Shown here: piece after piece, positions 1 through 64,000 of the stretch
How positions within the stretch are numbered: the first letter of the stretch is position 1
Layout of the letters: every line of letters starts with the position of its first letter
Source: an uncultured Acidimicrobiia bacterium
GTDB lineage: Bacteria > Actinomycetota > Acidimicrobiia > IMCC26256 > JAENVU01
Direction: 5' to 3'
NCBI GenBank assembly: GCA_963805415.1
Contig: CAWDUD010000004.1
Location: 9,803-73,802 of the forward strand
Length of the DNA stretch: 64,000 nt
Notes under the pieces: generated by a model
Database searches by the model: none
Seen by the model: only the letters and a program-made list of their open reading frames with translations
What the model was told of the DNA's origin: nothing
Translations under genes and position numbers: made by a program

Positions 1-145
1 GATCCGGGGATCTTCGATCCCGAAGTCGTGGAGACCGCCTGCCGGGCGATGCTGCGAGGTCATCCCGACGCGCCCGTCGCCGCGATCGGGGAACAAGGCA
101 TGTTCGTTCCGATCCCCGAGTCGCTCGAGGTCGGTACGCCATCCG

Positions 146-1615
146 GTGATGGCGGGACGGTCGGCACTCGACCTCGTCGTCCCGGCAGACCGGGCCGCGG
201 TCATCGCCGCCGGGGAGCGGGTTCGCGAGGCCGGGGTGACGAGGCTCGTGGTCCGGCTCGCGAGCGACCCCACGGTCGAGGTGTGGGCGCACATCTTCGA
301 CGTGCGACGGAGACACGGCGCGCTCCTCGTGGTGCTCGTCGGGGCCGGCCCGATCTCCACCGCCAGCCCCGGTCCTGCCGAGCCCGCCTTGCGGCCACGC
401 CTGTTCCGCATGCGCAAGAACGACATCGCGACCTTGACCCACGTCGACGAGGCCGTGACCGGCATCCTCGGCTGGCGTCCGGAGGAACTGCTCGGCCGGG
501 GATCGCTCGACCTCGTCCACCCCGAGGACCAGACCCGCGGCATCGAACACTGGTTGGAGATGCTCAGCGCGCCGGGCAGCCGGCGCCGGCTCCGGCTCCG
601 GCATCGCCATGCCGACGGCAGGTGGGTCTGGCTGGAGCTGACGAACACGAATCGGCTCGACGATCCGGTCGAGCCGTGCGTCGAGACCGACGCCGTCGAC
701 ATCTCCGACGAGATGGCCGCGCACGAAGCGGTCCGAACCCGCGAGCAGCTGCTCCGCCGCATCGCCGAGACGATGCCGCTCGGCCTGATGCACGTCGACG
801 GCGACCGCCGCATCGTGTACGCCAACGAACGCCTCGAGCAGATCCTCGGAGCGGCCGCCGGAGGCACGGTCGACGCGCAGCTCGAGCACGTGATCCCGGC
901 CGACCGGGCGGCGCTCGACGCTGCCCTGACTGCCGTGCTCGACCAGGGCCGCGACGCCGACCTCGAGGTCCGTGTCTGCATCCCCGACCAGGCCGCCGAG
1001 CGACGCGCCCGGCTCCGCCTCGGTGCACTCGTCGACGACGAGGGCGGATCTCTCGGCGCGGTCGTGTGCGTCGACGACGTCACCGAACGCGCGCGCCTCT
1101 ACGCAGAGCTCGAGCACCGCGCCGAGTTCGACGTCCTCACGGAGTGCCGCAGCCGGTCGTCGATCATGGCCATGCTGGAGCAAGCGCTCGAGAAGGGACC
1201 GGTCGGTGTCGTCTTCATGGATCTCGACGGGTTCAAGGACGTCAACGATCTCCACGGCCACGCGACGGGCGACGCCGTCCTGGAGATCGTCGGCCAGCGA
1301 CTCCGCGGCGTCGTCCGCCCGCACGACATCGTCGGTCGGCTGGGAGGCGACGAGTTCCTGGTCGTGTGCACCGACGCCGTCGACGCACCGGCCACGGTCG
1401 CGTGGGCCGAGCGGCTCGCCGCGCGCGTCGGCGAGCCGGTCAGCGTCGGGTCGGTGAGCGTCTCGGTCCGGGCGAGCATGGGCGTGGCGCTCTCCGGTGA
1501 GGGCACTGCCGCAGAGCGGCTCGTCGCCGATGCCGACGTCGCCATGTACGAGGCGAAGCGCACCGGTTCGGGGCCACGTCTCTACACCCCGTCCCTGCGC
1601 CGTCACGCCGGCTGA
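146..1615 (+). CDS. PAS-domain diguanylate cyclase (GGDEF)
   Basis: ORF 146-1615 (489 aa). It has a C-terminal GGDEF domain ('FMDLDGFKDVNDLHGHATGD', active site 'RLGGDEFLVV') and PAS-like segments upstream ('LGWRPEELLGRGSLDLVHPED', 'GLMHVDGDRRIVYANERLEQILG'). Frame 1 of nt 1-140 also reads like coding sequence ('AIGEQGMFVPIPESLEV'), so the gene may begin left of the window with a frame break near 140. Confidence 0.8.
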   Translation: MMAGRSALDLVVPADRAAVIAAGERVREAGVTRLVVRLASDPTVEVWAHIFDVRRRHGALLVVLVGAGPISTASPGPAEPALRPRLFRMRKNDIATLTHVDEAVTGILGWRPEELLGRGSLDLVHPEDQTRGIEHWLEMLSAPGSRRRLRLRHRHADGRWVWLELTNTNRLDDPVEPCVETDAVDISDEMAAHEAVRTREQLLRRIAETMPLGLMHVDGDRRIVYANERLEQILGAAAGGTVDAQLEHVIPADRAALDAALTAVLDQGRDADLEVRVCIPDQAAERRARLRLGALVDDEGGSLGAVVCVDDVTERARLYAELEHRAEFDVLTECRSRSSIMAMLEQALEKGPVGVVFMDLDGFKDVNDLHGHATGDAVLEIVGQRLRGVVRPHDIVGRLGGDEFLVVCTDAVDAPATVAWAERLAARVGEPVSVGSVSVSVRASMGVALSGEGTAAERLVADADVAMYEAKRTGSGPRLYTPSLRRHAG

Positions 1616-1803
1616 TCCCGCCCGCGGGTAGCTCCCTCGCGCGGCCCCGGTGCCTGAGTCGCGCCCCACCCCCGGGGGGCCAGCGGTGCAGATCTCGCCT
1701 TCAGATGCGCCCGGACCCGTTCGATATCACTGGGAGGTCACTCGACTGGCGATGCGTGGGTCGGCCGTGCCGAGAGCGAACCGCGCGGTCAGGAGACATC
1801 CAG

Positions 1804-3558
1804 ATGCGAACTCGACGAATCGGCCCGGTCACGAGAACCCTCATCCTCGCCGCGCTCGGCCTGCTCTCGGGCCTCGCCATCGTCATCGCCTCCGTGGTCA
1901 CCGTTCGCGGCACCCATTCGCTGGCCCGCGAGCAGGCGGCGCGCACCGTCCCCGCCCAGAGTGCGCTCCGCCGGACGTGGGCCGCGGCGACGACCGGCCA
2001 GCAGCTGTTCCTCAGCGCCGTGCAGACCCGGGATCCCACCGAGCGCGCCACCGCGCTCGCCGGCGCGCAGGCCTCCGGTCAGACCCAGGACGCCGCGTGG
2101 GCCGACTACCTGCGTCACGCGCTCGATCGACCCGGCGAGGGTGCGCTCCAGCGGAGCTACACCAAGACGGCGGCGCGCTCCATCGAGCTGGCGGCGAGCC
2201 TCCTCGGCATGAGCCCCGACGACCCCGCGTTCGCCCCGGCGCTGGAGGACGAGCATCAGGTCGCGAACCGGACGAGCGCACTGCTCGCGTCGATCGAGTC
2301 ACGGTTCTACGCCCCGACCCTGCAGCACTCGACGTCGGCGATCGTGACCGGCATCGACGATCTCCGCTCCGTCGTCTACCTCTCGTTCGCCGCGACCGCG
2401 CTCGTCTTCTGCGGATTCGCGCTCTGGCTGTTGCGCGGCTATCGCGACGACGAGCGCCGTATGGCGGCCGACGCAGCCGAGATGACCCTCGAGGCCCGCT
2501 ACTCGAGCCTCGAGACGACCCTGCAACGGGCGCTCGAGATGGAGCACTCCGAGGAGGGCGTCTACGACGTGATCGGCCAGGCCCTGACGATCGTCGACGG
2601 CGAGTGTCCGTCGGAGATGCTGCTCGCGGACTCGAGCCACGCGCACTTCCGGCAGGTGCTGAACACCGCGCCGGAGGCCGATGCCTCCTGCCGGGTCGGG
2701 TCGCCCGAGGAGTGCCCGGCGACGATGAGCGGCCAGACGCAGTTCTTCACCACCAGCTCCTCACTCGACACCTGCCCGTACCTGCGCGGCCGAGCCGACG
2801 AGGTGTGGGCCACGTGCGTGCCGGTCGGCATCGCGGGCCGGGCGACCGGCGTGATGCACATGCAGCGCCCCGTCGAGCTCCCCGCCGTGGACCACGGCCG
2901 CGGTTGGGAGATGATCGCCCGCAAGGCCGGTGACCGCCTCGGCATGCTCCGCGCCTTCGCCCGGTCCGAGACCCAGGCGCACACCGATCCGCTGACCGGG
3001 CTCCTCAACCGCCGCAGCCTCGAGGCCCGCACACGGAACCTCACCGAGGAGGGTCTCCCGTTCGTGGTCGCGTACGGAGACCTCGACCACTTCAAGCTGC
3101 TCAACGACGTGCACGGCCACGACACCGGTGACCGGGCGCTGCGGCTGTTCGCGCGCGTGCTCCGCGACGCTGTCCGCCCGAACGACATCCCCGCCCGCTA
3201 CGGCGGTGAGGAGTTCGTCGTCGTCCTGCCGGACTGCTCGCTCGACAACGCGGTGGAGGTGATCGAGCGCGTGCGCGAGCGACTGCGCAGCGAGCTCGGG
3301 GAGGCGAGCATGCCCCTCTTCACCGTGAGCTTCGGGCTGGCCGCATCCTCCACGACCACCAGCTTCGGCGAGACGGTGGACGCTGCCGACCACGCGCTCC
3401 TGCACTCGAAGCGCGAGGGACGCGACCGCGTCTCCATCGCCGGGCGGGACGGGACCGACGAGGCCGTGGTGATGTCCGCTCCGCCGGCTCCGGACGTGTC
3501 GTCCGCCGCCGAGGGATCGCCGGGAGCGGTCGGAGGCGACGTCTCACATCGCCGCTGA
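1804..3558 (+). CDS. Membrane-anchored sensor diguanylate cyclase (GGDEF)
   Basis: ATG 1804 lies inside ORF 1705-3558. There is a TM helix 'TLILAALGLLSGLAIVIASVV', a helical extracytoplasmic segment, a second TM 'VVYLSFAATALVFCGFALWLL' and a Cys-containing sensor region. The GGDEF domain follows ('AYGDLDHFKLLNDVHGHDTGD', 'RYGGEEFVVVLPD'). Confidence 0.8.
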   Translation: MRTRRIGPVTRTLILAALGLLSGLAIVIASVVTVRGTHSLAREQAARTVPAQSALRRTWAAATTGQQLFLSAVQTRDPTERATALAGAQASGQTQDAAWADYLRHALDRPGEGALQRSYTKTAARSIELAASLLGMSPDDPAFAPALEDEHQVANRTSALLASIESRFYAPTLQHSTSAIVTGIDDLRSVVYLSFAATALVFCGFALWLLRGYRDDERRMAADAAEMTLEARYSSLETTLQRALEMEHSEEGVYDVIGQALTIVDGECPSEMLLADSSHAHFRQVLNTAPEADASCRVGSPEECPATMSGQTQFFTTSSSLDTCPYLRGRADEVWATCVPVGIAGRATGVMHMQRPVELPAVDHGRGWEMIARKAGDRLGMLRAFARSETQAHTDPLTGLLNRRSLEARTRNLTEEGLPFVVAYGDLDHFKLLNDVHGHDTGDRALRLFARVLRDAVRPNDIPARYGGEEFVVVLPDCSLDNAVEVIERVRERLRSELGEASMPLFTVSFGLAASSTTTSFGETVDAADHALLHSKREGRDRVSIAGRDGTDEAVVMSAPPAPDVSSAAEGSPGAVGGDVSHRR

Positions 3559-3598
3559 TCCCCGCGAAGGGGACGGAGGTCACGCGCCGCGGATCAGC
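3554..3598. terminator. Imperfect hairpin between convergent genes
   Basis: GCTGATCC(cc)GCG ... CGC GGATCAGC spans both stop codons (TGA 3556-3558 on plus; TCA 3594-3596 = TGA on minus). There is no U-tract. Confidence 0.3.
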
Positions 3599-5582
3599 CC
3601 CGACCGATCGGGTGCAGGGTCGGGGTGTGCGGTGGCCCGTCGATCGCGAGGATCGAGAGCTCGTTGCGCCCCGGGTGCAGGAGCGACTCCGACACCGCGA
3701 ATCGCGCCCGGTGGTCCTCGGCCGGCGTGTAGGTCCCGGTCACGATCCCGTTCACGACGAGCGCGACGGTCGAGTCCGCGCCGACCCGGACGTCGGCCCG
3801 CACCATCGTCGGGACGCGGCCCGACTGCGGGTCGTACTCGAGCGTCCTCTCGTCCAGCCGGACGCGACCGGTCACGGGAGCACCCGAACCCAGGGTGTCG
3901 GCGGGACGTCCGACAACGTCCGGGTACGCGCCGGTGCGCAGCGGTGCCAGCGCGTCGCTCCCCCGGTAGCCGGGAGCACGCGTGAGCAGGTCGTGGAACC
4001 GTTGCGTCCCGTGGATCTCGATCCGCCCGTCGGCGTCGGTCTTCACCTGGTTCTGGTCGAACGGCACGAGGTACTTCGTCGAGGTCTTCCGGTCCGGTCC
4101 GCGCAGCGAGCGCCCGTCGACCGGAGCGGTCAGGTCGACGCCGACGATGTCGGCGACGGTGGGGAGGATGTCGACGGACTCGGCGTTGCGGTCGTCCACG
4201 CGACCGGCGGTCTGGCCCGGCGACTTGATGAAGAGCGGGCTCCACGCGATCTCGGTCAGGTTCTGCGGCGTAGTGGCGCGGAGCGGTTGCATGTCGTCGA
4301 ACGCCACGCCGTGGTCCGCGGTCACGACCAGCAGCGACCGGTCGAGCGCGCCGCGTGCCTGCAGGCGGTCGAGCACCTCGCCGAGCAGGTGGTCGGTGTA
4401 CTGGAGCTGGAGCAGGTGGCGCTCGCGCCCGACGCGCGCCACCTCAGGGTCGACCCACACGTACGTATAGGGCGAGATGCCGTTGTCCGTGCCCTCGTCG
4501 TAGGTCCGGCCCGAGGGCAGGAGATCCCAGGGCACGTGCGGGAGGATGGCGTGCACGAAGTCCAGGCGGGGTCCCGCGGTCGCCGCGATGTCGCGGGTGA
4601 AGTCCTCGAACCTCGGCCCGCGGTCCGCCTGATCGGCCCCGATCATCACGTCGACGGCCGGCCCGGCGCGGTGGAACCGATCCATCCACAGGTGAACCGA
4701 CGGCCGCACCAGGTGCCGGACCCCACCACCGGCGCTGCCGACGCACAGGCGCGGCGGGCACAGGGCGGTCAGCGGCTCGTCGACGTGGAAGGTGTAGCCG
4801 GGTCCGAGCAGTGTGAACAGGTTCTGGGGGTACTGGCTGACGACCGGTGCCACCGGGTGGCCGGCGGGGATGCGGCCGCTCAGGATCGCCGGAACGGCCC
4901 GACCCGTCGTCGCGGCCACGGTCGTGTTGTTGCGGTACCAGGTGCTCATCGACGCGAGCCGCTCGAAGTTCGGGAACACCTTCGGATCGATGCCGCCGGT
5001 GCCGTCGAGCAATGACGCGGTCGGGAACTCGTCGAAGACGAGGAACACCACGGGGACGTGCGCGCCGCTCGTGGCCGTCTCCGCATTGGAGCCCTCGAGG
5101 ATGTCGGCCGCGGGCGAGAAGAACAGGAAGATCACGAGGAAGAGCACTGGCGCCGCGGCGAGGTAGTCGACGAACTGCCGGGCATTGACGAAGCGCAGCC
5201 AGAGCCAGGCCGCCACCCCCGCCGTGAGCACCGCCAGCACCCAGATCGGCCCACGCGACCACGTGCCGGACTGGATCAGCGTCTGGGCGACGAAGATCGC
5301 GACCAACACCGCCAGCACACCGACGTGGACCGCCGTGCGGACCCTCGAACCGAGCCACCGGGTCGGCAGACCCGCCAGCCAGAGCACCAGGGGTGGACCG
5401 AGGACCCAGAGGATGGCGAACAGCACCACGGTGCGCCCGGTCGCACCGACCTCGAGCAGCGTCTCGGGCGACTCGCCGAAGGAGGCGAGCACCGGTCGGG
5501 CGAAGACGAATCCGCACACGCCGACCAGCTGCAGCAGGAACCCGAGCTCCTGACGGACCGTCGCACGTGAAGGCCGTCTCAA
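3594..5582 (-). CDS. Membrane-bound sulfatase/alkaline-phosphatase-superfamily transferase (LtaS-like architecture)
   Basis: 662-aa ORF. Several N-terminal TM helices are followed by a sulfatase-fold domain ('VVFLVFDEFPTASLLD', 'LLVVTADHGVAF', 'AESVDILPTVADIVG'). Confidence 0.7.
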   Translation of the reverse strand: MRRPSRATVRQELGFLLQLVGVCGFVFARPVLASFGESPETLLEVGATGRTVVLFAILWVLGPPLVLWLAGLPTRWLGSRVRTAVHVGVLAVLVAIFVAQTLIQSGTWSRGPIWVLAVLTAGVAAWLWLRFVNARQFVDYLAAAPVLFLVIFLFFSPAADILEGSNAETATSGAHVPVVFLVFDEFPTASLLDGTGGIDPKVFPNFERLASMSTWYRNNTTVAATTGRAVPAILSGRIPAGHPVAPVVSQYPQNLFTLLGPGYTFHVDEPLTALCPPRLCVGSAGGGVRHLVRPSVHLWMDRFHRAGPAVDVMIGADQADRGPRFEDFTRDIAATAGPRLDFVHAILPHVPWDLLPSGRTYDEGTDNGISPYTYVWVDPEVARVGRERHLLQLQYTDHLLGEVLDRLQARGALDRSLLVVTADHGVAFDDMQPLRATTPQNLTEIAWSPLFIKSPGQTAGRVDDRNAESVDILPTVADIVGVDLTAPVDGRSLRGPDRKTSTKYLVPFDQNQVKTDADGRIEIHGTQRFHDLLTRAPGYRGSDALAPLRTGAYPDVVGRPADTLGSGAPVTGRVRLDERTLEYDPQSGRVPTMVRADVRVGADSTVALVVNGIVTGTYTPAEDHRARFAVSESLLHPGRNELSILAIDGPPHTPTLHPIGRG

Positions 5583-5708
5583 CTCGCAGTCCCCCGGGGA
5601 CGATCGGTCGGCAGCGGCCCCGAAGTCGTGTCCCCTACGTCCTCGGTGGACCAGTGAGACTACGCGAGCCCTCGATCGAAGGACGCGCGGGCCGCTGCCG
5701 ACCTCCGG

Positions 5709-6314
5709 CTACTCGATGACCTTGTCCTTGGGTGTCCGCATGGCGTGGACGAATCCGGCGATCGAGGCCAGGAAGAGGACCAGGGCGGCCATGAAGGCGA
5801 CCAGCGCCGCCTGCTCGGCCTTGCGACCGAACTCGCTGAAGCCGTAGGAGGTGAGGAGCAGACCGCGCAGCGTCTCACCGCGGAAGAGCGTCTGGACCTT
5901 GCCGTCGAGCTCGGTCGCCTTCGCGTCGAGCGCCTTCGCGTCGGCCGCGCCATTCTCCTGGGCCGCGGTGGCCTCCGTGCGCAGTGCCCGGGCGTCGTTG
6001 CTCGTCTGCGAGTAGGTCTTGCCACCGTTGACCTCGCTCAGATGGAGCGCGATGTACCGGTTCGCGTAGCACTCGGCCTGCTTGCCCTCGACGAGCGGCT
6101 TGCCCGCGTTGTCGACGAGGCACGACGCCTTCTTCTCGGCCGGTTGCAGCGCCTGCGCCGGTGTGAACGTGATGCGCTGGGCACGCAGCTGGTCGTGGAC
6201 GTAATTGTTCGCGAAGCTCGCGTTGGACTGCAACACGAGTCCCAACACGAGCAGCAGCGCGGCGAGCAACAGCCCGCCGGCCACGAAGAATTTGTCCAGT
6301 GTCGATCGCTTCAC
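5709..6314 (-). CDS. Hypothetical membrane protein (two terminal TM helices)
   Basis: GTG 6314 has a GGGAG Shine-Dalgarno-like sequence about 6 nt upstream; 201 codons. TM helices 'FFVAGGLLLAALLLVLGLVL' and 'AALVAFMAALVLFLASIAGFV' flank a soluble segment. The remainder of the 788-aa ORF call is antisense read-through of the neighbouring dehydrogenase gene. Confidence 0.55.
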   Translation of the reverse strand: MKRSTLDKFFVAGGLLLAALLLVLGLVLQSNASFANNYVHDQLRAQRITFTPAQALQPAEKKASCLVDNAGKPLVEGKQAECYANRYIALHLSEVNGGKTYSQTSNDARALRTEATAAQENGAADAKALDAKATELDGKVQTLFRGETLRGLLLTSYGFSEFGRKAEQAALVAFMAALVLFLASIAGFVHAMRTPKDKVIE

Positions 6315-6482
6315 GGGGAACTCCCTGGTTGTCGGGCGTCCGGAAGCCCCGGACGGCATCCCTGTCAGTGTCGGGATCGCCCGGCGCGCACCCCAGGGCC
6401 GGAGGTCCCTGTTCCGGCGACCGACCGGCCCGTCTCGGGCGCAGATCGGCTGCCGGCCCGCCGGCGCGCCAGACTGTCGACG

Positions 6483-8228
6483 ATGACCGACTACGTCCCT
6501 CCCCTCGCCGACATCGAAGCCGTCCTGGACCAGTGCGGGCTCACCGAGATCGTCACCTACCCCGACTTCGCCCACGTCGACGCCACCGCCGTCCCGGACC
6601 TCCTGAGCGAGGCCGGGCGGTTCTTCGCCGAGACCGTGGCCCCGCTGAACGTGATCGGTGACCAGGTCGGGAGCGTGCACAATCCCGACAACACGGTCAC
6701 CACGCCACCGGGCTTCGCCTCGGCCTACCAGCAGTACGTCGAGGCCGGCTGGGGTGCGGTCGCCGCGTCCCCCGAGTACGACGGCGGGGGATTCCCGTTC
6801 CTGGTGGGCGTCGTACTCGAGGAGCTGATCTCCACCGCGAACCTGTCCTTCAGCATGTGCCCGCTGCTCTCGCAGGGAGCCTCCCGCCTGCTCGAGGCCC
6901 ATGGCTCGGACGAGCTCAAGGCCACGTACATGCCGAAGATGATCACGGGCGAATGGACCGGGACGATGTGCCTGACCGAACCCGACGCGGGGTCGGACCT
7001 CGGCGCCATCCGCACCAGGGCGGAACCCCAGCCGGACGGCAGCTATCGCATCAGCGGGACGAAGATCTTCATCACCTTCGGCGAGCACGACCTGAGCGAC
7101 CAGATCGTGCACCTCGTGCTCGCCCGCACGCCGGACGCTCCCGCGGGCACCAAGGGCATCTCCTGCTTCGTGGTGCCCAAACGTCTCGTGGGTGCCGACG
7201 GGTCCCTCGGTGAACGCAACGACGTCGCGTGCCTCTCGATCGAGCACAAGATGGGCATCAAGGCCAGCCCGACCTGCGTGCTCTCGTTCGGTGAGGACGG
7301 CGAGGGCGCCGTCGGCGAGCTGGTCGGCGAGCTCCACGGCGGAATGGTCGCGATGTTCACGATGATGAACCACGCCCGCATCGGCGTGGCCGTCGAGGGT
7401 CTGGCGCTGGCCGAGCGCGCCTACCAGCAGGCCCACGCCTACGCCGCCGAGCGGCTCCAGGGCCGGACTCCGTCGACGCCCCGCGGCGAGCGCGCGCCGA
7501 TCATCGAGCACCCGGACGTGCAGCGCATGCTGCTCACGATGGAGTCGACCATCCAGGCGATGCGTCGGCTCATCTACACGACGGCGGCCGCGATCGACCG
7601 CGCCGAGCACGCCCCGGACGCCGAGGTGCGCGAGCGCAACGAGGAGATCGCGGCCCTCTTGACGCCGCTCGCCAAGGCGTGGTCCACCGACGCCGGGTTC
7701 GACGTGACCTCGCTCGGCGTGCAGATCCACGGGGGCATGGGCTTCATCGAGGAGACCGGTGCGGCGCAGCACCTCCGCGACGCCCGCATCGCGATGATCT
7801 ACGAGGGCACGAACGGGATCCAGGCGATGGACCTCGTGGGACGCAAGCTGGGGATGCGCGGGGGCGCCGTGGTGATGGAGCACTTCGAGCGGATCGCCGC
7901 CGACGTCGCCGCCGTGACCGATCCGGATCTCACCGCGTCGTGCGATGCGATCACCGCCGCGGCGTCCGCCGCCCGTGAGGCCTCGGCGTGGCTGGGCCGG
8001 GTGGAGACCGTCGAGGACGCACTCGCCGGGGCGACGCCGTACCTGCGGCTCCTCGCGATGCTGACGGCCGGGCACCTGATGCTCCGGTCCGCGACCGCCG
8101 CGGCGGACACGAGCCGTGCGGGGGATCAGAAGCGCGTGACGCGCTTCTTCTGCGAGCAGCTGTTGCCGACGGCGACGGCGCTCCTGCCGGCGATCACGGC
8201 CGGCGCGGAGGCACTGGCCGGTGCGTGA
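6483..8228 (+). CDS. Long acyl-CoA dehydrogenase (FadE5/AidB-like, extra C-terminal domain)
   Basis: ATG 6483 in ORF 5745-8228; 581 aa. Motifs: 'GEWTGTMCLTEPDAGSDLG', 'ISGTKIFITFGEHD', 'QIHGGMGFIEETGAAQHLRDARIAMIYEGTNGIQ'. Confidence 0.88.
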   Translation: MTDYVPPLADIEAVLDQCGLTEIVTYPDFAHVDATAVPDLLSEAGRFFAETVAPLNVIGDQVGSVHNPDNTVTTPPGFASAYQQYVEAGWGAVAASPEYDGGGFPFLVGVVLEELISTANLSFSMCPLLSQGASRLLEAHGSDELKATYMPKMITGEWTGTMCLTEPDAGSDLGAIRTRAEPQPDGSYRISGTKIFITFGEHDLSDQIVHLVLARTPDAPAGTKGISCFVVPKRLVGADGSLGERNDVACLSIEHKMGIKASPTCVLSFGEDGEGAVGELVGELHGGMVAMFTMMNHARIGVAVEGLALAERAYQQAHAYAAERLQGRTPSTPRGERAPIIEHPDVQRMLLTMESTIQAMRRLIYTTAAAIDRAEHAPDAEVRERNEEIAALLTPLAKAWSTDAGFDVTSLGVQIHGGMGFIEETGAAQHLRDARIAMIYEGTNGIQAMDLVGRKLGMRGGAVVMEHFERIAADVAAVTDPDLTASCDAITAAASAAREASAWLGRVETVEDALAGATPYLRLLAMLTAGHLMLRSATAAADTSRAGDQKRVTRFFCEQLLPTATALLPAITAGAEALAGA

Positions 8229-8229
8229 G

Positions 8230-8305
8230 TGGCTCCGGGGGAGAGACTCGAACTCTCAGCCTTGGGATTAACAATCCCCTGCTCCGCCGATTGAGCTACC
8301 CCGGA
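8230..8305 (-). tRNA. tRNA-Asn (anticodon GTT)
   Basis: The reverse complement folds as a 76-nt cloverleaf: acceptor TCCGGGG/CCCCGGA, D arm GCTC-AATCGGCG-GAGC, anticodon arm GGGGA-TTGTTAA-TCCCA (GTT at 34-36), T arm GAGAG-TTCGAGT-CTCTC, discriminator G and encoded CCA. It begins 1 nt after the dehydrogenase stop codon. Confidence 0.93.
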
Positions 8306-8839
8306 AGGGCCTCTGACGATAGCAAAGCCCTCACGAGCCCCATGACACCGCGGTGGGTGCGTGAGCAGCAGTATTCGACCCGAGCGAGTCCGTGTTCGTG
8401 CTTGTTGCGTCGGATGGATGCATCGGGGACCGCCCGGTAGGGCTTGCCGAACTGGATGTCGGGGATCCCGGTCACCGCGACCCAGTGCGCAATCGCGGCC
8501 TCCAGATCCAGACCCTGGTGCAGATAGAGGCGCACGCGGAGCCGTGACTCGTCGATCTCGAAGAAGCGGCGGAGCCAGGACAGGAAGGTCGCGATCATCG
8601 CGGCATCACAGTTCGCGAAGCTGACCGCTCCGTCGGTCTTCCCGCCCTCACCGGCGTAGAGGGCGGTGCCGGCGGCGAGGAAGGCCTCCTCGGACAGCCT
8701 GCCGATCTGCTCGGTGCCCCAAGGCGTTCATGGCGTCGATCTCGGCGAGCTTGGCCACGTGCAGCGAGCTCGGGCTGCGAAAGCGCGGACGCTGCCGCGG
8801 CCTGGGGTCGAAGACGACGTCCCGGACCCACACGGACAC
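8296..8839 (-). pseudogene. LAGLIDADG-like endonuclease-type protein, frame-broken (tentative family)
   Basis: There are two minus-strand pieces. Piece 8839->about 8720 reads 'MSVWVRDVVFDPRP...LHVAKLAEIDAMNALG'. Piece 8727->8296 reads 'TEQIGRLSEEAFLAAGTALYAGEGGKTDGAVSFANCDAAMIATFLSWLRRFF...'. They join if the C4 run at 8717-8720 is shortened by one base. 'LYAGEGGK' resembles a LAGLIDADG-type motif. The 3' end overlaps the tRNA 5' end by 10 nt. Confidence 0.4.
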
Positions 8840-8924
8840 CGACGACCCGGAGCATCCTGGGCGAACGTACGTTCACTGCCACCCGGTCGACATCGCGCCC
8901 GCCCGACGCGCTAGGAAGGGGGCG

Positions 8925-9161
8925 ATGAAGTTCCGACTCGGCCTCGTCCTCGGCTTCGGCCTCGGCTACTACCTCGGCGCCCGTGCCGGACGTGCCCGCT
9001 ACGAGCAGATGCGCCGCCGGCTCGAGCGCCTGCGCGACAGCCGTGTCTTCGAGCGCATGCAGGCCGCCGTCGAGCTCGGCGTGGAGCGCCTGCGTACGGA
9101 CGACGAGGACGCGGAGAACCCGCTCCGTCTCGTCGAGCCCGCGGCCGACGCACGCGGCTGA
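8925..9161 (+). CDS. Small membrane protein (78 aa)
   Basis: ATG 8925 is preceded by AGGAAGGGGG. N-terminal TM 'FRLGLVLGFGLGYYLGA' is followed by a charged helical tail. Confidence 0.5.
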   Translation: MKFRLGLVLGFGLGYYLGARAGRARYEQMRRRLERLRDSRVFERMQAAVELGVERLRTDDEDAENPLRLVEPAADARG

Positions 9162-9188
9162 CGTCCGGGTGCCACGCACCCGGACGGC

Positions 9189-10529
9189 TCAGGTCTCTTC
9201 GAGGTAGTCGCGCAGACGGTTCGAGCGCGTCGGGTGCCGCAACTTCGCCAACGTCTTGGACTCGATCTGGCGGATCCGCTCGCGCGTGACCTTGAACTCG
9301 CGCCCGACCTCTTCCAGCGTGCGGACCTGACCGTCGTCGAGACCGAACCGCATCCGCACGACCACGCGCTCGCGGTCGTTCAGCTCCTCGAGCGCCTCCT
9401 CGATCGCCTCGGTGAGCAACGCACGCGCCGCGGCGGTCGCGGGGGCCGTGGCGTTCGGGTCCTCGACGAAGTCACCGAGCGAGGAGTCCTCCTCCTCCCC
9501 CACCGGCGCTTCGAGCGACACCGGCTCCTGCCCGAGACGCTGGATCTCGCGCACGCGGTCCGGCGTGAGCTCGACCTTCTCGGCGATCTCCTCGACCGAG
9601 GGCTCGCGGCCCAGCTCCTGGAGCATCTGGCGCTGTATCCGCGTCACCTTGTTCATCGTCTCGACCATGTGCACCGGGATGCGGATGGTGCGCGCCTGGT
9701 CCGCGATCGCGCGGGTGATCGCCTGGCGGATCCACCACGTCGCGTAGGTCGAGAATTTGAAGCCCTTGGTGTAGTCGAACTTCTCGACTGCACGGATCAG
9801 GCCGAGGTTGCCCTCCTGGACCAGGTCGAGCAGGGCCATGCCCCGGCCCACGTACCGCTTGGCGATCGAGACGACGAGCCGCAGGTTCGCCTCGATGAGG
9901 TGGCTCTTGGCCAGCTCGCCGTCGCGGACGACCGCCCGCAGGCTCGCCCGCTGCTCGGGCGTGAGTTCCGGGTTGTCGGTCAGGCGGGACTCCGCGTCGA
10001 CCCCGGCCTCGAACCGCTTCGCGAGGCTCACTTCCTGGGGCCCGGTGAGCAACGGGACCTTGCCGATCTCCTTCAGGTACATGCGGACGGGGTCGAAGCT
10101 CGATCCCGCCTCCAGCGTCCCCACGTGTGGCGACGGACGCGCCGGCCGCGGGGCTCGCGGCTCTTCGAGAGGGGCCGTCTCCACGACCTCCTCGGGCGCG
10201 GGCGGCGGCGGCGGTGTGATCGGCTCGATCACCGTCCGCGGCTCGTCGTCGCCGGGACGGCTGGCGCGCCGCTCGTCCTCGCGCTGGAGCTCCTCGATGA
10301 TCTCGTCGACGACCTGCACGCCGTTCACCTCGAGCCCGGCGTAGATCGCCGCGAGCTCCGCGGTGTCGGGCTCGAGGTCGGGCAACGCCGCGAAGATCTC
10401 GCCGGTGGTCACGAACCCTCGATCGCGTACCCGCGCGACGAGGTCGTCGATGTCGCCGTTCGGGCGCGGTGGGGTGGTCGACTCGACCGTCCCGTCCGCC
10501 TCGGGTGTGGTGGGTCCGTTCAGTTCCAC
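9189..10529 (-). CDS. rpoD: Principal (group 1) RNA polymerase sigma factor
   Basis: Candidate GTG start at 10529. Motifs: '[22 protein letters not shown]', '[75 protein letters not shown]', and region 4 '[30 protein letters not shown]'. The start is uncertain because the frame is open upstream. Confidence 0.9.
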
Positions 10530-12293
10530 GAAGAGATCAAGCGTACCAACTGCATCGCTGCCCCTTCGCCGCTCGCCCACCCGGCGTCGCGCGGCATTTC
10601 TCAGGGGATCGAGCAACCCGGTGATCTCCGCCGCCCGCTCGTCGCCCTCGGTCAGGAGCCGTCGTCGCAATCGTTCAGCTGCCGGACCCACGATGTTCAC
10701 CACGAGCCGGGCGCGCACCGTCTCCGGCTCGTCGTCCTCGATCGGCTCCTCGACCGCCAGACGCTCGAGCAGCGCCCGCGCCGGTCCCTCGGCGCCTTCG
10801 ATGGCCTCGGGCACCGATTCGGCCGACCACAGGTGCTCGAACGCCTCCCGGGCCACGGGATCGGCGAACAGCGAGGCATCGATCCAGTCCACCACCAGCT
10901 CGCCGCGATGGATCGCCCACCGCAGGGCGTCCTCCTCGCGCCGGTCCACCCGCACCGGTGCGCGCCGGACGGGTTCCGCCGGTCCGGCGTCCTCTCCCCC
11001 GCGACGGGCGGCCGGGCGACGGGCGACGGAGTCCTTCACGACCCGGTGGTCGAACCCGGTGCGGCCCGCGACCATCTGCACGTACTGCTCGTGGACGAGC
11101 TCGTTCGGGATCTCCCGCAACACCGGGACCGCGAGATCCACCGCGCGGGCCTTGCCCTCGGGGGTGCCCAGATCGGCGGCGTCGAGCACCCGGTCGAGCT
11201 TGAACTGGGCGAACCGGGGTGCGTGCTCGACCGCCTCGAGCAGCGCGCTCGGGTCCTCCCGCCAGAGGTCACCGGGATCCCGACCGGGGGGGAGCGGCGC
11301 GACCTTGACCTCGATGTCGAAGCGCTGCTCCCACTGGTACCACTTCTCGGCCGCGCTCCGGCCCGCGGCGTCGGCGTCGTAGGCGAGCACCACATGACGG
11401 GTGAAGCTCTTGAGGATCTGGACGTGGTCGTCGGCGAGCGCGGTGCCGCAGGTGGCGACGGCGTTCGGCACACCGGCGAGCGCGAACCCCATGACGTCGG
11501 TGTAGCCCTCGCAGATCACGACCTCGTCGCGCGCGCCGATCTCCGCCTTGGCCCAGTTCAGGCCGTAGAGGAGGCGGCTCTTGTGGTACAGCTGCGTCTC
11601 GGCCGTGTTCTTGTACTTCGGGCCGTCGTCTGCCAGCGTGCGGCCGCCGAACCCGACGGGCTTGCCGGCCCGGTCGAAGACCGGGAACATCAACCGCGAG
11701 CGGAAGAAGTCCTGCGCCTTCTGCGCGCGGTTCACGAACGCGAGACCCGCCGCGACGATGTCGTCGCGGCTGAACTTCAGGGTGTAGAGATGTCGCGCGA
11801 GCGCGTCGAACGAGTCGGGCGACCAGCCGAGCTGGAACCGGCGCGCCGCGTCGCCGTCGAACCCGCGACTGCGGAGGTACCCGCGGGCGTGCCCACCCGC
11901 CGGGTCCTCCAGCAGCAGCCGGTGGTAGTACTCGACCGCGGCGCCGACCGCCTCGTGCAGCCGCTCCCGCTTGCGACGGTCCTGCGTCGCGCCCACGGTG
12001 TCGTACCGCAGGGTGATCCCGGCCTTGACCGCGAGGCGCTCGACCGCCTCGGCGAAGTCGAGACCCTCGATCTTGCGGACGAACGTGATCGCGTCGCCGC
12101 TCTCCTGGCAGCCGAAGCAGTAGTAGAAGCCGAGTTGCGGGTTGACCGAGAAGCTCGCGGTCTTCTCTCCGTGGAAGGGGCAGAGGCCGACGAATCGGCC
12201 TCCGGCGCGCTTGAGCGCAACGTGCTCGCCGATCAACGCGACGATGTCGGTGGTCTCCCGAACCCGCGCGACGTCCTCGTCGAGAATCCCCAT
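10530..12293 (-). CDS. dnaG: DNA primase DnaG (no stop codon before the following sigma-factor frame)
   Basis: Zn-ribbon '[30 protein letters not shown]', TOPRIM '[13 protein letters not shown]' and '[16 protein letters not shown]', and a C-terminal helicase-binding-like region. The 588 codons run in frame into the rpoD part (see finding). Confidence 0.9.
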
Positions 12294-12344
12294 GGGCTCA
12301 GGGTACGGCGTCGCCCACCGACGCGCCGCCGCGGAGGCGGCCGG

Positions 12345-13512
12345 TCACCGACCGGTGTCGAGCCCGGCCGGGAGCCCCGCGGGATCCCACCCGAGATGCG
12401 CGCGGGCCTGGGCGAACGCGAACCGGTCCGTCATCCCCGCGACGTAGGTGACCGCCTCGCGCAGCGCCTCGGGCGACCCGGCCCGGGCCCGGTCGAAGCC
12501 GTGCTCGGTCGCGGTGCCCGTGGCCATTGCGACCTCCCGCTCGGGCAGGGCGTGAGGTCGGTCGGCGTAGAACTCGACCAGCGCCCGCAGCACCCGGACC
12601 ACGACGTCGCTCTGGGCGACCGACGCGGGCCGCATGTAGATCTGCTCGTAGTTGAAGGCCCGGAACGCGGCGAGCGCTTCCGCGAGGCGCGAGGAGAGCC
12701 CGACCTCGCTGTGGTCGAGCGTGGTGGCGACGACGCCCGAGATCAGCGCATCCAGCTGGCGGCTCCGGCGGTCGCCGCACCGCTCCTGCACGATCTCGGG
12801 CAGCATCGCGGGGGCGACGATCCCCGCGCGGACCGCGTCCTCGAAGTCATGGCACACGTAGGCGATCCGATCCGCCCACGCCACCACCTCGCCCTCGGGT
12901 GTCGACGGCGCGGGGCGGGACCACGAGTGGTTGCGGATCCCGTCGAGCGTCTCCGCGCAGAGGTTCAGCGGCTCGAGCACCACGTCGGCCCCCCAGACCG
13001 CGTGGTCGTAGCCGCCGGCCACGTACGGGGTGAAGGCGTCCTCGCTCGCATGCCCGAACGGTCCGTGCCCGCAGTCGTGACCCAGTGCGATCGCCTCGGT
13101 CAGCGCCACGTTCAGGCGGCAGGCGCGTGCGATGCCCGTGGCGACCTGGGCGACCTCGAGCGCGTGCGTCAGGCGGGTGCGCTGATGGTCCTCGGGGAAG
13201 ATGAAGACCTGGGTCTTGCCGGCCAGGCGCCGGAACGCCGACGTGCCGTGGAGGATCCGGTCCCGGTCGCGCTCGAAGCAGGTCCGCCAGGCGTCCGGCT
13301 CCTCCACCCGCGCGGTGCCCGCTCCCCCGGGCCCGGGTCGCCCCCGGCGCGAGGAGGGCGTCCTCGGACTCCTCGCGGTCCACCCGCCTGAAGCCGTCCA
13401 CCGCGCCCAGCTTGGCGGTGGCGTCCACATGGGCCCGGCGGACCGGCCCGTCGCCGTGGCCGGTCATCGTCCCGGCCCAGCGCCGTTCCCGCTCGGTCCG
13501 TTCCTCGCTCAC
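12345..13512 (-). CDS. dgt: dGTP triphosphohydrolase-like HD-domain protein (apparent frame break near 13325)
   Basis: 'CFERDRDRILHGTSAFRRLAGKTQVFIFPEDHQRTRLTHALEVAQV' and 'LGHDCGHGPFGH'. The N-terminus ('MSEERTERERRW...ALLAPGATRARG', from GTG 13512) is in another frame and joins at the C5/G-rich run near 13324-13328. Alternatively the gene starts inside the 361-aa ORF (12345-13430). Confidence 0.85.
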
Positions 13513-13555
13513 GCGACGACCCTACCCACGGGGTGTGACACCGCCGGGCACCCGA

Positions 13556-14416
13556 TCACGGTGCGGTCGCCACCAGCCTTCGCAGCACCTCCGGGCGCCG
13601 GGTCAGGGCGATGAGGTGGTCCTCCCCCGGGCCGCGGACCAGCTCGGCGTCGGGCAGCCGGCGCCGGAGCACCTCGCCCCAGACCGGGGGCACCACGCGG
13701 TCCCGGTCGCCCTGCCAGAGCGTGACCGGACCGCGCACGTCCTCGGGGGCGAACCCCCAGGCCGCGGCGTAGGCGCGGTAGTCGTCGGCCTGGCCCTCCG
13801 GATCCCGCAGGGCCTCGGCCATCGTGCGACCCAGCCAGTCCCCCGTCGCCAGCAGCGCGGCCCGCTCGGCCGCGGGCAGCCCCGCCGCGGCACGCCGGGC
13901 CGCCCGGTCCGGATGCCGGCGGGCCGCGCGGCCGAGTCCGGCGAACACCGCGCGCGCGACCGGTGGGGTCCGCGTCGAGAGCAGCACCAACGTGCGGTCC
14001 AGCCGCGAGAGATCCCTCCGCCGGGCCGGGTCGTCCACCGGGACGCACCCCGCGATCACACCCGTGTGCGTGACGCGCGCGCCGAGCCGCGCCGCGACCC
14101 CGAGGGCGTACTGGCCGCCGGCCGACCAGCCCATGACCGCGCACCGGTCGACCCCGAGCGCGTCGAGCACCTCCTCGGCGTCGGCGGCCCAGTCGGCGGT
14201 GTTCGAGCCGGGATGGCGGTCCGACCGTCCGACACCGGGACGGTCGGGCGAGACGATCCGCACGCCGAGCTCGCGGGCGACGGCGTCCGCCGGCTCGACG
14301 TCCATCCGGCACAGGAGCCCGCCGTGACAGTTGAGGACGGGGAATCCGGTCGGGTCCCCGTAGGTCTCGTAGGCGACGCTCCGTCCGTCGCGCAGCCGGA
14401 CGGACGCGACGCTCAC
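13556..14416 (-). CDS. Alpha/beta-fold hydrolase
   Basis: GTG 14416 overlaps the ppdK stop (GTGA). Motifs: 'FPVLNCHGGL' and nucleophile elbow 'VMGWSAGG'. The upstream part of the 512-aa ORF is antisense or ppdK-overlapping read-through. Confidence 0.75.
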   Translation of the reverse strand: MSVASVRLRDGRSVAYETYGDPTGFPVLNCHGGLLCRMDVEPADAVARELGVRIVSPDRPGVGRSDRHPGSNTADWAADAEEVLDALGVDRCAVMGWSAGGQYALGVAARLGARVTHTGVIAGCVPVDDPARRRDLSRLDRTLVLLSTRTPPVARAVFAGLGRAARRHPDRAARRAAAGLPAAERAALLATGDWLGRTMAEALRDPEGQADDYRAYAAAWGFAPEDVRGPVTLWQGDRDRVVPPVWGEVLRRRLPDAELVRGPGEDHLIALTRRPEVLRRLVATAP

Positions 14417-17091
14417 GCCGTGGTGCCCGGACCCGTGGACTCGAGGGCCGCGTGCGCCGCCGCGAGGCGGGCCAGCGGCACGCGGTACGGCGAGCACGAC
14501 ACGTAGTCGAGCCCGACCTCGTGGCAGAAGTGCACCGACGCCGGATCGCCGCCGTGCTCCCCGCAGATGCCGAGCTTGAGGTCCGGACGGACCTCCCGGC
14601 CCCGGGCCTTGGCCCACTCCACGAGCTTGCCGACGCCGTTGCGGTCGAGCTGCTCGAATGGGCTCACCTTCAGGAGCCCGAGCTCGAGGTACGCCGGCAT
14701 CATCCGGCCCTCGACGTCGTCGCGCGAGAAGCCGAAGGTCATCTGGGTGAGGTCGTTGGTGCCGAAGGAGAAGAACTCCGCCGTGACGGCGATCTCGTCC
14801 GCGACGATCGCGGCCCGCGGCGTCTCGATCATGGTGCCGACGAGGTAGTCGACCCGGGTACCCGTCCGGGCGAAGACCTTCTCGGCCTCCTCGCGGACCC
14901 ATCCGTCGAGGAGGTCCATCTCGGTCTTGGCGACGGTGAGCGGGATCATGATCTCGACCCGCGGATCGCCGCCCGCCTCCTTGCGCGCCACGGCCGCCTC
15001 GATCAGCGCACGGACCTGCATCCGGTACAGGCCGGGCTTGAGGATCCCGAGCCGGCAGCCGCGCGTGCCGAGCATCGGGTTCGCCTCCTCCCACACCCGG
15101 AGCGCGTGCATGAGGACGTCGGCCTCGGGATCGCTCACCCCGTTGATGAACGCGTCGACCTGACGGCCGAGCACCTCGCTGTGGCGGGGCAGGAACTCGT
15201 GGAGCGGCGGGTCCAGCAGGCGCACCGTCACCGGCAGGCCGTCCATCGCCTCGAGGATCCCGACGAAATCGGTCCGCTGCTGCACGAGCAGCGCCTCGAG
15301 CGCGGCGGCCTCGCTCTCCTCGTCGTCGGCGAGAATCATCGCCTGCACGATCGGCAGGCGGTCACCGAGGAACATGTGCTCGGTCCGGCAGAGACCGATC
15401 CCCTCGGCCCCGAACTCGCGGGCCTTGCCCGCGTCCTCGGGGAGATCGGCGTTGGTGCGGACCTTCAGCGTGCGGTACCCGTCCGCCCAGCCGAGCACGA
15501 TGCCGAAGGGACCGGTCGGTTCGGGAGTGACGACGGCGACCTCACCCACGACGACCTCGCCGGTACTGCCGTTGATGGAGATGACCTCGCCTTCGCCCAC
15601 GGTCGTGGTGACCGACGTGATGGTCCCGCCCACCTCGCGGTCGCCCGTCACCGAGAACTGCTTGCGCGCGAGGTCGATGTCGAGCATCTCGGCGCCACAG
15701 ATCGCGGGGGTGCCCATCCCCCGGGCGACCACCGCCGCGTGCGAGACGAGGCCGCCGCGCGACGTGAGGATGCCCTCGGCCGCGATCATCCCGTGCAGGT
15801 CCTCGGGCGAGGTCTCCGGGCGCACCAGGATCACGCGCTCACCGGCGAGGTTCGCGGCCTCGGCGTCGTCGGCGGTGAAGTACACCTTGCCGACCGCGGC
15901 GCCGGGCGACGCGTTCAGTCCCTTGGCGAGCACGTCGTAGGACGCGGCCGGGTCGAACTGCGGGTGGAGCAGCTGGTCGAGCTGCTGGGGCTGGACCCGC
16001 AGCACCGCCTCGCGCTTGTCGATGAGGCCCTCCTCCTCCATCTCGACGGCCATGCGCAGCGCGGCGACCGCGGTGCGCTTGCCGACCCGCGTCTGGAGGA
16101 TGAAGAGGCGACCCTGCTCGATGGTGAACTCGATGTCGCACATGTCGTGGTAGTGCCCCTCGAGCCGGTCCATGACGGCGATCAGCTCCCGGTGACACTC
16201 CGGGAACTCGTTGCCCATCTGGTCGAGCGGCTCGGTGATGCGGATGCCGGCCACGACGTCCTCGCCCTGGGCGTTGGCGAGGTAGTCCCCGTACGCCTTG
16301 TTCTCCCCGGTGGACGGGTTGCGCGTGAACGCGACGCCGGTACCGCTGTCGTCGCCCTTGTTGCCGAAGACCATGGTCTGCACGTTGACCGCGGTGCCGA
16401 GATCGTCGGGGATCCGCTCCATGCGCCGGTAGTCACGCGCGCGGCGGCCGTTCCAGGACTTGAACACCGCCTCGACGGCGTACGCGAGCTGCTCGAGGGG
16501 GTCGTCGGGGAAGTCCACGCCGGCGACCTTGGCGACGATGCCCTTGAACGTGGTGACGAGACCCTTGAGGTCCTCCGCACCGAGGGCGGTGTCGACCGCC
16601 ACGCCCCGGTCCTCCATCAGGTCCTGGAGCGCCTCCTCGAAGTCCTCGCCGGGGACGTCGAGCACGATCTTGCCGAACATCTGCACGAACCGTCGGTAGG
16701 AGTCGTACGCGAAGCGCTCGTTGTCGGTCTGGCGGGCGAGGCCCTGCACCGACTCGTCGTTCAGGCCGAGGTTGAGGACCGTGTCCATCATGCCGGGCAT
16801 CGAGAACGGCGCCCCCGAACGCACCGAGACCAGCAGCGGGTCGGTGCCGTCGCCGAGGCGCTTGCCCATGTCCGCCTCGAGCGCGACCCGGGCCGCGGCG
16901 ACCTCGTCCATCAATCCCTCGGGCAGCGTGTCGTCGGCCGCCATGTACGCCTTGCACGCGTCCGTGGAGATCGTGAACCCCGGCGGGACCGGCAGGCCGA
17001 GGTTGGTCATCTCGGCCAGGTTCGCCCCCTTGCCCCCGAGCAGGTACTTCTGCTCCTTGGAGCCCTCACGGAAGGCGTAGACGTACTTCAT
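14413..17091 (-). CDS. ppdK: Pyruvate, phosphate dikinase
   Basis: 892 aa. Motifs: 'MKYVYAFREGSKEQKYLLGGKGANLAEMTNLGLPVPPGFTIST', phospho-His region 'GILTSRGGLVSHAAVVARGMG', and the PEP-utilising C-terminal domain 'GIGLCRTEHMF' and 'FFSFGTNDLTQMTFG'. Confidence 0.95.
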   Translation of the reverse strand: MKYVYAFREGSKEQKYLLGGKGANLAEMTNLGLPVPPGFTISTDACKAYMAADDTLPEGLMDEVAAARVALEADMGKRLGDGTDPLLVSVRSGAPFSMPGMMDTVLNLGLNDESVQGLARQTDNERFAYDSYRRFVQMFGKIVLDVPGEDFEEALQDLMEDRGVAVDTALGAEDLKGLVTTFKGIVAKVAGVDFPDDPLEQLAYAVEAVFKSWNGRRARDYRRMERIPDDLGTAVNVQTMVFGNKGDDSGTGVAFTRNPSTGENKAYGDYLANAQGEDVVAGIRITEPLDQMGNEFPECHRELIAVMDRLEGHYHDMCDIEFTIEQGRLFILQTRVGKRTAVAALRMAVEMEEEGLIDKREAVLRVQPQQLDQLLHPQFDPAASYDVLAKGLNASPGAAVGKVYFTADDAEAANLAGERVILVRPETSPEDLHGMIAAEGILTSRGGLVSHAAVVARGMGTPAICGAEMLDIDLARKQFSVTGDREVGGTITSVTTTVGEGEVISINGSTGEVVVGEVAVVTPEPTGPFGIVLGWADGYRTLKVRTNADLPEDAGKAREFGAEGIGLCRTEHMFLGDRLPIVQAMILADDEESEAAALEALLVQQRTDFVGILEAMDGLPVTVRLLDPPLHEFLPRHSEVLGRQVDAFINGVSDPEADVLMHALRVWEEANPMLGTRGCRLGILKPGLYRMQVRALIEAAVARKEAGGDPRVEIMIPLTVAKTEMDLLDGWVREEAEKVFARTGTRVDYLVGTMIETPRAAIVADEIAVTAEFFSFGTNDLTQMTFGFSRDDVEGRMMPAYLELGLLKVSPFEQLDRNGVGKLVEWAKARGREVRPDLKLGICGEHGGDPASVHFCHEVGLDYVSCSPYRVPLARLAAAHAALESTGPGTTA

Positions 17092-17176
17092 GCGTGTTCC
17101 GATCCTTTGATCTCGACGGGTCTCCGCAGCGTATGCGAAGGCTCCGAGGGCTCAGGTGCTGTTGCCCGGTGGACGT

Positions 17177-18214
17177 TCAGCTGCCGATCGGGTCGGCGGC
17201 GACGACGATCGTCTTGGCCATCTTGTCGTGGACGCCCTGGTGGTTCCGGTCCCGCAGGTTCCAGAGGACCGCGCCGAGGCCGAGGAGGAACGCGAGCGGT
17301 CCGAGCACACCCTGAAGGCCGACCGCGACCACGATCGGGACGGCGAAGTGCGCGAACGATCCGCCCCAGCCCGCGGGCGAGCCGTCGACCCGCACGAGCC
17401 GGATGTGCTGGAGCCGCTTGCCGAGCGTCTGTCCGGTCATCGCGCTCATCGGCACCGTGTAGGCGAGGCACAGCAGGACGATCACCCCGATCATGATCAG
17501 GTACGGGCCCTGCAGCTTCTTCTGCTCGGCGGTCACCTTCTTCTGGAACCGGTCCGACCGGGCCTTGGCGCTCTTCGCGTCGGCGGCCGCCGCGTCCGCC
17601 TTGGCCTGCTGCGCGTCGATCTTGGCCTGGTCCGGGCTCGACTTCGCCTTCTCCTTCTTGACCGCGTCGTCGGCCGCGTTCTTCGCGTCGTTCGCCTTCG
17701 ACTCGGCCTTGTCGGCCTTGTCCACGATCTTCACGTACCGCGAGATGTTGTCGGTCTCGGTCGGGTACTGGTTCTTGATGACCGCGACACCGGCGAAGTT
17801 CGTCGCGACGAAGATCACGATCAACACGACGATGTCGGTGAGCAGCGCCATGTTGCGCGCACGCGGCTCCGCGAAGCGCATGCCCTCGGGAAGCGTGAGC
17901 GTGGGCTCGAGCGGCGGGCGCGCCGGCGCGCGGCTCTTGGCGGAGCCCGCCGCGCTGCGCGCGGCACGCGAGCGTGGAGGCGGCGGCGCGGCGGTGTCCT
18001 CGGCCTCGTCGGCGTCGTCGGCGTCGAGCCAGCCCTCCGCGCGCGCCTCGTCGTAGCGGCCGCGCTGGACCGGGTCCGAGAGCACGTTCCAGGCCTTGTT
18101 GAGCTTTGCCCGCGCGCTCTGGTCGGCACCCTCGAGCTGCTCCCGGTACGCCGCTCGGATGTCGTCCTTGCCGGCGTCCGCGTCGACGCCCAGCAGCTCG
18201 TAGTAGTCGGTCAT
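17177..18214 (-). CDS. J-domain protein fused to an RDD-type membrane domain
   Basis: N-terminal J domain 'DYYELLGVDADAGKDDIRAAYR...SDPVQRGRYDE'. The RDD-like membrane region ('ARNMALLTDIVVLIVIF', 'GQTLGKRLQHIRLVRVDG') is interrupted by a Lys/Ala/Asp-rich helical insert. Confidence 0.7.
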   Translation of the reverse strand: MTDYYELLGVDADAGKDDIRAAYREQLEGADQSARAKLNKAWNVLSDPVQRGRYDEARAEGWLDADDADEAEDTAAPPPPRSRAARSAAGSAKSRAPARPPLEPTLTLPEGMRFAEPRARNMALLTDIVVLIVIFVATNFAGVAVIKNQYPTETDNISRYVKIVDKADKAESKANDAKNAADDAVKKEKAKSSPDQAKIDAQQAKADAAAADAKSAKARSDRFQKKVTAEQKKLQGPYLIMIGVIVLLCLAYTVPMSAMTGQTLGKRLQHIRLVRVDGSPAGWGGSFAHFAVPIVVAVGLQGVLGPLAFLLGLGAVLWNLRDRNHQGVHDKMAKTIVVAADPIGS

Positions 18215-18257
18215 CTCGTCCCCTCTGGCCCTGCGGGCCGGGGCGGTCGTGCCCCGT

Positions 18258-19586
18258 TCACTGCACCCCTCGATCGCGGATCGCGTCGAGCAACCGATCG
18301 ACGCCGACCCGCTCCTGGGTCATCGTGTCGCGGTCACGGATCGTCACCGCGTGGTCCTCGAGCGTGTCGAAGTCGATCGTGACGCACAGCGGCGTCCCGA
18401 TCTCGTCCTGGCGGCGGTACCGGCGACCGATGGATCCCGCCGCGTCCACGTCGATCATCCAGTGGTGCCGCAGATCGGCGGCCACCTTCGTCGTCACCGC
18501 GACGAGGTCGTCCTTCTTCGAGAGCGGCAGCACGGCGACCTTGATCGGCGCGAGACGCGGGTCGAACCGCAGGACCGTCCGCTTCTCCACCTTGCCGGCG
18601 GCGGTCGGCGCCTCCTCCTCGTGGTACGCCGCGAGCAACACCGCGAGGGTGGTGCGGTCGACGCCCCCGGAGGGCTCGATCACGTACGGCACGTAGCGCT
18701 CGTCGGACTCCTGGTCGAAGAAGGAGAGGTCCTCGCCCGAGAACTCGGCATGCTGCTTCAGGTCGAAGTCGGTGCGGTTCGCGATTCCCTCGAGCTCACC
18801 CCACCCCCATGGGTACCTGAACTCCACGTCGGCGGTCCCGGCGCTGTAGTGGGACAGCTCGTCCGGATCGTGCGGTCGCAGCCGGAGCATCTCGGCCGGG
18901 ATCCCGATGTCGACGTACCAGGCGAGGCGCGCCTGGCACCAGTACTCGAACCACTTCGGCGCCTCCGCCGGCGGCACGAAGAACTCCAGCTCCATCTGCT
19001 CGAACTCGCGTGTACGGAAGATGAAGTTGCCGGGCGTGATCTCGTTGCGGAACGACTTGCCGATCTGCGCGATGCCGAACGGCGGCTTCTTGCGGCTCGT
19101 CGTCTGCACGTTGGCGAAGTTGACGAAGATCCCCTGCGCGGTCTCCGGCCGCAGGTACGCCGCCGCGGCGCCGTCCTCCACCGGTCCGACGTGGGTCTTG
19201 AACATGAGGTTGAAGTTGCGGGCCTCGGTGAAGGAGTCCTTCGCACCGCAGTTCGGACAGGCGCCGGACTCGGGGAGCTGGTCGGCGCGGAAGCGCTCCT
19301 TGCAGCTCCGGCAGTCCACGAGCGGGTCCGTGAAGGTCGCGAGATGCCCGCTGGCCTCCCACACCCTCGGAGCCATGAGGATGGCGGCGTCGAGCCCGAC
19401 GACGTCGTCGCGCTCCTGCACCATCGCGCGCCACCAGGCTTCCTTGACGTTGCGCTTGAGCAGGACACCCAGCGGCCCGTAGTCCCAGGTGGATCGGAAC
19501 CCGCCGTAGATCTCGCTGGACGGGAAGACGAACCCCCGGCGCTTGGCGAGATTGACGACGCGATCCATCAAGTCGGATTTGGCCAT
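18258..19586 (-). CDS. glyQS: Glycine--tRNA ligase (dimeric class II type)
   Basis: 442 aa. Motifs: '[43 protein letters not shown]', '[25 protein letters not shown]'. Confidence 0.95.
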
Positions 19587-19641
19587 GAGGTCAGCAGGCT
19601 AGGTGAATCGGCGCCTCGCCCGGGAGTCGAAAACGCGCGCG

Positions 19642-20364
19642 TCAGAGGAGGCTGGCGCTGCGGAGCCGGCGCTCGGACTGGTACTCGAGGGCCGCGATGC
19701 CGAGGCGCTCGACCTCGGTGACGTGGACGCGATCCGGTGGCGACGCGATGGCAAGGTGCAGCTCGCCGCCGACCAGGCGACCCAGCAGGGCCAGTGCCTC
19801 CGGCGCGACCCGCCGTCCGCCGAGGCGCCCGCAGCTCGCGCACAGGACACCGCCGTCCCCGAGGTCGAAGGCGACGAAGGGACCCTCGTCGTCCCCGCAG
19901 CGGACACAGCCGTCGAGGTGGGGGTGGTAGCCCTCGAGCGACAGCAGCTTCCAGAAGAATCCCGGGGTGACGACGGGCGACGGCGTGGTCGCGAGCGCCC
20001 GCAGCGCCCCGACGAGCATCCGGTACAGGGCCGGTGCCGGCTCCCGCTCCTGCGCGACCTGGTCCACCGCCTCGAGCATCGACACCGCGTGCGTCAGCAG
20101 CCCGTAGTCCTCCCGCAGCGCCCGGTGGGCGTCGATCGACTCGACCTGGGTGACGACGTCGAGCTCTCGGCCCCGGTAGCACTGGATGGCCACGTGGCTC
20201 GTCGGCTCGAGCCGGGCACCGAACCGGGACCCGCTCTTGCGGACGCCCTTGGCCACCGCCCGGACCTTGCCGTGCCCCTGGGTCATCAGGCTGACGATGC
20301 GGTCGGCCTCGCCGAGCTTGATCGTCCGCAGGACGACGCCCTGATCGCGGTACAGCCCGGCCAT
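19642..20364 (-). CDS. recO: DNA repair protein RecO
   Basis: 240 aa. 'LYRDQGVVLRTIKLGEADRIVSLMTQGHGKVRAVAKGVRKSGSRFGARLEP' and the C-terminal Zn-finger-like 'CVRCG...CASCG'. Confidence 0.92.
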   Translation of the reverse strand: MAGLYRDQGVVLRTIKLGEADRIVSLMTQGHGKVRAVAKGVRKSGSRFGARLEPTSHVAIQCYRGRELDVVTQVESIDAHRALREDYGLLTHAVSMLEAVDQVAQEREPAPALYRMLVGALRALATTPSPVVTPGFFWKLLSLEGYHPHLDGCVRCGDDEGPFVAFDLGDGGVLCASCGRLGGRRVAPEALALLGRLVGGELHLAIASPPDRVHVTEVERLGIAALEYQSERRLRSASLL

Positions 20365-20403
20365 CCCGCGAGTGTACGGACCCTCCGGCCCGGATCGGTG
20401 CCG

Positions 20404-21057
20404 TCAGCGGGCGGTCCAGAGCGGCGACGCGACGTCGTGGACGCGCACCTCCCGGCCGTGCACCACGACCTCGCGGAACTGGTAGAGCATCGCCGCGGTC
20501 GGCGGGTTGATCCACTCGCCGCCCACGGGCATCCGCAGCACCCGGCCGTCGACGCCCTCCAGCGTGATCCAGCGCGGCGCCTCCGGGTGGTCGAGCTCCG
20601 CGACCGGTCGGATCCAGGCGTCGTGCACCTCGGCCGGGTCGGGCGTCAGCACCACCGCGCCACCCGCCCACAGCACGACCGGCGTCACGATCCCGCCCGC
20701 GCGCGTCGGATGGTCGTCGAGGGCCCCGATCACCGTCTCCGGGCCGAGCACCACCCCGAGCTCCTCGGCCAGCTCCCGGCGGGCGGCGTCGGCCACCGAC
20801 TCCCCCGGCTCGAGCCGGCCACCCGGAAGGGCGTACTGGCCGGGGTTGCGCCGCAGGTCCAGGGCCCGCCGCAGGAAGAGGTACCCGACCGCGCCGTCGG
20901 CTTCGACGAGCGCGATCGCCGTCGCCGCCTGCCGATCCGGCTCGGCGATGGTCCGGCGCGCGAACCGGGCGAGGTTCGCACGCCACCGGTCCCGCACCGC
21001 GTCCGAGTACCGGTACGGCTCGCTCACGCGGACCCGGAGCTCATTCGGAGTCCACAC
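20404..21057 (-). CDS. NUDIX hydrolase (CoA-pyrophosphatase-like)
   Basis: NUDIX box 'LPGGRLEPGESVADAARRELAEELG'. The GTG start at 21057 lies in the left copy of the 44-bp duplication. Confidence 0.8.
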   Translation of the reverse strand: MWTPNELRVRVSEPYRYSDAVRDRWRANLARFARRTIAEPDRQAATAIALVEADGAVGYLFLRRALDLRRNPGQYALPGGRLEPGESVADAARRELAEELGVVLGPETVIGALDDHPTRAGGIVTPVVLWAGGAVVLTPDPAEVHDAWIRPVAELDHPEAPRWITLEGVDGRVLRMPVGGEWINPPTAAMLYQFREVVVHGREVRVHDVASPLWTAR

Positions 21058-21154
21058 CCCCGAAGCGTCGCTCCCGGCGCCCTCCCCTGCCGCAGCGACG
21101 CCCTCGCCGGGAGCTCATTCGGAGTCCACACCCCCGAAGCGTCGCTCCCGGCGC
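21036..21154. repeat. Direct duplication of about 44-45 bp (21036/7-21080 and 21110/1-21154) with a 30-bp spacer
   Basis: GAGCTCATTCGGAGTCCACACCCCCGAAGCGTCGCTCCCGGCGC occurs twice at a 74-nt offset. It duplicates the uppS 3' end ('[12 protein letters not shown]') and the overlapping NUDIX start. Confidence 0.85.
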
Positions 21155-21844
21155 TGAAACTCGCGGACGGCGTCGAAGAGGTGCGTCCGGCGGAAGTCGG
21201 GCCAGAGCACGTCGGTGAAGAGGTACTCGGAGTACGCGCTCTCCCACAGCAGGTAGTTCGAGATGCGGAACTCCCCCGAGGTGCGCACGACGAGATCGGG
21301 ATCGGGCATGTCGGGCGCGTACAGGTGCTTCGCGATCGTCTTGTCCGAGATGTCGCCGGCCCGCAGCCGCCCGGCCGCGACCTCCGCACCGATCGCGGAC
21401 CGCGTCGGTCAGCTCGGCGCGGCCGCCGTAGTTGAACGCGAACGTGAGGGTCATGCGCCGGTTCTTCGCCGTCAACGCCTCGGTGTCGGTGATGTGACGC
21501 AGCACCCGCTTGGGCACCCGACCGCCCCGCCGACCGATGAAGCGGACCCGCACGCCGCGCTCGTTCAGGTCGTCGCGCCGCCGCAGCAGCAACGACTCGT
21601 TGAACCGCATGAGGAACCGGACCTCGTCGAGCGGTCGGCGCCAGTTCTCGGTCGAGAAGGCGTACACCGTCATCCAGCGCAGGCCGAGCTCGAGGCCACC
21701 CTCGACGGTGTCGAACAGCGCTTCCTCACCCGCGGCGTGGCCGTCGGTGCGCTTCAGACCCCGTTGCTGGGCCCACCGGCCGTTCCCGTCCATGACCAGC
21801 GCGATGTGGCGCGGCACGTGGGCGAGATCGAGACCGGGGATCAC
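21115..21844 (-). CDS. uppS: Isoprenyl/undecaprenyl diphosphate synthase (apparent frame break near 21397)
   Basis: N-terminal part '[30 protein letters not shown]...[11 protein letters not shown]'. C-terminal part '[39 protein letters not shown]'. The two frames join if one base is removed after '[13 protein letters not shown]'. Confidence 0.88.
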
Positions 21845-21864
21845 GGCTGCAAGCTAGCGGGCGC

Positions 21865-22245
21865 TCACTTGACGGTCAGCGTGCCCTCCATCCCGGCGGT
21901 CCGGTGACCGGGGATGTCGCAGTAGAAGGTGTACTTGCCCGGCTCGAGCTTCACCTTGCCGGTCGCGGTCTTGCCGTTCGTCGTCTCGAGCTGGAACCCG
22001 GGCACGCCCTCGATGACGAACGAGTGCAGGTTGTCGGTGCTCGTGAGGTCCACCTGGAGGATGCCGGCGGGCGCGGTGACGTCGCGCGGGGTGAACTCGA
22101 AGTTCTTCGCCGAGATGTCGAGCGTCTTGACCGGCGGTCCCTTGGGCTCGACGTAGGCGTCGCCACCGCCGCTGCTCCCGCAACCGACGAGGACCGCCGC
22201 CAGCACCGCACCGCAGCCGAGGACCCTGAGTGATCGACGAGCCAT
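21865..22245 (-). CDS. Cupredoxin (type-1 copper) lipoprotein
   Basis: ATG 22245 overlaps the upstream stop (ATGA). Lipobox 'LVGCGSS'. Copper ligand pattern 'NLHSF ... YCDIPGHRTAGM'. Confidence 0.75.
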   Translation of the reverse strand: MARRSLRVLGCGAVLAAVLVGCGSSGGGDAYVEPKGPPVKTLDISAKNFEFTPRDVTAPAGILQVDLTSTDNLHSFVIEGVPGFQLETTNGKTATGKVKLEPGKYTFYCDIPGHRTAGMEGTLTVK

Positions 22246-23099
22246 CAGTTGCCGAGCTGGTTGCCGGACTGCGAGGAGCTGTCCACCTGTGACGTGCCCG
22301 ACGGCGCCGTGGTCGTCGGCGTCCCCGGGAGCGTCGTCGTCGGGGTCTGGGTCCCGGCCTCGGGTGCGCCGCCCGGCGCACCCACCGTGATCGTCGCCTC
22401 CATGCCCGCGGCGCGGTGGCCGGGCAGCGTGCAGTAGATCGTGTACTTCTGGCCCTGGACGGCGTCGATCTTGGTCGTGTCCTTGCCCCCCGGCACCGAG
22501 AGCCCGACGTAGGAGAACTGCGGCTCGTCGAACGCGAGCGTGTGGGAGCCCTCGAGACTCATGTACTTGATCTGGAGGATCCCCGCGGGGACGTCGAAGT
22601 TCTTGGCCTGGAACTGGAAGTTCGAGGCGTCGACCTGGAGGTTGTTGTCGGCCTTGCCGGGCGGCTCGGCGGAGACCTCGGTCTTGCTCTCGGAGGCACC
22701 GAGCACGAGCGAGCCCGACAGGAGGATGATCCCGGTGATCGCGCACATCGTGAGCACGAGCGAGGAGGTCCGGAGCTTCGGGATCGCGGCGACGACCGAG
22801 GCGCCGACGAGCACGCTGAGCGTGAGGATCACCCCGATGACCACGGCGGGGCTCTTGCCGTTCTCCGACGCCGCCAGGAAGATCCGCGAGATGTTGATGG
22901 TGAAGAGCGCCACCGTCAGGATCGCGCCGATCGGGATCAGGAACGGCAACCAGATCCGGTCCTTGCGGCGGGCGACCTCGACCGGCTCGCCGACCGGTGC
23001 CAGCGCGCCGGGCCGCTCGGCCACCGCGACCGTGGTCGAGGTGCCGCCACCGTCGCCGACGGGCTCGATCTCCGGGCCCGGGGGGTTCTCCTCAGCCAT
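22245..23099 (-). CDS. Polytopic membrane protein with C-terminal cupredoxin domain
   Basis: 284 aa, three TM helices, then 'GSHTLAF ... YCTLPGHRAAGM' and a Thr/Pro-rich tail. Confidence 0.7.
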   Translation of the reverse strand: MAEENPPGPEIEPVGDGGGTSTTVAVAERPGALAPVGEPVEVARRKDRIWLPFLIPIGAILTVALFTINISRIFLAASENGKSPAVVIGVILTLSVLVGASVVAAIPKLRTSSLVLTMCAITGIILLSGSLVLGASESKTEVSAEPPGKADNNLQVDASNFQFQAKNFDVPAGILQIKYMSLEGSHTLAFDEPQFSYVGLSVPGGKDTTKIDAVQGQKYTIYCTLPGHRAAGMEATITVGAPGGAPEAGTQTPTTTLPGTPTTTAPSGTSQVDSSSQSGNQLGN

Positions 23100-23942
23100 C
23101 TATGCCTTCACCTCGGTGAGCTGGGGTTCGAAGCCTTCGACTCCGACCCGGGGCAGTGGATCCTCGTTCGCCACCCAACGGAAGAAGATCACGGCGATCA
23201 GAACCGAGAGCAGAAGACCCGCACCGATCTTCATGATCAGTCCGGCGATCAGCTGATCGTCCAGCGCCGAGAGCCCCCACAGCTTCGGAAGCGACTCGTA
23301 CCGACGATACAGGGGGTGGCTCCCGAAGGTGAGAAACGAGGCCGGCACCGTGGGCACGATCGTCTGGAGGAACAGGAAGACCATCCGGGCGATGGGCCGG
23401 AGCCTCGGGATCTCGGGAAGGGGGGACAGGATCGGCATCCAGATGACGAACGCGGAGAGCAGCAGGAGCGTGTGGGCCAGGAAGTGCGCGAAGCCGTTGC
23501 GCAGCGTCAGGTCCACGAAGGCGGGCCAGTGGGTCAGCACGATCACCACGTTGAAGGTGACGATGGCCGGAACGAACCGGGAGAGGGCCCGGACGGTGCG
23601 GAACAGCCAGCGGGGCCGGAGCACGTAGCGCGCCAGCCAGGCCGGGGTGCCGAGGAGCAGCAGCGGTGCAGCCACCATCGTGTACGTGAGGTGCTGCACC
23701 ATGTGGATGCTGTAGAGGTAGCCCTCGGCCACGTCGTGGATCGGCCACTCGGACGCCAGGAAGATGGCGAGGAGCCCGAGGGTGAAGCACGTGGTCTGGA
23801 ACGGCGTCGAGACCGGCTCGCCCGGCGTGGCCAGCTCGGGCCCGAGGCGGACGAGCGCGGTGATGTAGCCGACGGCCATGAGGCCGACGACGAGGATGAC
23901 GTCGGCGTGCGGGGTGAACGCGGGGAGGCTCGCCGCCGGCAT
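23100..23942 (-). CDS. ctaG: Cytochrome c oxidase assembly factor CtaG (caa3/Bacillus type)
   Basis: 280 aa, multi-TM. 'YLYSIHMVQHLTYTMVAAPLLLLG' and 'HFLAHTLLLLSAFVIWMPIL'. Located immediately downstream of ctaF. Confidence 0.75.
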   Translation of the reverse strand: MPAASLPAFTPHADVILVVGLMAVGYITALVRLGPELATPGEPVSTPFQTTCFTLGLLAIFLASEWPIHDVAEGYLYSIHMVQHLTYTMVAAPLLLLGTPAWLARYVLRPRWLFRTVRALSRFVPAIVTFNVVIVLTHWPAFVDLTLRNGFAHFLAHTLLLLSAFVIWMPILSPLPEIPRLRPIARMVFLFLQTIVPTVPASFLTFGSHPLYRRYESLPKLWGLSALDDQLIAGLIMKIGAGLLLSVLIAVIFFRWVANEDPLPRVGVEGFEPQLTEVKA

Positions 23943-23948
23943 CGAGCG

Positions 23949-24365
23949 CTACTCGAAGACGTGCAGGGTGGCGAGCACGATCGCGTACAGCGAGAGCGCA
24001 CCGATCGCGCCCACCATGAAGAACCGCCGGAAGATCAGCCGGTCGGTGCGAAGGTGCATGTACCAGGCGACGACGGTCACGAACTTGATGAGCGCCATCG
24101 TCAGGAGGATCGCGACGTAGAGGCCCCTCGGAACGTCGCTCTCGAGGTAGTACATGCCGACCTCGAGCGCGGTGATCACGCACAGGACCACCGCGATCGT
24201 CACGTACTGGAACGGTGACGGGTGTGGCCGCACCTCTCCCGGGAGCATGGGCAGCTCGTCGGAGCTGATCGCCGACATGCCGTGGGCGGATTCCGCCGCC
24301 CGCTCCTCCGGTGTCCCCGGCAGCAGTGCCGGGTCGTCCTCGGTGGCGATGGTCTCGTCAGTCAT
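23949..24365 (-). CDS. ctaF: Cytochrome c oxidase subunit IV-like small membrane protein
   Basis: 138 aa. Three TM helices ('YVTIAVVLCVITALEVGMYY', 'LYVAILLTMALIKFVTVVAWYMHL'). Position is between ctaE and ctaG. Confidence 0.7.
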   Translation of the reverse strand: MTDETIATEDDPALLPGTPEERAAESAHGMSAISSDELPMLPGEVRPHPSPFQYVTIAVVLCVITALEVGMYYLESDVPRGLYVAILLTMALIKFVTVVAWYMHLRTDRLIFRRFFMVGAIGALSLYAIVLATLHVFE

Positions 24366-24374
24366 GTTCCGTCC

Positions 24375-25007
24375 CTACGGGATGAGGTAGATGACCGTGA
24401 AGATCACGATCCAGACGATGTCCACGAAGTGCCAGTACAAGCCGGCCATCTCGACCCGCTCGGCGTGCTGGACGTGCAGCCGGTTCTGCGTCGACAGCCC
24501 CCAGAGCGACAGCAGCCAGATGATGCCGACGGTGACGTGCGCGCCGTGCAGACCGGTCAGGACGAAGAAGCTCGACCCGAACACGCTCGTCTTGAGCGCC
24601 AGCCCTTCACGGTAGAACTCGGTGAACTCGTAGATCTGACCGCTGATGAAGATCATCCCGAACAGCGCGGTCGCGAGGATCCAGACCCGGAAGCGGCGGT
24701 GGTCGCCGCGCTGGATCGCGGCGAGCGCCAGCACCATGGTGAGCGAGCTCATCAGCAGGATGAACGACGTCACCGAGGTGAACGGGATGTTGTAGACGTC
24801 CTTCGGCTGCGGCGTGCTGGCCGGGCTGCGGCCGCGGTAGAGCAGATAGGTGGAGATGAAGGCACCGAAGAAGATGCACTCCGACGACAGGAACACCCAC
24901 ATCGCGAGCTTGACGTTGGTGGTGCCGGTGCTCGTGTCCGCGTGTCCGTGCGCGTCGGCGTGGGAATCGACGTCCTCGGTGGGAGCGGGAACCGTTGCCT
25001 GGGCCAT
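24375..25007 (-). CDS. ctaE: Cytochrome c oxidase subunit III
   Basis: 210 aa. 'FFGAFISTYLLYR', 'SSFFVLTGLHGAHVTVGIIWL', 'YWHFVDIVWIVIF'. Confidence 0.92.
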   Translation of the reverse strand: MAQATVPAPTEDVDSHADAHGHADTSTGTTNVKLAMWVFLSSECIFFGAFISTYLLYRGRSPASTPQPKDVYNIPFTSVTSFILLMSSLTMVLALAAIQRGDHRRFRVWILATALFGMIFISGQIYEFTEFYREGLALKTSVFGSSFFVLTGLHGAHVTVGIIWLLSLWGLSTQNRLHVQHAERVEMAGLYWHFVDIVWIVIFTVIYLIP

Positions 25008-25010
25008 CGA

Positions 25011-26235
25011 TCAGTCCTCCGCCGTGCCGGGCTCGATCGTCCACGCGTAGACGCCGAAGAGCAGCACGATCACGCCCGGGATCGCGAGCCACGGGATCTT
25101 GAACACCGCGGCGTACCCGAGGATCGGCAGGCCCAGGGCGAGGATCAACGGGTAGAACGAGGGCGACGGCAGGTGGATGCCGTGACCGTCGGCGGCGGCG
25201 TGCGACGTCCCGTCGTCGGCGCCACCGGCAGGGAGGCGCACCAGACGGCCCTCCTCGTCCTCGGTGTACTTGCGGTGCCAGAAGTCGTCCGCGGCGTGGA
25301 CCTCGGGGATCTCCGCGAAGTTGTACTCCGGAACCGGTGAGGGGATGGACCACTCCAGCGTGCGACCGTCCCACGGGTCCGCGCTCGCCACCTCACCGTT
25401 CCTCGTCGTCTTGATCACGTTCACGAGGAACACGAGGACCGACAGGGCGATCGTGAAGCCGCCGATCGTCGCGACCAGGTTCAGGTTGTCCCAACCCATC
25501 CCGGCGGCGTAGCGGTAGGTCCGGCGGGGCTGGCCCTCGAGACCGAGGATGTGCATCGGGAAGAACGTGAGGTTGAAGCCGATGAGCATCAGCCAGAAGT
25601 TCACCTTGCCGATGCGGTCGTCGAGCATCCGCCCGAACATCTTCGGCCACCAGTAGTAGAAGCCGCCGAAGATCGCGAACACGAGCCCACCGAACAGCAC
25701 GTAGTGGAAGTGCGCGACGACGTAGTACGTGTCGGTCTGCTGGGTGTCCGCCGGCACGATCGAGTGCGTGACACCGGACAGCCCGCCGATGGTGAACATC
25801 GCGATGAACCCGAGCGCGAACAGCATCGGCGCGTTGAGGCGGAGCGATCCGCCCCACACCGTGCCGAGCCAGTTGAAGATCTTCACGCCGGTCGGGATCG
25901 CGATGAGCATCGTCGAGAGGCCGAATGCGGTCGTCGCGACGGGTCCGAGCCCGGTGGCGAACATGTGGTGCGCCCACACACCCCATCCCAGGAAGCCGAT
26001 CGCGATGCCGGAGAAGATCACGACCGAACGACCGAAGAGCGGCTTGCCGCGACATCACCGGGAGGATCTCGGAGACGATGCCCATGCCCGGCAGGATCAG
26101 GATGTAGACCTCCGGGTGGCCGAACAGCCAGAAGAGATGCTGGTACAGCAGCGGATCACCGCCCGCGGCCACGACGAAGAAGTTCGTCGAGAAGTTGCGG
26201 TCGAAGAAGACCATGATCAGCGCGGCGGTCATCAC
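25011..26235 (-). pseudogene. ctaD: ctaD, C-terminal two-thirds (separated from its N-terminal part; extra frame break near 26046)
   Basis: '(V)[55 protein letters not shown]' then, after a 1-nt shift, '[32 protein letters not shown]...[14 protein letters not shown]'. Confidence 0.9.
26213..26231. repeat. Left copy of the 19-bp direct repeat ATGATCAGCGCGGCGGTCA
   Basis: Identical string at 47940-47958 in the same orientation. It lies exactly where the two ctaD halves break. Confidence 0.95.
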
Positions 26236-26358
26236 GACGCGGAACGGAGGTACGCTCCATCATCCCGCATCACATTTGTGGAACAACCTACGACAAGCGA
26301 CACTATGAGGTGGGCGCGCGGGCACGACCACGAAATGTGCATTGACAAAGGGGTGGGA

Positions 26359-29300
26359 ATGCACGGGCAAGGTGAGATCCCGGAGGTCCAGAGCATCCCG
26401 GGGGGGCAGTCCGGACCGCTGAACCGGCTGATAGAGCGCCCCGAACTGCTGAACGAAATCGTGCGTGTACTGCGCGCTCGCCCGGGCATGGTGGCGGTGA
26501 CGGGGCCCGGCGGCGCGGGGAAATCCACCTTGGCCGCGCAGGCATGCAGGGATCACCGGGTGCGGAGGCACTATCGCGACGGCATCGTCTGGCTCGGGGC
26601 CAGGCCGGGGCAGGACCCAGTGGAGCTGCTGGCCACCGTGGCCGACCGCCTCGGGATGCCCCACGAGGCGAGCTGCTTCGCGACAGTCGAGCAGGGCCGC
26701 GAACTACTCAAGCCGATGCTGCTGGGCAAACGGCTGCTGATTGCGGTGGAGAACGTATCTGAGCGCCCGCTACTCGATATCTTCCGAGACCTGATACCCG
26801 CGGGTACGGTATTGTTCACCACCCGGCTGCCAGAACTGGCAGAGGCGGTCAAGGCCACCGATATTCACGTAGACAGCCTGCCCCAGGAGCAGTCGCTGGA
26901 ACTGCTTGGCCGCTGGACTGGCCAGGATCCGGCGACGCTTCCGCAGGAAGCCGAGATTCTGTGCGCTCGATCCGGCAATCTGCCACTATGTGTAGCGCTA
27001 GCGGGCGGGATGGTAGCCAGCGGCCTATCAGCCATGGTGACACTAGACTCGATTAGCGAATTTCCCGGCCAGCAAGATGCCGAATGGGACTCGGCATCTC
27101 GCGCGAGGGCATTGCGCTACGTGATCGAGGCCAGCATTGAAGCCCTGCCCAAGACCGCGCAGACCCGATATGAGCAGCTGGCCGTTTTCTCCGGACGCGG
27201 CCCGTTCACTCTCGAGGCCGCGCAAGCGCTGTGGCATGGCGATCTGGACGACAGCGCAACGCATCGTTTGCTGGCCGAGTTTGTCGACCGGGCCCTGCTC
27301 GCCGTACGGGGCGCCGACTGGTATGCGCTACACGACCTGCAATGCGAAGTGCTCGAGGACCGGCTCAGCGACGACGGGCTGGCCGCCGCGCACGCTCAGC
27401 TGCTGGACGGATATCGCATGCGCTATCCAGAGGGCTGGGCCGAGTCTGCCGCCGACCCTTACCTAGCCTGCAACCTGGTCGGTCATTTGCATGACGCGCG
27501 TCTCGGCGGCGAACTGCGCGCTGTGCTGACCGACACGGAATGGATCCAGGGCCGCCTGACACTAGCGCCTGCCTATGAGCTTATTCACGATTACCGGTAT
27601 GCCGCCGACCCGCTCACCCGCCAGATCATGCGGGCCCTGCGCTTGTCGGCCACGTCACTGGTGGCCAGTCCGGCGCTGATCCGGTCTCATCTCGCCAGCA
27701 GCTTGCTGAATCATCCAGATCCCGGCGTCGCAGCCTGGGCTGCTGGCCTCACCGACCGTACCGACGTCCCGCCGAGCTACTGGCTGGCGCCGGTGATCCG
27801 CGCGGTCACCACGCCGGTCAACCCGCTCAAGCAGATCTTCACCGGTCACACGGGCCAGGTTCGCACGGTCGCGGTCAGCGGGGATGGTACCCGCGTGGTA
27901 AGCGGAAGCGACGACAGTACGGTCCGCGTCTGGACCCGGCCACCGGCCGCCAGGACACTACGCTCACCGGCCACACCGATTGGGTGCGGGCGACCGCGGT
28001 CAGCGGGGACGGCGCCCGCGTGGTAAGCGGAAGCGACGACAGTACGGTCCGCGTCTGGGACGCGGCCGCCGGCCGGGAGGAGGCGGTCCTCACCGGCCAT
28101 GACGGCGAGGTCTCCTCGGTGGCGCTCACCCCGGACGGCGCCCTGGCGGTCAGCGGCGGGAGCGACCGGACCGTTCGGGTCTGGGACCTGGCCACCAGCG
28201 CCGAGCGGGCCGTCCTGGCCGGCCACGCTGGCCCGGTGTGGTCGGTAGCCATCACCCCGGACGGCGCCCTGGCGGTCAGCGGAAGCGGTGACGGCACCGT
28301 GCGGGTCTGGGACCTGGCCGCCGGGCGGGAGGAGGCCGTTCTCACCGGCCATGCCGGCGAGGTCTTCTCGGTGGCGCTCACCCCGGACGGCACCCTGGCG
28401 GTCAGCGGAAGCGGTGACGGCACCGTGCGGGTCTGGGACGTGCCCGCCGGTGAGCAGAAGGCTATCCTCACCGGTCACACCGGCTGGGTTCGAGCGGTTA
28501 TGGTGGCCGCGGACGGGACCCTTGCCATCAGCGGCGGTGAGGACGCGTCGGTGCGGGTCTGGGACCTGGCCGCCGGGCGGGAGGAGGCGGTCCTCACCGG
28601 CCATGCCGGCGAGGTCTTCTCGGTGGCCATCACCCCGGACGGCACCCGCGCCTTCAGCGGAAGCGGCGACGAGACACTGCGGGAGTGGGACCCGACGGCC
28701 AACCGCGGGGAGGCCGCCGACACGGGCTGGATTTTCGCGGCAGCGGTCAGCCGAGATGGCGCCCGAGCGGTCACTGGCGGACGGGACGGAATGGTCCGCG
28801 TCTGGGACCTGGTCACCGGCCGGGAGGAAGCCGTCCTCACCGGCCACTCTCGCCCCATCTTCTCGGTGGCGCTCACCCCGGACGGCGCCCTGGCGGTCAG
28901 CGGCGGGAGCGACCGGACCGTTCGGGTCTGGGACCTGGCCACCGGCGCCGAGCGGGCCGTCCTGGCCGGCCACCCCGGCCCGGTGTGGTCGGTAGCCATC
29001 ACCCCGGACGGCGCCCTGGCGGTCAGCGGAAGCGGTGACGGCACCGTGCGAGTCTGGGACCTGGCCGCCGGCCGGGAGGAGGCGGTCCTCACCGGCCATG
29101 ACGGCGAGGTCTTCTCGATGGCCATCACCCCGGACGGCGCCCTGGCGGTCAGCGGCGGGAGCGACCGGACCGTTCGGGTCTGGGACCTGGCCACCGGCGC
29201 CGAGCGGGCCGTCCTGGCCGGCCACCCCGGCCCGGTGTGGTCAGTAGCCATCACCCCGGACAAGACCCTCGCCATCAGCGGCGGTAAGGACGCGTCGGTG

Positions 29301-29693
29301 CGGGTCTGGGACCTGGCCGCCGGCCGGGAGGAGGCCGTCCTCACTGGCCATGACAGCGAGGTCTTCTCGGTGGCCATCACCCCGGACGGTACCCGCGCCT
29401 TCAGCGGCGGCGCCGACGCCACGGTGCGGGTCTGGGACCTGGCCACTGGGACAGAGATTGCTCGCTGGAGTGCGGATCATCCCGTGATCGGGTGCACCGC
29501 GCTACCAGGCCGCCCTCTCAGGATTGGTATCGGACAGGGACGAGGCTGCCCTTGTGTGCTTGAGCTGCACGCCGCGCCGCGTCGGCCTGCGAACGAGAGC
29601 CTGACAGGCGACGGTCATCGAAGGCTGGGACCGAGAGCGGCGCCATCCCGTTCCGGCATGTCGCGCCCCAGCCTCTATCGCAGGTTGCGTTAA
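26359..29693 (+). CDS. STAND NTPase: NB-ARC domain + 14 WD40 repeats (frame break near 27933)
   Basis: Walker A 'GPGGAGKST', Walker B-like 'LLIAVENV', 'VLFTTR' and a GLPL-like 'GNLPLCVALAGG'. These are followed by a helical linker and 14 x 42-aa WD repeats ('GH..V.SVA.TPDG..AVSGS.D.TVRVWD'). ORFs 25729-28026 and 27984-29693 join if one G is added to 'TGG' at about 27933. The start could be ATG 26305 or 26359. Confidence 0.85.
27844..29480 (+). repeat. Tandem 126-nt coding repeats (WD40 blades)
   Basis: Thirteen-plus consecutive 126-nt units. Units two apart can be identical over more than 100 nt (for example about 28873-28990 versus 29125-29242). Confidence 0.9.
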
Positions 29694-29801
29694 GTTAAGA
29701 CCCCAGGTCAAGAGCATCTGCGCAGCTGAAGCCGACGCTGGCTGCTCCTCGCAGTGGTACGCCCGTCCCAGTGGGCCTAAGCGAGCTCAGCTTAACTTAA
29801 C
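29689..29801. repeat. 11-bp perfect inverted repeat GTTAAGTTAAG / CTTAACTTAAC enclosing 91 nt
   Basis: 29689-29699 and 29791-29801. The left arm contains the STAND stop codon. It is AT-rich in a GC-rich context and is followed by a palindromic GTTATAAC (29828-29835) and a TATAAC repeat. Confidence 0.8.
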
Positions 29802-30114
29802 AAACCGGGCGCACCCGCGTTGCCAAAGTTATAACAAATATATAACGGAGGTCATCCGCTATTATCCAGCAGACGTCTTCTTTTAGGCAGCTAGAAGGGG
29901 TTCCGGTCAATATGTGCTGATATCACGCGAAACCGCTGCCAAGTGCAGCTATCGGGGAGTTCGTCACTGTGACGACTGGGTGGGGGTTTCATCGCCGTGG
30001 CCGGCCTATGAGTTCCTTGTCTTTGCTGTGGACCGCTCAGCCTGCTCGTCTGCGCATCGGCCTTGCTTCATGCGCCGACCCTCGGTCTGACGAGCCTGAG
30101 GGCGAGCAAGACAG

Positions 30115-31782
30115 ATGAAAATAGCGATGATGACTGAGGGCACCTATCCGTTCAGTTTCGGCGGGGTAAGCGTGTGGTGCGATCAGCTCATCCGCGGAAT
30201 GACTGGATATGAGTTCCAGCTAGTCGCCATCGCGGCGACGGAAGCCGAGCAAGTGGTGTGGTCACTGCCGGACAACGTCACCGCCGTGCACAAGGTGCTG
30301 CTCTGGGGTCGTTCGCCCGCCGGACCAGCGGGTCGGCGGCACGCCCTTCCAACCCGCATGCTGCGCGGGTTTATCGATGTAGTGCTCGACCCCTCGGCCC
30401 AGGCCCGTTTCGCCGATACGCTGCGCGAGTTGTTCGAGTTCTCACTTCACGGGAATCTTAGCGCTGGACTGGCCAGCGAGAAGGCCGTGCAGTTCCTAAG
30501 CGAGGCGTGGCGGGACCGGTGGTCAGGGGCAGGACAGTCCGTACCTACCCTGCATGATGCCGTCACCGCACTGCAACTGCTAGAGCACTGCCTTCGCCCG
30601 TTGTCATATTCGCCCATCCAGGCTGATATCGGGCATGCGGTGACAAATGGGCTCGGGGTGCTGCCTGCGCTGGCGGCGAAATGGCAATATGGCACGCCCT
30701 TGCTGCTTACTGAGCATGGCATCTATTTGCGCGAGCAGTACCTGGGGAATCGCAAGAGCCCTTACCGATGGCCGGTGAAGGCGTTCTACCTCGGATTTAT
30801 GCGCCACCTGTGTGCGCTCGGCTATAGCGAGGCTGCTATGATCACACCGGGGAATGTCTACAACCGGCGCTGGGAAGAGCGGCTCGGCGCGGAGCCGACG
30901 CACATTCGTACCGTATACAACGGGGTGGAGCCGGACAACTTCCCTGCTCTTGAGGGCGAGCCCGAGGTTCCGACGATCTCATGGGTCGGACGTGTTGACC
31001 CGATCAAGGATCTTGAGACGTTGCTGCGAGCGTTCAGCCTGGTGCACCGGGAAATGCCCGAGGCAAGGCTCCGCATGTTCGGGGCGCCCCCCAAGGGCAG
31101 GGAGTCCTACCTGCAGCGCTGCCGGGCGCTAGCCACGGAGCTCGGCATCAGCGATGTGGCGACGTTCGAGGGCCGGGTCGAGAACATCCGCGACGCTTAC
31201 GAGGCCGGCAGCGTCGTCGCGCTCTCCAGCGTTTCCGAGGGCTTCCCGTACAGCGTGATCGAGGCAATGACCTGCGGCCGTACGTGCGTGGCGACGGACG
31301 TAGGAGGGGTCACCGAAGCCGTCGGAGATACCGGCCTGGTGGTTCCTCCGCGCAGCCCCGCCCCCATGGCGCAAGCCTTCCTTACCCTGCTGCGGGACGA
31401 TGAACTGCGGCACCGGCTCGGCGCCGCTGCCCGCACCCGGGCGTTGGAGCGCTTCACGGTTGACGGGGCTATCAGCAGCTTCGATGAGATCTATAGCTTT
31501 ATCAGCGCCGGCCGCCGGGTGCCGGTCGCGGCGCCTGAGCCGGATGCCCATGACCGGCCTGAAGCCGATGACGAATCAGACCTGCCGCCGTGGGAGGCCC
31601 CAGATGACCGTGAGCACCACGTCGACGCAGCACGATCCGCCGTCTGGCCAGCTGGCACACGGAGTCCGGCGGCAAACGGCGGCAAACATCGCCGAGGATT
31701 CCAAGCCGCGCGGTCTGGAGCAGCTTTGCGAGCAGTTCGTGGAGGTGTGCGAATCCGCAGTCGATCCGCTGGAAATAACTAG
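30115..31782 (+). CDS. PelF-like GT4 glycosyltransferase (DUF3492-type N-domain + glycosyltransferase family 1 domain)
   Basis: 'MKIAMMTEGTYPFSFGGVSVWCDQLIRGM' matches the PelF N-terminal signature ('EGTWPYVRGGVSSW..Q'). 'LLLTEHGIYLRE', and C-terminal GT-B motifs 'ISWVGRVDPIKD' and 'ALSSVSEGFPYSVIEAMTCGRTCVATDVGG'. The last roughly 60 codons overlap the next gene and may not be real. Confidence 0.85.
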   Translation: MKIAMMTEGTYPFSFGGVSVWCDQLIRGMTGYEFQLVAIAATEAEQVVWSLPDNVTAVHKVLLWGRSPAGPAGRRHALPTRMLRGFIDVVLDPSAQARFADTLRELFEFSLHGNLSAGLASEKAVQFLSEAWRDRWSGAGQSVPTLHDAVTALQLLEHCLRPLSYSPIQADIGHAVTNGLGVLPALAAKWQYGTPLLLTEHGIYLREQYLGNRKSPYRWPVKAFYLGFMRHLCALGYSEAAMITPGNVYNRRWEERLGAEPTHIRTVYNGVEPDNFPALEGEPEVPTISWVGRVDPIKDLETLLRAFSLVHREMPEARLRMFGAPPKGRESYLQRCRALATELGISDVATFEGRVENIRDAYEAGSVVALSSVSEGFPYSVIEAMTCGRTCVATDVGGVTEAVGDTGLVVPPRSPAPMAQAFLTLLRDDELRHRLGAAARTRALERFTVDGAISSFDEIYSFISAGRRVPVAAPEPDAHDRPEADDESDLPPWEAPDDREHHVDAARSAVWPAGTRSPAANGGKHRRGFQAARSGAALRAVRGGVRIRSRSAGNN

Positions 31783-33156
31783 TGCACTGGAGTTCGACGG
31801 TCTAAGTGACCGGCTAGCGCGGAAGCGGTACGGCGCTTCTGATGTGTTTGCCCTGGCTGAGGAGATGTTCCGGCGTGTGCCGCGGCGGCCGGCCGAGCCT
31901 GGCCACAGCCCGACCCATGGCAGACAAGCAAGGTACGGGCCGCCCTGCACGGCCTGCTGTACGGGTTGCCGACTGTCTGCTTCGCGGCTTCGAACGGGCT
32001 GCTGGCCGGGCACGAGGTGCTCATTGTCCTCATCGTGGCCCTGCTCGCGTCGTGGGCGCTGGGCCAGGGCCTTGCCTATCTCGGGTACGCCCGGCTAAGC
32101 CGGGCTGATCGAGCTCAGGCGGCCCACCTGCTGCTCGTTGGCGAGGCCGCCGGGTTCGCGGGCATTGTCTGCGCCTTGGCCGTCACGTCCCTGGCGGTAC
32201 ACGCGCACGGTATGACGCTCATTTTCGGCCTGGGTCTCGGGGCATACATGCTCGGCGCCACGGTGCTGATGGTCTTGGGCGGCGAGCGACTGCTGCTGGT
32301 CGCGCTCGCGCCCGGGGTGCTGGGCTCCGCGACGTTCCTGATCCTCGGCCGGCCATCGCAGCTCCAGTACGCGGCCTGGGGGGGCCGTGGCCGCCACACC
32401 TGTGCTGGCTTTGACCATAGCCGCGGTCCGCTCCGGCTACGTCGCTGGCCTTTTCGGCAAGGCCAGGGAAGCGCGCAAGGGGCAGTCAGCTGGCAAGCTG
32501 CTGGTGGCCGCGAGTTGCGTGATGCGCTGCCGAGCGCTGGATTCGGACTGGTAGCCGCCGCGCTTTTGGTATTCCCGATCGCGGTCGCGTTGCTCGGGTC
32601 CCACGCTCCCACCGCCGGGGCAATGCTGGCCTCGCTGCCCCTGGCACTCAGCATGGGCGCCGCCGAGTGGCTGCTCATCTGGTTCCGACGGCGAACACGC
32701 CGGCTGCTGGGTAGCACACTGGACCTGCGGATCTTCAGATTCCGGGCCTGGATAGTGCTGTTTGCCGCCCTGCTGCAGTACCTGGCGGCCGCTATCCTGC
32801 TCACCGCTATTCTCGCCACGATCGCTAGCCTGGCTAACCTCGTTCATCTGCATGCGATAGCACTCACGCAGATCGCGGCGTACATGGCACTCGGCGGCGG
32901 GATGTTCCTGGCTTTGCTGCTACAGGCCTTCGGCAGCCGCACGTTCCCCCTGATCGCCTGTGCAGCAGCGCTGGCTGTCGAGGTCATGCTGCGTGGTCTA
33001 GGCGCATTGGGTCAGCTGCTGACGTGCGGGGCGTTGATGGTGGTGCTGGCTGTGTACGCGGCGGTGGTGCGGGGCGTGTGGTGCGGCATGGCTGAGATGG
33101 GTGCGAGCCCTCGCGGCCGGGCTGAGGAGCTAGGTAGGGGAGGGCATCGTGGGTGA
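31604..33156 (+). CDS. Polytopic membrane protein, unknown family (candidate exporter/co-synthase; about 3 frame breaks)
   Basis: ATG 31604 has a GGGAGG sequence 6 nt upstream. The cytoplasmic N-domain reads 'DPLEITSALEFDGLSDRLARKRYGASDVFALAEEMFRRVPRRPAEP', followed by at least 10 hydrophobic helices. Frames change near 31920, at the G7 run 32379-32385 and near 32505. Confidence 0.55.
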
Positions 33157-33771
33157 GCAGTCGTCATGGAATCCGTGGGACCAGCAGATTCCGAATCAGT
33201 GGCAGAGAACGTCTCTGTACCAGGGTCAGCCGTATCAAGGGCAGCCCGATCCGGGACAGTCCCTACACGGGCCTTCCGTCGGCGAGCCACCCCATCGTGA
33301 TCCCGGTTACCGTCCCCCGCCACAGCCGCACAGAACGCCACCTCGCGGGAACGGCCACTGGGTGCGGAACATCCTCTCCGGCGTCGGTGCCCTGGTCGTC
33401 GCCATCGTGCTGATCTATATCTTCTCGAGCCGCGGCGGCAGCGGCGCCTCATCCGACTCGCATGCGTCAGCCGCGTCCGCGCACCACTGGATCACGTACA
33501 CAGTCACCGGTACCGCGGCGCAGACGTGACCTACGGCCCGGCTGGGACCGAGATGAGCGCCATGGTTCCGATGAAGGTGACGGTTCCGCTCCAGAGTGCC
33601 TTGTTTTACACGATCACCGCCCAGCTCAACGGCCACGGCAAGGCGGCATGCGCGATCTCCGTCGACGGGAAGGTCATCGACCGGGCCAAGGCGACGGGTG
33701 GCCACCACATCGCACAGTGCGGGATCCAGCGGAACCAAGGCACGGGGACCTGGGAGAGCGTCCGGGGGTAG
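33149..33771 (+). CDS. MmpS-like membrane-anchored protein (frame break near 33524)
   Basis: GTG 33149 overlaps the upstream stop. There is a Pro/Gln-rich N-terminus, TM 'ILSGVGALVVAIVLIYIF', then 'ITYTVTGTAAQ|VTYGPAGTEMSAMVPMKVTVPL...ACAISVDGKVIDRAKATGGHHIAQC', typical of the MmpS-type beta-sandwich. Confidence 0.55.
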
Positions 33772-33789
33772 GCAGTAATCCCAGCAGGT

Positions 33790-34983
33790 CGGCCCCCGGG
33801 TGACTGATCAGGGTGCGGATCGCCTGGTAGCAGCACAGCATCGCGTAGATCTCCTGCCGGATCAACGGCGGGGATTTCGCTCGCAGGACGACGGCAGTAC
33901 CGCCACGGAGAGAGGTCTCCAGCTCATCGAAACAGGTTTTCAGCTGCCAGTGCCGGGCGTAGGCGCCCACAGCTTGATCCGCTGACAACACCGACGGATC
34001 GGTGATGTCGGTGACCAGGGGGAAGGCTTCAGGGAGCACGCTGCCGTTCCGGCTGGCGGCCGAGTACTCGATGACCCGGACCGGAATGCCGGGGATGGCA
34101 GGAGGATAGCCACCCTCGCGCCGCATCCGGCGGAGAACGCCGCCGGGGTTGGCAACGCGGAACAGGGTACCGACGGTCAGGAAGCAGCTCCAGCACCTGG
34201 TAGGTCCACATCATCCTCGCCCGTCATAGTACATGCGCCTTGGCTGCCAGCACATCCTCCAGCAAGCCGTGCGACAAGAAGTCGCGGCTGGCGAGCAGCA
34301 GGTCGTCGTGGGCATAGTAGTTGTTCAGCAGCTTGCTGGTCAGCGGCAGCTCTCCGGCATCCAGCGGCGCCAGCTCGGCCCCGGAGCACCGCCCAGGTCC
34401 CTGCACCGGCCCAAGCCGACGACGCGGACCGCGGAAAGGGTCCCGGCCCGGCGTGGTCGCCCGGATAGCCGAACTCGAGTCCCGTTCTCCCTGGTGGCCT
34501 GGACCTCCAGGCATATCCCGTTGACCGCGATCAGACGCATCCGGCTCCACCCGGGCGATGTCTGGCTGCTCTGCGGCCGACGGCCTGGCTGCTGCTGCTA
34601 GCTAGCCGCTGGATCGCCGGCCTGGAAAGCCGTTGCCGGGCCAGAGAATCGCGGCCGGGGAGGGCTGCGTGCCGAGCGCGGGCCTGCCGCGGCAACGATC
34701 GCGCCCGCCGCAACACCGAGTACCTTGCACCAGCTTGTCCCAGACCTGAGTGTAGCCGGACCCCGGGACAGATCACCACTACCAGAAGAAAGGACACTCG
34801 ACGACACGCGCGGGAAGGGTACCGCTTGCGCTGTCCCGGACCTCGGCCTCGTCAACGACCTTGTCGACCAGTTCCGGCGGGAAGACCTTTGCCGAAGTTG
34901 CGATCCCGATCCGGTCCGGCAGGTGGTTCCCCGAATCTCCCCGCTGTCTCTTCGGCGACGCAATCGCTATCTGTTCTGGTCAT
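33790..34983 (-). mobile_element. IS4-family transposase remnant (multiple frame breaks, 3' truncated)
   Basis: N-terminal IS4-type segment 'LPDRIGIATSAKVFPPELVDKVVDEAEVRD...LPARVV'. DDE region 'DDLLLASRDFLSHGLL' and 'VRVIEYSA...YARHWQLKTCFDELETSLRG...LRAKSPPLIRQEIYAMLCCYQAIRTLI'. The pieces lie in all three minus frames. No terminal inverted repeats were identified. Confidence 0.7.
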
Positions 34984-35561
34984 TCACCGCTGGAGGAGGG
35001 TTCACCGGCGCCGGGAGGTTCACTGCGGCGGTCACCTCGGTGATGATGGTGGTGCCTGTGGCCACCAGGCGGCGCGCCTTACCGAAGTCGCCGTGCGCAA
35101 TGTCCGTCCCGGCCTTTTCGAGGTCTTTCAGCGCGGATCTGTAGGCCTAAGCTTGTACCGGAGGCATAGGCCCGGCCAGCGCGGCCTTCGCGTCAGCGGC
35201 GAGCCGGGCGCCTGCAGACCTGGCTGAGCTGGCGCTGCGAGCCCGTTCCGCGGCGCCGAGCTTGCTCAGGTCGGCGTCGACGGCCGCGAGTAGCTAACTC
35301 GCGCGGCCGGCCACCCATTTCTGCTCCTTGTGACGGCAGCCTCCCTGATGACCGTGGGAGTGGCGGACGGGCCGATGACGGCGAATTCGCGCCGCCGCCG
35401 GCATTGACGATGACCCCGGCGATGATGCCGGGAACTATGACCGGCACCAGCACAGCAAGAGCCTTCTGCCAGCGTGACCATGACACCCATACGCGTGACC
35501 GTGACGCGGCCGGCGATCGCCGCGATCCCGGGCTCTTGGCCCGCTTCCCTGGCTTTGTCAT
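34967..35561 (-). pseudogene. Degraded ORF for a membrane-anchored hypothetical protein
   Basis: 'MTKPGKRAKSPG...ALAVLVPVIVPGIIAGVIV' (basic N-terminus + TM), then frame changes and one in-frame stop before 'YRSALKDLEKAGTDIAHGDFGKARRLVATGTTIITEV'. Confidence 0.25.
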
Positions 35562-35646
35562 GGCCCTCTCTTTTCCTATTTCCTCGGCATCGTTTTTCAG
35601 GGCTAGCCCTCCATCGGAGGGCTAGCCCCCTGGACCGTGGCTCAGC

Positions 35647-38600
35647 TCACCGTCAGGGTGAAGGTCTGCTTGGCTGAGCCGGCAGAGTTGGTGGCGGTGA
35701 TGGTAGGGGTGAGAGGTCCCGGCGGTGGTCGGGGTTCCCGACAGGGTTGCCGTCCCGTTGCCGGCATTGGTCCAGGCTCAACCCCGGCACGCTGCCGGTA
35801 CGGCTGAGGCTCGGTACCGGGTAGCCGCCGGTGGTGACCGTGAACGTGAAGGACTGCCCGTGGGTCGCCGTCGCCGACGGGGCGCTAGTGATCCCCGCCG
35901 CCTGGTTCACGGTCAGCGTGAATGCCTGCGTGGCGGTGCCCAGGGCATTCGACGCCGTGATCGTCAGGCGGTACACGCCGCCCTGGTTGACTCCGGGCGT
36001 GCCGGGCCAGGGTAGCCGTGCCGTTGCCGTTGTCGACCCAGGTCAGGCCCTGCGGGAGGGCACCGGCCTCGGCCAGCGTCGGCGCCGGCCCACCGGTCGC
36101 CTTGACGATGAAGGTGAACGCGGAGCCCGCCGTGGCCGTGGCCGATGCTGCCGAAGTGATCGCTGGCGGCCCTGTGACGGTCAGCACGAACGCCTGGGTT
36201 ACCGTGCCTGCTGAATTGTTCGCCGTGAAGGTCAGCGGTAGGTGCCGCCGTTTGCCGCCGTCGGGGTGCCTGTAATGGTTGCGGTCCCGTTGCCGCGGTT
36301 GGAGAAGCTGACACCGGCCGGAAAAGTCCCGCTAGGGGTCAGTGGTGGTGTATGGTGGCCGGCCTGCCAGTGGTGGTCACGGCGAAGGTGAACGCCGCCC
36401 CGACGTGGCCGTCGCGGTGGCCGGGCTGGTGAAGGCCGGCACGGTGCCTGCTGCCGGCGCCTTGACCGTAAGTGTCAAGGACTGAGAGACCGACCCCCGG
36501 CGTTGTTCGCGGTGAACGGCACGGTGTAGGGCCCGCCGCGACCGCTGGGGTGCCGGACAGCGTTGCCGTTCCATGCCGTTGCGGAGAAGCTCAGCCCGGC
36601 CGGCAGGTTCCCGGCGCTGAGCGCCGCCGCCGGGTACCCGGTGGGGTCGACCGAAAGGTGAAGGCCGTACCGGCGGTCTCGGTCACCGCGGCCGCGCTCG
36701 TGAAAGCCGGCGGTTGGTGACCGTCAGGGTGAACGCCTGGCTCGTCGTCCCCGTCAGTTCCTGGCGGTGATGGTCAGCGGGTACCGCCCTTGCCGCCGCC
36801 GTCGGGGTGCCGGACAGCGTCGCCGTGCCGTCGGCGTTGGCGAGGAACGTGATGCCCGGCGGCAGCGTCCCGGCCCTGGTCAAGGTGGGGGCCGGCGTTC
36901 CGGCCGTAGTGACCGTGAAGCTGAACGCCGTGCCCGAGGTCGCCGTCGCCGTGTTCGCGCTGGTGATGGCCGGCCCGCTGTTGACCGTCGAGGTGAAGGC
37001 CTGGGTAGCCGTTCCGGCGGATTGTTGGCGGCGATGGTCACCGGGTAGGTACCTGGCTGCCCGCGGCGGCGTGCCGGACAGCGTGGCGGTGCCGTCGCCG
37101 TTGTCCGTGAAGGTCACCCCCGACGGCAGCGCCGGCTGCTCGTGGCCGTCAGCGCCGCCGTCGGGTAACCGGTGGTCGTCACCGTGAACGACCCGGCCGT
37201 CCCGGCCGTGAACGTCGTCTTGTTGGCGCTGGTGATCGCCGGCGCCGCGTTGCGGGTTGACGGTCAGCGTGAAGCTCTGGGTCGCGTCGGGCCGACGCCG
37301 TTCGCGGCGGTGATCGTGAACGGGTAGGTGCCGCCGGTCCGGCGGCCGGGGTGCCGGCCAGCGTGGCCGTGCCGTCGCCGTTGTCGGTGAAGGTGACGCC
37401 GGACGGCAGCGACCCGGTCTCGGTCAGCGCCGCGTGTCGGGCTGCCGGTCGTCGTCACCGTGAACGAGCCCGCCGTGCCGACGGTGAATGCCGTTGATCG
37501 GCGCTGGTGATCGCCGGGGCGGTCTGGGCGCGTTCACCGTCAGCGTGAAGCTCTGGGTCGCGTTGGAGCAGCACCCCGTTGCGGCGGTGATCGTGAGCGG
37601 GTAGCTGCCGCCGGTGCCGGCGGCCGGGGTGCCGGCGAGCGTGGCCGTGCCGTCGCCGTTGTCGATGAAGGTGACGCCGGACGGCAGCGTCCCGGTCTCG
37701 GTCATCGCCGCGGTCGGGATGCCGGTCGTCGTCACCGTGAACGACTCCGCCGTGCCCACGGTGAACGTCGCCGTGTTCGGCGCTGGTGATCGTCGGGGCC
37801 TGCTGAACGGTGACCGTGAACGTCTGCGTGGATCGGGCCGACGCCGTTGGTGGCGGTGATCGGGATACGGGTACGTGCCGGCGCGTCGGGGTGCCGGCCA
37901 GCGTGGCCGTGCCGTCGCCGTTGTCGGTGAACGTCACGCCCGGAGGCAGGCCGGACTCACCCCAGGTCGTCGCCGGGAAGCCGCCGTGGTGACGGTGAAC
38001 TGACGGCGACCCGACGCCCCCGTGGCGGTGTCGGCGCTGGTGATAGCCGGCGACTGGCCGACGATGACCGTGAAGGCCTGGGTGGCGTCGGGGCTGACCC
38101 CGTTGCTGGCGGTGATGGTCACGGGTGGCGTGCCGGTGGCCGTGCGGGGTGCCCGAGAGATGGCGGTGCCGTCGGCCGTTGTCGGTGAACGTCAGCCCGG
38201 CGGGCAGCGTTCCGGTCTCGGTGATCGTCGGCGTCGGCGAACCGGTCGTAGTGATCGCCACGCCCCCGCCTGGTTCAGCGTGAAGTCGGCGGTCGGACGA
38301 CTGGTGATGGTCGGCGCGGTGGCCGCGCTCACGGTGATGGTCAGGTTCAGCGTCGCCAGGCTGCCCGAGGATTGGTGGCCGTGATCGTGACCGGGTAGCT
38401 CCCCGCCGAGCCGCCGGCAGGGGTGCCGGCGATGGTCGCGGTGCCGTCGCCGTTGTCCTTGAACGTCAGCCCGGAGGGCAGGGTCCCGGATTCGGTGATC
38501 GAGGCTCGGGTAACCGGTGGTGGTGACTGTATAGGTGCCCGCCACGCCGGTGCTGAAGGGTGCCGTGCTCGGCACTGGTGATGGTCGGCGCCTCGGCGCT

Positions 38601-38860
38601 GGTCAGCGTGAAGCTCTGGGTCGCGTCGGGCCGGCCCCGTTCGGTGGCGTGATCGTCAGCGGGTAACTGCCGCCGGTGCCCGACGCTGCGGTGCCCGCGA
38701 TGGTCGCGGTGCCGTCGCCGTTGTCGGTGAAGGTGATGCCGGAGGGCAGCGCCCCGGTCTCGGTGAGCATCGGCGCCGGGCACCGGTGGTGGTCACCGTG
38801 AAGCTGAAGGGTGCCCACGATCGAGGTGGCCGAGGATGCGCTGGTGATTGCCGGGCCCAC
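35647..38860 (-). repeat. About 12 tandem coding repeats of about 270 nt (putative Ig-like / He_PIG-type domains)
   Basis: The 'ITSA' motif recurs about every 270-280 nt (near 38850, 38590, 38310, 38040, 37790, 37510, 37240, 36965, 36430, 36170, 35890). The copies are divergent, not identical. Confidence 0.8.
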
Positions 38861-41460
38861 GTTTTCGGTGAGGGTTTGGGTGGCGCCGGTGCCGAGGCTG
38901 ACCCAGTCGGACAGGGTGCCGCCGTAGGGCTGGCCGAAGGCCGTGCCGTTGACGGTGGTCCGGCCGGGGCGGTGACCGGCACGTTGACCGGCGCGCCGTT
39001 GTTGGTGATGGTGACGGTGCCGTTGGTCTCGGTTGCGGTGTACTGGCCGGCGATCTGGGCGGTGGCCCAGGCGGCTTGGCGTGCCAGCGCCTGCGCGGAG
39101 GTGACGTCGGTCAGCTGGTCCAGCGGGGCGCTGCTGGCGTACCAGGCGTTGTACTGGGACAGCATGGTGTTGATCAGGGACAAGATGGTGTACCGTAGTC
39201 CTGGCCGCTCCAGACGGTCGGTGGCCGGGCCGATCAGGTTGGACTGGTGCGCGTAGCCCACCCGCGGGTCGTTGGCCAGCACGTGGCCCAGCATGATGTG
39301 CGACTCGGACGCCAGCACGTCCGCCTCGGCCGCCGGGGCCGCGCGGCAGGTGGTGACCGTCGTGCCGCGCAGTGGCCGACATCGCCGGTGCCGCCGGGGA
39401 ACGAGACGCCCTGCTGCACGTATAGCGTGTTGTACTCGTTGAGCTGGTCCGGCCAGTTGGCGGCGTTGTAGTAGATGTTGCTGGGGTACCGCGGCGCGTC
39501 AGCGCCGTGCCCAGGGTGTACACTGCGGCTGCCGGGACGCGTCCGCGGCGAAGGTGGTGACGCCCGTCCCGGTCAGGGAGGCGCTGGCATGTTCGGGTTC
39601 TCCAGCCCGGAGTGCTCCCCGGTGACCAGCGCCGCCGGGGTGTAACTGGTCAGCCCGTTGGCGGCGGCGAAGGCCTGGTTCAGGCCGATCTCCTGTTCGA
39701 GGGAGTCAGCCGCGGTGCTGGTGGCCGGCAGCCGGCCGCCGCTGCGCAGTCGATGCCCGGGTTGGTGGCCGTGGTGAAGGTCGAGCTGGAGTCCGGCGGG
39801 CCCCCGGGGCGGTCCGGTGTCGGTGAAGCCGTACGTGGTGGACGAGGTGGCGGAGGTGTTTTCGGGCACCTGGTCGACCAGGCCGTAGCTGCCGCCGTCC
39901 TGGCGGTAGATGTTGTACCCCCAGAACCCGGTCCCGCCGGTGTGCGAGGCTCCTCCTGGGCCAGCGTCGGCCCGCCGCCGTTGGTCGCCTCGGGCCAGCT
40001 CAGCGCGACCGCCCGCCGGCCCACGGTGACCGGCTCGCGGCACCGAGGGCTCGGACTCGCCGTACGCGGTCGCCGCGGTGATCTCATAGCTGTAGGTCCC
40101 GGCCGCCAGGCTCCCGCCCACGCCGCCCGTCACCCACGACAGCGCCTGCTGATCGGCCTTGGTGCAGCCCAGGAACAGCGTGCGACCAGGTGTGGTTGAT
40201 CCAGTTGAACTCGGACTGGGCGCCCAGCAGCGCGCTGACCAGCCCCGCGTCATCAGGGGCGGACGAGTCCGCCACAAAGCCCGGGTCGGTGTAGCCGTTG
40301 TAAGTGCCGGAGCAGTTCGCGCTTGACGCGGTTGGCGCGGTGCACGCCCCCACCCCGTTGAAGGCCAGGTTCAGCTTGATCCCGGTCTGCTGCTCCCAGG
40401 CCGTCACGTACGCCACGTCCGCCGCGCTCATCTGCGCATCCGGCGGAGCGCCGTTCGTCCCGGGGCCACCCCCTGGCCGCGGGCAGGTGAAATCAGGCGG
40501 GTCCGTCGCCGCCGGGGTGCACTGGTACGTCGAGCTCCACTGGTTATCAGCCAGGAACGTGTCATCGATGTCCTGGCCGAAATAGTTCCGGTACAAGCCC
40601 AGGTGCGTCCCCTGCGTCACCCAGTTGATCAGCCCCGGCGCCAGCAGCAGCCACTGCGTATCGCTGGCGTTGTAGTCGAAGGTCAGCGCCAGCTCCGCCA
40701 CCCCCGCCTGCGGGTCACCACCCGGATGCTGGTACACCCCCGCCAGGACGTGTCCGGCCGTGTCGGTCAGGAACGGCGTGTACGGCGCCCCGGCATCCAC
40801 CGTGGCCCCGTAGCCTAGCTGCCGGTATCAAACGGGACCGGGCCCTTCAGCTCCGGGAACGCCGCCAGCCCGGCCGCGGTCAGCGTCCCCGTCGACCCGT
40901 CCAGCACCCCCGAGGTCGCGACGGCCGTCACGCCCAGCGCCGGCGAGGGGTAAAGTACCCGTCAACCTGCCGCACCCCGAAGCTGGACTCATACGCATCC
41001 AGCGCATCCAGCTGCCCCGCCGCGAAAAAGCCGGCGAATCGGCGATCACCACCGCGTTGAAATTACCGGTAGTGCCGCTGGACAGCGCGGGCAGCGTCAC
41101 CGTCTCACTGCCAACCGCCCCCGACGCCGTGACCAGCGTATACGGCACCCCCTCGCTGTCCAGCGCGGCCTGCCACGCCAACGTGGTCACATCAGATGAC
41201 CCCCCGCCGACCAGCAGCACCTTCAAGTCCAGCGTCGGCGCCGCCGGCGCCGACCCCGCCGCCCCGCGCCGCCAGCCGCCGCCCCCGCCCCCGAAACCAC
41301 GCCGCCGACGCCGACCGCGCCCCCCCACCAGCCGACACCCCAGCCGCCGCCAGCACCCCGGCCAGGCACAACCCCACCCACCCCACACCACCACGCCCGC
41401 ACACACCAGGAAACCCCACCGAACACCCCACCCCTCCAGAAGACCTACGTGGTGTAACAC
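35647..41460 (-). pseudogene. Giant secreted Agd3/CE18-like polysaccharide deacetylase with FN3-like insert and about 12 Ig-like repeats (15 or more frame breaks; pseudogene or poor consensus)
   Basis: Minus-strand pieces in order. N-domain: 'TLDLKVLLVGGGSSDVTTLAWQAALDSEGVPYTLV'. Catalytic region: 'GLYRNYFGQDIDDTFLADNQW' (Asp-Asp near 40561-40566) and, about 125 residues later, 'FNWINHTWSH' (HxxxH near 40180-40194). FN3-like: 'LAAGTYSYEITAATAYGESEPS'. Further: 'HIMLGHVLANDPRVGYAHQSNL'. Repeats follow of the type 'PAITSA..AT...G.AFSFTVTTTG.P.PTLTETGTLP.GLTFTDNGDGTATLSGTP...G.Y.LTITA.N'. The true stop is TGA at 35647-35649 ('TFTLTVS*'). Confidence 0.55.
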
Positions 41461-42293
41461 GACCCTACCGGACCGGAACGCGCAACGCTTAGTAATACAG
41501 CAGTTTCGGAAGGCCTAAATAGAACATGCTGGTCACGGGACCAGCAAGCAGAGTGCGGCTATGCCACTAGAAGATATGGACCAGCGTCTTCCGAGTCTGC
41601 CATCTCTATGATGCCTGACGGCATGCGCCGGATTACATCAGACGCAGAAATTCTCGCCATGGCCAAAAAGCGGCGTTTCTGTTATGGCTACGTGACCTTC
41701 ACTACGGCGCCGCATAGGGTAGCACGGGGCCTTCCGGCCGGACAGGGGGTTTCGACGAGATCCCTTCTTACTGGGCTCCGGCTACCCTCACATAACGTTT
41801 GTCCGTTTTGTTCGCCTGGTTATCCCGTTACACGCCAGATGATCGAATCGCCCGTTTAGAAGACTTAATTCTGTCGATCGGAGAACCACAAGCGGCTAGT
41901 ACATCCGGTCCGGCGTAAACCGACTTATCTGCTGGCGCGTCATTTACTGTGCTGAAGCACCGCGAAATAGGTCTGACTGCGATCCCAAAGTTGGACAACA
42001 GAGGCCGGGCCACTGCGATCCGGCGACAATCAAGGGGGGCCGATGCGCCATACCGCATGCCATAGCAACCGGGTTCGTACAGTACCGGCTGTCGCGCTGA
42101 GGCCCCTTGACCACGAAGTGCCCGCGGTGGCAACCGCCGACGGGATGACCGAAATAACCAGCCTGATGTTCGCGTGCACGACCTTCATTTCCCAGGCCCG
42201 CACAGGCCTGCGCGCACGCTTAGCGTGCGGGGAGTTGGTGGTGGTGCTGCGGGCGGGCTGGCGTGAGTGTTCTGTTCGGGAGGGGTAGTGAGC

Positions 42294-43291
42294 ATGGCGG
42301 AGCGGGTTGCGGTTACGGGCGCCGACGGGTTCATCGGCTCGCACCTCGTGGAGCGCCTCGTCGAGCGCGGCCACCGCGTCCGCGCGATGGCCCTGTACAA
42401 CTCCTTCGGATCCTGGGGCTGGCTCGACACCCTGCCCGCCGAGGTGATGGCGAACGTCGAGGTCGTGCTCGGTGACGTGCGCGACGCCGGCTGCGTGGAC
42501 CCGTTCGTCGAGGGCGCCGAGGTGGTCTACCACCTCGCCGCGCTGATCGCGATCCCTTACTCGTACACGGCGCCGCGCTCGTACGTCGAGACGAACGTCG
42601 TCGGGACGCTCAACGTGCTCGAGGCGGTGCGGCGGCACGGGACCGGCCGGATGGTCCACACCTCGACGAGCGAGACGTACGGGACGGCGCGGACGGTGCC
42701 GATCAGCGAGACGCACCCGTTGCAGGCGCAGTCGCCGTACGCCGCGAGCAAGCTCGCCGCGGACAAGCTCGCCGAGAGCTTCCACCTGAGCTTCGAGGTG
42801 CCGGTCGCGACGCTGCGTCCCTTCAACACCTTCGGGCCGCGGCAGTCCAACCGGGCGGTGATCCCGACCGTCGTCGGCGCAGATGGCCGCCGGGGGCGAA
42901 GGTCGTCGAGCTCGGGGCGCTCACCCCGACCCGGGACTTCCTGTTCGTCAAGGACACCGCCGACGCGTTCGTCGCGATGGGCACCGCCCCCGCGGACGCC
43001 GTCGTCGGCCGGGTCCTCAACGCGGGCACCGGTGAGGAGATCTCGATCGGCGGCCTCGTCGAGACGATCGCGGAGATCATGGGCCTGGCCGTCGAGGTCC
43101 GGCAGGACCCGAAGCGGATGCGCCCGGACGGCTCGGAGGTGCAGCGGCTGCTGGCCGACGCCTCCGCACTGCGTGCCGCCACCGGCTGGGCGCCACGGCA
43201 CGACCTGCGCAAGGGCCTCGCGGAGACCGCCGACTGGTTCCGCGACCCGGCCAACCTCGCTCGTTACCGCACATCCGCGTACGTCGTCTGA
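42294..43291 (+). CDS. NAD-dependent sugar-nucleotide epimerase/dehydratase (extended SDR; two frame breaks near 42872 and 42895)
   Basis: ATG 42294 after GGGAGGGG. 'VTGADGFIGSHLVERLVERGHRV', 'ALYNSFGSWGWLD', catalytic 'SPYAASK', 'LRPFNTFGPRQ', then in another frame 'LTPTRDFLFVKDTADAF'. Confidence 0.8.
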
Positions 43292-43310
43292 GCGCGAAGG
43301 AGTCACGACC

Positions 43311-44035
43311 GTGCATGCAGTGGTGCTCGCAGGCGGCAAAGGCGTCCGCCTCCGCCCGTACACGACCGGCCTCCCCAAGCCCCTGGTGCCCATCGGTGAG
43401 GAGCACTCCATCCTGGAGATCGTCCTCATGCAGCTCGCGGACCGCGGGTTCACCGACGTCACGCTCGCGATCGGCCACCTGGGCCAGCTCATCCGCGCGT
43501 TCGTCGGCGACGGCCGCCGATGGGGCATCCGGGTCGACTACCTCGAGGAGTCAGGCCCGCTCGGCACGATGGGCCCGGTCGTCCAGCTCGCGGACCGACT
43601 GCCCGAGCACTTCCTGGTGATGAACGGCGACATCCTCACCGACCTCGCCTACGACGAGCCCTGCTGCACCAGCACGTGGCGGCGACCTCGGCGCTGACGG
43701 TCGCGACGTACGAGCGGGAGGTCTTGGTCGACTTCGGTGTGCTCGACGTCGTCGAGGACGCACGTGGTCGGGTTCCGCGAGAAGCCGCGCTCCACCAGTG
43801 CGGGTCAGCATGGGCGTCTACGGCGTGATCACCGGCCGCGCTGGAGCGGTACCGGCCGGTACCGCCCTTCGGCTTCGACGACCTCGTGCTCGACCTGCTC
43901 GGCCGGGGCGAGCCGCCGACCAGCTACCCGTTCGCGGGCTTCTGGCTCGACATCGGCCGCCCCGAGGACTACGACCGCGCCAACGCCGAGTTCGGCCGAT
44001 CCTGCTGCCGCAGCGTTCCAAGGAGGCCGGTGTGA
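43311..44035 (+). CDS. Sugar-1-phosphate nucleotidyltransferase (about 3 frame breaks)
   Basis: GTG 43311 after GAAGGAG. 'VVLAGGKGVRLRPYTTGLPKPLVPIG', 'LVMNGDILTDL'. The C-terminal part 'YPFAGFWLDIGRPEDYDRANAEF' is in another frame. The stop overlaps the next start (GTGA). Confidence 0.75.
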
Positions 44036-44960
44036 ACCATCGTGTGGTGTTGTTCGGCGCGTCCGGGTTCATCGGCGGGCACGTGCGTGCCGCGCTGGGG
44101 GAGGCCGATCCCGGCGTTGAGACGGTGGCTCTGCCCCCGGGCCAGGCGCCAGCACGATCTGATCGATGGTGGACCACGACGGGCTGGTCCGCGTGCTGGG
44201 CTCGACCATGCGCCGACCGCGATGGTCGCGGGGGCCTTCGTCGGCCGCCTCGGCGGCACCGGCTCCGACCTCCTGGCGCGGCAACACCCTGGTCGCGACC
44301 AAGCTGCTGGAGAAGACCGGCGCCGTGGCAGCGGCCCCGGCGTGCGCCTGGTCCGGCTGGGCTCCGCCGGAGAGTACGGCGTAGTGCCGCAAGCGGCCAC
44401 AGTGTCACCGAGTACGCCACCGACGCTGCCCGTGGCCGCGTACGGCGTCAGCCACCTGGCCGGCACCCGGCTGTTCCAGCTCGCGGGGGAGAGCGGGCTG
44501 GCCGACGCGGTGTCGCTGCGGGTGTTCAACCCGATCGGGCCCGGCCTGTCGGCTGAGGAACATGCTGGGCCGCGCCACCGACCGGATCCGTGCGGCGCTG
44601 GCTTTCCGGGGCTGGAGCGAGATCACCATGGGGCCGCTGTCGGCGTACCGGGATTTCGTCGACGTCCGGGATCTGGCGGCCGCAGTCCCGGGCTGTGCTG
44701 CGGCCGCCGGGGCTGTTGCGCCACCGGGTGTTCAACATCGGCAGCGGCCGGGCGGTGCCGGTCCGGGCGATGGCCAAGGAGCTCTGCGCCATCAGCGGCT
44801 GCGCCGTCTCGGTGAATGAGGATTCGCAAGACCTGGCGCGCCCGGTAGACATACCGTGGCAGCAGGCGGGCAATTGACCCGCGCCGTCGAAGACCTAGGC
44901 TGGAAGCCCCGCCGTGATCTTGCGACCTCGCTCATCGACCTGTGGGAGGCAAGCGCGTGA
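44032..44960 (+). CDS. Second NAD-dependent epimerase/dehydratase-family protein (5 or more frame breaks)
   Basis: GTG 44032 after AGGAGG. 'VVLFGASGFIGGHVRAAL', 'VRLGSAGEYG', 'AAYGVSHLAGTRL', 'RVFNPIGPG', 'YRDFVDVRDLAAAV', 'VFNIGSGRAVPVRAMA', 'DLGWKPRRDLATSLIDLW', spread over three frames. Confidence 0.6.
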
Positions 44961-45718
44961 ATCCGCACGCAGCTGATGGCACCGACCTGATCATACCGCT
45001 GCTCATCGTGCCGGCCTATTTCCATCCGGCCGTCGACCCGGACGATTGGGCGTGGCTGGTTCGCCATGCGAAGCAGATCCGGATGATCGTGCTCAACCCG
45101 GCCAGCGGGCCGGGTCCGGAGCCCGACGAGGCCTACTTCCCGGTACTGGACCGGTTGCGTTCTGCCGGGGTGGTGGTGAGTGGCTACGTTGATACCAACT
45201 ATGGCCAGCACCCGGCATGCCGGCCAGCGACGGGGATCGGGAACTGCCTGGACTGGTATGACGTGGACGGGGTCTTCTTCGATCGTGTCGCGACGGGCGC
45301 CGATCAGCTTGGCCATTATGCGGACCTCGCCCGCCGTGCGCGGGACATGGGAGCGGACGTGGTGGCGTTCAATCACGGGGCGCACCCGATCGAGGCCTAT
45401 GCCGAGCACGCCGATCTACTCGGCACCTTCGAGGGTCCCTGGAACGCCTATCTCGAGATGGCCGTGCGACGCTGGGAGAGGTCGCGAGGAGCCGGGCAGT
45501 TCTTCCACCTCCTGCATTCGGTGCCGACCTCTTTCTTCAGCGACGCGATCTGGCTTGCGGCCCGGCGCAAGGCGGGCAGCGTTTACATCACGGATCGTAG
45601 CGGAGCCAACCCCTGGGACAGCAGCCGGCCGGCGAGTTCGACCCGCGGTCTCTGTGGTCGGCCATCCTCACTGGTCACGATGATCCCCGTCGGGTCTGAG
45701 CCCGCCCAGAGGATATGA
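44957..45718 (+). CDS. Spherulin-4 family protein (Sph3/GH135-like), no signal peptide
   Basis: GTG 44957 overlaps the upstream stop (GTGA). 'LLIVPAYFHPAVDPDDWAWL', 'IVLNPASGPG', 'GVVVSGYVDTNYG', 'WYDVDGVFFDRV'. The frame is intact. Confidence 0.7.
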   Translation: MNPHAADGTDLIIPLLIVPAYFHPAVDPDDWAWLVRHAKQIRMIVLNPASGPGPEPDEAYFPVLDRLRSAGVVVSGYVDTNYGQHPACRPATGIGNCLDWYDVDGVFFDRVATGADQLGHYADLARRARDMGADVVAFNHGAHPIEAYAEHADLLGTFEGPWNAYLEMAVRRWERSRGAGQFFHLLHSVPTSFFSDAIWLAARRKAGSVYITDRSGANPWDSSRPASSTRGLCGRPSSLVTMIPVGSEPAQRI

Positions 45719-46690
45719 CGGATAGTCTGCGACGCGATGCCGACTTGGCCGCGCCGGGCAAAGGCGGCAGAAAGTTTCACCGTCGGCCCCCGGCCCGCAG
45801 GCCGCGGGTCGTCTTGCTGACGACCGCCGTCGTGCTGATCGCGGCGGCTGGCGTGGCGGTCCGAACGGTCCTGGAAAATGCCCCGCCGTGCCAGAAGACG
45901 CTTGTACCTGCGTATTTCTATCCGGGAGCGGATTGGACCACGGCTATCGACAGCAACCCTGCGCCTGGCCTCATGATCCTTGATATCACCGAGTCCGGCG
46001 CTGGCAGTTCGCCGGACCGGACCTACCAGGCCACGGTCAAGCGGGCGCGGGCCGCGGGAATCACGATCATGGGCTACGCCAGCACCGGTTATGCGCGACG
46101 TTCCCTGGCGGCGGTCGAGGCAGATATCAGGCACTACAGGACCTGGTACGGGGTGACCGACATCTTTCTCGATCAGGCCTCTAGTAGCAGCGGCGACATG
46201 ACGTACTACCGGCGCCTGTCCGGCTACGCACACGGCCTGAATCCCGGGTCGGCCGTGATGCTCTCTCAATCCCGGTACGTTTCCTGACCAGCAATATATG
46301 TCGCTGGGCGACATTATAATGGTATTCGAGAATACTTATGCCAGCTACGTTAATCTCCAGATTCCTGGATGGATCCACAAATATCCTGCCGCCAGGTTCG
46401 CTCATGTAATTTACGCGACCTCGGGAGCGCAGTTCGTCAATGCCATCAGCTTGAGCCGTAAGCGGCAAGCCGGTTATGTCTATGTGACCGACGGTACTGG
46501 GTTGCAGCGCTACAATCGGCTGCCTTCCTATTGGTCACGCGAAGACGCGATATTTGCGAAATGCGCCGACGCTGACATATTCGGTAGTCCGGCGGAGCGG
46601 GCTCAGATAGCGCTATCGGCAGGGACTGCGCTGGCCGGCCAGGGCCGTCGTGAACAATGTCCCATCTATGCCATGGGAAACATCGAATGA
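45715..46690 (+). CDS. Spherulin-4 family protein (Sph3/GH135-like), membrane-anchored (frame break near 46262)
   Basis: ATG 45715 overlaps the upstream stop (ATGA). Signal anchor 'VVLLTTAVVLIAAAGVAV'. 'LVPAYFYPGADWTTA', 'ITIMGYASTGYARR', 'WYGVTDIFLDQA'. The second half 'NPGTFPDQQYMSLGDIIMVFENTYASY...GYVYVTDG' is in the ORF 46298-46690 frame. Confidence 0.7.
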
Positions 46691-47720
46691 GCAGAACTTG
46701 GTGAGCGCCGTGGCGGTGTCACTGCCCCAGTCATCGGTATACTCGGCGTCCAGCACCAGTTTCCCGGCTTTCACGTATGGTGCCGTCACGCCTCCGCAGG
46801 TGTGGAAGAAGTTGCATTCCTCGTCCAGCAGGAAGTCCGTGGTCGGCTCCAGCGCCGCAGAGAACTTAGCGTCGTTATCGCCGTTCTTCTGCCCCCAAGC
46901 GAGCCCGAGACTGTGCGCGTAAGCACCGAGCAGCTTGTTGTACTTTATGTTATCGCTCTCGGTGATCCTAAAACCGGTCGCATTGGTATAAGAGTCGTCA
47001 ATATCCGGCTCGACTGCATCGAAGCCCTTGGCGGAGCACTGCTGCCTTATCATCGACTTGATGATGCGGATCGTCGAGGCTGCGTTAATGTTGAGATAGC
47101 GCTCGGAGTATCCGGGCATCGCGGCGCCTAGATCTCCGGCGGCTTTCAATTGCGCGAAGTAGGTTACCGGAATGCCCTCCTGCGAGGCCGAGAAATAGTC
47201 GCCGACCGCGCCGATCTCGATGTAGCAGATCACCTTGTCGTGCAGGCTGTGCAGCGCCCTGACCGCCGAGGCAGGGTTATCAATGCCATCGATATCGTAG
47301 ACGGTCGGGTTCTGCGCTTGCCGACTGGCGGCATTCATCGCCTTCTCGCCCATGTCCGCCGCGCCGTGTACGTTCAGCGCATGATCCAGTTCCCACTGAA
47401 ACTCGGGCCCATTATTTGGGCCGGTAGCCCTGGGGTGCCACCACATGCAGGGCCTTGGATGCCGCCACGACAGGTGCATGAGCTACCGACTTGCCACTGG
47501 TCACAGCAGCGGCCGACGCGCTGGTCACAGCAGTCGCCGACGCGGAAGATCCCGACACGGGAGCTGCTGGCACGGTCCCGGGACTCGGACGTGTATGAGT
47601 GATACTCGCAGCCGGCGATTCGTGACTGGAACCGCCGCAGGCGGCGACCAGCACCAAGGTAAGTCCGGCGACTATAGCCGCTGCCTGTTTCGTAACTTTT
47701 GAGTCCGACTTCCCGCCCAT
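46613..47720 (-). CDS. GH114-like endo-alpha-1,4-polygalactosaminidase lipoprotein (frame break near 47450)
   Basis: Lipobox 'LVLVAACGG' (ORF 47412-47720). Then 'FQWELDH...VYDIDGIDN...KVICYIEIGA...GFDAVEPDIDDSY.NATGF...AHSLGLAWGQKNG...DFLLDEECNFFHTC...KLVLDAEY' (ORF 46613-47479). Confidence 0.75.
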
Positions 47721-47939
47721 GGAGGGTAGCTTAGAGCCAGGTGCTTCGCCTCGGCTCCGGATTCTTTCAAACTATTGCCAGACCGACTCGGACATCGTGG
47801 GCACTTCACCGGGACCGGCACGGACTGGAGTTGCCATCGGCCGATCCGGTGACCGCGCCGACCGGAATCAGTCAGCTCGACGGGACCGGCGAGGCGCTCC
47901 ACCGCGTACGCGCCGTCTCGGGCCAGCTTCGCCCGCACG

Positions 47940-47958
47940 ATGATCAGCGCGGCGGTCA
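47940..47958. repeat. Right copy of the 19-bp direct repeat ATGATCAGCGCGGCGGTCA
   Basis: Identical to 26213-26231. Confidence 0.95.
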
Positions 47959-48595
47959 CGGCCGGCATCGCGAAGACCGTGAGGAACGCGGTGACGAGCA
48001 TCATCCAGACGAACACCGGCATCCGCATGAGCGTCATGCCCGGCGCTCGCATGTTCAGGATCGTCACGATGAAGTTCACTCCGGACGTCACCGAGCCGAT
48101 CCCGAGCATCACGAGGCCGACCGCCCAGAAGTCGGGACCGTGGCCGGGCAGCGCACCGCCGGTGAGCGGGGTGCTGGTGAGCGGCGTGTAGCCGAACCAG
48201 CCACCGTTCGGGGCTCCACCGAGCACGAAGCCGGAGTAGATGAACAGCCCGCCGAGGGCGAACACCCAGAACCCGAACATGTTGAGGCGTGGGAACGCGA
48301 CGTCACGGGCGCCGATCAGGAGCGGGACGAGGTAGTTGCCGAAGGCGACCGCGAGCGGCATGCCGACCAGGAAGACCATCGTCGTGCCGTGCATCGTGAA
48401 CAGGGTGTTGTACTGGTTCGCCGACAGGACGGTGCCGTTCGGCCCCGCGAGCTGGAGCCGGATGAGGAGCGCCTCGATCCCGGCGACGACGAAGAAGACG
48501 AGCGCGAGACTTCCGTAGAGGATGCCGATCTTCTTGTGGTCGACCGTCGTCCACCAGGACCAGAACCCGGTGGTCTCCTTCGGGCGCCGCAACAT
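47940..48595 (-). pseudogene. ctaD: ctaD, N-terminal third (about 218 codons)
   Basis: 'FWSWWTTVDHKKIGILYG...YNTLFTMHGTTMVFLVGMP...GARDVAFPRLN...[38 protein letters not shown]'. Beyond 47940 the open frame continues into non-CtaD island sequence until 47672. Confidence 0.9.
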
Positions 48596-48652
48596 CCCGC
48601 GCGGGGCGCGATGGGGGCGGGCACGGCCGTCATCGGTGGGCTCCCTCGGTCA

Positions 48653-49786
48653 CTACTTCTCTCCCAACAGGAAATCGACGATCGTCGCCGCGTCCTGCGG
48701 CGTCATCACCTTCTGCCCCTTCGGCGTGTTCTCGGTGAAGGACGGCATGCCGGTGCAGGTGGCCGGGGGCGGGAGGCGGCAGTCCTTCGACTCCATCGCG
48801 ATCAGCGACGGCGCGTTCATGATCCACTTCGTCAGGTTCGTACGGTTCACGTCGAGCGTGCCACCCGCGAACGTGCTGCGGCTGCGCAGGTGGGTCAGGT
48901 TCGGGCCGTAGTTGTCGCCGAGCGCGTCGTCGAAGACGTGGCAGTTGGTGCAGCCGTAGGTGTTCGTCGTGAGCTTGTAGATCTCGGAGTCCTTGGCGTA
49001 GCTCTGCGCCGGCGGACCGGAGATGTCGGCGAGCCAGGCCTTCCACTTCGCCATCGGCTCGGCGATCACCCGGAAGCGCATGTCGGCATGGGAGAGGCCG
49101 CAGTACTCGGCACAGGCGCCGAGGTAGGTGCCGGGCTTGTCGGCCTCGATGGTCAGGTGGTTCGTCCGGGCGGGCATGACGTCCTTCTTGCCCGAGAGCG
49201 ACGGCACCCAGAACGAGTGGATCACGTCGAAGGCGTGCAGGCCGATGTCGACCTTCGTCCCGACCGGGATGTGGAGCTCGGTGCTGGTCGTGACCATGCC
49301 CGACTTCCCGCTGCTGTAGCCGGCGCGGGTCGCCTGCGGGACCATCGGCTGCTTCGGCAGCTGGAACTCCCACCACCACTGCTTGCCGGTGACGTCGACC
49401 TTGAGGACGTCGGCGCCCTTGGGCCGCGCCGCGAGGTCCCAGATGGTGGCGACGGTCGGCACCGCGACGATCGCGAGGATCAGCGCGGGGACGATCGTCC
49501 AGCTGATCTCGAGCACCGTGTTGCCGTGGACCTGCTTGGGGTTGTCGGGCTTGCCCTCACGGTGCCGGAACCGGATCGCGGCGTAGACGGTGCCGCCGAT
49601 CACGAGGATTCCGATGACGATGGCGACGAAGAGGATCGGGACGAACAGGTCGTCGATCTTGGTCGCCGACGCCCCGTGCGGCTTGAGGGAGTTCTGGTGG
49701 TTGTCGCTCCCGCCGCACACGGAGAGCACGGCCACGATCCCGGCGAGCAGGACCGGCGCACCGATGCGCCATCTCGGATGCCTCAT
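48653..49786 (-). CDS. ctaC: Cytochrome c oxidase subunit II with fused cytochrome c domain (caa3 type)
   Basis: ATG 49786 inside ORF 48653-49846. Lipoprotein-like 'AVLSVCGGS', two TM helices, CuA site 'GACAEYCGLSHADM', C-terminal heme-c motif 'CTNCH'. Confidence 0.92.
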   Translation of the reverse strand: MRHPRWRIGAPVLLAGIVAVLSVCGGSDNHQNSLKPHGASATKIDDLFVPILFVAIVIGILVIGGTVYAAIRFRHREGKPDNPKQVHGNTVLEISWTIVPALILAIVAVPTVATIWDLAARPKGADVLKVDVTGKQWWWEFQLPKQPMVPQATRAGYSSGKSGMVTTSTELHIPVGTKVDIGLHAFDVIHSFWVPSLSGKKDVMPARTNHLTIEADKPGTYLGACAEYCGLSHADMRFRVIAEPMAKWKAWLADISGPPAQSYAKDSEIYKLTTNTYGCTNCHVFDDALGDNYGPNLTHLRSRSTFAGGTLDVNRTNLTKWIMNAPSLIAMESKDCRLPPPATCTGMPSFTENTPKGQKVMTPQDAATIVDFLLGEK

Positions 49787-49966
49787 GCCGTCGTCCCCAC
49801 GCGGACCGGTCCGAAGGCACGCACCCTCGAATCCGTCCCCGGCCACGTGGCGGCGACTCTATCGCCGGGCGATTCGCGTCGGGCAACTCAACGGGAACAG
49901 GTTCTCGCGGTCCTCCGGGACGCCTGCCGGGTGGGTGGGAGTCCACCGTTCGGGCCGGGTGGCGTG

Positions 49967-50935
49967 CTACAGGCCGAGCCGATCCAGCGCGTGCGCCCGC
50001 CGCTGCCACTCCTTGTCGACCTTCACCGACGTCTCGAGGTAGACGCGGGCGCCGAGCAACCGCTCGAGCTCCAGCCGGGCCCGGGTCCCCGCATCGCGGA
50101 TGACCGCGCCGCGCCGACCGATCACGATCCCCTTCTGGGAGTCCCGCTCGACCCGGACGATCACGCGGAAGCGCAGCACGGGATCCCGCTCGGGCGCGTG
50201 GTGCTCCACCGCGCCGTCGTTCTCAGGTTCGCGGTCGGGCTCGTCGGCCGGTTCGTCGGCGGGCTCGTCCTCGTCGAGGTACTCCGCCGTCACCGCGATC
50301 GAGTGCGGCAGCTCCTCACGGGTCATCGCGAGCAGCTGCTCCCGCAGCAGCTCCGCGACGAGCGTCGTCTCCGGCTGATCCGACACCACGCCGTCCGGGT
50401 AGTACCGGGGTCCTTCGGGCAGGTGGGCGCGGATCTCCTCCACGAGCACGTCGACCCCCGCCCCGGTCCTTGCCGAGACCGGTAGGTAGGCGTCGAAATC
50501 CCCCAGCTGCGCGCCCGCGCGGGCGAGCTGCTCCCCGATCTCGTCACGGCGCGCGACGTCGATCTTGTTCACCACGAGGAGCTTCGGGGTCCTGACCTTC
50601 GCCACGAGGTCCGCGATGAAGCGGTCACCCGGGCCGACGGGGGCGTTGGCCTCGATCAGCTGGCACACCACGTCGACCTCGCCGAGGGTCTGGACCGACC
50701 GCTCGTTGCAGCGCTCGCCCAGCAGCGTCCGGGGCTTGTGGATGCCCGGGGTGTCGAGCAGCACGATCTGGTCGGCCGTGGTCGTCCGCACCCCGCGCAC
50801 CTGCGTGCGCGTGGTCTGGGGGCGGCTCGAGACGATCGAGACCTTCGTCCCGACGAGCTGGTTCACGAGCGTGGACTTGCCGACGTTCGGCCGACCGACG
50901 AGCGACACGAAGCCCGAACGGAATCCCCCCGGCAT
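49967..50935 (-). CDS. era: GTPase Era
   Basis: ATG 50935 overlaps the upstream stop (ATGA). 'GFVSLVGRPNVGKSTLVN', 'LLDTPGIHKP', 'VVNKID', KH domain 'VERDSQKGIVIGRRGAVIRDAGTRAR'. An acidic insert lies at about 50177-50278. Confidence 0.92.
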   Translation of the reverse strand: MPGGFRSGFVSLVGRPNVGKSTLVNQLVGTKVSIVSSRPQTTRTQVRGVRTTTADQIVLLDTPGIHKPRTLLGERCNERSVQTLGEVDVVCQLIEANAPVGPGDRFIADLVAKVRTPKLLVVNKIDVARRDEIGEQLARAGAQLGDFDAYLPVSARTGAGVDVLVEEIRAHLPEGPRYYPDGVVSDQPETTLVAELLREQLLAMTREELPHSIAVTAEYLDEDEPADEPADEPDREPENDGAVEHHAPERDPVLRFRVIVRVERDSQKGIVIGRRGAVIRDAGTRARLELERLLGARVYLETSVKVDKEWQRRAHALDRLGL

Positions 50936-52215
50936 CAGCCGGACTCGGCCCGCAGCGGGTCGGCCACCGCCGAGTCGTCCTCGTCCGGCGTGCGGGGAAC
51001 CGGCGTGATGACGACCGACGCGATCCGGCGACCGTCGACGCGCTCGGCGCGGAACTCGAGCCCCTGGAACCGAACCGTCTCTCCCGCGTCGGGGACGTGT
51101 CCGAGCAGGTTGAACACGAGGCCGGCGACGGTGTCCCACTCCGTGTCGGGCAGCTCGTGGCCGAGCGCCTCGCTCACCTCGTCGATCGGTGTGCGGCCCG
51201 GCGCTCGCAACGCACCGCCGGGCAGCTGCTCGAGTCCGGGGCCCTCGACGTCGAACTCGTCGGTGATCTCACCGACGATCTCCTCGATGAGGTCCTCGAG
51301 CGTCACCAGCCCTGCCGTCCCCCCGTGCTCGTCGACGACCATCGCCATGTGGAACTTCTCGGTCCTCATCTCCCGCAACAGCTCGTCGGCGCGCTTCTGC
51401 TCCGGCACGAAGACCGCGTCTCGCACCGCGACGCGGACGGGTTGTCGACCCGCGCCGGCACGCGCCTGCTGGACGAGGTCCTTCAGGTAGACCAGTCCCA
51501 GGATGTCGTCCGTGGTGTCCACGTAGCACGGCAACCGCGAGAACCCGGCTTCGATCGCGCGGCTGATCGCCTCTTCGACGGTCATGTCGGCCTCGACCGC
51601 GACCATGTCGGGACGCGGCACCATGACCTCGCGGACGAACGTGTCGCCGAACTCGAAGATCGAGTGGATGAGCCGGCGCTCCTCGCGCTCGATCGCCTTC
51701 TCGTCGGCCGCGACGTCGGCCATGGTGCGGAGATCCTCTTCCGTGACGAACGGGCCCTCCTTCAGCCCGCGGCCGGGGAGCAGCACGTTGGCGAGACCGA
51801 TGAGGCCACTCGACAAGAGGCGGAGTGGTGGGAACCGCGTGATCGCCCACAGGAACGGCGAGAGCCACAGCGTGGCGCGGTCGGGGTGCTGGATGGCGTA
51901 GGTCTTGGGCGCGACCTCGCCGATCACGAAGTACACGACGATCTGCAGTGCCAGGCCGATCACGAGCCCCGCACCGCCGAACGAGCTCTCGAGCAGCACA
52001 CCGAGCAGGGACGCGCTGGTCATCTGGCTGACGAGCACCAGGAGCAGGAGGACGTTGAGCGTGCGCTCCGGTCGCTCGAGCATGGCTGCGAGCCGGGGTG
52101 CGCCCTTGCGACCCTCCTCCTCGAGCGCGAGCGCCCGGATGCGGCTCATCCGCGTGAACGCGGTCTCGGCCATCGCGAGCAGGACGGAGACGAGGAGGAG
52201 CACGACGATCGCCAC
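50935..52215 (-). CDS. HlyC/CorC-family transporter (DUF21 TM domain + CBS pair + CorC_HlyC)
   Basis: 426 aa. N-terminal 4 TM helices; 'VREVMVPRPDMVAVE' and 'HMAMVVDEHGGTAGLVTLEDLIEEIVGEI'. Confidence 0.88.
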   Translation of the reverse strand: MAIVVLLLVSVLLAMAETAFTRMSRIRALALEEEGRKGAPRLAAMLERPERTLNVLLLLVLVSQMTSASLLGVLLESSFGGAGLVIGLALQIVVYFVIGEVAPKTYAIQHPDRATLWLSPFLWAITRFPPLRLLSSGLIGLANVLLPGRGLKEGPFVTEEDLRTMADVAADEKAIEREERRLIHSIFEFGDTFVREVMVPRPDMVAVEADMTVEEAISRAIEAGFSRLPCYVDTTDDILGLVYLKDLVQQARAGAGRQPVRVAVRDAVFVPEQKRADELLREMRTEKFHMAMVVDEHGGTAGLVTLEDLIEEIVGEITDEFDVEGPGLEQLPGGALRAPGRTPIDEVSEALGHELPDTEWDTVAGLVFNLLGHVPDAGETVRFQGLEFRAERVDGRRIASVVITPVPRTPDEDDSAVADPLRAESG

Positions 52216-52238
52216 GACGATCGCCGAGTCGCGCCCGT

Positions 52239-52754
52239 TCAGCGCTCCGTCTCCCGCTCACGGAACTTCGCGAGGAGATCGCGCTCGCGCTGCCTCATCG
52301 CCGCCTCGTCCCCGGGGTCAGCATGGTCATAGTTGAGCAGGTGTAACACGCCGTGGACGACGAGCAGCGCGATCTCGTCGTCGACGGTCGACCCGTGCTC
52401 GGGAGCCTGGGCCGCGGCCACCGCGGGGCACACGACGACGTCGCCGATCAGGGTCGGGGGATCACCACCCTCGGCGGGTGCACCCGGCCCCCGACCGCCC
52501 TGGTCCGGCTGCCGGCCGGGCACCACGAGGTCGTCGTCCATCGGGAAGGCGAGGACGTCCGTCGGCCCGAGCCCCCCGAGGAACTTCTCGTTGAGCTCCG
52601 CGATGGTCCGGCGGTCCACGAAGAGCAGGGACAGCTCCGAGGTCCCGGGGACACGCTCCTGGTCGACGACCAGCTGCGCGAGCGACACCCAGCGGGCGAC
52701 GTCGACAGGAAGCTCGTGCTGCTCGTCGGCGCCGAAGATCGAGATGTTGGTCAT
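52239..52754 (-). CDS. ybeY: rRNA maturation endoribonuclease YbeY
   Basis: 171 aa. Zn motif 'LLVVHGVLHLLNYDH'. The start overlaps the phoH stop. Confidence 0.92.
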   Translation of the reverse strand: MTNISIFGADEQHELPVDVARWVSLAQLVVDQERVPGTSELSLLFVDRRTIAELNEKFLGGLGPTDVLAFPMDDDLVVPGRQPDQGGRGPGAPAEGGDPPTLIGDVVVCPAVAAAQAPEHGSTVDDEIALLVVHGVLHLLNYDHADPGDEAAMRQRERDLLAKFRERETER

Positions 52755-53710
52755 CGTTCGTCGCGAGCCGCGTAGGCGTCGACGATGTCCTGGACGATGC
52801 GGTGCCGCACCACGTCACCGGAACCGAGGTCCACGAACACGAGGTCGTCGACACCTTCGAGGATGTCGCGCACCGCGAGGAGACCGGACCGACCCCTCCC
52901 GTCGGGGAGGTCGATCTGGGTCACGTCACCGGTGACGACGATCTTCGAACCGAAGCCGAGCCGCGTGAGGAACATCTTCATCTGCTCGGCCGTCGTGTTC
53001 TGCGCCTCGTCGAGGATGATGAAGGAGTCGTTGAGTGTCCGCCCGCGCATGTACGCGAGTGGCGCGACCTCGATGACACCGCGCTCCATCAGGCGCGCGA
53101 CCGCCTCGGGATCGAGCATGTCGTACAGCGCGTCGTAGAGCGGCCGGAGGTACGGGTCGACCTTGGCGAGCATGTCGCCGGGGAGGAACCCGAGTCGCTC
53201 CCCCGCCTCCACGGCAGGACGCGTGAGGATGATGCGGTTGACGGCCTTGGCCTGGAGTGCCTGCACCGCGAGCGCGACCGCCAGGTAGCTCTTGCCGGTC
53301 CCGGCCGGACCGATCGCGAACGTGATCGTGTGATCGCGCACCGCGTCGACGTAGCGCTTCTGTCCCGCGGTCTTCGGTCGGACGCTCTTGCGGCCCTTGA
53401 TGACCTCGGTGGACAGGACGTCGCTCGGCCGGAGGTCCGACTCGACCATCGCGATCGCCCGCTCCATGCCGTCGTGGTCCAACTCGTGGCCCCGCTCGAT
53501 CACGACCACCAGCTCCTCGAACAGGCGGGCGACGCGCGCCGCGGTCTCGGGGTCACCCGTGACCGTGATCTCGTTGCCCCGGACGAGGATTCCGACCGGG
53601 AAGGCGGCCTCGATGCGGCGGAGCAGCCCGTCGTGCTCTCCGAGCAGGTCCACCATGAGGTGGTTGCCGGGAACGAGCACCTTGACCGTGGTCGACGCCG
53701 AGACTGTCAC
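52751..53710 (-). CDS. phoH: PhoH-like ATPase
   Basis: 319 aa. 'FAIGPAGTGKSYLAVALAV', 'FIILDEAQNTT', 'KIVVTGDVTQIDLP'. Confidence 0.92.
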   Translation of the reverse strand: MTVSASTTVKVLVPGNHLMVDLLGEHDGLLRRIEAAFPVGILVRGNEITVTGDPETAARVARLFEELVVVIERGHELDHDGMERAIAMVESDLRPSDVLSTEVIKGRKSVRPKTAGQKRYVDAVRDHTITFAIGPAGTGKSYLAVALAVQALQAKAVNRIILTRPAVEAGERLGFLPGDMLAKVDPYLRPLYDALYDMLDPEAVARLMERGVIEVAPLAYMRGRTLNDSFIILDEAQNTTAEQMKMFLTRLGFGSKIVVTGDVTQIDLPDGRGRSGLLAVRDILEGVDDLVFVDLGSGDVVRHRIVQDIVDAYAARDER

Positions 53711-53754
53711 GACGCGACGAGGTTAGCGGTGTGGTGGCCGGGAACCTGAGTGGG

Positions 53755-54261
53755 TCAGGCGACGGCGACGCCGGCTCGGAGGCCGAGCTCGTCGAGCCGG
53801 ATCCCGAGCTCCTCGGGGCGCCGGCCGAGGACCGCCGCGAGCACCCGGAGGTCGTCCCGACGGATCGTCAGCAGCCGTCCGTTGAAGTCCTGGCGCTGGA
53901 GCTGGATCGTCGCGGCGTAGCGCGACAGCACGGAGGCCTCGGGCTCGTCGAGCGCGTGCAGCTTCACGAGGTCGATCGTGAAGCCGGCGTCCATGTCTCC
54001 GGACTCGGTGAGGTTGATCTCGACCTCGGCATCGCGCGGGAGCAACTGGTCGGGCGGCACCTCGTAGATCTCCGAGAGACGCAGGAGTCGCGGCACGGAG
54101 ATGGCGCGCTCGCCGCGCTCGTACGCGCCGAGCACGCTGGCCTTGAACTCGAGGTCCGAACGCGCTTCGACGTCGTGCAGGGAGAGACCCTTCTGCCGAC
54201 GGATCGCTCGGAGCCGCTCTCCGACCTGGACGCCATTCATCTGACTACTACTGCCCCTCAC
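53755..54261 (-). CDS. XRE-family helix-turn-helix transcriptional regulator
   Basis: 168 aa. 'VGERLRAIRRQKGLSLHDVEARSDLEFKASVLGAYERGERAISVPRLLRLSEIY' plus a C-terminal domain of about 90 aa. Confidence 0.75.
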   Translation of the reverse strand: MRGSSSQMNGVQVGERLRAIRRQKGLSLHDVEARSDLEFKASVLGAYERGERAISVPRLLRLSEIYEVPPDQLLPRDAEVEINLTESGDMDAGFTIDLVKLHALDEPEASVLSRYAATIQLQRQDFNGRLLTIRRDDLRVLAAVLGRRPEELGIRLDELGLRAGVAVA

Positions 54262-54359
54262 AACACTTCAGCCCCGGGAACGGGCGCGACTATGGCAGAA
54301 AACTCCCCGCAAGTCGAACCTCCGCGCGACCCGCGGCCGGGCCGAACGAACGACCCGCG

Positions 54360-55169
54360 TCAATCGGCACGGAGCGGCACGAGCGCGGCCGCGATCGCCA
54401 CCGCCGCCGTCACCGCCCGCAGCGTGTGCGGGCCCAGCGCCAGCGAGCAGTCGCCTCGGATCCCGTCGAGATCCTCGGTCGCGAAGCCGCCTTCGGGACC
54501 GACGAGCACCACCCACTCGGCCACCGTCGGGTCGATCGACCCCAACGACGCATGCCCGTCACGCGCGCCGACGACGACACCCGGATGGTCCCGCCACCGC
54601 ACGGGCGAGGAGGGCGCCGCGATCACCGGCAACCGCGCCCGCTGGCACTGCATCGCCGCCTCCCGGGCGACCCGTCGCAACCGCTCCAGGGGCTTGCGGG
54701 CCCGCTCGCCCTCCCACCGCACGACGCCGCGGCGGGTGAGGAGCGGCACGATCTCGTCGACGCCGAGCTCGACGAGCTGGCGCACGACCTCGACGCCGTG
54801 GTCCTGGCGCGCCGGTCCGAATCCGATCGTCAGGCGCGGCCGGCGGACGGGCTCGACCATCAGGTCGCCACTGCGCACCACGTGCACCGCGCCGGGCCGC
54901 GTCGCCGCGATGCGGGCCGGGTACCAGACGCCCGCGCCGTCCGCCACGACGACGGTCTCGTCGACCTCGAGCCGTCGCACCCGCTGGAGGTGATGGCCGT
55001 CCGGCCCGTCGATCCAACGTTCCGCGTCCCCGGCGATCGGGCTCTCGCGTGGCCCGGCGGCGCCGATGTCGCCGTGGGGTGCCGCCGGTGGTGGTTCGAT
55101 CGGGTCGGGCGCGTCGACGAACACCAGCGCCCGCGCGCCTGCGCCGGCCGCCCAGCCGGGCGCGGTCAC
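54360..55169 (-). CDS. rsmE: 16S rRNA (uracil1498-N3)-methyltransferase RsmE
   Basis: GTG 55169 overlaps the dnaJ stop (GTGA). 'HHLQRVRRLEVDETVVVADGAG', 'LVELGVDEIVPLLTRRGVV', 'VLVGPEGGFATEDL', 'LGPHTLRAVTAAVAIAA'. The longer 496-aa ORF call is read-through. Confidence 0.85.
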   Translation of the reverse strand: MTAPGWAAGAGARALVFVDAPDPIEPPPAAPHGDIGAAGPRESPIAGDAERWIDGPDGHHLQRVRRLEVDETVVVADGAGVWYPARIAATRPGAVHVVRSGDLMVEPVRRPRLTIGFGPARQDHGVEVVRQLVELGVDEIVPLLTRRGVVRWEGERARKPLERLRRVAREAAMQCQRARLPVIAAPSSPVRWRDHPGVVVGARDGHASLGSIDPTVAEWVVLVGPEGGFATEDLDGIRGDCSLALGPHTLRAVTAAVAIAAALVPLRAD

Positions 55170-56257
55170 CGGTCGAACGCGGCGCGCAGCTTGGAGAAGA
55201 GGCCGCCTTCGGGCGGATCGATCGTTTCGCCCCGAAGCTGCGCGAACTCCGCGAGCAGCTCCGCCTGCTCCGCATCGAGCCGGGTCGGCACCTCGACCGT
55301 GATCTCGACGAGGAGGTCGCCGCGACCGCGACCGTTCAGCACCGGCACCCCGCGACCGCGACGGCGCACGACCGTGCCCGACTGCGTGCCCGGATCGACG
55401 GTGATCGTCTCGGGACCGTCGAGGCTGGCGAACTCGAAGGAGCCGCCGAGCGCAGCCTGGGTCATCGCGATCGTGTGGCGATAGACGAGATCGACCCCGT
55501 GCCGCTCGAGGAGTGGATCGGGTCGGACCCGGACCAGCACGTAGAGGTCGCCCGACTGACCGCCGCGCGGCGCCGCGGGTCCGCGACCGGGGATGCGGAG
55601 CCGCTGCCCGTCGTCGATGCCGGCCGGTACCTCGACGTCGATCGTCTCCCGCACGCGCATCCGGCCGTCGCCGTGGCACTGGGTGCACGGGTTCGGGACG
55701 ATCTGGCCGAGCCCCTGGCACCGGGGGCACGGTGCCGCGGTGACGAGCTGGCCGAGGATCGACCGCCGGATCTGGCGCACCTCGCCGGTGCCCTCGCACT
55801 CCGGGCACTGCTCGGGGTGCGTGCCGGGCTCGCCACCGGTGCCGTCGCACCGGTCGCAGGGGCCGGGCAGCTCCAGCTCGACCGGGGTCGTGACGCCGAA
55901 GGCCGCCTCCGCGAGGTCGAGGTGGACGACCGTCTCGGCGTCCTGACCGCGCGGTGGGCCGCTCCGCCCGCCGCCGAAGCCACCGGAGAAGAAGGCGTCG
56001 AAGAGGTCGCCGAAGCCGAACGCATCGCCGGGGGCACCCGCGCGTCCGTCGTCGCCGAACGTGTCGTAGCGGCGGCGGCGCTCGGGGTCGCGCAGCACCT
56101 CGTACGCGGCGGAGACCTCCTTGAACCGCTCCTCCGCGACGGGATCCTCGGGGTTCGCGTCCGGGTGCAGCTCGCGTGCGAGCGCGCGGTAGGCGCGCTT
56201 GATCTCGTCGTCGGTGGCGCTGCGATCGACGCCGAGCAGCTCGTAGAAGTCGGACAT
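55166..56257 (-). CDS. dnaJ: Molecular chaperone DnaJ
   Basis: ATG 56257 overlaps the hrcA stop (ATGA). 'DFYELLGVDRSATDDEIKRAYRALARELHPD', a Gly-rich linker and four CxxCxGxG Zn-finger repeats ('CDRCDGTG', 'CPECEGTG', 'CPRCQGLG', 'CTQCHGDG'). Confidence 0.95.
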   Translation of the reverse strand: MSDFYELLGVDRSATDDEIKRAYRALARELHPDANPEDPVAEERFKEVSAAYEVLRDPERRRRYDTFGDDGRAGAPGDAFGFGDLFDAFFSGGFGGGRSGPPRGQDAETVVHLDLAEAAFGVTTPVELELPGPCDRCDGTGGEPGTHPEQCPECEGTGEVRQIRRSILGQLVTAAPCPRCQGLGQIVPNPCTQCHGDGRMRVRETIDVEVPAGIDDGQRLRIPGRGPAAPRGGQSGDLYVLVRVRPDPLLERHGVDLVYRHTIAMTQAALGGSFEFASLDGPETITVDPGTQSGTVVRRRGRGVPVLNGRGRGDLLVEITVEVPTRLDAEQAELLAEFAQLRGETIDPPEGGLFSKLRAAFDR

Positions 56258-57264
56258 CAGTCGGCCGGCAACAAGAGGCGGCCGAGCTGCTGGGACACCG
56301 CGGCCACGGCCGCCAGCGCCTGCGGGTAGTCCATCCGGGTCGGCCCGAGGACCCCGACGGTGCCCGCCTGCTCGCCGTCGACCTCGTAGGGCGCGAGCAC
56401 GAGCGAGCAGTCCCGGAGCTCGTCGACGTCGTGCTCCGAGCCGATCGACACGTTGACCCCGTGGTCGAGGAGGTCCCGGACGAGGCTCACGACCACGACC
56501 TGCTCCTCGAGCATCTCGAGCAGCCGCGCCGTCGTGGCCGTCGTGGCGAAGGCGTCCTGCTCCGCGGCGAGCCGGCTCACGCCACCGACGTAGAGGTGGT
56601 CGGAGAGGCTCCGGGCCCGCACGCACAGCAGCCCGACGGCGTCGCGGACGAGCCCGTCGACGTCGGCGTCGCCCGACGGCTGCGCCTCGGTCGCGGTGAG
56701 CGAGCTCCCGCCGAGGGTGGCGTCCAGGATCGCGGAGGCGCGGGCGACCCGGTCGCCGTCGAGCTCGGTGCGCAGCACTTCGCGTTCGACCGACCCGTTC
56801 CCGAGCACGACGACGGCGAGCACCGCACCGGACTCGAGCGGGACCAACTGCGCGGACCGGACGCGTTGCGCGTCGGCGCCGGGGCCGACCACCACCGCCG
56901 CGTGGCTCGTGAGCCGGGCGAGCAGCACACTGGTCTGGTGGAGCAGGTCCTCGAGCGCCCGGTGGGTGGTGGCGAAGAACTCCGACACCGCGCGGCGCTG
57001 GGCGACGGGGAGGGACCGGGCCGCGGAGAAGTGGTCCACGAAGTAGCGGTAGCCCTGGTCCGTCGGGATGCGGCCGGCCGACGTGTGCGGCTGGGTGAGA
57101 TAGCCCTCGCGCTCGAGCTGGGTCATGTCGTTGCGAACCGTCGCGCTGGACACACCGAGATCCCGCGCGTCGGTCACCGTCTGGGACGCGACGGGCGCCG
57201 CGGTCCGGACGTACTCCTCCACCACGGTCTTGAGGACGGTGGCTCGGCGTTCGGCTGCATCCAT
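56257..57264 (-). CDS. hrcA: Heat-inducible transcriptional repressor HrcA
   Basis: ATG 57264 ('MDAAERRATVLKTVVEEYVRTAAPVASQTV...VSSATVRNDMTQLEREGYLTQPHTSAGRIPT'). A CIRCE operator lies 45 nt upstream. The ORF track start at 57315 would overlap CIRCE. Confidence 0.92.
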   Translation of the reverse strand: MDAAERRATVLKTVVEEYVRTAAPVASQTVTDARDLGVSSATVRNDMTQLEREGYLTQPHTSAGRIPTDQGYRYFVDHFSAARSLPVAQRRAVSEFFATTHRALEDLLHQTSVLLARLTSHAAVVVGPGADAQRVRSAQLVPLESGAVLAVVVLGNGSVEREVLRTELDGDRVARASAILDATLGGSSLTATEAQPSGDADVDGLVRDAVGLLCVRARSLSDHLYVGGVSRLAAEQDAFATTATTARLLEMLEEQVVVVSLVRDLLDHGVNVSIGSEHDVDELRDCSLVLAPYEVDGEQAGTVGVLGPTRMDYPQALAAVAAVSQQLGRLLLPAD

Positions 57265-57308
57265 GAGCTCGGTCCCGGCTTCGCTCGGCCCTTCTCGGAC
57301 CCGACTGA

Positions 57309-57335
57309 GTAGCACTCGAGTCTACCGACTGCTAA
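57309..57335. promoter_or_regulatory. CIRCE operator (HrcA binding site)
   Basis: gTAGCACTC-GAGTCTACC-GAcTGCTAA versus the consensus TTAGCACTC-N9-GAGTGCTAA (8/9 in each arm, 9-nt spacer), directly upstream of hrcA-dnaJ. Confidence 0.85.
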
Positions 57336-57377
57336 TCGCCGACCCGAGACCGGGCACCCGGTGCCGCACGAGCCGCC

Positions 57378-58488
57378 TCAGGCGTCGCCCTGCAGGCGGA
57401 CCGTGACCTCGTTGGCGACGAGCCGGCCCCGCCGGGTCAGCCGGACGCGCGAGCCCGTGACCTCCACCAGCCCCGCGTCGCGCACGACCGCGAGCTGGTC
57501 GGCGTCGACGGCGTCGGCCTCCACCCCGGACCGCGTCCGCAGCCCGAGCGCCAGCGCCTCGGCGGCCCGCCCGGCGGGCTCCAGCGTCTCGCCGCCGGCC
57601 TCGGGGGACCGCCCGGCGCGGACCGCATCGATGTACCGCTCCGGGGTGCGCAGGTTCCACCACCGGCGCGGTCCCGTCTTGCCGTGGGCGGCACAGCCGA
57701 TCGCGAGATAGTCGTCACCGTCCCAGTAGAGGAGGTTGTGGCGGCACTCGTCCCCCGGCCGGGCCCAGTTCGAGATCTCGTACCACTCGAGGCCCGCGGC
57801 GGTGAGCACGTCGTCCGCCACCTCGTACTTCTCGGCCTGGTCGTCGTCGTCGGGCGCGGCCCGCCGACCGGCGGCGACGTCCCGGCCCAGCGGCGTGCCG
57901 GACTCGACGGTGAGCGCGTACGCGCTCACGTGGTCGGGTCCGAGCTCGAGGGCACCGTCGAGGCTCGCGCGCCAGTCCGCGATCATCTCGCCCGGCGTGC
58001 CGTAGATGAGGTCGAGGTTGAGCCGTGCGATCCCCGCATCGCGCGCCGACGCGACCGCGCGAGTGACGTTGGCGGGATCGTGCGTGCGCCCGAGCGACGC
58101 GAGGACCGAAGGCCGGAACGACTGCACACCGAGCGACACGCGGTTGACCCCGGCGGTGACCAGAACGTCGAGCAGCCCGGGGTCGACCGAATCGGGATTG
58201 CACTCGACGGTCACCTCGGCGTCGGCCGTCCGGGGGATCGCAGCCAGGATCCGCGCCAGGTCCGCGGCGGGGACGCTGTGACGGCGTGCCGCCGCCGAAG
58301 AAGACCGACGTCGCGGGCGGGACGCCTCCCCCGGCGACCCGCGACTCGAGGTCCGCAACGCACGCATCGACGTAGTCGCGCACGAGGTGGTCGCGGTCCG
58401 TCCAGGTCGCGAAGTCGCAGTAGTCGCACCGGTGAGCGCAGAAAGGGATGTGCACGTAGACGCCGAAGGCCACGGTCGATGGTCTCAC
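57378..58488 (-). CDS. hemW: Radical SAM heme chaperone HemW / HemN-like (frame break near 58275)
   Basis: N-terminus 'YVHIPFCAHRCDYCDFAT...VFFGGGTPS' (ORF 57715-58488 frame). It continues as 'VPAADLARILAAI...EVTVECNPDSV...GVNRVSLGVQSF...NLDLIYGTPGE' (ORF 57378-58367 frame). Confidence 0.88.
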
Positions 58489-58523
58489 TTGCGGGCGTCC
58501 ACCGCATGGCGTAGGCCGACGTC

Positions 58524-59657
58524 ATGGACTTCGAGCTGCCGCCGGAGGCGGACACCTACCGGGAGGCCGTCCGGGCCTTCCTGGCCGAGCACGCCCCCGG
58601 CGGGGTCTTCCCGCCGGACTTCGCCCGCCGGCTCGCCGTCGCGGGCTACGTCGCGCCGCACTGGCCGGCGCCGTGGGGCCGGGGTGCGGGCGCGATCGAG
58701 CAGCTGGTCATCGACGAGGAGCTGCGCGGCTCGGGCGCGCCGAGACCGATGAACCCCATCGGGATCGGATGGGCCGGTCCGACGCTGCTCGTCGCAGGAA
58801 CCGACGAGCAGCACCAGCGTTACCTGCCGGGCCTGCTCGACGGCTCCGAGATCTGGTGCCAGCTGTTCTCCGAGCCCGGCGCGGGCAGCGATCTCGCCGG
58901 CCTCACCACCCGCGCCGAGCGCGACGGCGACGAGTTCGTGGTGAACGGTCAGAAGGTCTGGACGACGCTCGCGCACGTCGCCCGGTTCGGGATCCTGCTC
59001 GCTCGCACGGACCCGGACGCCGAGCCGCACCGGGGCATCACGTACTTCGTCCTGGACATGCGCACGCCCGGCATCGAGGTCCGCCCGCTCGTCCAGATGA
59101 CCGGGACGCACGAGTTCAACGAGGTGTTCCTCACCGACGTCCGGATCCCGGTCGCCAACGTCGTCGGCGACATCAACGACGGTTGGCGGCTGGCGAAGGT
59201 CACCCTCGGCAACGAGCGCGTGTCGCTCTCCGGCGAAGGTGCGCTCTGGGGTCGGGGGCCGACCGCGATGGATGTGGTCGACCTCGTGCGAGCCGCGGGT
59301 GGTGTCGCGGACCCGGTCGTCCGTCAGCGCGTCGCACGGCTCTACATCGAGAGTGAGATCCTGCGTCTCATCCGGCTGCGCACGGTGTCCGCAACGGTCC
59401 GCGGCATGGAGCCGGGACCCGAGGCGAGCGTCCGCAAGGCCCTCGCCGACGAGCACGGCCAGCACGTGATGGAGCTCGCGATCGAGCTGGCCGGGACCGA
59501 CGGGCTGCTGGCCGAGACCGGACCGTTCGGCGACGCGGCCGGCGGAATGTGGAGCTACGGCTACCTCTACTCCCGTGCGCTCACCATCGGCGGCGGGACG
59601 AGCGAGGTGCAGCGCAACATCCTGGGCGAGCGCGTCCTCGGCCTCCCCCGCGACTGA
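58524..59657 (+). CDS. Acyl-CoA dehydrogenase
   Basis: 377 aa. 'WCQLFSEPGAGSDLAGLTTRAERDGDEFVVNGQKVWTT' and 'GGGTSEVQRNILGERVLGLP'. Confidence 0.88.
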   Translation: MDFELPPEADTYREAVRAFLAEHAPGGVFPPDFARRLAVAGYVAPHWPAPWGRGAGAIEQLVIDEELRGSGAPRPMNPIGIGWAGPTLLVAGTDEQHQRYLPGLLDGSEIWCQLFSEPGAGSDLAGLTTRAERDGDEFVVNGQKVWTTLAHVARFGILLARTDPDAEPHRGITYFVLDMRTPGIEVRPLVQMTGTHEFNEVFLTDVRIPVANVVGDINDGWRLAKVTLGNERVSLSGEGALWGRGPTAMDVVDLVRAAGGVADPVVRQRVARLYIESEILRLIRLRTVSATVRGMEPGPEASVRKALADEHGQHVMELAIELAGTDGLLAETGPFGDAAGGMWSYGYLYSRALTIGGGTSEVQRNILGERVLGLPRD

Positions 59658-59715
59658 CGCCCCCCCCGACCCGACCCAATCGACGCGCCGATCAACGGGT
59701 GCAGCCCCTGCTTCC

Positions 59716-59757
59716 GCGCGCCCAAAACGGGGGCTGCAGGCCCCGTTTTGGGCGCGC
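59716..59757. terminator. Perfect 17-bp-stem hairpin between convergent genes (probable bidirectional terminator)
   Basis: GCGCGCCCAAAACGGGG (59716-59732) pairs with CCCCGTTTTGGGCGCGC (59741-59757) around an 8-nt loop. A second imperfect copy lies at about 59753-59790. There is no clear U-tract. Confidence 0.6.
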
Positions 59758-59804
59758 AAAACGGGGGGTGTGGGGTCCGTTGTGCGCGTCGGTTGCGCGG
59801 AGGA

Positions 59805-61598
59805 TCACTCGCTGAGCTTGAGGGCGGCGACGAAGGCCTCCTGGGGGACCTCGACGCTGCCGATCTGCTTCATGCGCTTCTTCCCGGCCTTCTGCTTCTC
59901 GAGGAGCTTGCGCTTGCGCGTGATGTCGCCGCCGTAGCACTTGGCGATCACGTCCTTGCGCTTGGCCTTGACCGTCTCGCGGGCGATGACCCGGCCGCCG
60001 ATCGCGGCCTGGATCGGCACGTCGAAGAGCTGGCGTGGGATGAGCTCGCGCAGCTTCTCGGTCATGCGCTTCCCGTAGTCGTAGGCCTTGTCCCGGTGCG
60101 CGATCGACGAGAACGCGTCGACGGGAGTGCCGTTGAGCATGATGTCGACCTTGACGAGCTTCGACTCGCGGTAGCCCGCCGGCTCGTAGTCGAGCGACGC
60201 GTATCCCTTCGACCGCGACTTCATCTGGTCGAAGAAGTCCATGACGATCTCGGCCAGCGGGACCTGGTACACGAGCTCCACGCGCTCCTCGGAGAGGTAC
60301 TCGAGCTTCTGCATCTCGCCGCGACGCTGCTGCGAGAGCTCCATCAACGTGCCGACGAACTCGGTCGGCGTGAGGATGGTGATGGTGACATAGGGCTCCT
60401 CGATACCGGCGATGTCGTTCGGTGGCGGCAGCGAGGACGGGTTGTCGACGACCTCGACGGTCCCGTTCGTGGTCACGGCGCGGTACTCGACGTTCGGCGC
60501 GGTGGCGACGAGGTCGAGGTCGTACTCGCGCTCGAGCCGCTCCCGCACGATCTCCATGTGCAGCAGACCGAGGAAGCCGCACCGGAACCCGAAGCCGAGC
60601 GCGCCCGACGTCTCCGGCTCGTAGGTGAACGACGAGTCGTTCAGCCGCAGCTTCTCCAGCGCCTCGCGCAGGTTCGCGTACTCGTCGCCCTCCACGGGGT
60701 ACAACCCGCAGAAGACCATCGGCTTCGGCTCGAGGTAGCCGGCCAGCGGCTCGGACGGGCGCGCCGCGGTCGTCACCGTCTCGCCGACGCGGGCCTGGCC
60801 GACGTCCTTGAGGCCGGTGATCAGGTACCCGACCTCCCCGGGCCCGAGTGACGCCACGGGTGTGGGAACCGGGAGCCGCGTGCCGACCTCCTCGGCGTCG
60901 TGGGTCGTCCCCGCCTGGATGAACCGGAGCTTGGCGCCGGTGTCGAGCGAGCCGTTGAAGACGCGCACCGAGCTGATCACGCCGCGGTACGTGTCGTAGT
61001 GCGAATCGAAGATCAGCGCCTGCAAGGGCTCGTCGACGTCGCCGACCGGTGGCGGGATCCGCTCGACGATCGCGTCGAGCAGCTCGGAGACACCCTCCCC
61101 CGTCTTGGCCGAGATCCGCAGGATCTCCTCCGCCGGGACGCCGAGCACCCGCTCGATCTCCTCCGACACGCGGTCCGGATCCGCCGCGGGGAGGTCGATC
61201 TTGTTGACGGCGGCGACGATCGCGAGGTCGTGCTCGAGGGCGAGATAGCAGTTCGCGAGGGTCTGTGCCTCGATTCCCTGGCTGGCGTCGACCACGAGGA
61301 CGACGCCCTCGCACGCGGCGAGGCTGCGCGAGACCTCGTACCCGAAATCCACGTGGCCCGGCGTGTCGATCAGGTTCACGACGTGGTCCCGCCAGCGGAT
61401 CCGCACGTTCTGGGCCTTGATCGTGATGCCCCGCTCGCGCTCGATGTCCATGGAGTCGAGGTACTGGGCCCGCATGTCCCGGGCCTGGACCGCCCCGGTG
61501 ATCTCGAGGAACCGGTCGGCGAGGGTCGACTTCCCGTGGTCGATGTGGGCGACGATCGACAGATTCCGGTACCGGGAGAGGTCGGACACGGCGTCCAT
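59805..61598 (-). CDS. lepA: Elongation factor 4 (LepA)
   Basis: ATG 61598 inside the 1281-aa run-through ORF. '[22 protein letters not shown]', '[16 protein letters not shown]', '[10 protein letters not shown]', and a C-terminal LepA domain ending '[26 protein letters not shown]'. Confidence 0.95.
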
Positions 61599-61697
61599 TC
61601 TCGCCCCTCGGCGGCGGGGACCTCCGAACCAACCGGCGTCCGGCCCCCTGCTAACGTTCCCGGGTTCCACGAACATCTTCGGGAGATCCTGCGCGCC

Positions 61698-61964
61698 GTG
61701 GCCAACATCGTCAGTCAGAAGAAGCGGAACCGCCAGAACGAGGTCCGTCGGGTCCGGAACCTCGCCGTGCGGTCCGAGCTCAAGACGCGGCTCAAGGCCG
61801 CACGCGCCGCGGCCGCGGCAGGTGACGAGCACACGGCCGAGGCGCTCCGCCAGGCACAGCGCCGCCTCGCCAAGGCGACGTCCAAGGGCATCGTGCACAA
61901 GAACCAGGCGGCGCGCCGCACGTCGCGGATGATGAAGGCCGCGAACCGCGCCGAGCAGGGCTGA
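61698..61964 (+). CDS. rpsT: 30S ribosomal protein S20
   Basis: GTG 61698. '(V)[32 protein letters not shown]...[17 protein letters not shown]'. 88 aa. Confidence 0.9.
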
Positions 61965-61971
61965 GCAACCG

Positions 61972-63053
61972 CTAGCGCCGCGCCCCGGCCCTCGCGCCCG
62001 GGCGCGCCGCCCGCCCGAGCCCCCACCGTGGAGGCTCGCGAGCCGGGCGACCGTGATCTCCAGCAACGTCTCGGCCGGGAGCCCCGTCGCGCCCTTGATC
62101 CCGACGTCGGCCCGGTGGAGCTGCGCGAAGGCGCGGGCGAACCCGTCCGAGCCCAGCGCCCGCGCCGCCTCCAGGCCCTTCTTCGCCGGGAACGTCGACC
62201 CCTTCCCTCCCCAGACGCGGTGGGCGTCGTCGACGGTCTGCACCGCGTCCGCGTCGAGGCGCGCCAGCTTGCGGTAGCGACCGGCGAGGATGCCGAGCAC
62301 CTGGAGCGGGTGCATCGGCTTCGGCTGGGTCGGGCTCGAGACCGTGAGGAGACGGTGGAGGATCTCCAGCGCACCGGGGACGTCTCCCTCCTCGATGCGG
62401 TTGTTCAGGTGGAACGGCCTGACCGCGCCCGCGTCGTTGAGATACGGCGTGACGTCCGCGACCTCCAACCGCGTCCCGCGGTCGAACGTCGACGACCAGA
62501 GGTCCGTCAGCGCGCCCAGCCGACCGGCGTCCTCGCCGAGGTGCTCCACGACCACTCGCGCCGCATCCGACTTCATCGTGAGCCCGGCCCGATCGAGCTC
62601 GCCCTGGAGGAGGTCGAGCGGCTTCTCCGCGGTGCCACCCCGGACGTTGGCGGACTTCAGCGCGTCGGCCAGCGCCTTGACGATGCGACCGCCCGCGCCG
62701 GTGACGAAGACGAGCTCGGTCGTGTCGAGCAGGTCGTCGAGCACCTCGACGATCGGCCCGACCGCATCCGCGGGCAGCGCCTCGTAGTCGCGCACCACGA
62801 CGATCCGCTTCGTGGTCATGAACGGCGGGCTCTGCGCCGCGTTCACCACCCCGGTGACGATCGGCGCCGCGCCGGCGACGTCCTCGGTGGGTGGATCGTC
62901 GTCGGGCGCCGCGGCCTGGGCCTTGGCCGGGACCCGGTACTCCTCGACCAGGAACGTGCGATCCTCGGCGCCGACGAGCTCGTCGAGGAGCCGGGCCAGC
63001 TCGCGGTCACGCAGGATCGGATCGCTCCCCTTGACCACGTAGACGCCGCCCAC
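61972..63053 (-). CDS. holA: DNA polymerase III delta subunit (stop codon not reached in the called frame)
   Basis: GTG 63053 '(V)[22 protein letters not shown]', '[14 protein letters not shown]', '[27 protein letters not shown]', '[16 protein letters not shown]'. The frame stays open through antisense rpsT into lepA. A TAG at 61972-61974 is one frame off, so an indel in the last roughly 20 codons is suspected. The 3' end is approximate. Confidence 0.75.
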
Positions 63054-63064
63054 GCCGGTCGAGC

Positions 63065-64000
63065 CTACCGGCGGACCTCCGCCACCATCGCCGGCCCGCC
63101 CCGGCCGCGACGAGCACTGCCAGGACGACCGTCGGACCGGGGCCGATCGCGAGTGGGACCCGCCGCGGCCTGATGGGCGACGACGGTGACCGCCTGCAGC
63201 ATCGCGAGCGTCGGGAGCTCCAGCCACGCCGAAGCCGCGCGCCCGAGCGTCCCGCCGACCGCGCTCGCGACGAGACCCCAGATCGTGAGGGGTCCGACGA
63301 ACGGCGCCGCGAGCAGGTTCGCCGGCAGCGCGACGAGCGGCAGCGAGCCGAACGTGGCGACCAGGACCGGCGCGACGCCGATCTGCGCCGCCGCGGTGAC
63401 GGCGAGCGCCTCCCGCACCACCATCGGTCCCCGAAGCCTCCGCATGATCGGACCGGCCCCCACGACGATGCCGGCGCATGCCCCGCACGAGAGCAGGAAC
63501 CCGATCGAGTGGAGCAGGAACGGGTCGACGGCGAGGAGCACGGCTCGCGGCGAGCACCAGCACGCGGCGCCGCCGCGGGGCGCCCGAGCGCAGCGGGCGA
63601 GCAGCACGAGGCCGGCCATCACGACGGCCCGGGCCACCGACGGCTCCCACCGGGTCATGGCCCCGAAGAGGACGAGCACCCCGACACCCACGACGAGCCG
63701 CCCGGCTCGCGGCAGGCGCCCGAGGAGCGGCGCGGCGATGGCCAGCGCGAAGGCGACGTTCGCCCCCGACACGGCGAGCAGGTGGCTGAGCCCGGCGTCC
63801 CGGAAGTCCGCGACGACCTCGGCCGGGATCGCGGCGGTGTCGCCGAGCACGAAGCCCGCGAGCAGGGCCCGCGGCGTGGCCGGGAGCACGGTGGCGCCGC
63901 GGAGGACCACCCGCCGCCGCGCCGTTGGCCAGCCGCAGCCACGGGTCGGCCGGCGGCGACGAGCGCGAGCACGTCGTCCACCCGCAGCGTCCCGACGGCA
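63065..64000 (-). CDS. comEC: ComEC/Rec2-family membrane protein, C-terminal part (gene continues beyond the window)
   Basis: '[41 protein letters not shown]' and '[16 protein letters not shown]', multi-TM. The upstream part (after about 63900) appears in another frame. Confidence 0.7.

Follow-up and report, generated by a model that had tools for sequence, protein, structure and literature searches.

In bacteria, 5′ overhangs are filled in and ends trimmed during NHEJ, which can also capture heterologous DNA into chromosomal breaks, and capture at a chromosomal double-strand break has been demonstrated experimentally in Sinorhizobium meliloti (PMC6379672). A 21.7-kb block that splits ctaD, the gene for cytochrome oxidase subunit I, in an uncultured Acidimicrobiia bacterium resembles such events in its lack of homology and recombinase, its blunt joints, the apparent fill-in of one partner with trimming of the other (end processing as in mycobacterial Ku/LigD) and the distant source of the donor DNA. 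Unlike the S. meliloti captures, it concerns a circle or tandem unit of 21.7 kb; the target gain of 19 bp is far above restriction-type overhangs, and a role for Ku/LigD is one that we infer. IS1549 and IS1634 offer an actinobacterial precedent for target duplications that greatly exceed 10 bp, and the unit, too, includes a transposase gene of the IS4 family. These, however, are insertion sequences of 1.5–2 kb with terminal inverted repeats (TIRs), whereas the present block is without TIRs and has ‘ends’ that are internal sequence elsewhere; its transposase gave a match to the IS4 model (NF033592), and none to IS1634 was seen. AICEs and tyrosine-integrase islands likewise occur both as circles and in an integrated state, are bordered by direct repeats and carry accessory cargo of deviant composition, but the unit described here is without int, xis, rep or tra, its repeats are target sequence only, and its site lies inside ctaD rather than in a tRNA gene. 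With the tandem amplifiable DNA units of actinomycetes it shares a size of ~22 kb, the presence of both a partial tandem and self-closing contigs of unit length, and an arrangement in which recombination between copies would release a circle; in contrast to them, the tandem copies differ by ~3 %, and no amplification-specific genes (e.g. zouA) were seen.

Occupied and empty states of ctaD

Within the 64-kb window (the whole stretch of DNA analysed), the minus-strand CtaD frame breaks off at 47940, leaves CtaD-like sequence and picks up again at 26231 (Table 1). This split, and a 19-bp direct repeat at its borders, had been claimed in a preliminary description, and both are borne out: the two fragments were found, and the 19-mer ATGATCAGCGCGGCGGTCA occurs exactly twice in the window, on the same strand, with 0 copies expected in 100 shuffles. 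The insert begins with TCACGACG and ends with CCGCACG. An empty site, for which a search had been proposed, is present in L001 (ENA ERZ25039495 contig_23771), a metagenome chromosome of 1.8 Mb that is 99.0–99.2 % identical to both flanks. Here the sequence reads GAAGACC-ATGATCAGCGCCGCGGTCA-CGGCCGG without interruption, and an intact COX1 (618-aa CtaD) lies between COX2 and COX3/COX4_pro/Caa3_CtaG. Position 12 of the 19-mer is G in both window copies vs C in L001, a window-specific base. The suggestion that only a sub-population carries the insert is matched by its absence from this 99 %-identical genome and, as judged from the sequences, the insertion is real and strain-polymorphic.

Table 1. 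Features of the ctaD region and of the inserted segment (window coordinates)
Feature	Position	Strand	Remarks
Caa3_CtaG	23100-23942	-	Domain match
ctaF/COX4_pro	23949-24365	-	Domain match
ctaE	24375-25007	-	CtaE identical to that of L001
ctaD 3′ fragment	25011-26231	-	Extra G at 26047 shifts frame
Left copy of 19-bp target duplication	26213-26231	+	ctaD sequence
Inserted segment, 21,708 bp	26232-47939	.	Read as one circularly permuted unit minus 26 nt
NB-ARC/APAF1-helical/WD40 STAND NTPase	26305-29693	+	Domain matches; 1-nt deletion (GGG to GG) at 27933
PelF-type GT4 glycosyltransferase (DUF3492 + Glycos_transf_1)	30115-31782	+	Intact
Polytopic membrane protein, ~11 TM	31739-33095	+	452 aa in L005; frameshifted in window
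Small protein, N-terminal anchor, 136 aa	33362-33771	+	One frameshift
IS4-family transposase gene remnant	33674-34959	-	Intact in L002/L005: 412-419 aa, NF033592, PF13006
Small anchored protein	34967-35486	-	162 aa in L005; three frames in window
Giant secreted protein gene	35642-41460	-	1932 aa in L005; shattered in window
orf81	42043-42285	+	100 % identical to L005
SDR dehydratase/epimerase	42294-43282	+	Frameshifted
Sugar-phosphate nucleotidyltransferase	43311-43996	+	Frameshifted
Second epimerase	ends 44957	+	Frameshifted
Two Spherulin4 (Sph3/GH135-like) genes	44957-46588	+	PF12138 in both
GH114 (Ega3/PelA-like) hydrolase	46613-47720	-	PF03537; lipoprotein signal in separate frame 47412-47720
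Right copy of 19-bp target duplication	47940-47958	+	ctaD sequence
ctaD 5′ fragment (codons 1 to ~219)	47940-48595	-	ORF continues into insert, stop at 47672
ctaC (COX2_TM + COX2, CxxCH at C-terminus)	48653-49846	-	Domain matches

Removal of the insert with one repeat copy (26213-47939) had been expected to restore CtaD. The two halves do rejoin, but the extra G at 26047 must also be removed for an intact protein of 618 aa, which is then identical to L001 CtaD at 615 of 618 residues. This second, frame-shifting lesion had not been foreseen. Codon differences from L001 within ctaD (8 synonymous and 3 non-synonymous) are similar to those of neighbouring genes, and there is therefore no sign of long decay. 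The insertion disables the subunit I gene of this caa3-type oxidase in its carriers.

The unit in other genomic contexts

Whilst absent from L001, the insert is collinear, in permuted order, with five other contigs (L004, L005, L006, L007 and L008), and constitutes a single copy, in circular permutation, of a unit of ~21.74 kb. This permutation was unforeseen in the preliminary description. Sister metagenomes hold unit-length contigs of 21,781, 21,746 and 21,707 nt, one of which self-closes seamlessly; a partial tandem of at least 1.23 units, with a period of 21,740, was also found. In five contigs (L004, L005, L006, L008 and L009), the ends of the insert lie next to each other, in each case with the 26-mer CTGAGCAGCAGCGCCAGATCCACCAG between them. 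This 26-mer is missing from the window, and together with it the insert measures 21,734 nt. One of the joined-end contigs is a Streptosporangiaceae-like chromosome, where the 26-mer, with one substitution, is plain intergenic sequence; for this reason the 26 nt are regarded as lost from the donor rather than as a spacer. The net balance is thus +19 bp for the target and −26 bp for the donor. In a second sample, the assembler ended contig_79916 precisely at TCACGACG, where the insert has its left end. This suggests that reads branch there in that sample, and the shared break point could reflect either the same allele or a cut that recurs.

No further copy came to light in scans of GTDB genomes, JGI metagenomes and IMG/VR, such that a single event was recovered, compatible with a random as well as a site-defined donor break, and the sole match in a PLSDB megablast is the SDR/nucleotidyltransferase pair, at 72 % identity. 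Domain scans of the unit proteins revealed no Rep or Par domains and no relaxase, so that the unit does not have the make-up of a plasmid; given that it contains no recognisable replication genes, a free circle would be transient. Transfers without a recombinase are rarely encountered with all of their states together. Here, publicly available sequences cover the occupied and the empty site as well as the joined-end (circle or tandem) donor form, with precise break points, and they include a more distant relative of the cargo in a chromosome. They provide a nucleotide-exact natural example of a large accessory operon landing in a distant lineage (cargo relative in a Streptosporangiaceae-like Actinomycetes chromosome, recipient an Acidimicrobiia genome), with a respiratory oxidase as the cost.

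Joining of the unit to ctaD

Direct reading of the junction sequence gives 0 nt of microhomology at both joints, which are accordingly blunt. The similarity between donor and target sites does not exceed that of random host windows (P=0.44), and no hairpin potential was found. When the left 150 nt are aligned locally with the right 150 nt in reverse complement, the best score is 15, below the shuffle mean of 16.3, in keeping with the lack of TIRs initially claimed. Similarly, the claimed absence of an integrase or recombinase was confirmed in Pfam/NCBIfam scans of all unit proteins, for which the intact L005 and L002 versions served: no integrase, excisionase, or serine or tyrosine recombinase was detected, and only the IS4-family DDE transposase matched. 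Two mechanistic suggestions of the preliminary description fared less well. Microhomology-mediated capture does not agree with joints of 0 nt or with the randomness of donor–target likeness. Integrase-mediated integration at a 19-bp att core, its preferred idea, would account for direct repeats flanking an element that has a circular form, yet appears highly improbable, as the unit harbours no such enzyme, the joined ends carry the 26-mer in place of the 19-mer, attP-like and attB-like sites are dissimilar, and the target is a protein-coding gene and no tRNA. Because the joined ends are without the 19-mer, the latter is pure target sequence, and is read here as duplicated target rather than an att core. 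An integrative element moving by att recombination is contradicted, there being no recombinase and no core common to the joined ends and the empty site.

The reading favoured here, with about an even chance of being correct, is that an opened copy of circular or tandem origin, minus 26 nt, entered ctaD at a staggered break without the help of a site-specific recombinase. One copy of the ~21.74-kb accessory unit, residing elsewhere as a circle or tandem repeat, would have opened in the intergenic spacer between GH114 and NB-ARC, losing 26 nt there, and would then have been joined into the break in the Acidimicrobiia chromosome, with repair of a 19-nt stagger duplicating the 19-bp target. The donor was presumably a free circle that recombination between tandem copies had released, and the joining may have been the work of end-joining repair, with fill-in and trimming of the Ku/LigD type, or of two template switches. 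As in NHEJ-type capture, the joints are homology-free, with small gains and losses at the ends. No Ku or LigD gene is apparent within the 64-kb window or 20 kb of L001. Overall, the locus looks like a known kind of gene transfer that is unusually well documented, an ordinary event rather than a new mobile element.

Some observations sit less comfortably with capture. A GC-rich stagger of 19 bp corresponds to no obvious spontaneous break, and the precise duplication with blunt joints resembles transposase-type strand transfer, of which these features are the hallmark. An enzyme-catalysed, transposition-like insertion, with a target cut staggered by ~19 nt and a donor circle or tandem cut at two fixed points 26 nt apart, would yield just such clean ends, although on balance it is unlikely. 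The enzyme could be a host enzyme or the unit's own TIR-less IS4-family transposase, whose gene is intact in L002 and L005 with no TIRs of its own nearby. IS1549 and IS1634, relatives of the IS4 family, make long and variable duplications of 8–514 bp, the mechanism being unknown (PMC2266710). In another sample a contig breaks at the left insert end, and such a scheme is reminiscent of copy-out/paste-in IS circles, which discard their junction spacer. Conversely, the insert ends are without inverted repeats and are ordinary contiguous intergenic DNA in the chromosomal relative, IS4-subgroup duplications are 10–13 bp, long variable ones being made by IS1549/IS1634 only (PMC2266710), vs 19 bp in the window, one event is known, and the same gene set in the L009/L012 chromosome is bounded differently and opened elsewhere, inside the giant gene. 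Less likely still is an undescribed mobile element without integrase or TIRs, in which the circle would be cut at two positions 26 nt apart and the target with a stagger of two helical turns (19 bp); both fixed cuts would lie in the spacer between GH114 and NB-ARC, and the enzyme might be the unit's orphan IS4-family transposase, acting like IS1549/IS1634. Template switching (FoSTeS/MMBIR-like), from a fork in ctaD to the circular unit for one round minus 26 nt, and back 19 nt upstream of the exit, would reduce the 19-nt gain and 26-nt loss to two imprecise switches without invoking staggered breaks, and a circular or tandem donor suits it; it normally uses a few nt of microhomology, however, and with 0 nt at both joints it too is considered unlikely.

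Cargo, consensus quality and composition

A gene set of Agd3/GH114/Sph3-type GAG/Pel-like operons has been described for Actinobacteria (PMC7229062). The unit is similar in possessing a PelF-type GT4 (PF11997 and PF00534, with close homologues named PelF), a multi-pass protein of 11 TM that is putatively PelG-like by position, GH114, two Spherulin4 proteins, an Agd3-type module (PF25116) and sugar-nucleotide epimerases. It differs in that CBM87_Agd3 is at the N-terminus of a ~1900-aa protein, followed in L005 by He_PIG/Ig-like repeats of ~270 nt, with a deacetylase domain not demonstrated, and in the coupling of the operon with an NB-ARC/WD40 NTPase (99.6–99.8 % identical to the intact 1129-aa L005 protein). 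The unit is predicted to combine a Pel/GAG-like exopolysaccharide operon with this NTPase, a giant surface protein and an IS4-family transposase. The accessory gene content first described takes the form of predicted sugar-polymer genes, and the IS4 remnant was verified by its domain matches; no TIRs are detectable near the transposase gene.

Approximately half of the insert (34.2–41.2 and 42.3–44.7 kb) is 12–20 % diverged and frameshifted, a poor state that had not been anticipated, and the SDR, nucleotidyltransferase and second epimerase display 25–50 % protein-level divergence. The divergence begins at the first codon of the conserved SDR gene, identically in another contig, which suggests consensus contamination, and these anomalies probably represent a consensus problem. 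This leaves some doubt about the route that the contig takes through the unit. Mis-threading of the junctions or unit path in a long-read repeat graph, by which the contig would not correspond to a single molecule, or the true presence of several tandem units, would be in line with this shared onset, with the unit being a multi-context repeat in these metagenomes, and with contig names that seem to resemble metaFlye output. A chimera, however, would not recreate both gene halves, a perfect 19-bp duplication and unit-exact ends; the junction-proximal sequence is 99.6–100 % identical to independent references on both sides, and the second sample's contig ends at the same nucleotide, making such an artefact quite improbable. 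Consensus that is locally corrupted inside repeats of long-read metagenome contigs could otherwise be misread as pseudogene decay.

The lower GC content guessed by eye in the preliminary description was computed as 0.678 for the insert vs 0.708 for the flanks. The tetranucleotide and codon comparison that it proposed likewise sets the insert apart, with correlations to the flanks of 0.83–0.93 for insert chunks vs 0.99 for flank chunks, and GC3 values of 0.70–0.80 for insert ORFs vs 0.92–0.96 for flank genes. The canonical ctaC-D-E-F-G operon is, as claimed, interrupted by a discrete and compositionally foreign block.

Interrupted ctaD and the empty site

The preliminary description of ctaD as split by a segment bounded by a perfect 19-bp direct repeat is confirmed, with the 19-mer, ATGATCAGCGCGGCGGTCA, occurring exactly twice in the window (chance expectation, none), and with the CtaD frame stopping at one copy and resuming at the other. 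It had also been proposed that deletion of the insert recreates an uninterrupted CtaD. This holds once an extra G in the 3′ fragment, seen by comparison with the 99 %-identical empty-site chromosome L001, is removed as well; this second lesion of the interrupted gene causes a frameshift, and deletion of the insert alone thus does not restore the frame. The reconstructed product is 618 aa in length and identical to an intact homologue at 615 of the 618 positions. The extra G may be genuine or may be an error left over from long-read sequencing. The truncated CtaD of the window had no exact match on record.

Features of the window and of the inserted block
Feature	Position in window (strand)	Remarks
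GGDEF diguanylate cyclase genes	146-3558 (+)	two, adjacent
tRNA-Asn	8230-8305 (-)	
DnaG/sigma-70 ORF	9189-12293 (-)	1034 aa
CtaD frame, 3′ part	26231->25011 (-)	
Extra G	26047	relative to L001
19-mer, left copy	26213-26231	
Insert	26232-47939	21,708 bp
WD40 array	27839-29520	13 repeats
IS4-family transposase gene	33674-34959	L005 17374-18612
Aberrant stretches	34170-41200; 42290-44700	
19-mer, right copy	47940-47958	
CtaD frame, 5′ part	48595->47940 (-)	
ctaC	48653-49846	ctaD neighbour
ctaE, COX4_pro/ctaF, Caa3_CtaG		remaining ctaD neighbours
Insert genes		NB-ARC/WD40 STAND NTPase; PelF-type GT4; 11-TM membrane protein; two small anchored proteins
Insert genes, sugar-nucleotide		SDR dehydratase; nucleotidyltransferase; epimerase
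Insert genes, others		IS4-family transposase; ~1900-aa CBM87_Agd3/He_PIG-repeat protein; GH114 hydrolase; two Spherulin4 genes

L001 (ENA ERZ25039495 contig_23771, 1.8 Mb), reached through an exact match to the CtaE of the window, has the gene order hrcA-dnaJ-...-phoH-ybeY-era-ctaC-ctaD(618 aa)-ctaE-ctaF-ctaG-...-uppS-recO-glyS. It aligns to window 14371-26231 and 47937-56728 at 99.0-99.2 % identity, the two alignments overlapping by the repeat. Indels between the sequences are intergenic or frame-compensated, and the ctaD codon differences (eight synonymous, three non-synonymous) are similar to those of neighbouring genes, indicating that the flanks are good sequence and that ctaD has not undergone long decay. 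Position 12 of the 19-mer is G in both window copies and C in L001, as a duplication of the window's own sequence would predict. With regard to the recipient, the contig carrying the window is 120,014 nt long, and the best named relatives of the GlyRS (84-87 % identity) are labelled Acidimicrobiia bacterium, the host being an Acidimicrobiia MAG.

The inserted block and its other forms

Values of GC3 are 0.92-0.96 in flank genes versus 0.70-0.80 in insert ORFs, and the tetranucleotide correlation to the flanks drops from 0.99 to 0.83-0.93 within the insert. Together with the limited decay of ctaD and the empty site in L001, this bears out the earlier view of the block as foreign, recent and polymorphic. 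Its cargo matches the actinobacterial GAG/Pel-like gene set of Bamford et al. (PMC7229062); an exact look-up of the window's PelF found no record. In the DNA, the WD40 repeats recur in tandem every 126 nt, except that the first spacing is 125 nt because a 1-nt deletion has put the NB-ARC/WD40 gene out of frame.

Further ENA contigs of the same accession series were reached through proteins 90-100 % identical to those of the insert. Three are of unit length, contig_142986 (21,781 nt), contig_64769 (21,746 nt) and contig_79916 (21,707 nt), and are circular permutations of the insert, with contig_64769 showing seamless self-closure. Within contig_5248 (121,887 nt) and contig_16797 (33,030 nt) the unit lies in tandem, at least 1.23 copies being present with a period of 21,740 nt and ~97 % identity between copies. 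No integrase, Rep, Par or relaxase gene occurs among the insert genes, no known plasmid in PLSDB resembles the unit, and searches for further copies in GTDB genomes, JGI metagenomes, IMG/VR and PLSDB gave nothing useful. A small chance is left to the reading of the unit as a circle-forming element that has so far escaped recognition and makes long target duplications. The upstream tandem copy harbours an IS1182-type (DUF772/DDE_Tnp_1_6) transposase between the membrane-protein gene and orf136, as well as an 817-nt deletion within IS4. The possibility that contig_5248 represents the same ctaD locus was rejected, as it carries no members of the flank proteins' 90 % clusters.

A more distant relative, the Streptosporangiaceae-like chromosomal contig_19375 (L009/L012; 63,260 nt), possesses the same genes at 92-96 % identity within a larger polysaccharide locus, which adjoins UDG-ppx-DUF501-divIC-eno, where GC3 is 0.87-0.94 (UDG, 0.79); its Ppx cluster is labelled Streptosporangiaceae. 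The first ~2.5 kb of its giant gene match the unit and are followed by DUF1349 domains, and a second CBM87 fragment (85-87 % identical) lies at the opposite side of the gene set, beside UDG. This arrangement looks like an old Campbell-type integration or a duplication through the giant gene.

In all these other contigs the ends of the insert are adjacent, reading ...CTTCGCCCGCACG-[CTGAGCAGCAGCGCCAGATCCACCAG]-TCACGACGCGGAACGG..., which identifies the 26-mer CTGAGCAGCAGCGCCAGATCCACCAG as native spacer sequence between two divergently oriented genes, GH114 and NB-ARC. It is absent from the window, and insert plus 26-mer amount to 21,734 nt, or one unit. The chromosomal relative L009 has the 26-mer as native intergenic sequence, and on this ground the idea that it was left behind by an earlier target duplication, or is an IS-circle spacer, was rejected. 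The break in one unit-length form, contig_79916, falls exactly at TCACGACG, the left end of the insert. This contig is not exactly the insert: with the 26-mer plus T at its end, it corresponds to a closed unit opened where the insert's left end lies; the simplest reason for the break is an assembly-graph branch at that nucleotide in its sample.

Joining of the unit to ctaD

The case is a new and well-documented one of a known kind, in which illegitimate integration brings in an accessory island. A circular or tandem-derived unit was opened at one place, with 26 nt lost from the unit and 19 nt of target duplicated. That the insertion itself is an outright assembly artefact seems unlikely, as the assembly would have had to reproduce the two halves of a single gene together with a perfect duplication and ends that match the unit exactly.

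Read against donor and target, both joints display 0 bases of microhomology. Similarity between donor and target sites is at the level of random host windows (P=0.44), with 9 of 18 positions matching in fixed register (P=0.056). There are no inverted repeats at the insert ends, and nothing unusual in the way of hairpins or cruciforms can form at either site. Taken together, these observations rule out both conservative att recombination and capture guided by homology. Neither mechanism preferred in the preliminary description is thus borne out: the att-core model was rejected because the joined ends carry a different 26-mer and the sites are dissimilar, and microhomology-mediated capture fails on the blunt joints and the random level of site similarity.

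Recombinase-independent joining is the favoured reading, held with about even confidence. In one version, Ku/LigD-type processing would have filled in one kind of overhang and trimmed the other; a pathway of this type captures heterologous DNA at chromosomal breaks (PMC6379672). Two template switches, a close variant of the favoured reading, are rather improbable. A reaction of transposase type, with a long stagger, is likewise rather improbable. Such a reaction characteristically leaves clean duplications and blunt joints, the unit contains an IS4-family transposase gene without TIRs of its own, and the IS4 relatives IS1549 and IS1634 provide a precedent for long duplications, of 8-514 bp (PMC2266710); against this, only one event is known, and the chromosomal relative has the gene set opened elsewhere, inside the giant gene. 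The transposase gene matches NF033592 over its full length, no flanking inverted repeats are detectable in L005 (contig_5248), and it sits wedged between two small genes, overlapping or abutting them.

Sequence quality within the insert and other features of the window

Identity of the insert to the joined-end contigs L004 and L005 is 99.2-100 % at 26.2-34.1 kb, 100 % at 41.5-42.29 kb and 96-99.4 % at 44.7-47.9 kb, and falls to 85-93 % at 34.2-41.2 kb and ~80 % at 42.29-44.0 kb (19.6 % substitutions), with many frameshifts in both of the latter. Relative to all other copies, the two aberrant stretches show 12-20 % divergence, with abundant substitutions and frameshifts, whereas the stretches next to them are >99 % identical. 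In IS4 the changes specific to the window fall evenly on the three codon positions (22/25/26), at a density ~35 times that of the adjacent PelF region, and no substitution class dominates as a hypermutation signature would. Equally aberrant is contig_79916, whose divergence begins at the identical nucleotide, at codon 1 of the SDR gene; it has about one third of the window-specific changes in common, and 144 of 223 sites where both contigs deviate. Pseudogene decay as the sole cause of the shattered central genes was rejected, given that neighbouring parts of the insert show only 0.2 % difference from L004, that changes are even across codon positions and that the onset is common to another contig. 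We favour, as a best guess, corruption of the consensus by reads that stem from homologous genes or other unit variants; allelic replacement is the alternative. The mid-insert 'pseudogenes', and perhaps the single-base frameshifts of NB-ARC and ctaD, are therefore not to be taken as biology from the consensus. In L001 (5802-6769), a single-nucleotide difference from the window (L001 6489/window 50248) breaks era into two ORFs of 257 aa and 80 aa, demonstrating that single-base indels occur occasionally in these assemblies.

Elsewhere in the window, two features have no connection to the insertion: the GGDEF genes, the first of which carries PAS domains, and the upstream tRNA-Asn. The 1034-aa ORF comprises a complete DnaG primase (zinc ribbon, DNAG_N, Toprim, DnaB_bind) followed, with no stop between, by a complete sigma-70 (regions 1.1-4). 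Across the ~150-nt linker GC3 is lower. The ORF represents either a genuine dnaG-rpoD fusion or an assembly error in which a stop was lost or an indel introduced.

What the first reader, a model, noticed from the sequence alone, without database searches (positions are those of the whole stretch)
30115..47720. Pel / galactosaminogalactan-like exopolysaccharide locus pairing a PelF-type synthase with fungal-GAG-type processing enzymes
The island encodes, in order:
- a PelF-like GT4 glycosyltransferase (30115-31782; the N-terminal 'EGTYPFSFGGVSVW' signature of the PelF/DUF3492 family);
- a large polytopic membrane protein (31604-33156) and an MmpS-like protein;
- an Agd3/CE18-like deacetylase (35647-41460; 'DIDD' and 'HTWSH' motifs about 125 residues apart);
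- two SDR epimerase/dehydratases with a nucleotidyltransferase (42294-44960);
- two spherulin-4 family (Sph3/GH135-like) proteins (44957-46690);
- a GH114 (Ega3-like) endo-alpha-1,4-polygalactosaminidase lipoprotein (46613-47720).
Established knowledge: the Aspergillus fumigatus galactosaminogalactan cluster is uge3-sph3-ega3-agd3-gtb3. Pseudomonas Pel uses PelF (GT4), PelG (membrane) and PelA (hydrolase/deacetylase). Both polymers are alpha-1,4-linked, GalNAc-rich and partially de-N-acetylated.
Inference: this locus has a counterpart for every GAG function but uses a Pel-type soluble synthase plus a separate membrane protein, and it lacks PelB/C/D/E. I therefore predict a cationic GalN/GalNAc-type adhesive polymer made by a hybrid pathway in an actinobacterial background. 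I cannot tell from the sequence whether this exact gene combination has been described. The 4-nt start/stop overlaps (GTGA at 44032 and 44957, ATGA at 45715) show the right-hand genes were a translationally coupled operon.
Basis: partly seen in the sequence, partly recalled or inferred. Interest (0 to 1): 0.85.

Follow-up and report, generated by a model that had tools for sequence, protein, structure and literature searches.

The report
Known-type actinobacterial Pel/GAG-like polysaccharide cluster, broken copy
The region does encode a Pel/galactosaminogalactan-like sticky-polysaccharide gene cluster, but this gene combination was already catalogued in Actinobacteria in 2020, and this copy is interrupted by about 80 reading-frame breaks and sits as an inserted block inside a respiratory gene.

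Summary
There is a PelF-family GT4, a polytopic membrane partner and a long Agd3-like deacetylase. There is also an SDR / nucleotidyltransferase / SDR cassette, two Spherulin-4 (GH135-like) genes and a GH114 lipoprotein gene.

The cluster is conserved: about 45 of 76 related loci link the Agd3-like gene to these partners. The "hybrid" combination is not new. Bamford et al. 2020 (PMC7229062, Suppl. [quoted passage not shown]

- About 80 frameshifts hit all genes except PelF and one Spherulin-4 gene (49 in the deacetylase, with no stop codon). They are not homopolymer-linked and are as frequent as substitutions in near-identical blocks, so assembly error is more likely than decay.
- A decayed IS4 transposase and a small membrane-protein gene lie inside the island.
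- The island plus an NB-ARC/WD40 gene is a 21.7-kb insert splitting ctaD, flanked by an exact 19-bp direct repeat. It is a circular permutation of the arrangement in near-identical relatives, where the cluster is intact.
- SDR1 resembles a LegB-type 4,6-dehydratase rather than a Uge3-type epimerase.

Verdict: new member of a known kind; low-to-moderate interest.

The parts
25011..26231 (-). 3' part of ctaD (cytochrome c oxidase subunit I). It has an extra 1-nt frameshift near 26055.
   Evidence: Pfam COX1 model positions 234-435. phmmer to M. smegmatis CtaD 6adq_F residues 288-542. The [15 protein letters not shown] segment lies in another frame at 26270-26060.
26213..26231 (+). Left copy of the exact 19-bp direct repeat ATGATCAGCGCGGCGGTCA, at the insert boundary.
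   Evidence: two exact matches in the window, none expected in shuffles. The repeat encodes TAALI of CtaD on the minus strand.
26305..29693 (+). NB-ARC/WD40 STAND NTPase gene, part of the inserted block. One frameshift at about 27934.
   Evidence: Pfam NB-ARC, APAF1_C and WD40. 1125/1128 identical to the intact 1129-aa gene of contig_5248, with one frameshift.
30115..31782 (+). PelF-family GT4 glycosyltransferase, 555 aa, intact.
   Evidence: Pfam DUF3492 plus GT1/GT4. NCBIfam PelF equivalog 162.5 bits > 100. No frameshift against the L030 PelF. 99% identical to P0121.
31739..33096 (+). Polytopic membrane partner (about 452 aa, roughly 10-12 TM segments), not recognisably PelG. Four frameshifts (31901, 32380, 32510, 33070).
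   Evidence: 444/449 identical to the L077 protein, with 4 frameshifts. Hydropathy. No Pfam or NCBIfam hit.
33362..33772 (+). One frameshift at 33512.
   Evidence: No family hit.
33676..34946 (-). IS4-family transposase remnant with 10 frameshifts and 1 nonsense codon.
   Evidence: The intact L077 copy hits NCBIfam IS4 at 153 bits and Pfam Nterm_IS4.
34969..35486 (-). Small TM-anchored helical protein (about 173 aa), conserved downstream of the deacetylase gene. Two frameshifts and 2 TAG codons.
   Evidence: Conserved in L002, L014, L026, L037, L077 and L079.
35641..41377 (-). Long-form Agd3-like deacetylase gene (about 1930 aa when intact). Layout: signal peptide, an N-terminal domain matching Pfam CBM87_Agd3, a CE domain with DIDD/HTWSH and an insert of roughly 190 aa, then about 11 He_PIG Ig-like repeats. 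49 frameshifts, 0 stop codons.
41378..42293 (.). Low-GC divergent intergenic region between the deacetylase gene and SDR1. It contains a conserved but unconvincing 81-codon ORF at 42043-42288.
   Evidence: No Rfam family.
42294..43292 (+). SDR1, an NDP-sugar 4,6-dehydratase-like extended SDR (LegB-like). Two frameshift events near 42876-42892.
43311..44035 (+). Sugar-1-phosphate nucleotidyltransferase. Four frameshifts.
44032..44960 (+). SDR2, an extended SDR weakly similar to GalE, RmlD and Fcl. Five frameshifts.
44957..45718 (+). Spherulin-4 / GH135-like protein, intact, with no N-terminal hydrophobic segment apparent by eye.
   Evidence: Pfam 105 bits. phmmer to Sph3 5C5G, E 6.5e-9. Motifs.
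45715..46690 (+). Second Spherulin-4 / GH135-like gene, with an N-terminal TM anchor. It is split at about 46264-46290 and has a shifted C-terminus; homology ends near 46610.
46613..47720 (-). GH114 (Ega3-like) lipoprotein gene. One frameshift at about 47471 separates the lipobox leader from the catalytic domain.
   Evidence: Pfam 160 bits. phmmer to Ega3 6OJ1, E 1.5e-13. The frameshift is private to the window. Lipobox.
47940..47958 (+). Right copy of the 19-bp direct repeat.
47940..48595 (-). 5' part of ctaD.
   Evidence: Pfam COX1 model positions 1-183. CtaD 6adq_F residues 28-236.

Best explanation
The island is one copy of the actinobacterial Agd3-type, synthase-dependent exopolysaccharide cluster that Bamford et al. 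(2020) catalogued by bioinformatics.

Inferred mechanism:
- A cytoplasmic PelF-family GT4 and a polytopic (roughly 10-12 TM) membrane partner polymerise and export a hexosamine-rich, probably alpha-1,4-GalNAc-type, polymer.
- An SDR / nucleotidyltransferase / SDR cassette supplies an activated sugar.
- Outside the cell, a long-form Agd3-like metal-dependent de-N-acetylase makes the polymer cationic and adhesive. It has an N-terminal domain matching Pfam CBM87_Agd3, DD and HxxxH motifs, and about 11 Ig-like repeats that could act as a wall-spanning stalk.
- Two GH135-like proteins and a GH114 lipoprotein trim or release the polymer.

Shown here: family membership of PelF, GH114 and Spherulin-4; homology of the deacetylase to Agd3; conservation of the gene linkage.
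Inferred only: the polymer chemistry and the roles of the individual proteins.

As written, this copy cannot be expressed, because about 80 frameshifts interrupt 11 of its 13 genes. These breaks are most likely consensus errors of a long-read metagenome assembly in a repeated, mosaic segment (about 70%) rather than true pseudogenisation (about 30%). A near-identical relative, ENA ERZ25039490 contig_5248, carries every gene intact.

The cluster plus an NB-ARC/WD40 gene forms a 21.7-kb block inserted in ctaD, flanked by a 19-bp direct repeat. The block is a circular permutation of the relatives' arrangement.
For: Gene families:
- Family assignments.

Deacetylase homology to Agd3:
- A profile of 60 intact long-form proteins matches a 600-aa paralog with hhalign probability 100%, E 2e-41, across all of its domains.
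- That paralog hits Agd3 (6NWZ) at E 5.8e-13 and passes both Pfam Agd3 models.
- An AF2 model of a homolog (P0002, 66% identical to the window's 247-aa CE fragment) has Agd3 as its best PDB match: E 3.6e-12, 213 columns, rmsd 3.1 A.
- DIDD and HTWSH lie 126 residues apart, against 132-133 in Agd3.

Linkage and prior description:
- Conserved linkage.
- Prior description.

Frameshift tally.

Error-like pattern of the frameshifts:
- 1-nt indels follow the background run-length distribution: 54% at non-repeated bases against 51% expected.
- There are 0 nonsense codons in the deacetylase gene where 8.5 are expected if its substitutions were random.
- The window's private substitutions are biased to the third codon position (76/48/121; 92 synonymous, 121 non-synonymous), which indicates continued purifying selection.
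- In blocks only 0.1-0.9% divergent from contig_5248, indels are about as many as substitutions.
- There are no large deletions.
- The indel-rich stretch coincides with the 6.7-kb segment that is duplicated in contig_5248. One copy there also carries 9 frameshifts and no stop.
- The relatives come from Nanopore soil metagenomes.

ctaD insertion.
Against: - The 42 kb of flanking sequence has long intact ORFs and only one frameshift (in ctaD). A general quality problem is therefore excluded, and a local cause has to be assumed.
- The small TM gene has two TAG codons and the IS4 remnant one TGA. The IS4 substitutions are spread evenly over codon positions, as in real decay.
- PelF (1.67 kb) has no frameshift, which selection would also explain.
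- No reads are available, and the source contig could not be retrieved.
- The profile of the long-form family finds nothing in PDB sequences, and the Pfam Agd3_CE model is below threshold. CE18 membership therefore rests on a transitive link and on the N-terminal half of a structure model.
- The LegB-like dehydratase hints at a sugar other than GalNAc.
Confidence: 0.7

Rival explanations
1. The locus is a true pseudogene relic. After the 21.7-kb block was inserted into ctaD as a redundant second copy of the cluster, most of its genes lost function and accumulated frameshifts.
For: - About 80 frameshifts lie in the insert against about 1 in the 42 kb of flanks.
- There are nonsense codons in the small TM gene and in the IS4 remnant.
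- ctaD itself carries an extra frameshift near the junction.
- contig_5248 has two deacetylase copies, one of them broken, so redundancy exists.
Against: - Indels are not enriched in homopolymers.
- The indel-to-substitution ratio is about 1:1 in near-identical blocks.
- There is no stop codon in 1932 codons, and the private changes are third-position biased.
- There are no large deletions.
- The window's private branch in the deacetylase gene is roughly 30 times longer than in the adjacent 99.85%-identical PelF block. Neutral decay over the same time cannot produce that difference.
Confidence: 0.28
2. The cluster makes a different polymer from Pel/GAG, for example one containing a 6-deoxy-hexosamine, because its sugar-nucleotide cassette is a dehydratase / nucleotidyltransferase / reductase set rather than a UDP-GlcNAc 4-epimerase.
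For: - SDR1 scores 432.6 bits on the LegB 4,6-dehydratase model, and JGI names its homologs NDP-hexose 4,6-dehydratase.
- The nucleotidyltransferase is generic.
- SDR2 is only weakly GalE-, Fcl- or RmlD-like.
Against: - All three processing enzymes have their nearest solved relatives among enzymes for alpha-1,4-GalNAc/GalN polymers.
- SDR1 is below the LegB cut-off of 475 bits.
- Bamford et al. class the same genes as 'Epi, GTA, Epi'.
Confidence: 0.25
3. The placement of the island inside ctaD is an assembly chimera. A circular or tandemly repeated unit was threaded into a chromosome contig; it is not a biological insertion.
For: - The insert is a circular permutation of the relatives' order, and its length equals the 21,744-bp repeat period of contig_5248.
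- The insert is mosaic, with 99.85%, about 92% and about 78% identity blocks.
- No integrase gene was seen among the genes identified in the insert.
- No independent contig carries the junction.
Against: - The two ctaD halves are exactly complementary and are separated by an exact 19-bp duplication, with none expected by chance.
- Long-read assemblers do not join on 19-bp identities (own knowledge).
Confidence: 0.2

Closest known systems
Bacterial agd3-containing exopolysaccharide operons of Actinobacteria (Bamford et al. 2020, Nat Commun 11:2450, Suppl. Data 2), e.g. Actinoplanes sp. [quoted passage not shown]
   Same: - The same set of gene families is present.
- For PelF-TM-SDR-NTP-SDR-GH135-GH114 the order is also the same.
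- The system is monoderm, with no outer-membrane Pel parts.
- It is uncharacterised experimentally.
   Different: - The deacetylase here is a long form: about 1930 aa against 618-894 aa in their list.
- It has an insert of roughly 190 aa after HxxxH and about 11 He_PIG repeats.
- It is on the opposite strand, between the TM gene and SDR1.
- There are two GH135 genes.
- An IS4 remnant lies inside the cluster.
- This copy is frame-broken and lies inside ctaD.
Aspergillus fumigatus galactosaminogalactan cluster (uge3-sph3-ega3-agd3-gtb3)
   Same: Agd3-like, Sph3-like (GH135) and Ega3-like (GH114) processing enzymes are clustered with a synthase and sugar-nucleotide genes.
   Different: - The synthase is a soluble PelF-type GT4 with a separate membrane protein, rather than Gtb3.
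- SDR1 is dehydratase-like rather than the Uge3 epimerase.
- The Glu of the Sph3 FFDE motif is replaced (FFDR in one GH135-like protein, FLDQ in the other).
Pel systems (P. aeruginosa pelABCDEFG; Gram-positive pelDEADAFG of Bacillus cereus, Whitfield et al. 2020)
   Same: - A PelF equivalog is present.
- The product is predicted to be a partially de-N-acetylated GalNAc-type polymer.
- The system is synthase-dependent.
   Different: - No PelD or PelE (c-di-GMP receptor and scaffold) was found.
- There is no recognisable PelG.
- There is no PelA or PelA_DA; deacetylation and hydrolysis are assigned to Agd3-, GH114- and GH135-type proteins.
Amplifiable units of DNA (AUD) of Streptomyces: a unique segment between long direct repeats (own knowledge)
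   Same: In contig_5248 the cluster lies in an R-U-R structure. R is 6.7 kb at 96% identity and the period is 21.7 kb. That structure could loop out a circle of exactly the size of the window's insert.
   Different: No amplification was observed. Re-insertion into ctaD with a 19-bp duplication is not a described AUD outcome.

Membership tests
PelF (GT4, DUF3492 N-terminal domain) | Match to the curated PelF equivalog and to the DUF3492 plus GT4 domains over the full length | tested here: met
   NCBIfam NF038011 162.5 bits (cut-off 100), model positions 2-489 of 489. Pfam DUF3492 175.3 bits plus Glycos_transf_1.
Pel system (as an operon) | Presence of PelD, PelE and PelG (and PelA or PelA_DA) next to PelF | tested here: not met
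   No Pfam or NCBIfam match to PelG, PelD or PelE for the membrane protein, the 136-aa ORF, the 173-aa ORF or any other island ORF scanned.
Agd3 / CE18 + CBM87 | Agd3 multi-domain architecture, homologous over its length | tested here: met
   The link is transitive. The profile of 60 long-form proteins aligns with residues 56-599 of a 600-aa paralog (hhalign probability 100%, E 2e-41). That paralog hits 6NWZ Agd3 at E 5.8e-13. A direct profile search of PDB sequences finds nothing.
Agd3 / CE18 + CBM87 | Catalytic motifs CM1 (DD) and CM2 (HxxxH) separated by more than 120 residues | tested here: met
   DIDD at 40572 and HTWSH at 40194 are 126 residues apart. In Agd3 the residues are D377/D378 and H510/H514.
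Agd3 / CE18 + CBM87 | CM3 arginine and CM4 catalytic histidine | tested here: inconclusive
   Candidates DASRQP (39543) and YAHQ (39255) are present and conserved in the family. They align with DASRAP and YTHQ of the paralog. They were not aligned to the Agd3 structure.
Agd3 / CE18 + CBM87 | Pfam CBM87_Agd3 gathering score | tested here: met
   The intact ortholog L079 scores 33.8 bits and L014 27.7 bits against a cut-off of 27.6. The window fragment alone scores 21.6 bits.
Agd3 / CE18 + CBM87 | Pfam Agd3_CE gathering score | tested here: not met
   The best long-form score is 24.6 bits, below 27.6 (L029). L014, L030 and L079 give no hit. The short paralog passes at 36.6 bits.
Agd3 / CE18 + CBM87 | Fold resembles the Agd3 crystal structure | tested here: inconclusive
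   The N-terminal part (pLDDT above 90 for residues 40-245) has 6NWZ as its best PDB match, E 3.6e-12. The CE domain was modelled at low confidence twice.
Agd3 / CE18 + CBM87 | Metal-dependent de-N-acetylation of alpha-1,4-GalNAc polymer | not testable with these tools
   Needs an enzyme assay.
GH135 (Sph3 / Spherulin-4) | Match to the Spherulin4 family and to Sph3 | tested here: met
   Pfam PF12138 scores 105 bits, and 68.9 plus 31.5 bits for the split gene. phmmer to 5C5G gives E 6.5e-9.
GH135 (Sph3 / Spherulin-4) | Conserved acidic active-site residues (Asp-Glu of FFDE and the later FE glutamate; residue roles from own knowledge of Bamford et al. 2015) | tested here: inconclusive
   The Asp and the FE glutamate are conserved. 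The Glu of FFDE is Arg (FFDR) in the first gene and Gln (FLDQ) in the second, and the same holds in their intact orthologs.
GH114 (Ega3-type endo-alpha-1,4-polygalactosaminidase) | Match to the GH114 family and to Ega3 | tested here: met
   Pfam PF03537 160.3 bits, model positions 2-227 of 231. phmmer to 6OJ1 gives E 1.5e-13, with the PD and NEQC/DEEC acidic positions aligned.
Bacterial agd3-type EPS operon (Bamford et al. 2020) | An Agd3 homolog clustered with a cytoplasmic GT-B, a multi-span TM protein and GH114 (plus or minus GH135, Epi, GTA) | tested here: met
   All are present in the window. The same linkage occurs in about 45 of 76 related loci.

The most novel reading that the evidence does not exclude
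The exopolysaccharide cluster is part of a 21.7-kb excisable unit. In relatives the unit lies between 6.7-kb direct repeats, each made of the deacetylase gene plus the small TM gene. Recombination between those repeats would release a circle. In this genome that circle re-inserted into ctaD with a 19-bp duplication. If so, whole Pel/GAG-like clusters, carrying an undescribed long-form CE18-like deacetylase, can move as repeat-generated circles without an integrase gene of their own.
Probability: 0.2. Interest if true: 0.55.

Novelty: new member of a known kind. Interest (0 to 1): 0.3.

Why it matters
No actinobacterial Agd3-type cluster has been characterised experimentally, so any intact member is a route to testing whether soil actinomycetes make a cationic GalNAc/GalN adhesin like fungal GAG and Pel. 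This copy is not the one to use. The near-identical contig_5248 cluster or cultured carriers are better starting points.

The long-form deacetylase is widespread: 74 distinct loci from species-representative genomes, mostly Acidimicrobiia, Streptosporangiales, Pseudonocardiales, Kitasatospora and Streptomyces. It falls below the CE18 Pfam threshold, so it is probably missed by automated CAZy-type annotation.

The case also shows that frame-broken 'pseudogene islands' in long-read metagenome assemblies need read-level checks before they are interpreted biologically.

Tried and rejected
- A profile of 60 intact long-form proteins against PDB sequences gave no hit at E<=1. The link to Agd3 had to be made through a 600-aa paralog.
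- The second AF2 model, meant to show the fold of the insert after HTWSH, reached only pLDDT 51 and was not searched.
- The protein database returned only fragments of at most 433 aa for the deacetylase family, although intact genes exist.
- Rfam found no riboswitch or other RNA in the island.
- Pfam and NCBIfam gave nothing for the 'MmpS-like' ORF, the small TM protein, the 81-codon ORF or the membrane partner.
- Two metagenome scans, one for the empty ctaD site and one for the left junction, found nothing.
- The window's own proteins are in the collection on a 120,014-bp NCBI/ENA contig, but the contig could not be fetched. Organism and sequencing method are therefore inferred from relatives.
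- Rejected: homopolymer-type sequencing error.
- Rejected: raw-read gap filling, because substitutions outnumber indels about 7:1 in the divergent blocks.
- Rejected: introns, because the frame changes are single-nucleotide shifts with no intervening sequence.

Full report
**Observation**

The window is high-GC actinobacterial DNA. Its flanks carry long intact ORFs with GC3 around 0.93. Between about 26 and 48 kb the coding signal is weaker and the frames change often.

- 30115-31782 is a PelF-family GT4. Pfam DUF3492 gives 175 bits, and the NCBIfam PelF equivalog gives 162.5 bits against a cut-off of 100.
- 46613-47479 (minus strand) is GH114, at 160 bits.
- 44942-45718 and 45715-46690 are Spherulin-4 genes.
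- 42267-43697 holds an epimerase/dehydratase domain and a nucleotidyltransferase domain in a single ORF; a frame-aware alignment shows two genes with frameshifts.
- The minus strand from 41.4 to 35.6 kb encodes a very large protein with DIDD and HTWSH 126 residues apart, followed by Ig-like repeats.
- The three 4-nt start/stop overlaps exist.

**The deacetylase**

Its Pfam matches to the Agd3 models are weak. On the window fragment CBM87_Agd3 scores 21.6 bits. On the closest intact ortholog it scores 33.8 bits, above the 27.6 cut-off. Agd3_CE is never above threshold on the long form. A profile of 60 intact relatives finds nothing in PDB sequences.

Homology to Agd3 is nevertheless well supported.
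- A 600-aa paralog from a related locus hits Agd3 (6NWZ) at E 5.8e-13 and passes both Pfam models.
- The long-form profile aligns with that paralog over all of its domains, with hhalign probability 100% and E 2e-41.
- An AF2 model of a homolog (P0002, 66% identical to the window's 247-aa CE fragment) has Agd3 as its best PDB match: E 3.6e-12, rmsd 3.1 A over 213 columns.

Relative to Agd3-sized proteins, the long form has three additions: about 25 residues after DIDD, an insert of roughly 190 residues after HTWSH, and about 11 He_PIG repeats at the C-terminus.

**Linkage**

A scan of species-representative genomes gave 74 distinct loci. They come from Acidimicrobiia, Streptosporangiaceae, Pseudonocardiaceae, Thermoleophilia, Kitasatospora and Streptomyces.

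In about 45 of 76 loci the long-form gene lies within 10 kb of homologs of PelF, SDR1, the nucleotidyltransferase, SDR2, Spherulin-4 or GH114. The Streptomyces and Kitasatospora isolates carry it without those partners within 10 kb. Intact genes are 1000-2900 aa long.

**Comparison with the literature**

Bamford et al. [quoted passage not shown] GH114 is usually present, and spherulin-4 genes occur in some Actinobacteria. [quoted passage not shown] SE50/110, and similar strings for many actinomycetes.

Their homologs are 618-894 aa long, so the long form seen here is apparently not in their set.

The locus is not a Pel operon in the sense of Whitfield et al. 2020 (pelDEADAFG). No PelD, PelE or PelG is detectable.

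**Sugar supply**

SDR1 is closest to the LegB-type 4,6-dehydratase model, at 432.6 bits against a cut-off of 475. The nucleotidyltransferase is generic. SDR2 is weakly GalE/Fcl/RmlD-like. The mapping of the SDRs onto Uge3 is therefore not secure, and the polymer may contain another sugar.

**Processing enzymes**

The first Spherulin-4 protein matches Sph3 (5C5G) at E 6.5e-9, and GH114 matches Ega3 (6OJ1) at E 1.5e-13.

In both Spherulin-4 proteins the Asp of the Sph3 FFDE motif and the later FE glutamate are kept. The Glu of FFDE is Arg in one and Gln in the other, and the same holds in their intact orthologs.

**Frame breaks**

I wrote a frameshift-aware protein-to-DNA aligner and used the closest intact orthologs as guides.

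| Gene | Frameshifts | Stop codons |
|---|---|---|
| Deacetylase (90% aa identity to the guide) | 49 | 0 |
| IS4 remnant | 10 | 1 |
| SDR2 | 5 | 0 |
| Nucleotidyltransferase | 4 | 0 |
| Membrane gene | 4 | 0 |
| SDR1 | 2 | 0 |
| Small TM gene | 2 | 2 (TAG) |
| 136-aa ORF | 1 | 0 |
| Second Spherulin-4 gene | 1 | 0 |
| GH114 | 1 | 0 |
| NB-ARC/WD40 gene | 1 | 0 |
| PelF | 0 | 0 |
| First Spherulin-4 gene | 0 | 0 |

The total is about 80.

Close relatives exist. A JGI contig (L077) and four ENA contigs (L078-L082) carry the same genes. In contig_5248 every gene is intact, including a 1932-aa deacetylase.

**Are the breaks real?**

Several features argue for consensus error.
- The 1-nt indels follow the background homopolymer distribution.
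- The deacetylase gene has no nonsense codon, where 8.5 would be expected if its substitutions were random.
- The window's private substitutions are third-position biased (76/48/121; 92 synonymous against 121 non-synonymous).
- In blocks that differ from contig_5248 by only 0.1-0.9%, indels are about as frequent as substitutions.
- Gene lengths are preserved.
- The indel-rich stretch (31.9-41.4 kb) coincides with a segment that is duplicated in contig_5248. One copy there also shows 9 frameshifts and no stop.
- The relatives come from Nanopore soil metagenomes.

Other features argue for real decay.
- The flanks are clean.
- The small TM gene and the IS4 remnant carry nonsense codons.
- PelF is spared.

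I put the split at about 70% artefact and 30% decay. Only reads can settle it.

**Context**

The genes flanking the block are halves of one ctaD gene.
- Residues 28-236 of CtaD are encoded at 48595->47940.
- Residues from about 237 to 542 are encoded at 26231->25014.
- COX2 lies upstream; COX3, COX4 and CtaG lie downstream.
- An exact 19-bp repeat (ATGATCAGCGCGGCGGTCA) sits at both junctions, with none expected by chance. Removing the insert plus one repeat copy restores the CtaD sequence.

In the relatives the two ends of the insert are contiguous: GH114, then 26 nt, then NB-ARC. contig_5248 shows the cluster between 6.7-kb direct repeats with a period of 21,744 bp, which is the insert length. 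The window's block is therefore a circular permutation of that unit.

The block is also mosaic relative to contig_5248:
- 99.85% identical over the NB-ARC gene and PelF;
- about 92% over the deacetylase gene;
- about 70% over SDR1-SDR2, with third-position bias;
- about 96% over Spherulin-4 and GH114.

**Verdict**

The system is a new member of a known kind, in a copy that is unusable as sequenced.

Noticed in passing
window 25011-26231 and 47940-48595 (minus strand); repeats at 26213-26231 and 47940-47958: ctaD (cytochrome c oxidase subunit I) is split by a 21.7-kb insert. The insert carries the NB-ARC/WD40 gene plus the whole polysaccharide cluster and is flanked by an exact 19-bp direct repeat. 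No integrase gene was seen among the genes identified in the insert.
   Followed up: partly
L081+L079 (ENA ERZ25039490 contig_5248, 68563-99758): positions 2499-9154 and 24243-30902: In a near-identical relative the cluster lies between 6.7-kb direct repeats (small TM gene plus deacetylase gene, 95.9% identical). The period is 21,744 bp, equal to the window's insert length. The window's gene order is a circular permutation of that arrangement.
   Followed up: partly
window about 26055: There is an extra 1-nt frameshift in the 3' part of ctaD, about 160 nt outside the insert: SRKPLFG is read as SRQAALR.
   Followed up: partly
window 33676-34946 (minus strand): An IS4-family transposase remnant lies inside the cluster, between the 136-aa ORF and the small TM gene. 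It is intact at the same site in L077, L078 and L079, and absent next to repeat copy 1 of contig_5248.
   Followed up: partly
window 26305-29693: An NB-ARC/WD40 STAND NTPase gene travels with the cluster in all close relatives. In the window it is broken by a single frameshift at about 27934.
   Followed up: partly
window 42800-44800: The SDR1-NTP-SDR2 block is about 30% divergent at the nucleotide level from relatives that are 96-99.85% identical on either side. The divergence is third-position biased. This indicates allele or xenolog replacement, or a chimeric assembly.
   Followed up: partly
protein database search, compared with loci L003-L076: All 127 database hits to the deacetylase catalytic fragment are pieces of at most 433 aa, many with out-of-frame tails. 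Yet intact 1000-2900-aa genes exist in about 60 genomes. The family seems to be poorly represented or fragmented in protein collections.
   Followed up: partly
L029, L044, L047-L050, L052, L055-L057, L060: Cultured Kitasatospora and Streptomyces species carry an intact long-form Agd3-like gene (1038-1261 aa). None of the PelF, GH114 or Spherulin-4 partners lies within 10 kb.
   Followed up: no
L024, L028, L034, L036, L054: Some Acidimicrobiaceae MAGs have two long-form deacetylase genes in tandem, one as long as 2927 aa.
   Followed up: no
window 41378-42293: A roughly 0.9-kb low-GC (about 0.55) divergent intergenic region lies between the deacetylase gene and SDR1. Part of it, including an 81-codon ORF, is almost identical in relatives. 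No Rfam family matches.
   Followed up: partly
window 31535-31782: PelF has a low-complexity C-terminal extension of about 60-80 aa, shared with its closest relatives (555-563 aa against about 495 aa typical). It overlaps the start of the membrane gene.
   Followed up: no
window 8230-8305 (minus strand): tRNA-Asn (GTT) is the only RNA gene found in the window.
   Followed up: no

What the first reader, a model, noticed from the sequence alone, without database searches (positions are those of the whole stretch)
35647..41460. Roughly 5.8-kb deacetylase gene with an unusual architecture: Agd3-like catalytic core + FN3-like insert + about 12 Ig-like repeats
Reassembling the minus-strand fragments gives one protein of about 1900 residues. 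It has a Gly/Ala-rich signal-like N-terminus, an Agd3-like N-domain ('LKVLLVGGGSSDVTTLAWQAALDSEGVPYTLV') and a metal-dependent deacetylase core (Asp-Asp at about 40561-40566; His-x3-His at about 40180-40194). After the HxxxH motif there is an FN3-like module ('GTYSYEITAATAYGESEPS'), then a conserved C-terminal core segment. About 12 tandem repeats of about 90 residues follow ('PAITSA..ATA..G.AFSFTVTTTG.P.PTLTETGTLP.GLTFTDNGDGTATLSGTP'), ending 'TFTLTVS*'. Fungal Agd3 has no such repeat stalk. A long Ig-like stalk could hold the deacetylase away from the cell surface within a thick envelope or matrix, or bind the polymer. The gene has at least 15 frame changes, so it is either decaying or the repeats were poorly resolved in assembly.
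Basis: partly seen in the sequence, partly recalled or inferred. Interest (0 to 1): 0.6.

Follow-up and report, generated by a model that had tools for sequence, protein, structure and literature searches.

The report
Frame-broken Agd3-like exopolysaccharide deacetylase gene
This is the deacetylase gene of a bacterial galactosaminogalactan/Pel-like sticky-sugar cluster, with a common but unstudied architecture, and its many frame breaks look like long-read assembly errors, not gene decay.

Summary
The minus strand from about 41460 to 35642 encodes one protein of about 1,940 residues. It has a signal peptide, a CBM87 domain, an Agd3-type (CE18) deacetylase core with intact DD and HxxxH motifs, a beta-rich insert, a C-terminal domain and 12 He_PIG Ig-like repeats.

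The architecture is not unusual. At least 359 homologues exist in Actinomycetota, many of them intact with the same 12 repeats. Bacterial Agd3 homologues in GT + membrane protein + GH114 + spherulin-4 operons were described in 2020. The window carries all those partner genes, on a 21.7-kb island inserted in ctaD.

The gene has at least 54 one-base indels, not 15. It has no in-frame stop in about 1,875 codons, no large deletion, GC3 of 0.92 and normal conservation. The indels are not tied to homopolymers. The same pattern (14-41 indels, almost no stops) recurs in this gene in five Nanopore-only MAGs, and in none of the 23 short-read or isolate loci.

I read the breaks as consensus errors (about 0.7) rather than a real pseudogene (about 0.2). 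This is an ordinary new member of a known kind, and a warning about annotating long-read MAGs.

The parts
35642..41460 (-). Whole Agd3-like deacetylase gene (about 1,940 codons; the exact start is uncertain because the first ~100 nt are frame-broken; stop TGA at 35644-35642). It carries at least 54 one-base indels.
41230..41460 (-). Signal-peptide region. The hydrophobic segment VGWVGLCLAGVLAAAGV lies in a different frame from the mature part. Intact homologues have a classic n/h/AxA signal peptide.
40640..41226 (-). CBM87-type N-terminal domain (LKVLLVGGGSSD...). The boundaries are approximate.
   Evidence: Pfam PF25116 E 7e-9 and 3e-8, above the gathering score. All 33 aligned homologues hit it.
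40180..40640 (-). CE18 core, first part. Motif CM1 is GQDIDD (40578-40561) and CM2 is HTWSH (40194-40180), 129 residues apart. Includes the 638-nt stretch without any indel.
   Evidence: motif definitions from PMC7229062
39780..40170 (-). Beta-rich insert of about 130 residues between CM2 and the rest of the core ('FN3-like': GTYSYEITAATAYGESEPS, LSWPEA, FWGYNIYR). It is conserved in all homologues.
   Evidence: Invariant residues in alignment A1. Beta strands 384-499 in the model. Pfam fn3 not significant.
39200..39763 (-). CE18 core, second part: NPGIDC, GEHSG, the PRYPSNIYY motif (39497-39468) with the candidate CM3 arginine, and the SESHIMLGH and YAHQ histidines (39309-39238), which are candidates for CM4.
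   Evidence: Pfam Agd3_CE hits this part in 18 of 33 homologues.
38860..39200 (-). C-terminal helical and beta-rich domain before the repeats.
   Evidence: Model secondary structure 714-821. One homologue hits Pfam Agd3_C weakly.
35645..38857 (-). Array of 12 He_PIG Ig-like repeats (about 88-92 residues each; DNA spacing 254-280 nt; 60-87% DNA identity). It holds 38 of the 54 indels. The protein ends directly after the last repeat.
34967..35561 (-). Small single-pass membrane protein gene that follows the deacetylase gene in the 12-repeat subfamily. Here it is frame-broken and has an in-frame TAG at 35147-35149.
33677..34983 (-). IS4-family transposase remnant at the 3' side of the block.
   Evidence: NCBIfam NF033592 E 3.5e-9, C-terminal part only. 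No other copy in the genome.
30115..33156 (+). Synthase module: a DUF3492 + GT4 glycosyltransferase (30115-31782, intact) and a multi-pass membrane protein (31694-33039, one frame break near 31900).
42294..47479 (.). Rest of the cluster: SDR/epimerase (42294-43282, + strand, one break), NTP-transferase (43311-43996, + strand, one or more breaks), second SDR (about 44000-44954, + strand, three or more breaks), two spherulin-4/GH135-like genes (44942-45718 intact; 45811-46564, one break) and GH114 (47479-46613, minus strand, intact).
26213..47958 (.). 21.7-kb island carrying the cluster. It is bounded by the 19-bp direct repeat ATGATCAGCGCGGCGGTCA (26213-26231 and 47940-47958) and splits ctaD.
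   Evidence: The empty site is contiguous in at least 14 same-genus genomes.

Best explanation
**What it is**
- The gene encodes a secreted bacterial homologue of the fungal galactosaminogalactan deacetylase Agd3.
- Its domain order is signal peptide, CBM87, CE18 metal-dependent deacetylase core with a beta-rich insert, C-terminal domain, then 12 He_PIG Ig-like repeats.
- It belongs to a galactosaminogalactan/Pel-like exopolysaccharide cluster. The cluster has a GT4 synthase with a multi-pass membrane partner, sugar-nucleotide enzymes, two GH135-like hydrolases and one GH114 hydrolase.
- The cluster lies on a 21.7-kb island inserted in ctaD.

**How it probably works (inferred)**
- After the polymer is exported, the enzyme removes N-acetyl groups from its hexosamine residues.
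- An Asp-His-His-bound metal and an Asp base would carry out the reaction. This would make the polymer cationic and adhesive.
- The Ig-like array keeps the enzyme in the matrix or envelope, or spaces it there.

**The frame breaks**
- The 54 or more breaks are most likely one-base consensus errors of a long-read metagenome assembly.
- They are concentrated in a strain-variable or poorly supported block (33.2-42.3 kb).
- On this reading the organism's real gene is probably intact.
For: **Family and fold**
- CBM87_Agd3 scores above Pfam's gathering score in the window and hits all 33 aligned homologues. Agd3_CE hits 18 of 33.
- The D-x-DD and HTWSH motifs, R-x6-Y and downstream histidines are invariant in alignment A1 and present in the window.
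- The AlphaFold model of the 68%-identical intact homologue L071 (pLDDT 76.6) has 6NWZ Agd3 as its top hit: E 1.4e-21, TM 0.67 normalised by target length.

**Cluster context**
- GT4+DUF3492, a multi-pass membrane protein, SDR, NTP-transferase, a second SDR, two Spherulin4 genes and GH114 are all present.
- The same gene set surrounds the intact homologue P0002 and many other loci. It matches the operons described in PMC7229062.

**Indels look like errors**
- 54 one-base indels, 0 in-frame stops, no large deletion, full colinearity and the same 12 repeats as intact homologues.
- GC3 is 0.92. Identity to the family consensus is 0.78, within the homologue range of 0.70-0.87.
- The chance of zero stops is 6e-3 to 2e-6 if substitutions accompanied indels at 5:1 to 10:1.
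- The indels are not associated with homopolymers: 13% of events and 13% of random positions lie near runs of 4 or more.
- The same gene in five other Nanopore-only MFD MAGs shows 14-41 one-base indels with 0, 0, 0, 0 and 2 stops. Two intact controls show none.
- Broken copies (HSPs in more than one frame) occur in 17 of 33 MFD loci, against 1 of 23 short-read or isolate loci.
- MFD MAGs are Flye assemblies polished with one round of Medaka, Nanopore-only (PMC12313526).
- This genome is 3.6 Mb in 14 contigs but only 57.8% 'complete'.
Against: - The indel density (9.3 per kb) is about 6-20 times that of the neighbouring island genes (about 0.3-1.5 per kb). rpoB and rpoC have none. Simple uniform low coverage therefore does not explain it.
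- The block also carries real structural damage: a truncated IS4 remnant, an in-frame TAG in the small downstream gene, and a gene order that splits the otherwise conserved membrane-protein/SDR adjacency.
- The corrected protein has 15 mismatches at 427 invariant columns, against a median of 3 (maximum 22) for intact homologues.
- No reads could be inspected, and I do not know for certain that this genome is a Nanopore assembly.
- The substrate and the role of the repeats are inferred, not shown.
Confidence: 0.65

Rival explanations
1. The gene is a real, recently inactivated pseudogene. After an IS-mediated rearrangement split the cluster, selection on the deacetylase was lost and it accumulated many small indels.
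For: - Indels are locally concentrated compared with neighbouring genes and core genes.
- An IS4 remnant lies next to it, and the adjacent small gene has an in-frame TAG.
- The block sits between the membrane-protein gene and the SDR gene, unlike all homologue loci.
- There is a modest excess of changes at invariant columns: 15 against a median of 3.
- The gene was not found in the 18 same-genus genomes searched; one gave only a weak partial match.
Against: - There is no in-frame stop in about 1,875 codons and no deletion larger than a few codons. GC3 is 0.92 and divergence is normal.
- P(0 stops) is at most 6e-3 at ordinary substitution:indel ratios.
- The indels are not at homopolymers, where natural slippage concentrates.
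- The same indel-only pattern occurs in five other Nanopore-only MAGs and in no short-read or isolate locus.
Confidence: 0.2
2. The 9-kb block (IS remnant, small gene, deacetylase gene, 830-bp spacer; 33.2-42.3 kb) is a mis-join or a minor-haplotype path in the assembly graph. Its sequence would come from very few reads, or from reads of a different strain. Both its position and its base-level quality would then be unreliable.
For: - The block's gene order is unique among about 55 homologue loci.
- Its indel density is near raw-read level and drops on both sides.
- A second frame-noisy region of this genome (C1:216-232 kb) also lacks a counterpart in the two closest relatives.
Against: - No repeat marks the block's ends.
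- The flanking cluster genes need exactly this deacetylase to be complete.
- No reads were available to test it.
Confidence: 0.1
3. The enzyme is a CE18 deacetylase but acts on a polymer other than a GalNAc-rich galactosaminogalactan/Pel-type glycan. The polymer could, for example, be built from a dedicated modified sugar.
For: - The cluster has two SDR enzymes flanking an NTP-transferase, rather than a single UDP-hexose 4-epimerase.
- Sequence identity to Agd3 is only 15%.
- The bacterial core carries an extra insert of about 130 residues.
Against: GH114 and GH135-like hydrolases are encoded alongside it. In studied systems these cut alpha-1,4-(N-acetyl)galactosamine polymers (PMC7229062, PMC12054363).
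Confidence: 0.15

Closest known systems
Agd3 of Aspergillus fumigatus (CE18 + CBM87; PDB 6NWZ)
   Same: - Domain order CBM87, deacetylase core, C-terminal beta domain.
- DD and HxxxH motifs more than 120 residues apart, and an Arg followed by Tyr at +7.
- Best structural match of the modelled homologue.
- Partner genes for an epimerase, a glycosyltransferase, GH114 and GH135.
   Different: - Only about 15% sequence identity.
- An extra beta-rich insert of about 130 residues after HxxxH.
- A tail of 12 He_PIG repeats (about 1,070 residues) that Agd3 lacks.
- The synthase is split into a PelF-like GT4 and a separate membrane protein.
Bacterial Agd3 homologues in uncharacterised exopolysaccharide operons (Bamford et al. 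2020, PMC7229062)
   Same: - Actinobacterial operons with a cytoplasmic GT, a multi-pass membrane protein, GH114 and sometimes spherulin-4 genes.
- All catalytic motifs conserved.
- No member has been characterised experimentally.
   Different: - That paper's text mentions no Ig-like or FN3-like additions.
- The He_PIG-tailed forms found here range from 2 repeats (Streptomyces) to 17 or more.
PelA deacetylase domain / PelA_DA of the Pel system (Pseudomonas aeruginosa, Bacillus cereus)
   Same: - Deacetylates an alpha-1,4-GalNAc-rich biofilm polymer after export.
- Works beside a PelF-type GT4.
   Different: - Different domain organisation.
- No CBM87 and no Ig-like array.
- No PelD/E/G or PelB/C homologues were seen in this cluster.

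Membership tests
CE18 (Agd3-type deacetylase) | CM1: adjacent Asp-Asp (catalytic base plus metal ligand) | tested here: met
   GQDIDD at 40578-40561. D233, D235 and D236 are invariant in 33 homologues.
CE18 (Agd3-type deacetylase) | CM2: HxxxH metal ligands, more than 120 residues after CM1 | tested here: met
   HTWSH at 40194-40180, invariant in the homologues. The spacing D236 to H365 is 129 residues, against 132 in Agd3.
CE18 (Agd3-type deacetylase) | CM3 arginine that positions the base (R613 in Agd3, with Y620 nearby) | tested here: inconclusive
   An invariant P-R-Y-P-S-N-I-Y-Y motif has Arg and a Tyr at +7, the same spacing as Agd3 R613/Y620. No residue-level structural superposition was available.
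CE18 (Agd3-type deacetylase) | CM4: catalytic-acid His with a conserved Met (M666/H668) | tested here: inconclusive
   An invariant IML-x-H motif and a YAHQ motif lie downstream. The Met-His spacing differs from Agd3 by one residue, and which His is equivalent was not resolved.
CE18 (Agd3-type deacetylase) | Overall fold like Agd3 | tested here: met
   Foldseek on the model of the intact homologue L071: 6NWZ_A ranks first, E 1.4e-21, probability 1.0, TM 0.67 by target length. Tested on the homologue, not on the window's broken gene. A sequence-profile search of the PDB found nothing.
CE18 (Agd3-type deacetylase) | Metal-dependent de-N-acetylation of a GalNAc-containing polymer | not testable with these tools
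   This needs a biochemical assay.
CBM87 | Match to the Agd3 N-terminal carbohydrate-binding module | tested here: met
   PF25116 scores 36.2 and 34.0 bits against a cut-off of 27.6. It hits 33 of 33 homologues.
He_PIG Ig-like repeat (PF05345) | Tandem domains of about 90 residues that match the profile | tested here: met
   E 1.2e-72 with 10 significant stretches in the read-through protein. Intact homologues show 12 stretches.
Fibronectin type III (PF00041) | Profile match of the insert after HxxxH | tested here: not met
   E 0.04-0.87, 10-14 bits against a cut-off of 25. The model shows beta strands there, so the insert is FN3-like in shape only at best.
Galactosaminogalactan-type gene cluster | Co-located epimerase, glycosyltransferase, deacetylase, GH114 and GH135/spherulin-4 genes | tested here: met
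   All five functions lie within 30.1-47.5 kb. The same set lies around intact homologues.

The most novel reading that the evidence does not exclude
He_PIG-tailed CE18 deacetylases may be a large, unstudied class of actinobacterial matrix enzymes. The Ig-like array varies from 2 to 17 or more units. In the 12-unit forms it is paired with a conserved single-pass membrane protein. On this reading the array acts as a tether or ruler that sets where a cationic galactosaminogalactan/Pel-like polymer is deacetylated. If so, cationic GalNAc-type biofilm polymers would be widespread in soil Acidimicrobiia, Streptosporangiales and Streptomyces.
Probability: 0.3. Interest if true: 0.5.

Novelty: new member of a known kind. 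Interest (0 to 1): 0.3.

Why it matters
1. **A practical warning.** In Nanopore-only MAGs this long, GC-rich, repeat-bearing gene is often shredded by one-base indels. It would then be annotated as a string of fragments or as a pseudogene. The signature 'many indels, no stops, normal conservation' is a simple way to recognise such false pseudogenes.
2. **Scope of the family.** The bacterial Agd3-type deacetylase family is much larger than the 45 bacterial species reported in 2020. It commonly carries a long Ig-like tail. It also travels with a complete galactosaminogalactan/Pel-like cluster, here on an island inserted into a core gene.
3. **A route to experiment.** Cultured carriers (Streptomyces hundungensis, Kitasatospora mediocidica) make the biology testable.

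Tried and rejected
- **PDB by sequence.** A sequence-profile search of the PDB with the 33-member alignment found nothing, even at E 10. Only the fold search linked the family to Agd3.
- **FN3 call.** Pfam fn3 on the insert was not significant.
- **Homopolymer errors or slippage.** Rejected. Indel sites are no nearer to base runs than random sites.
- **Mixed-haplotype signature.** I tested whether indels avoid conserved segments. There was no significant correlation between local conservation and indel density (Spearman rho +0.02 to -0.35, p > 0.26).
- **Collapsed or mis-counted repeats.** Rejected. There are 12 units as in intact homologues, and the units are only 60-87% identical.
- **Using another copy of the IS as an internal reference.** There is no other copy in the genome. 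The transposase of locus L071 is unrelated.
- **Genome-wide uniform error.** Rejected as the sole cause. rpoB and rpoC are intact. The crude shift count per 5 kb has the same median in this genome (12) as in finished relatives' loci (11.5).
- **Polarising a second noisy block against relatives.** This failed. The region C1:216-232 kb has no syntenic counterpart in the two closest relatives.
- **A closer orthologue for exact indel placement.** None exists in the 5.8-billion-protein collection. The best hit is 69% identical.

Full report
**1. What is in the sequence**

The window is GC-rich (about 0.70). Between 33 and 42 kb it lacks long ORFs, although the rest of the window has them. Three-frame translation of the minus strand shows pieces of one protein hopping between frames.

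I built a codon-score dynamic programme trained on this genome's own long ORFs. It stitches the pieces with 33 frame shifts in 5.8 kb, or 5.7 per kb. The same programme per kb in 19 intact homologue ORFs. In the genome's own rpoB-rpoC stretch it calls only two, both at the gene boundary. Family searches also find rpoB and rpoC in single open frames of 1,211 and 1,413 codons.

I then built a position-specific profile from 40 intact homologues of 1,914-1,941 residues and aligned the DNA to it while allowing one-base frame slips. The results were:
- The alignment is colinear from 41357 to 35645 over all 1,938 profile positions.
- It has 1,849 codon matches, 34 one-base deletions, 20 one-base insertions, 35 skipped positions and 6 extra codons.
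- It contains no in-frame stop codon.
- The same procedure gives zero frame slips for two intact loci, L011 and L020.
- The signal-peptide region holds at least one further slip.

**2. What the protein is**

*Pfam hits.*
- CBM87_Agd3 scores above the gathering score on the N-terminal part.
- He_PIG scores E 1e-72 on the read-through protein.
- In an alignment of the catalytic parts of 33 intact homologues (A1), all 33 hit CBM87_Agd3 and 18 hit Agd3_CE.

*Catalytic motifs.* Bamford et al. (PMC7229062) define four Agd3 motifs.
- DD (CM1) and HxxxH (CM2) are invariant in the family. In the window they lie at 40566-40561 and 40194-40180, 129 residues apart. The spacing in Agd3 is 132.
- An invariant Arg with a Tyr at +7 mirrors Agd3 R613/Y620.
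- Invariant histidines follow, but I could not decide which one is the catalytic acid.

*Structure.* An AlphaFold model of the catalytic part of the closest intact homologue with a long contig (L071 = P0002, 68% identical) reached pLDDT 76.6 and pTM 0.75. Its best PDB match is Agd3 (6NWZ): E 1.4e-21, TM 0.67 by target length. The deacetylase domain of human NDST1 comes next.

*The insert.* Between HxxxH and the rest of the core lies a conserved, beta-rich insert of about 130 residues. Its sequence motifs look FN3-like, but Pfam fn3 is not significant.

*The repeats.* Twelve He_PIG units follow, and the protein stops right after the last one. Intact homologues have a classic signal peptide and no C-terminal anchor.

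**3. The architecture is common**

A scan of one genome per species found 56 loci. Many have open frames of 1,937-1,994 codons with 12 He_PIG stretches. Streptomyces has forms of about 1,053 residues with 2 stretches. Kitasatospora has about 1,217 residues with 4. Some Acidimicrobiaceae loci exceed 2,400 residues.

The large protein collection holds at least 359 homologues. The 120 listed are 54-69% identical over the catalytic 880 residues. They are named, if at all, 'putative Ig domain-containing protein'.

**4. Context**

*The cluster.* The window carries, around the gene:
- a DUF3492-GT4 glycosyltransferase and a multi-pass membrane protein;
- an SDR/epimerase, an NTP-transferase and a second SDR;
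- two spherulin-4/GH135-like genes and a GH114 gene.

The intact homologue P0002 sits in the same gene set, and many other loci share parts of it. This is the kind of operon that Bamford et al. reported for bacterial Agd3 homologues.

*The downstream gene.* In the 12-repeat subfamily, a gene for a single-pass membrane protein of about 200 residues directly follows the deacetylase gene. The window has it too, frame-broken and with an in-frame TAG.

*Gene order.* The window's order is unusual. The block [IS4 remnant, small gene, deacetylase gene, 830-bp spacer] lies between the membrane-protein gene and the first SDR gene. Those two genes are adjacent in every other locus examined.

- The whole cluster lies on a 21.7-kb segment bounded by a perfect 19-bp direct repeat that splits ctaD.
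- The joined flanks are contiguous in at least 14 same-genus genomes.
- The deacetylase gene was not found in the 18 same-genus genomes searched, apart from one weak partial match (E 3e-4).

**5. Errors or decay?**

*Evidence for errors.*
- Despite 54 indels there is no in-frame stop and no large deletion. GC3 is 0.92. Identity to the family consensus is 0.78, against 0.70-0.87 for the homologues.
- In this ORF 1.9-2.4% of random substitutions create a stop. With 5-10 substitutions per indel, 5-13 stops would be expected, so P(0 stops) is 6e-3 to 2e-6.
- The indels do not sit at base runs, so neither replication slippage nor classic homopolymer error explains them.
- The same gene shows the same signature in other MAGs of the Microflora Danica long-read catalogue, which is Flye plus one round of Medaka, Nanopore-only (PMC12313526):

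| Locus | One-base indels | In-frame stops |
|---|---|---|
| L066 | 41 | 0 |
| L065 | 36 | 0 |
| L059 | 19 | 0 |
| L062 | 14 | 0 |
| L054 | 14 | 2 |

- Broken copies (hits in more than one frame) occur in 17 of 33 such loci, but in only 1 of 23 short-read MAG or isolate loci.
- In several of those MAGs the 5-kb upstream flank is at baseline. Six independent indel-only decays of one gene are implausible.
- This genome has 14 contigs and a genus-typical size but only 57.8% estimated completeness. That fits a noisy long-read assembly. Its core regions differ from the closest relative by 0.2-2 non-triplet indels per kb, though either genome could be at fault.

*Evidence for real decay.*
- The density in this gene (9.3 per kb) is far above that of the neighbouring island genes (about 0.3-1.5 per kb).
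- The block also has a truncated IS, a nonsense codon in the small gene and a rearranged order.
- The corrected protein has 15 changes at 427 invariant columns, against a median of 3 and a maximum of 22.

*My reading.* I put about 0.7 on consensus error. The block may be a weakly supported or mixed-strain path in the assembly. I put about 0.2 on real pseudogenisation. The cause of the local concentration is unexplained.

**6. Mechanism**

The following is inferred, not shown.
- The GT4 and its membrane partner polymerise and export a hexosamine-rich glycan from sugar nucleotides made by the SDR/NTP-transferase genes.
- The secreted CE18 enzyme binds the chain through CBM87 and the cleft, then removes some N-acetyl groups. 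It would use a metal held by Asp and two His, with the neighbouring Asp as base. This would make the polymer cationic and adhesive.
- GH114 and the GH135-like enzymes trim the polymer.
- The He_PIG array, whose length varies widely between lineages, most likely tethers or spaces the enzyme in the matrix or envelope. Which of these it does is open.

**7. Verdict**

However, the architecture is common, and this kind of operon is already published. The frame breaks are probably technical. This is a new member of a known kind, of modest interest, and a useful caution for long-read MAG annotation.

Noticed in passing
window 26213-26231 and 47940-47958: A perfect 19-bp direct repeat bounds a 21.7-kb island that splits ctaD. 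The joined flanks match at least 14 same-genus genomes contiguously at 85-93% identity. Two more distant COX1 paralogues exist elsewhere in the genome (C14 and C9).
   Followed up: partly
window 34967-35561 (-); L071:15785-16381 and 14 other loci: A conserved single-pass membrane protein of about 200 residues directly follows the deacetylase gene in the 12-repeat subfamily. In the window it is frame-broken and has an in-frame TAG at 35147-35149, in a locally AT-richer stretch.
   Followed up: partly
window 33160-42290: The block [IS4 remnant, small gene, deacetylase gene, 830-bp low-GC spacer] interrupts the membrane-protein/SDR adjacency that is conserved in every other locus examined. No boundary repeats were found.
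   Followed up: partly
L066, L065, L059, L062, L054 (Nanopore-only MFD MAGs): The orthologous gene carries 14-41 one-base indels with almost no stops, while the 5-kb upstream flanks look normal. In four of the five, insertions dominate, whereas deletions dominate in the window. Why this gene is hit so hard is unexplained.
   Followed up: partly
L071:23388-24874: The GT4+DUF3492 gene of the otherwise intact reference locus is split into products of 391 and 86 residues. The window's copy is one 555-codon frame. This is probably an indel in that MAG.
   Followed up: no
G000 C1:216000-232000 (L078): This is another of the most frame-noisy regions of the genome (35 shifts per 5 kb). It has no syntenic counterpart in the two closest relatives, so noisy blocks may coincide with accessory DNA.
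   Followed up: partly
window 25729-29693 (+): An NB-ARC STAND NTPase and its WD40 propellers lie in two overlapping ORFs (25729-28026 and 27984-29693). This suggests one more frame break at the island border.
   Followed up: no
window about 26000 (-), C-terminal part of ctaD: The ctaD reading frame changes once just outside the island. Most relatives are one base shorter over the aligned stretch, which fits a background one-base error in core DNA.
   Followed up: partly
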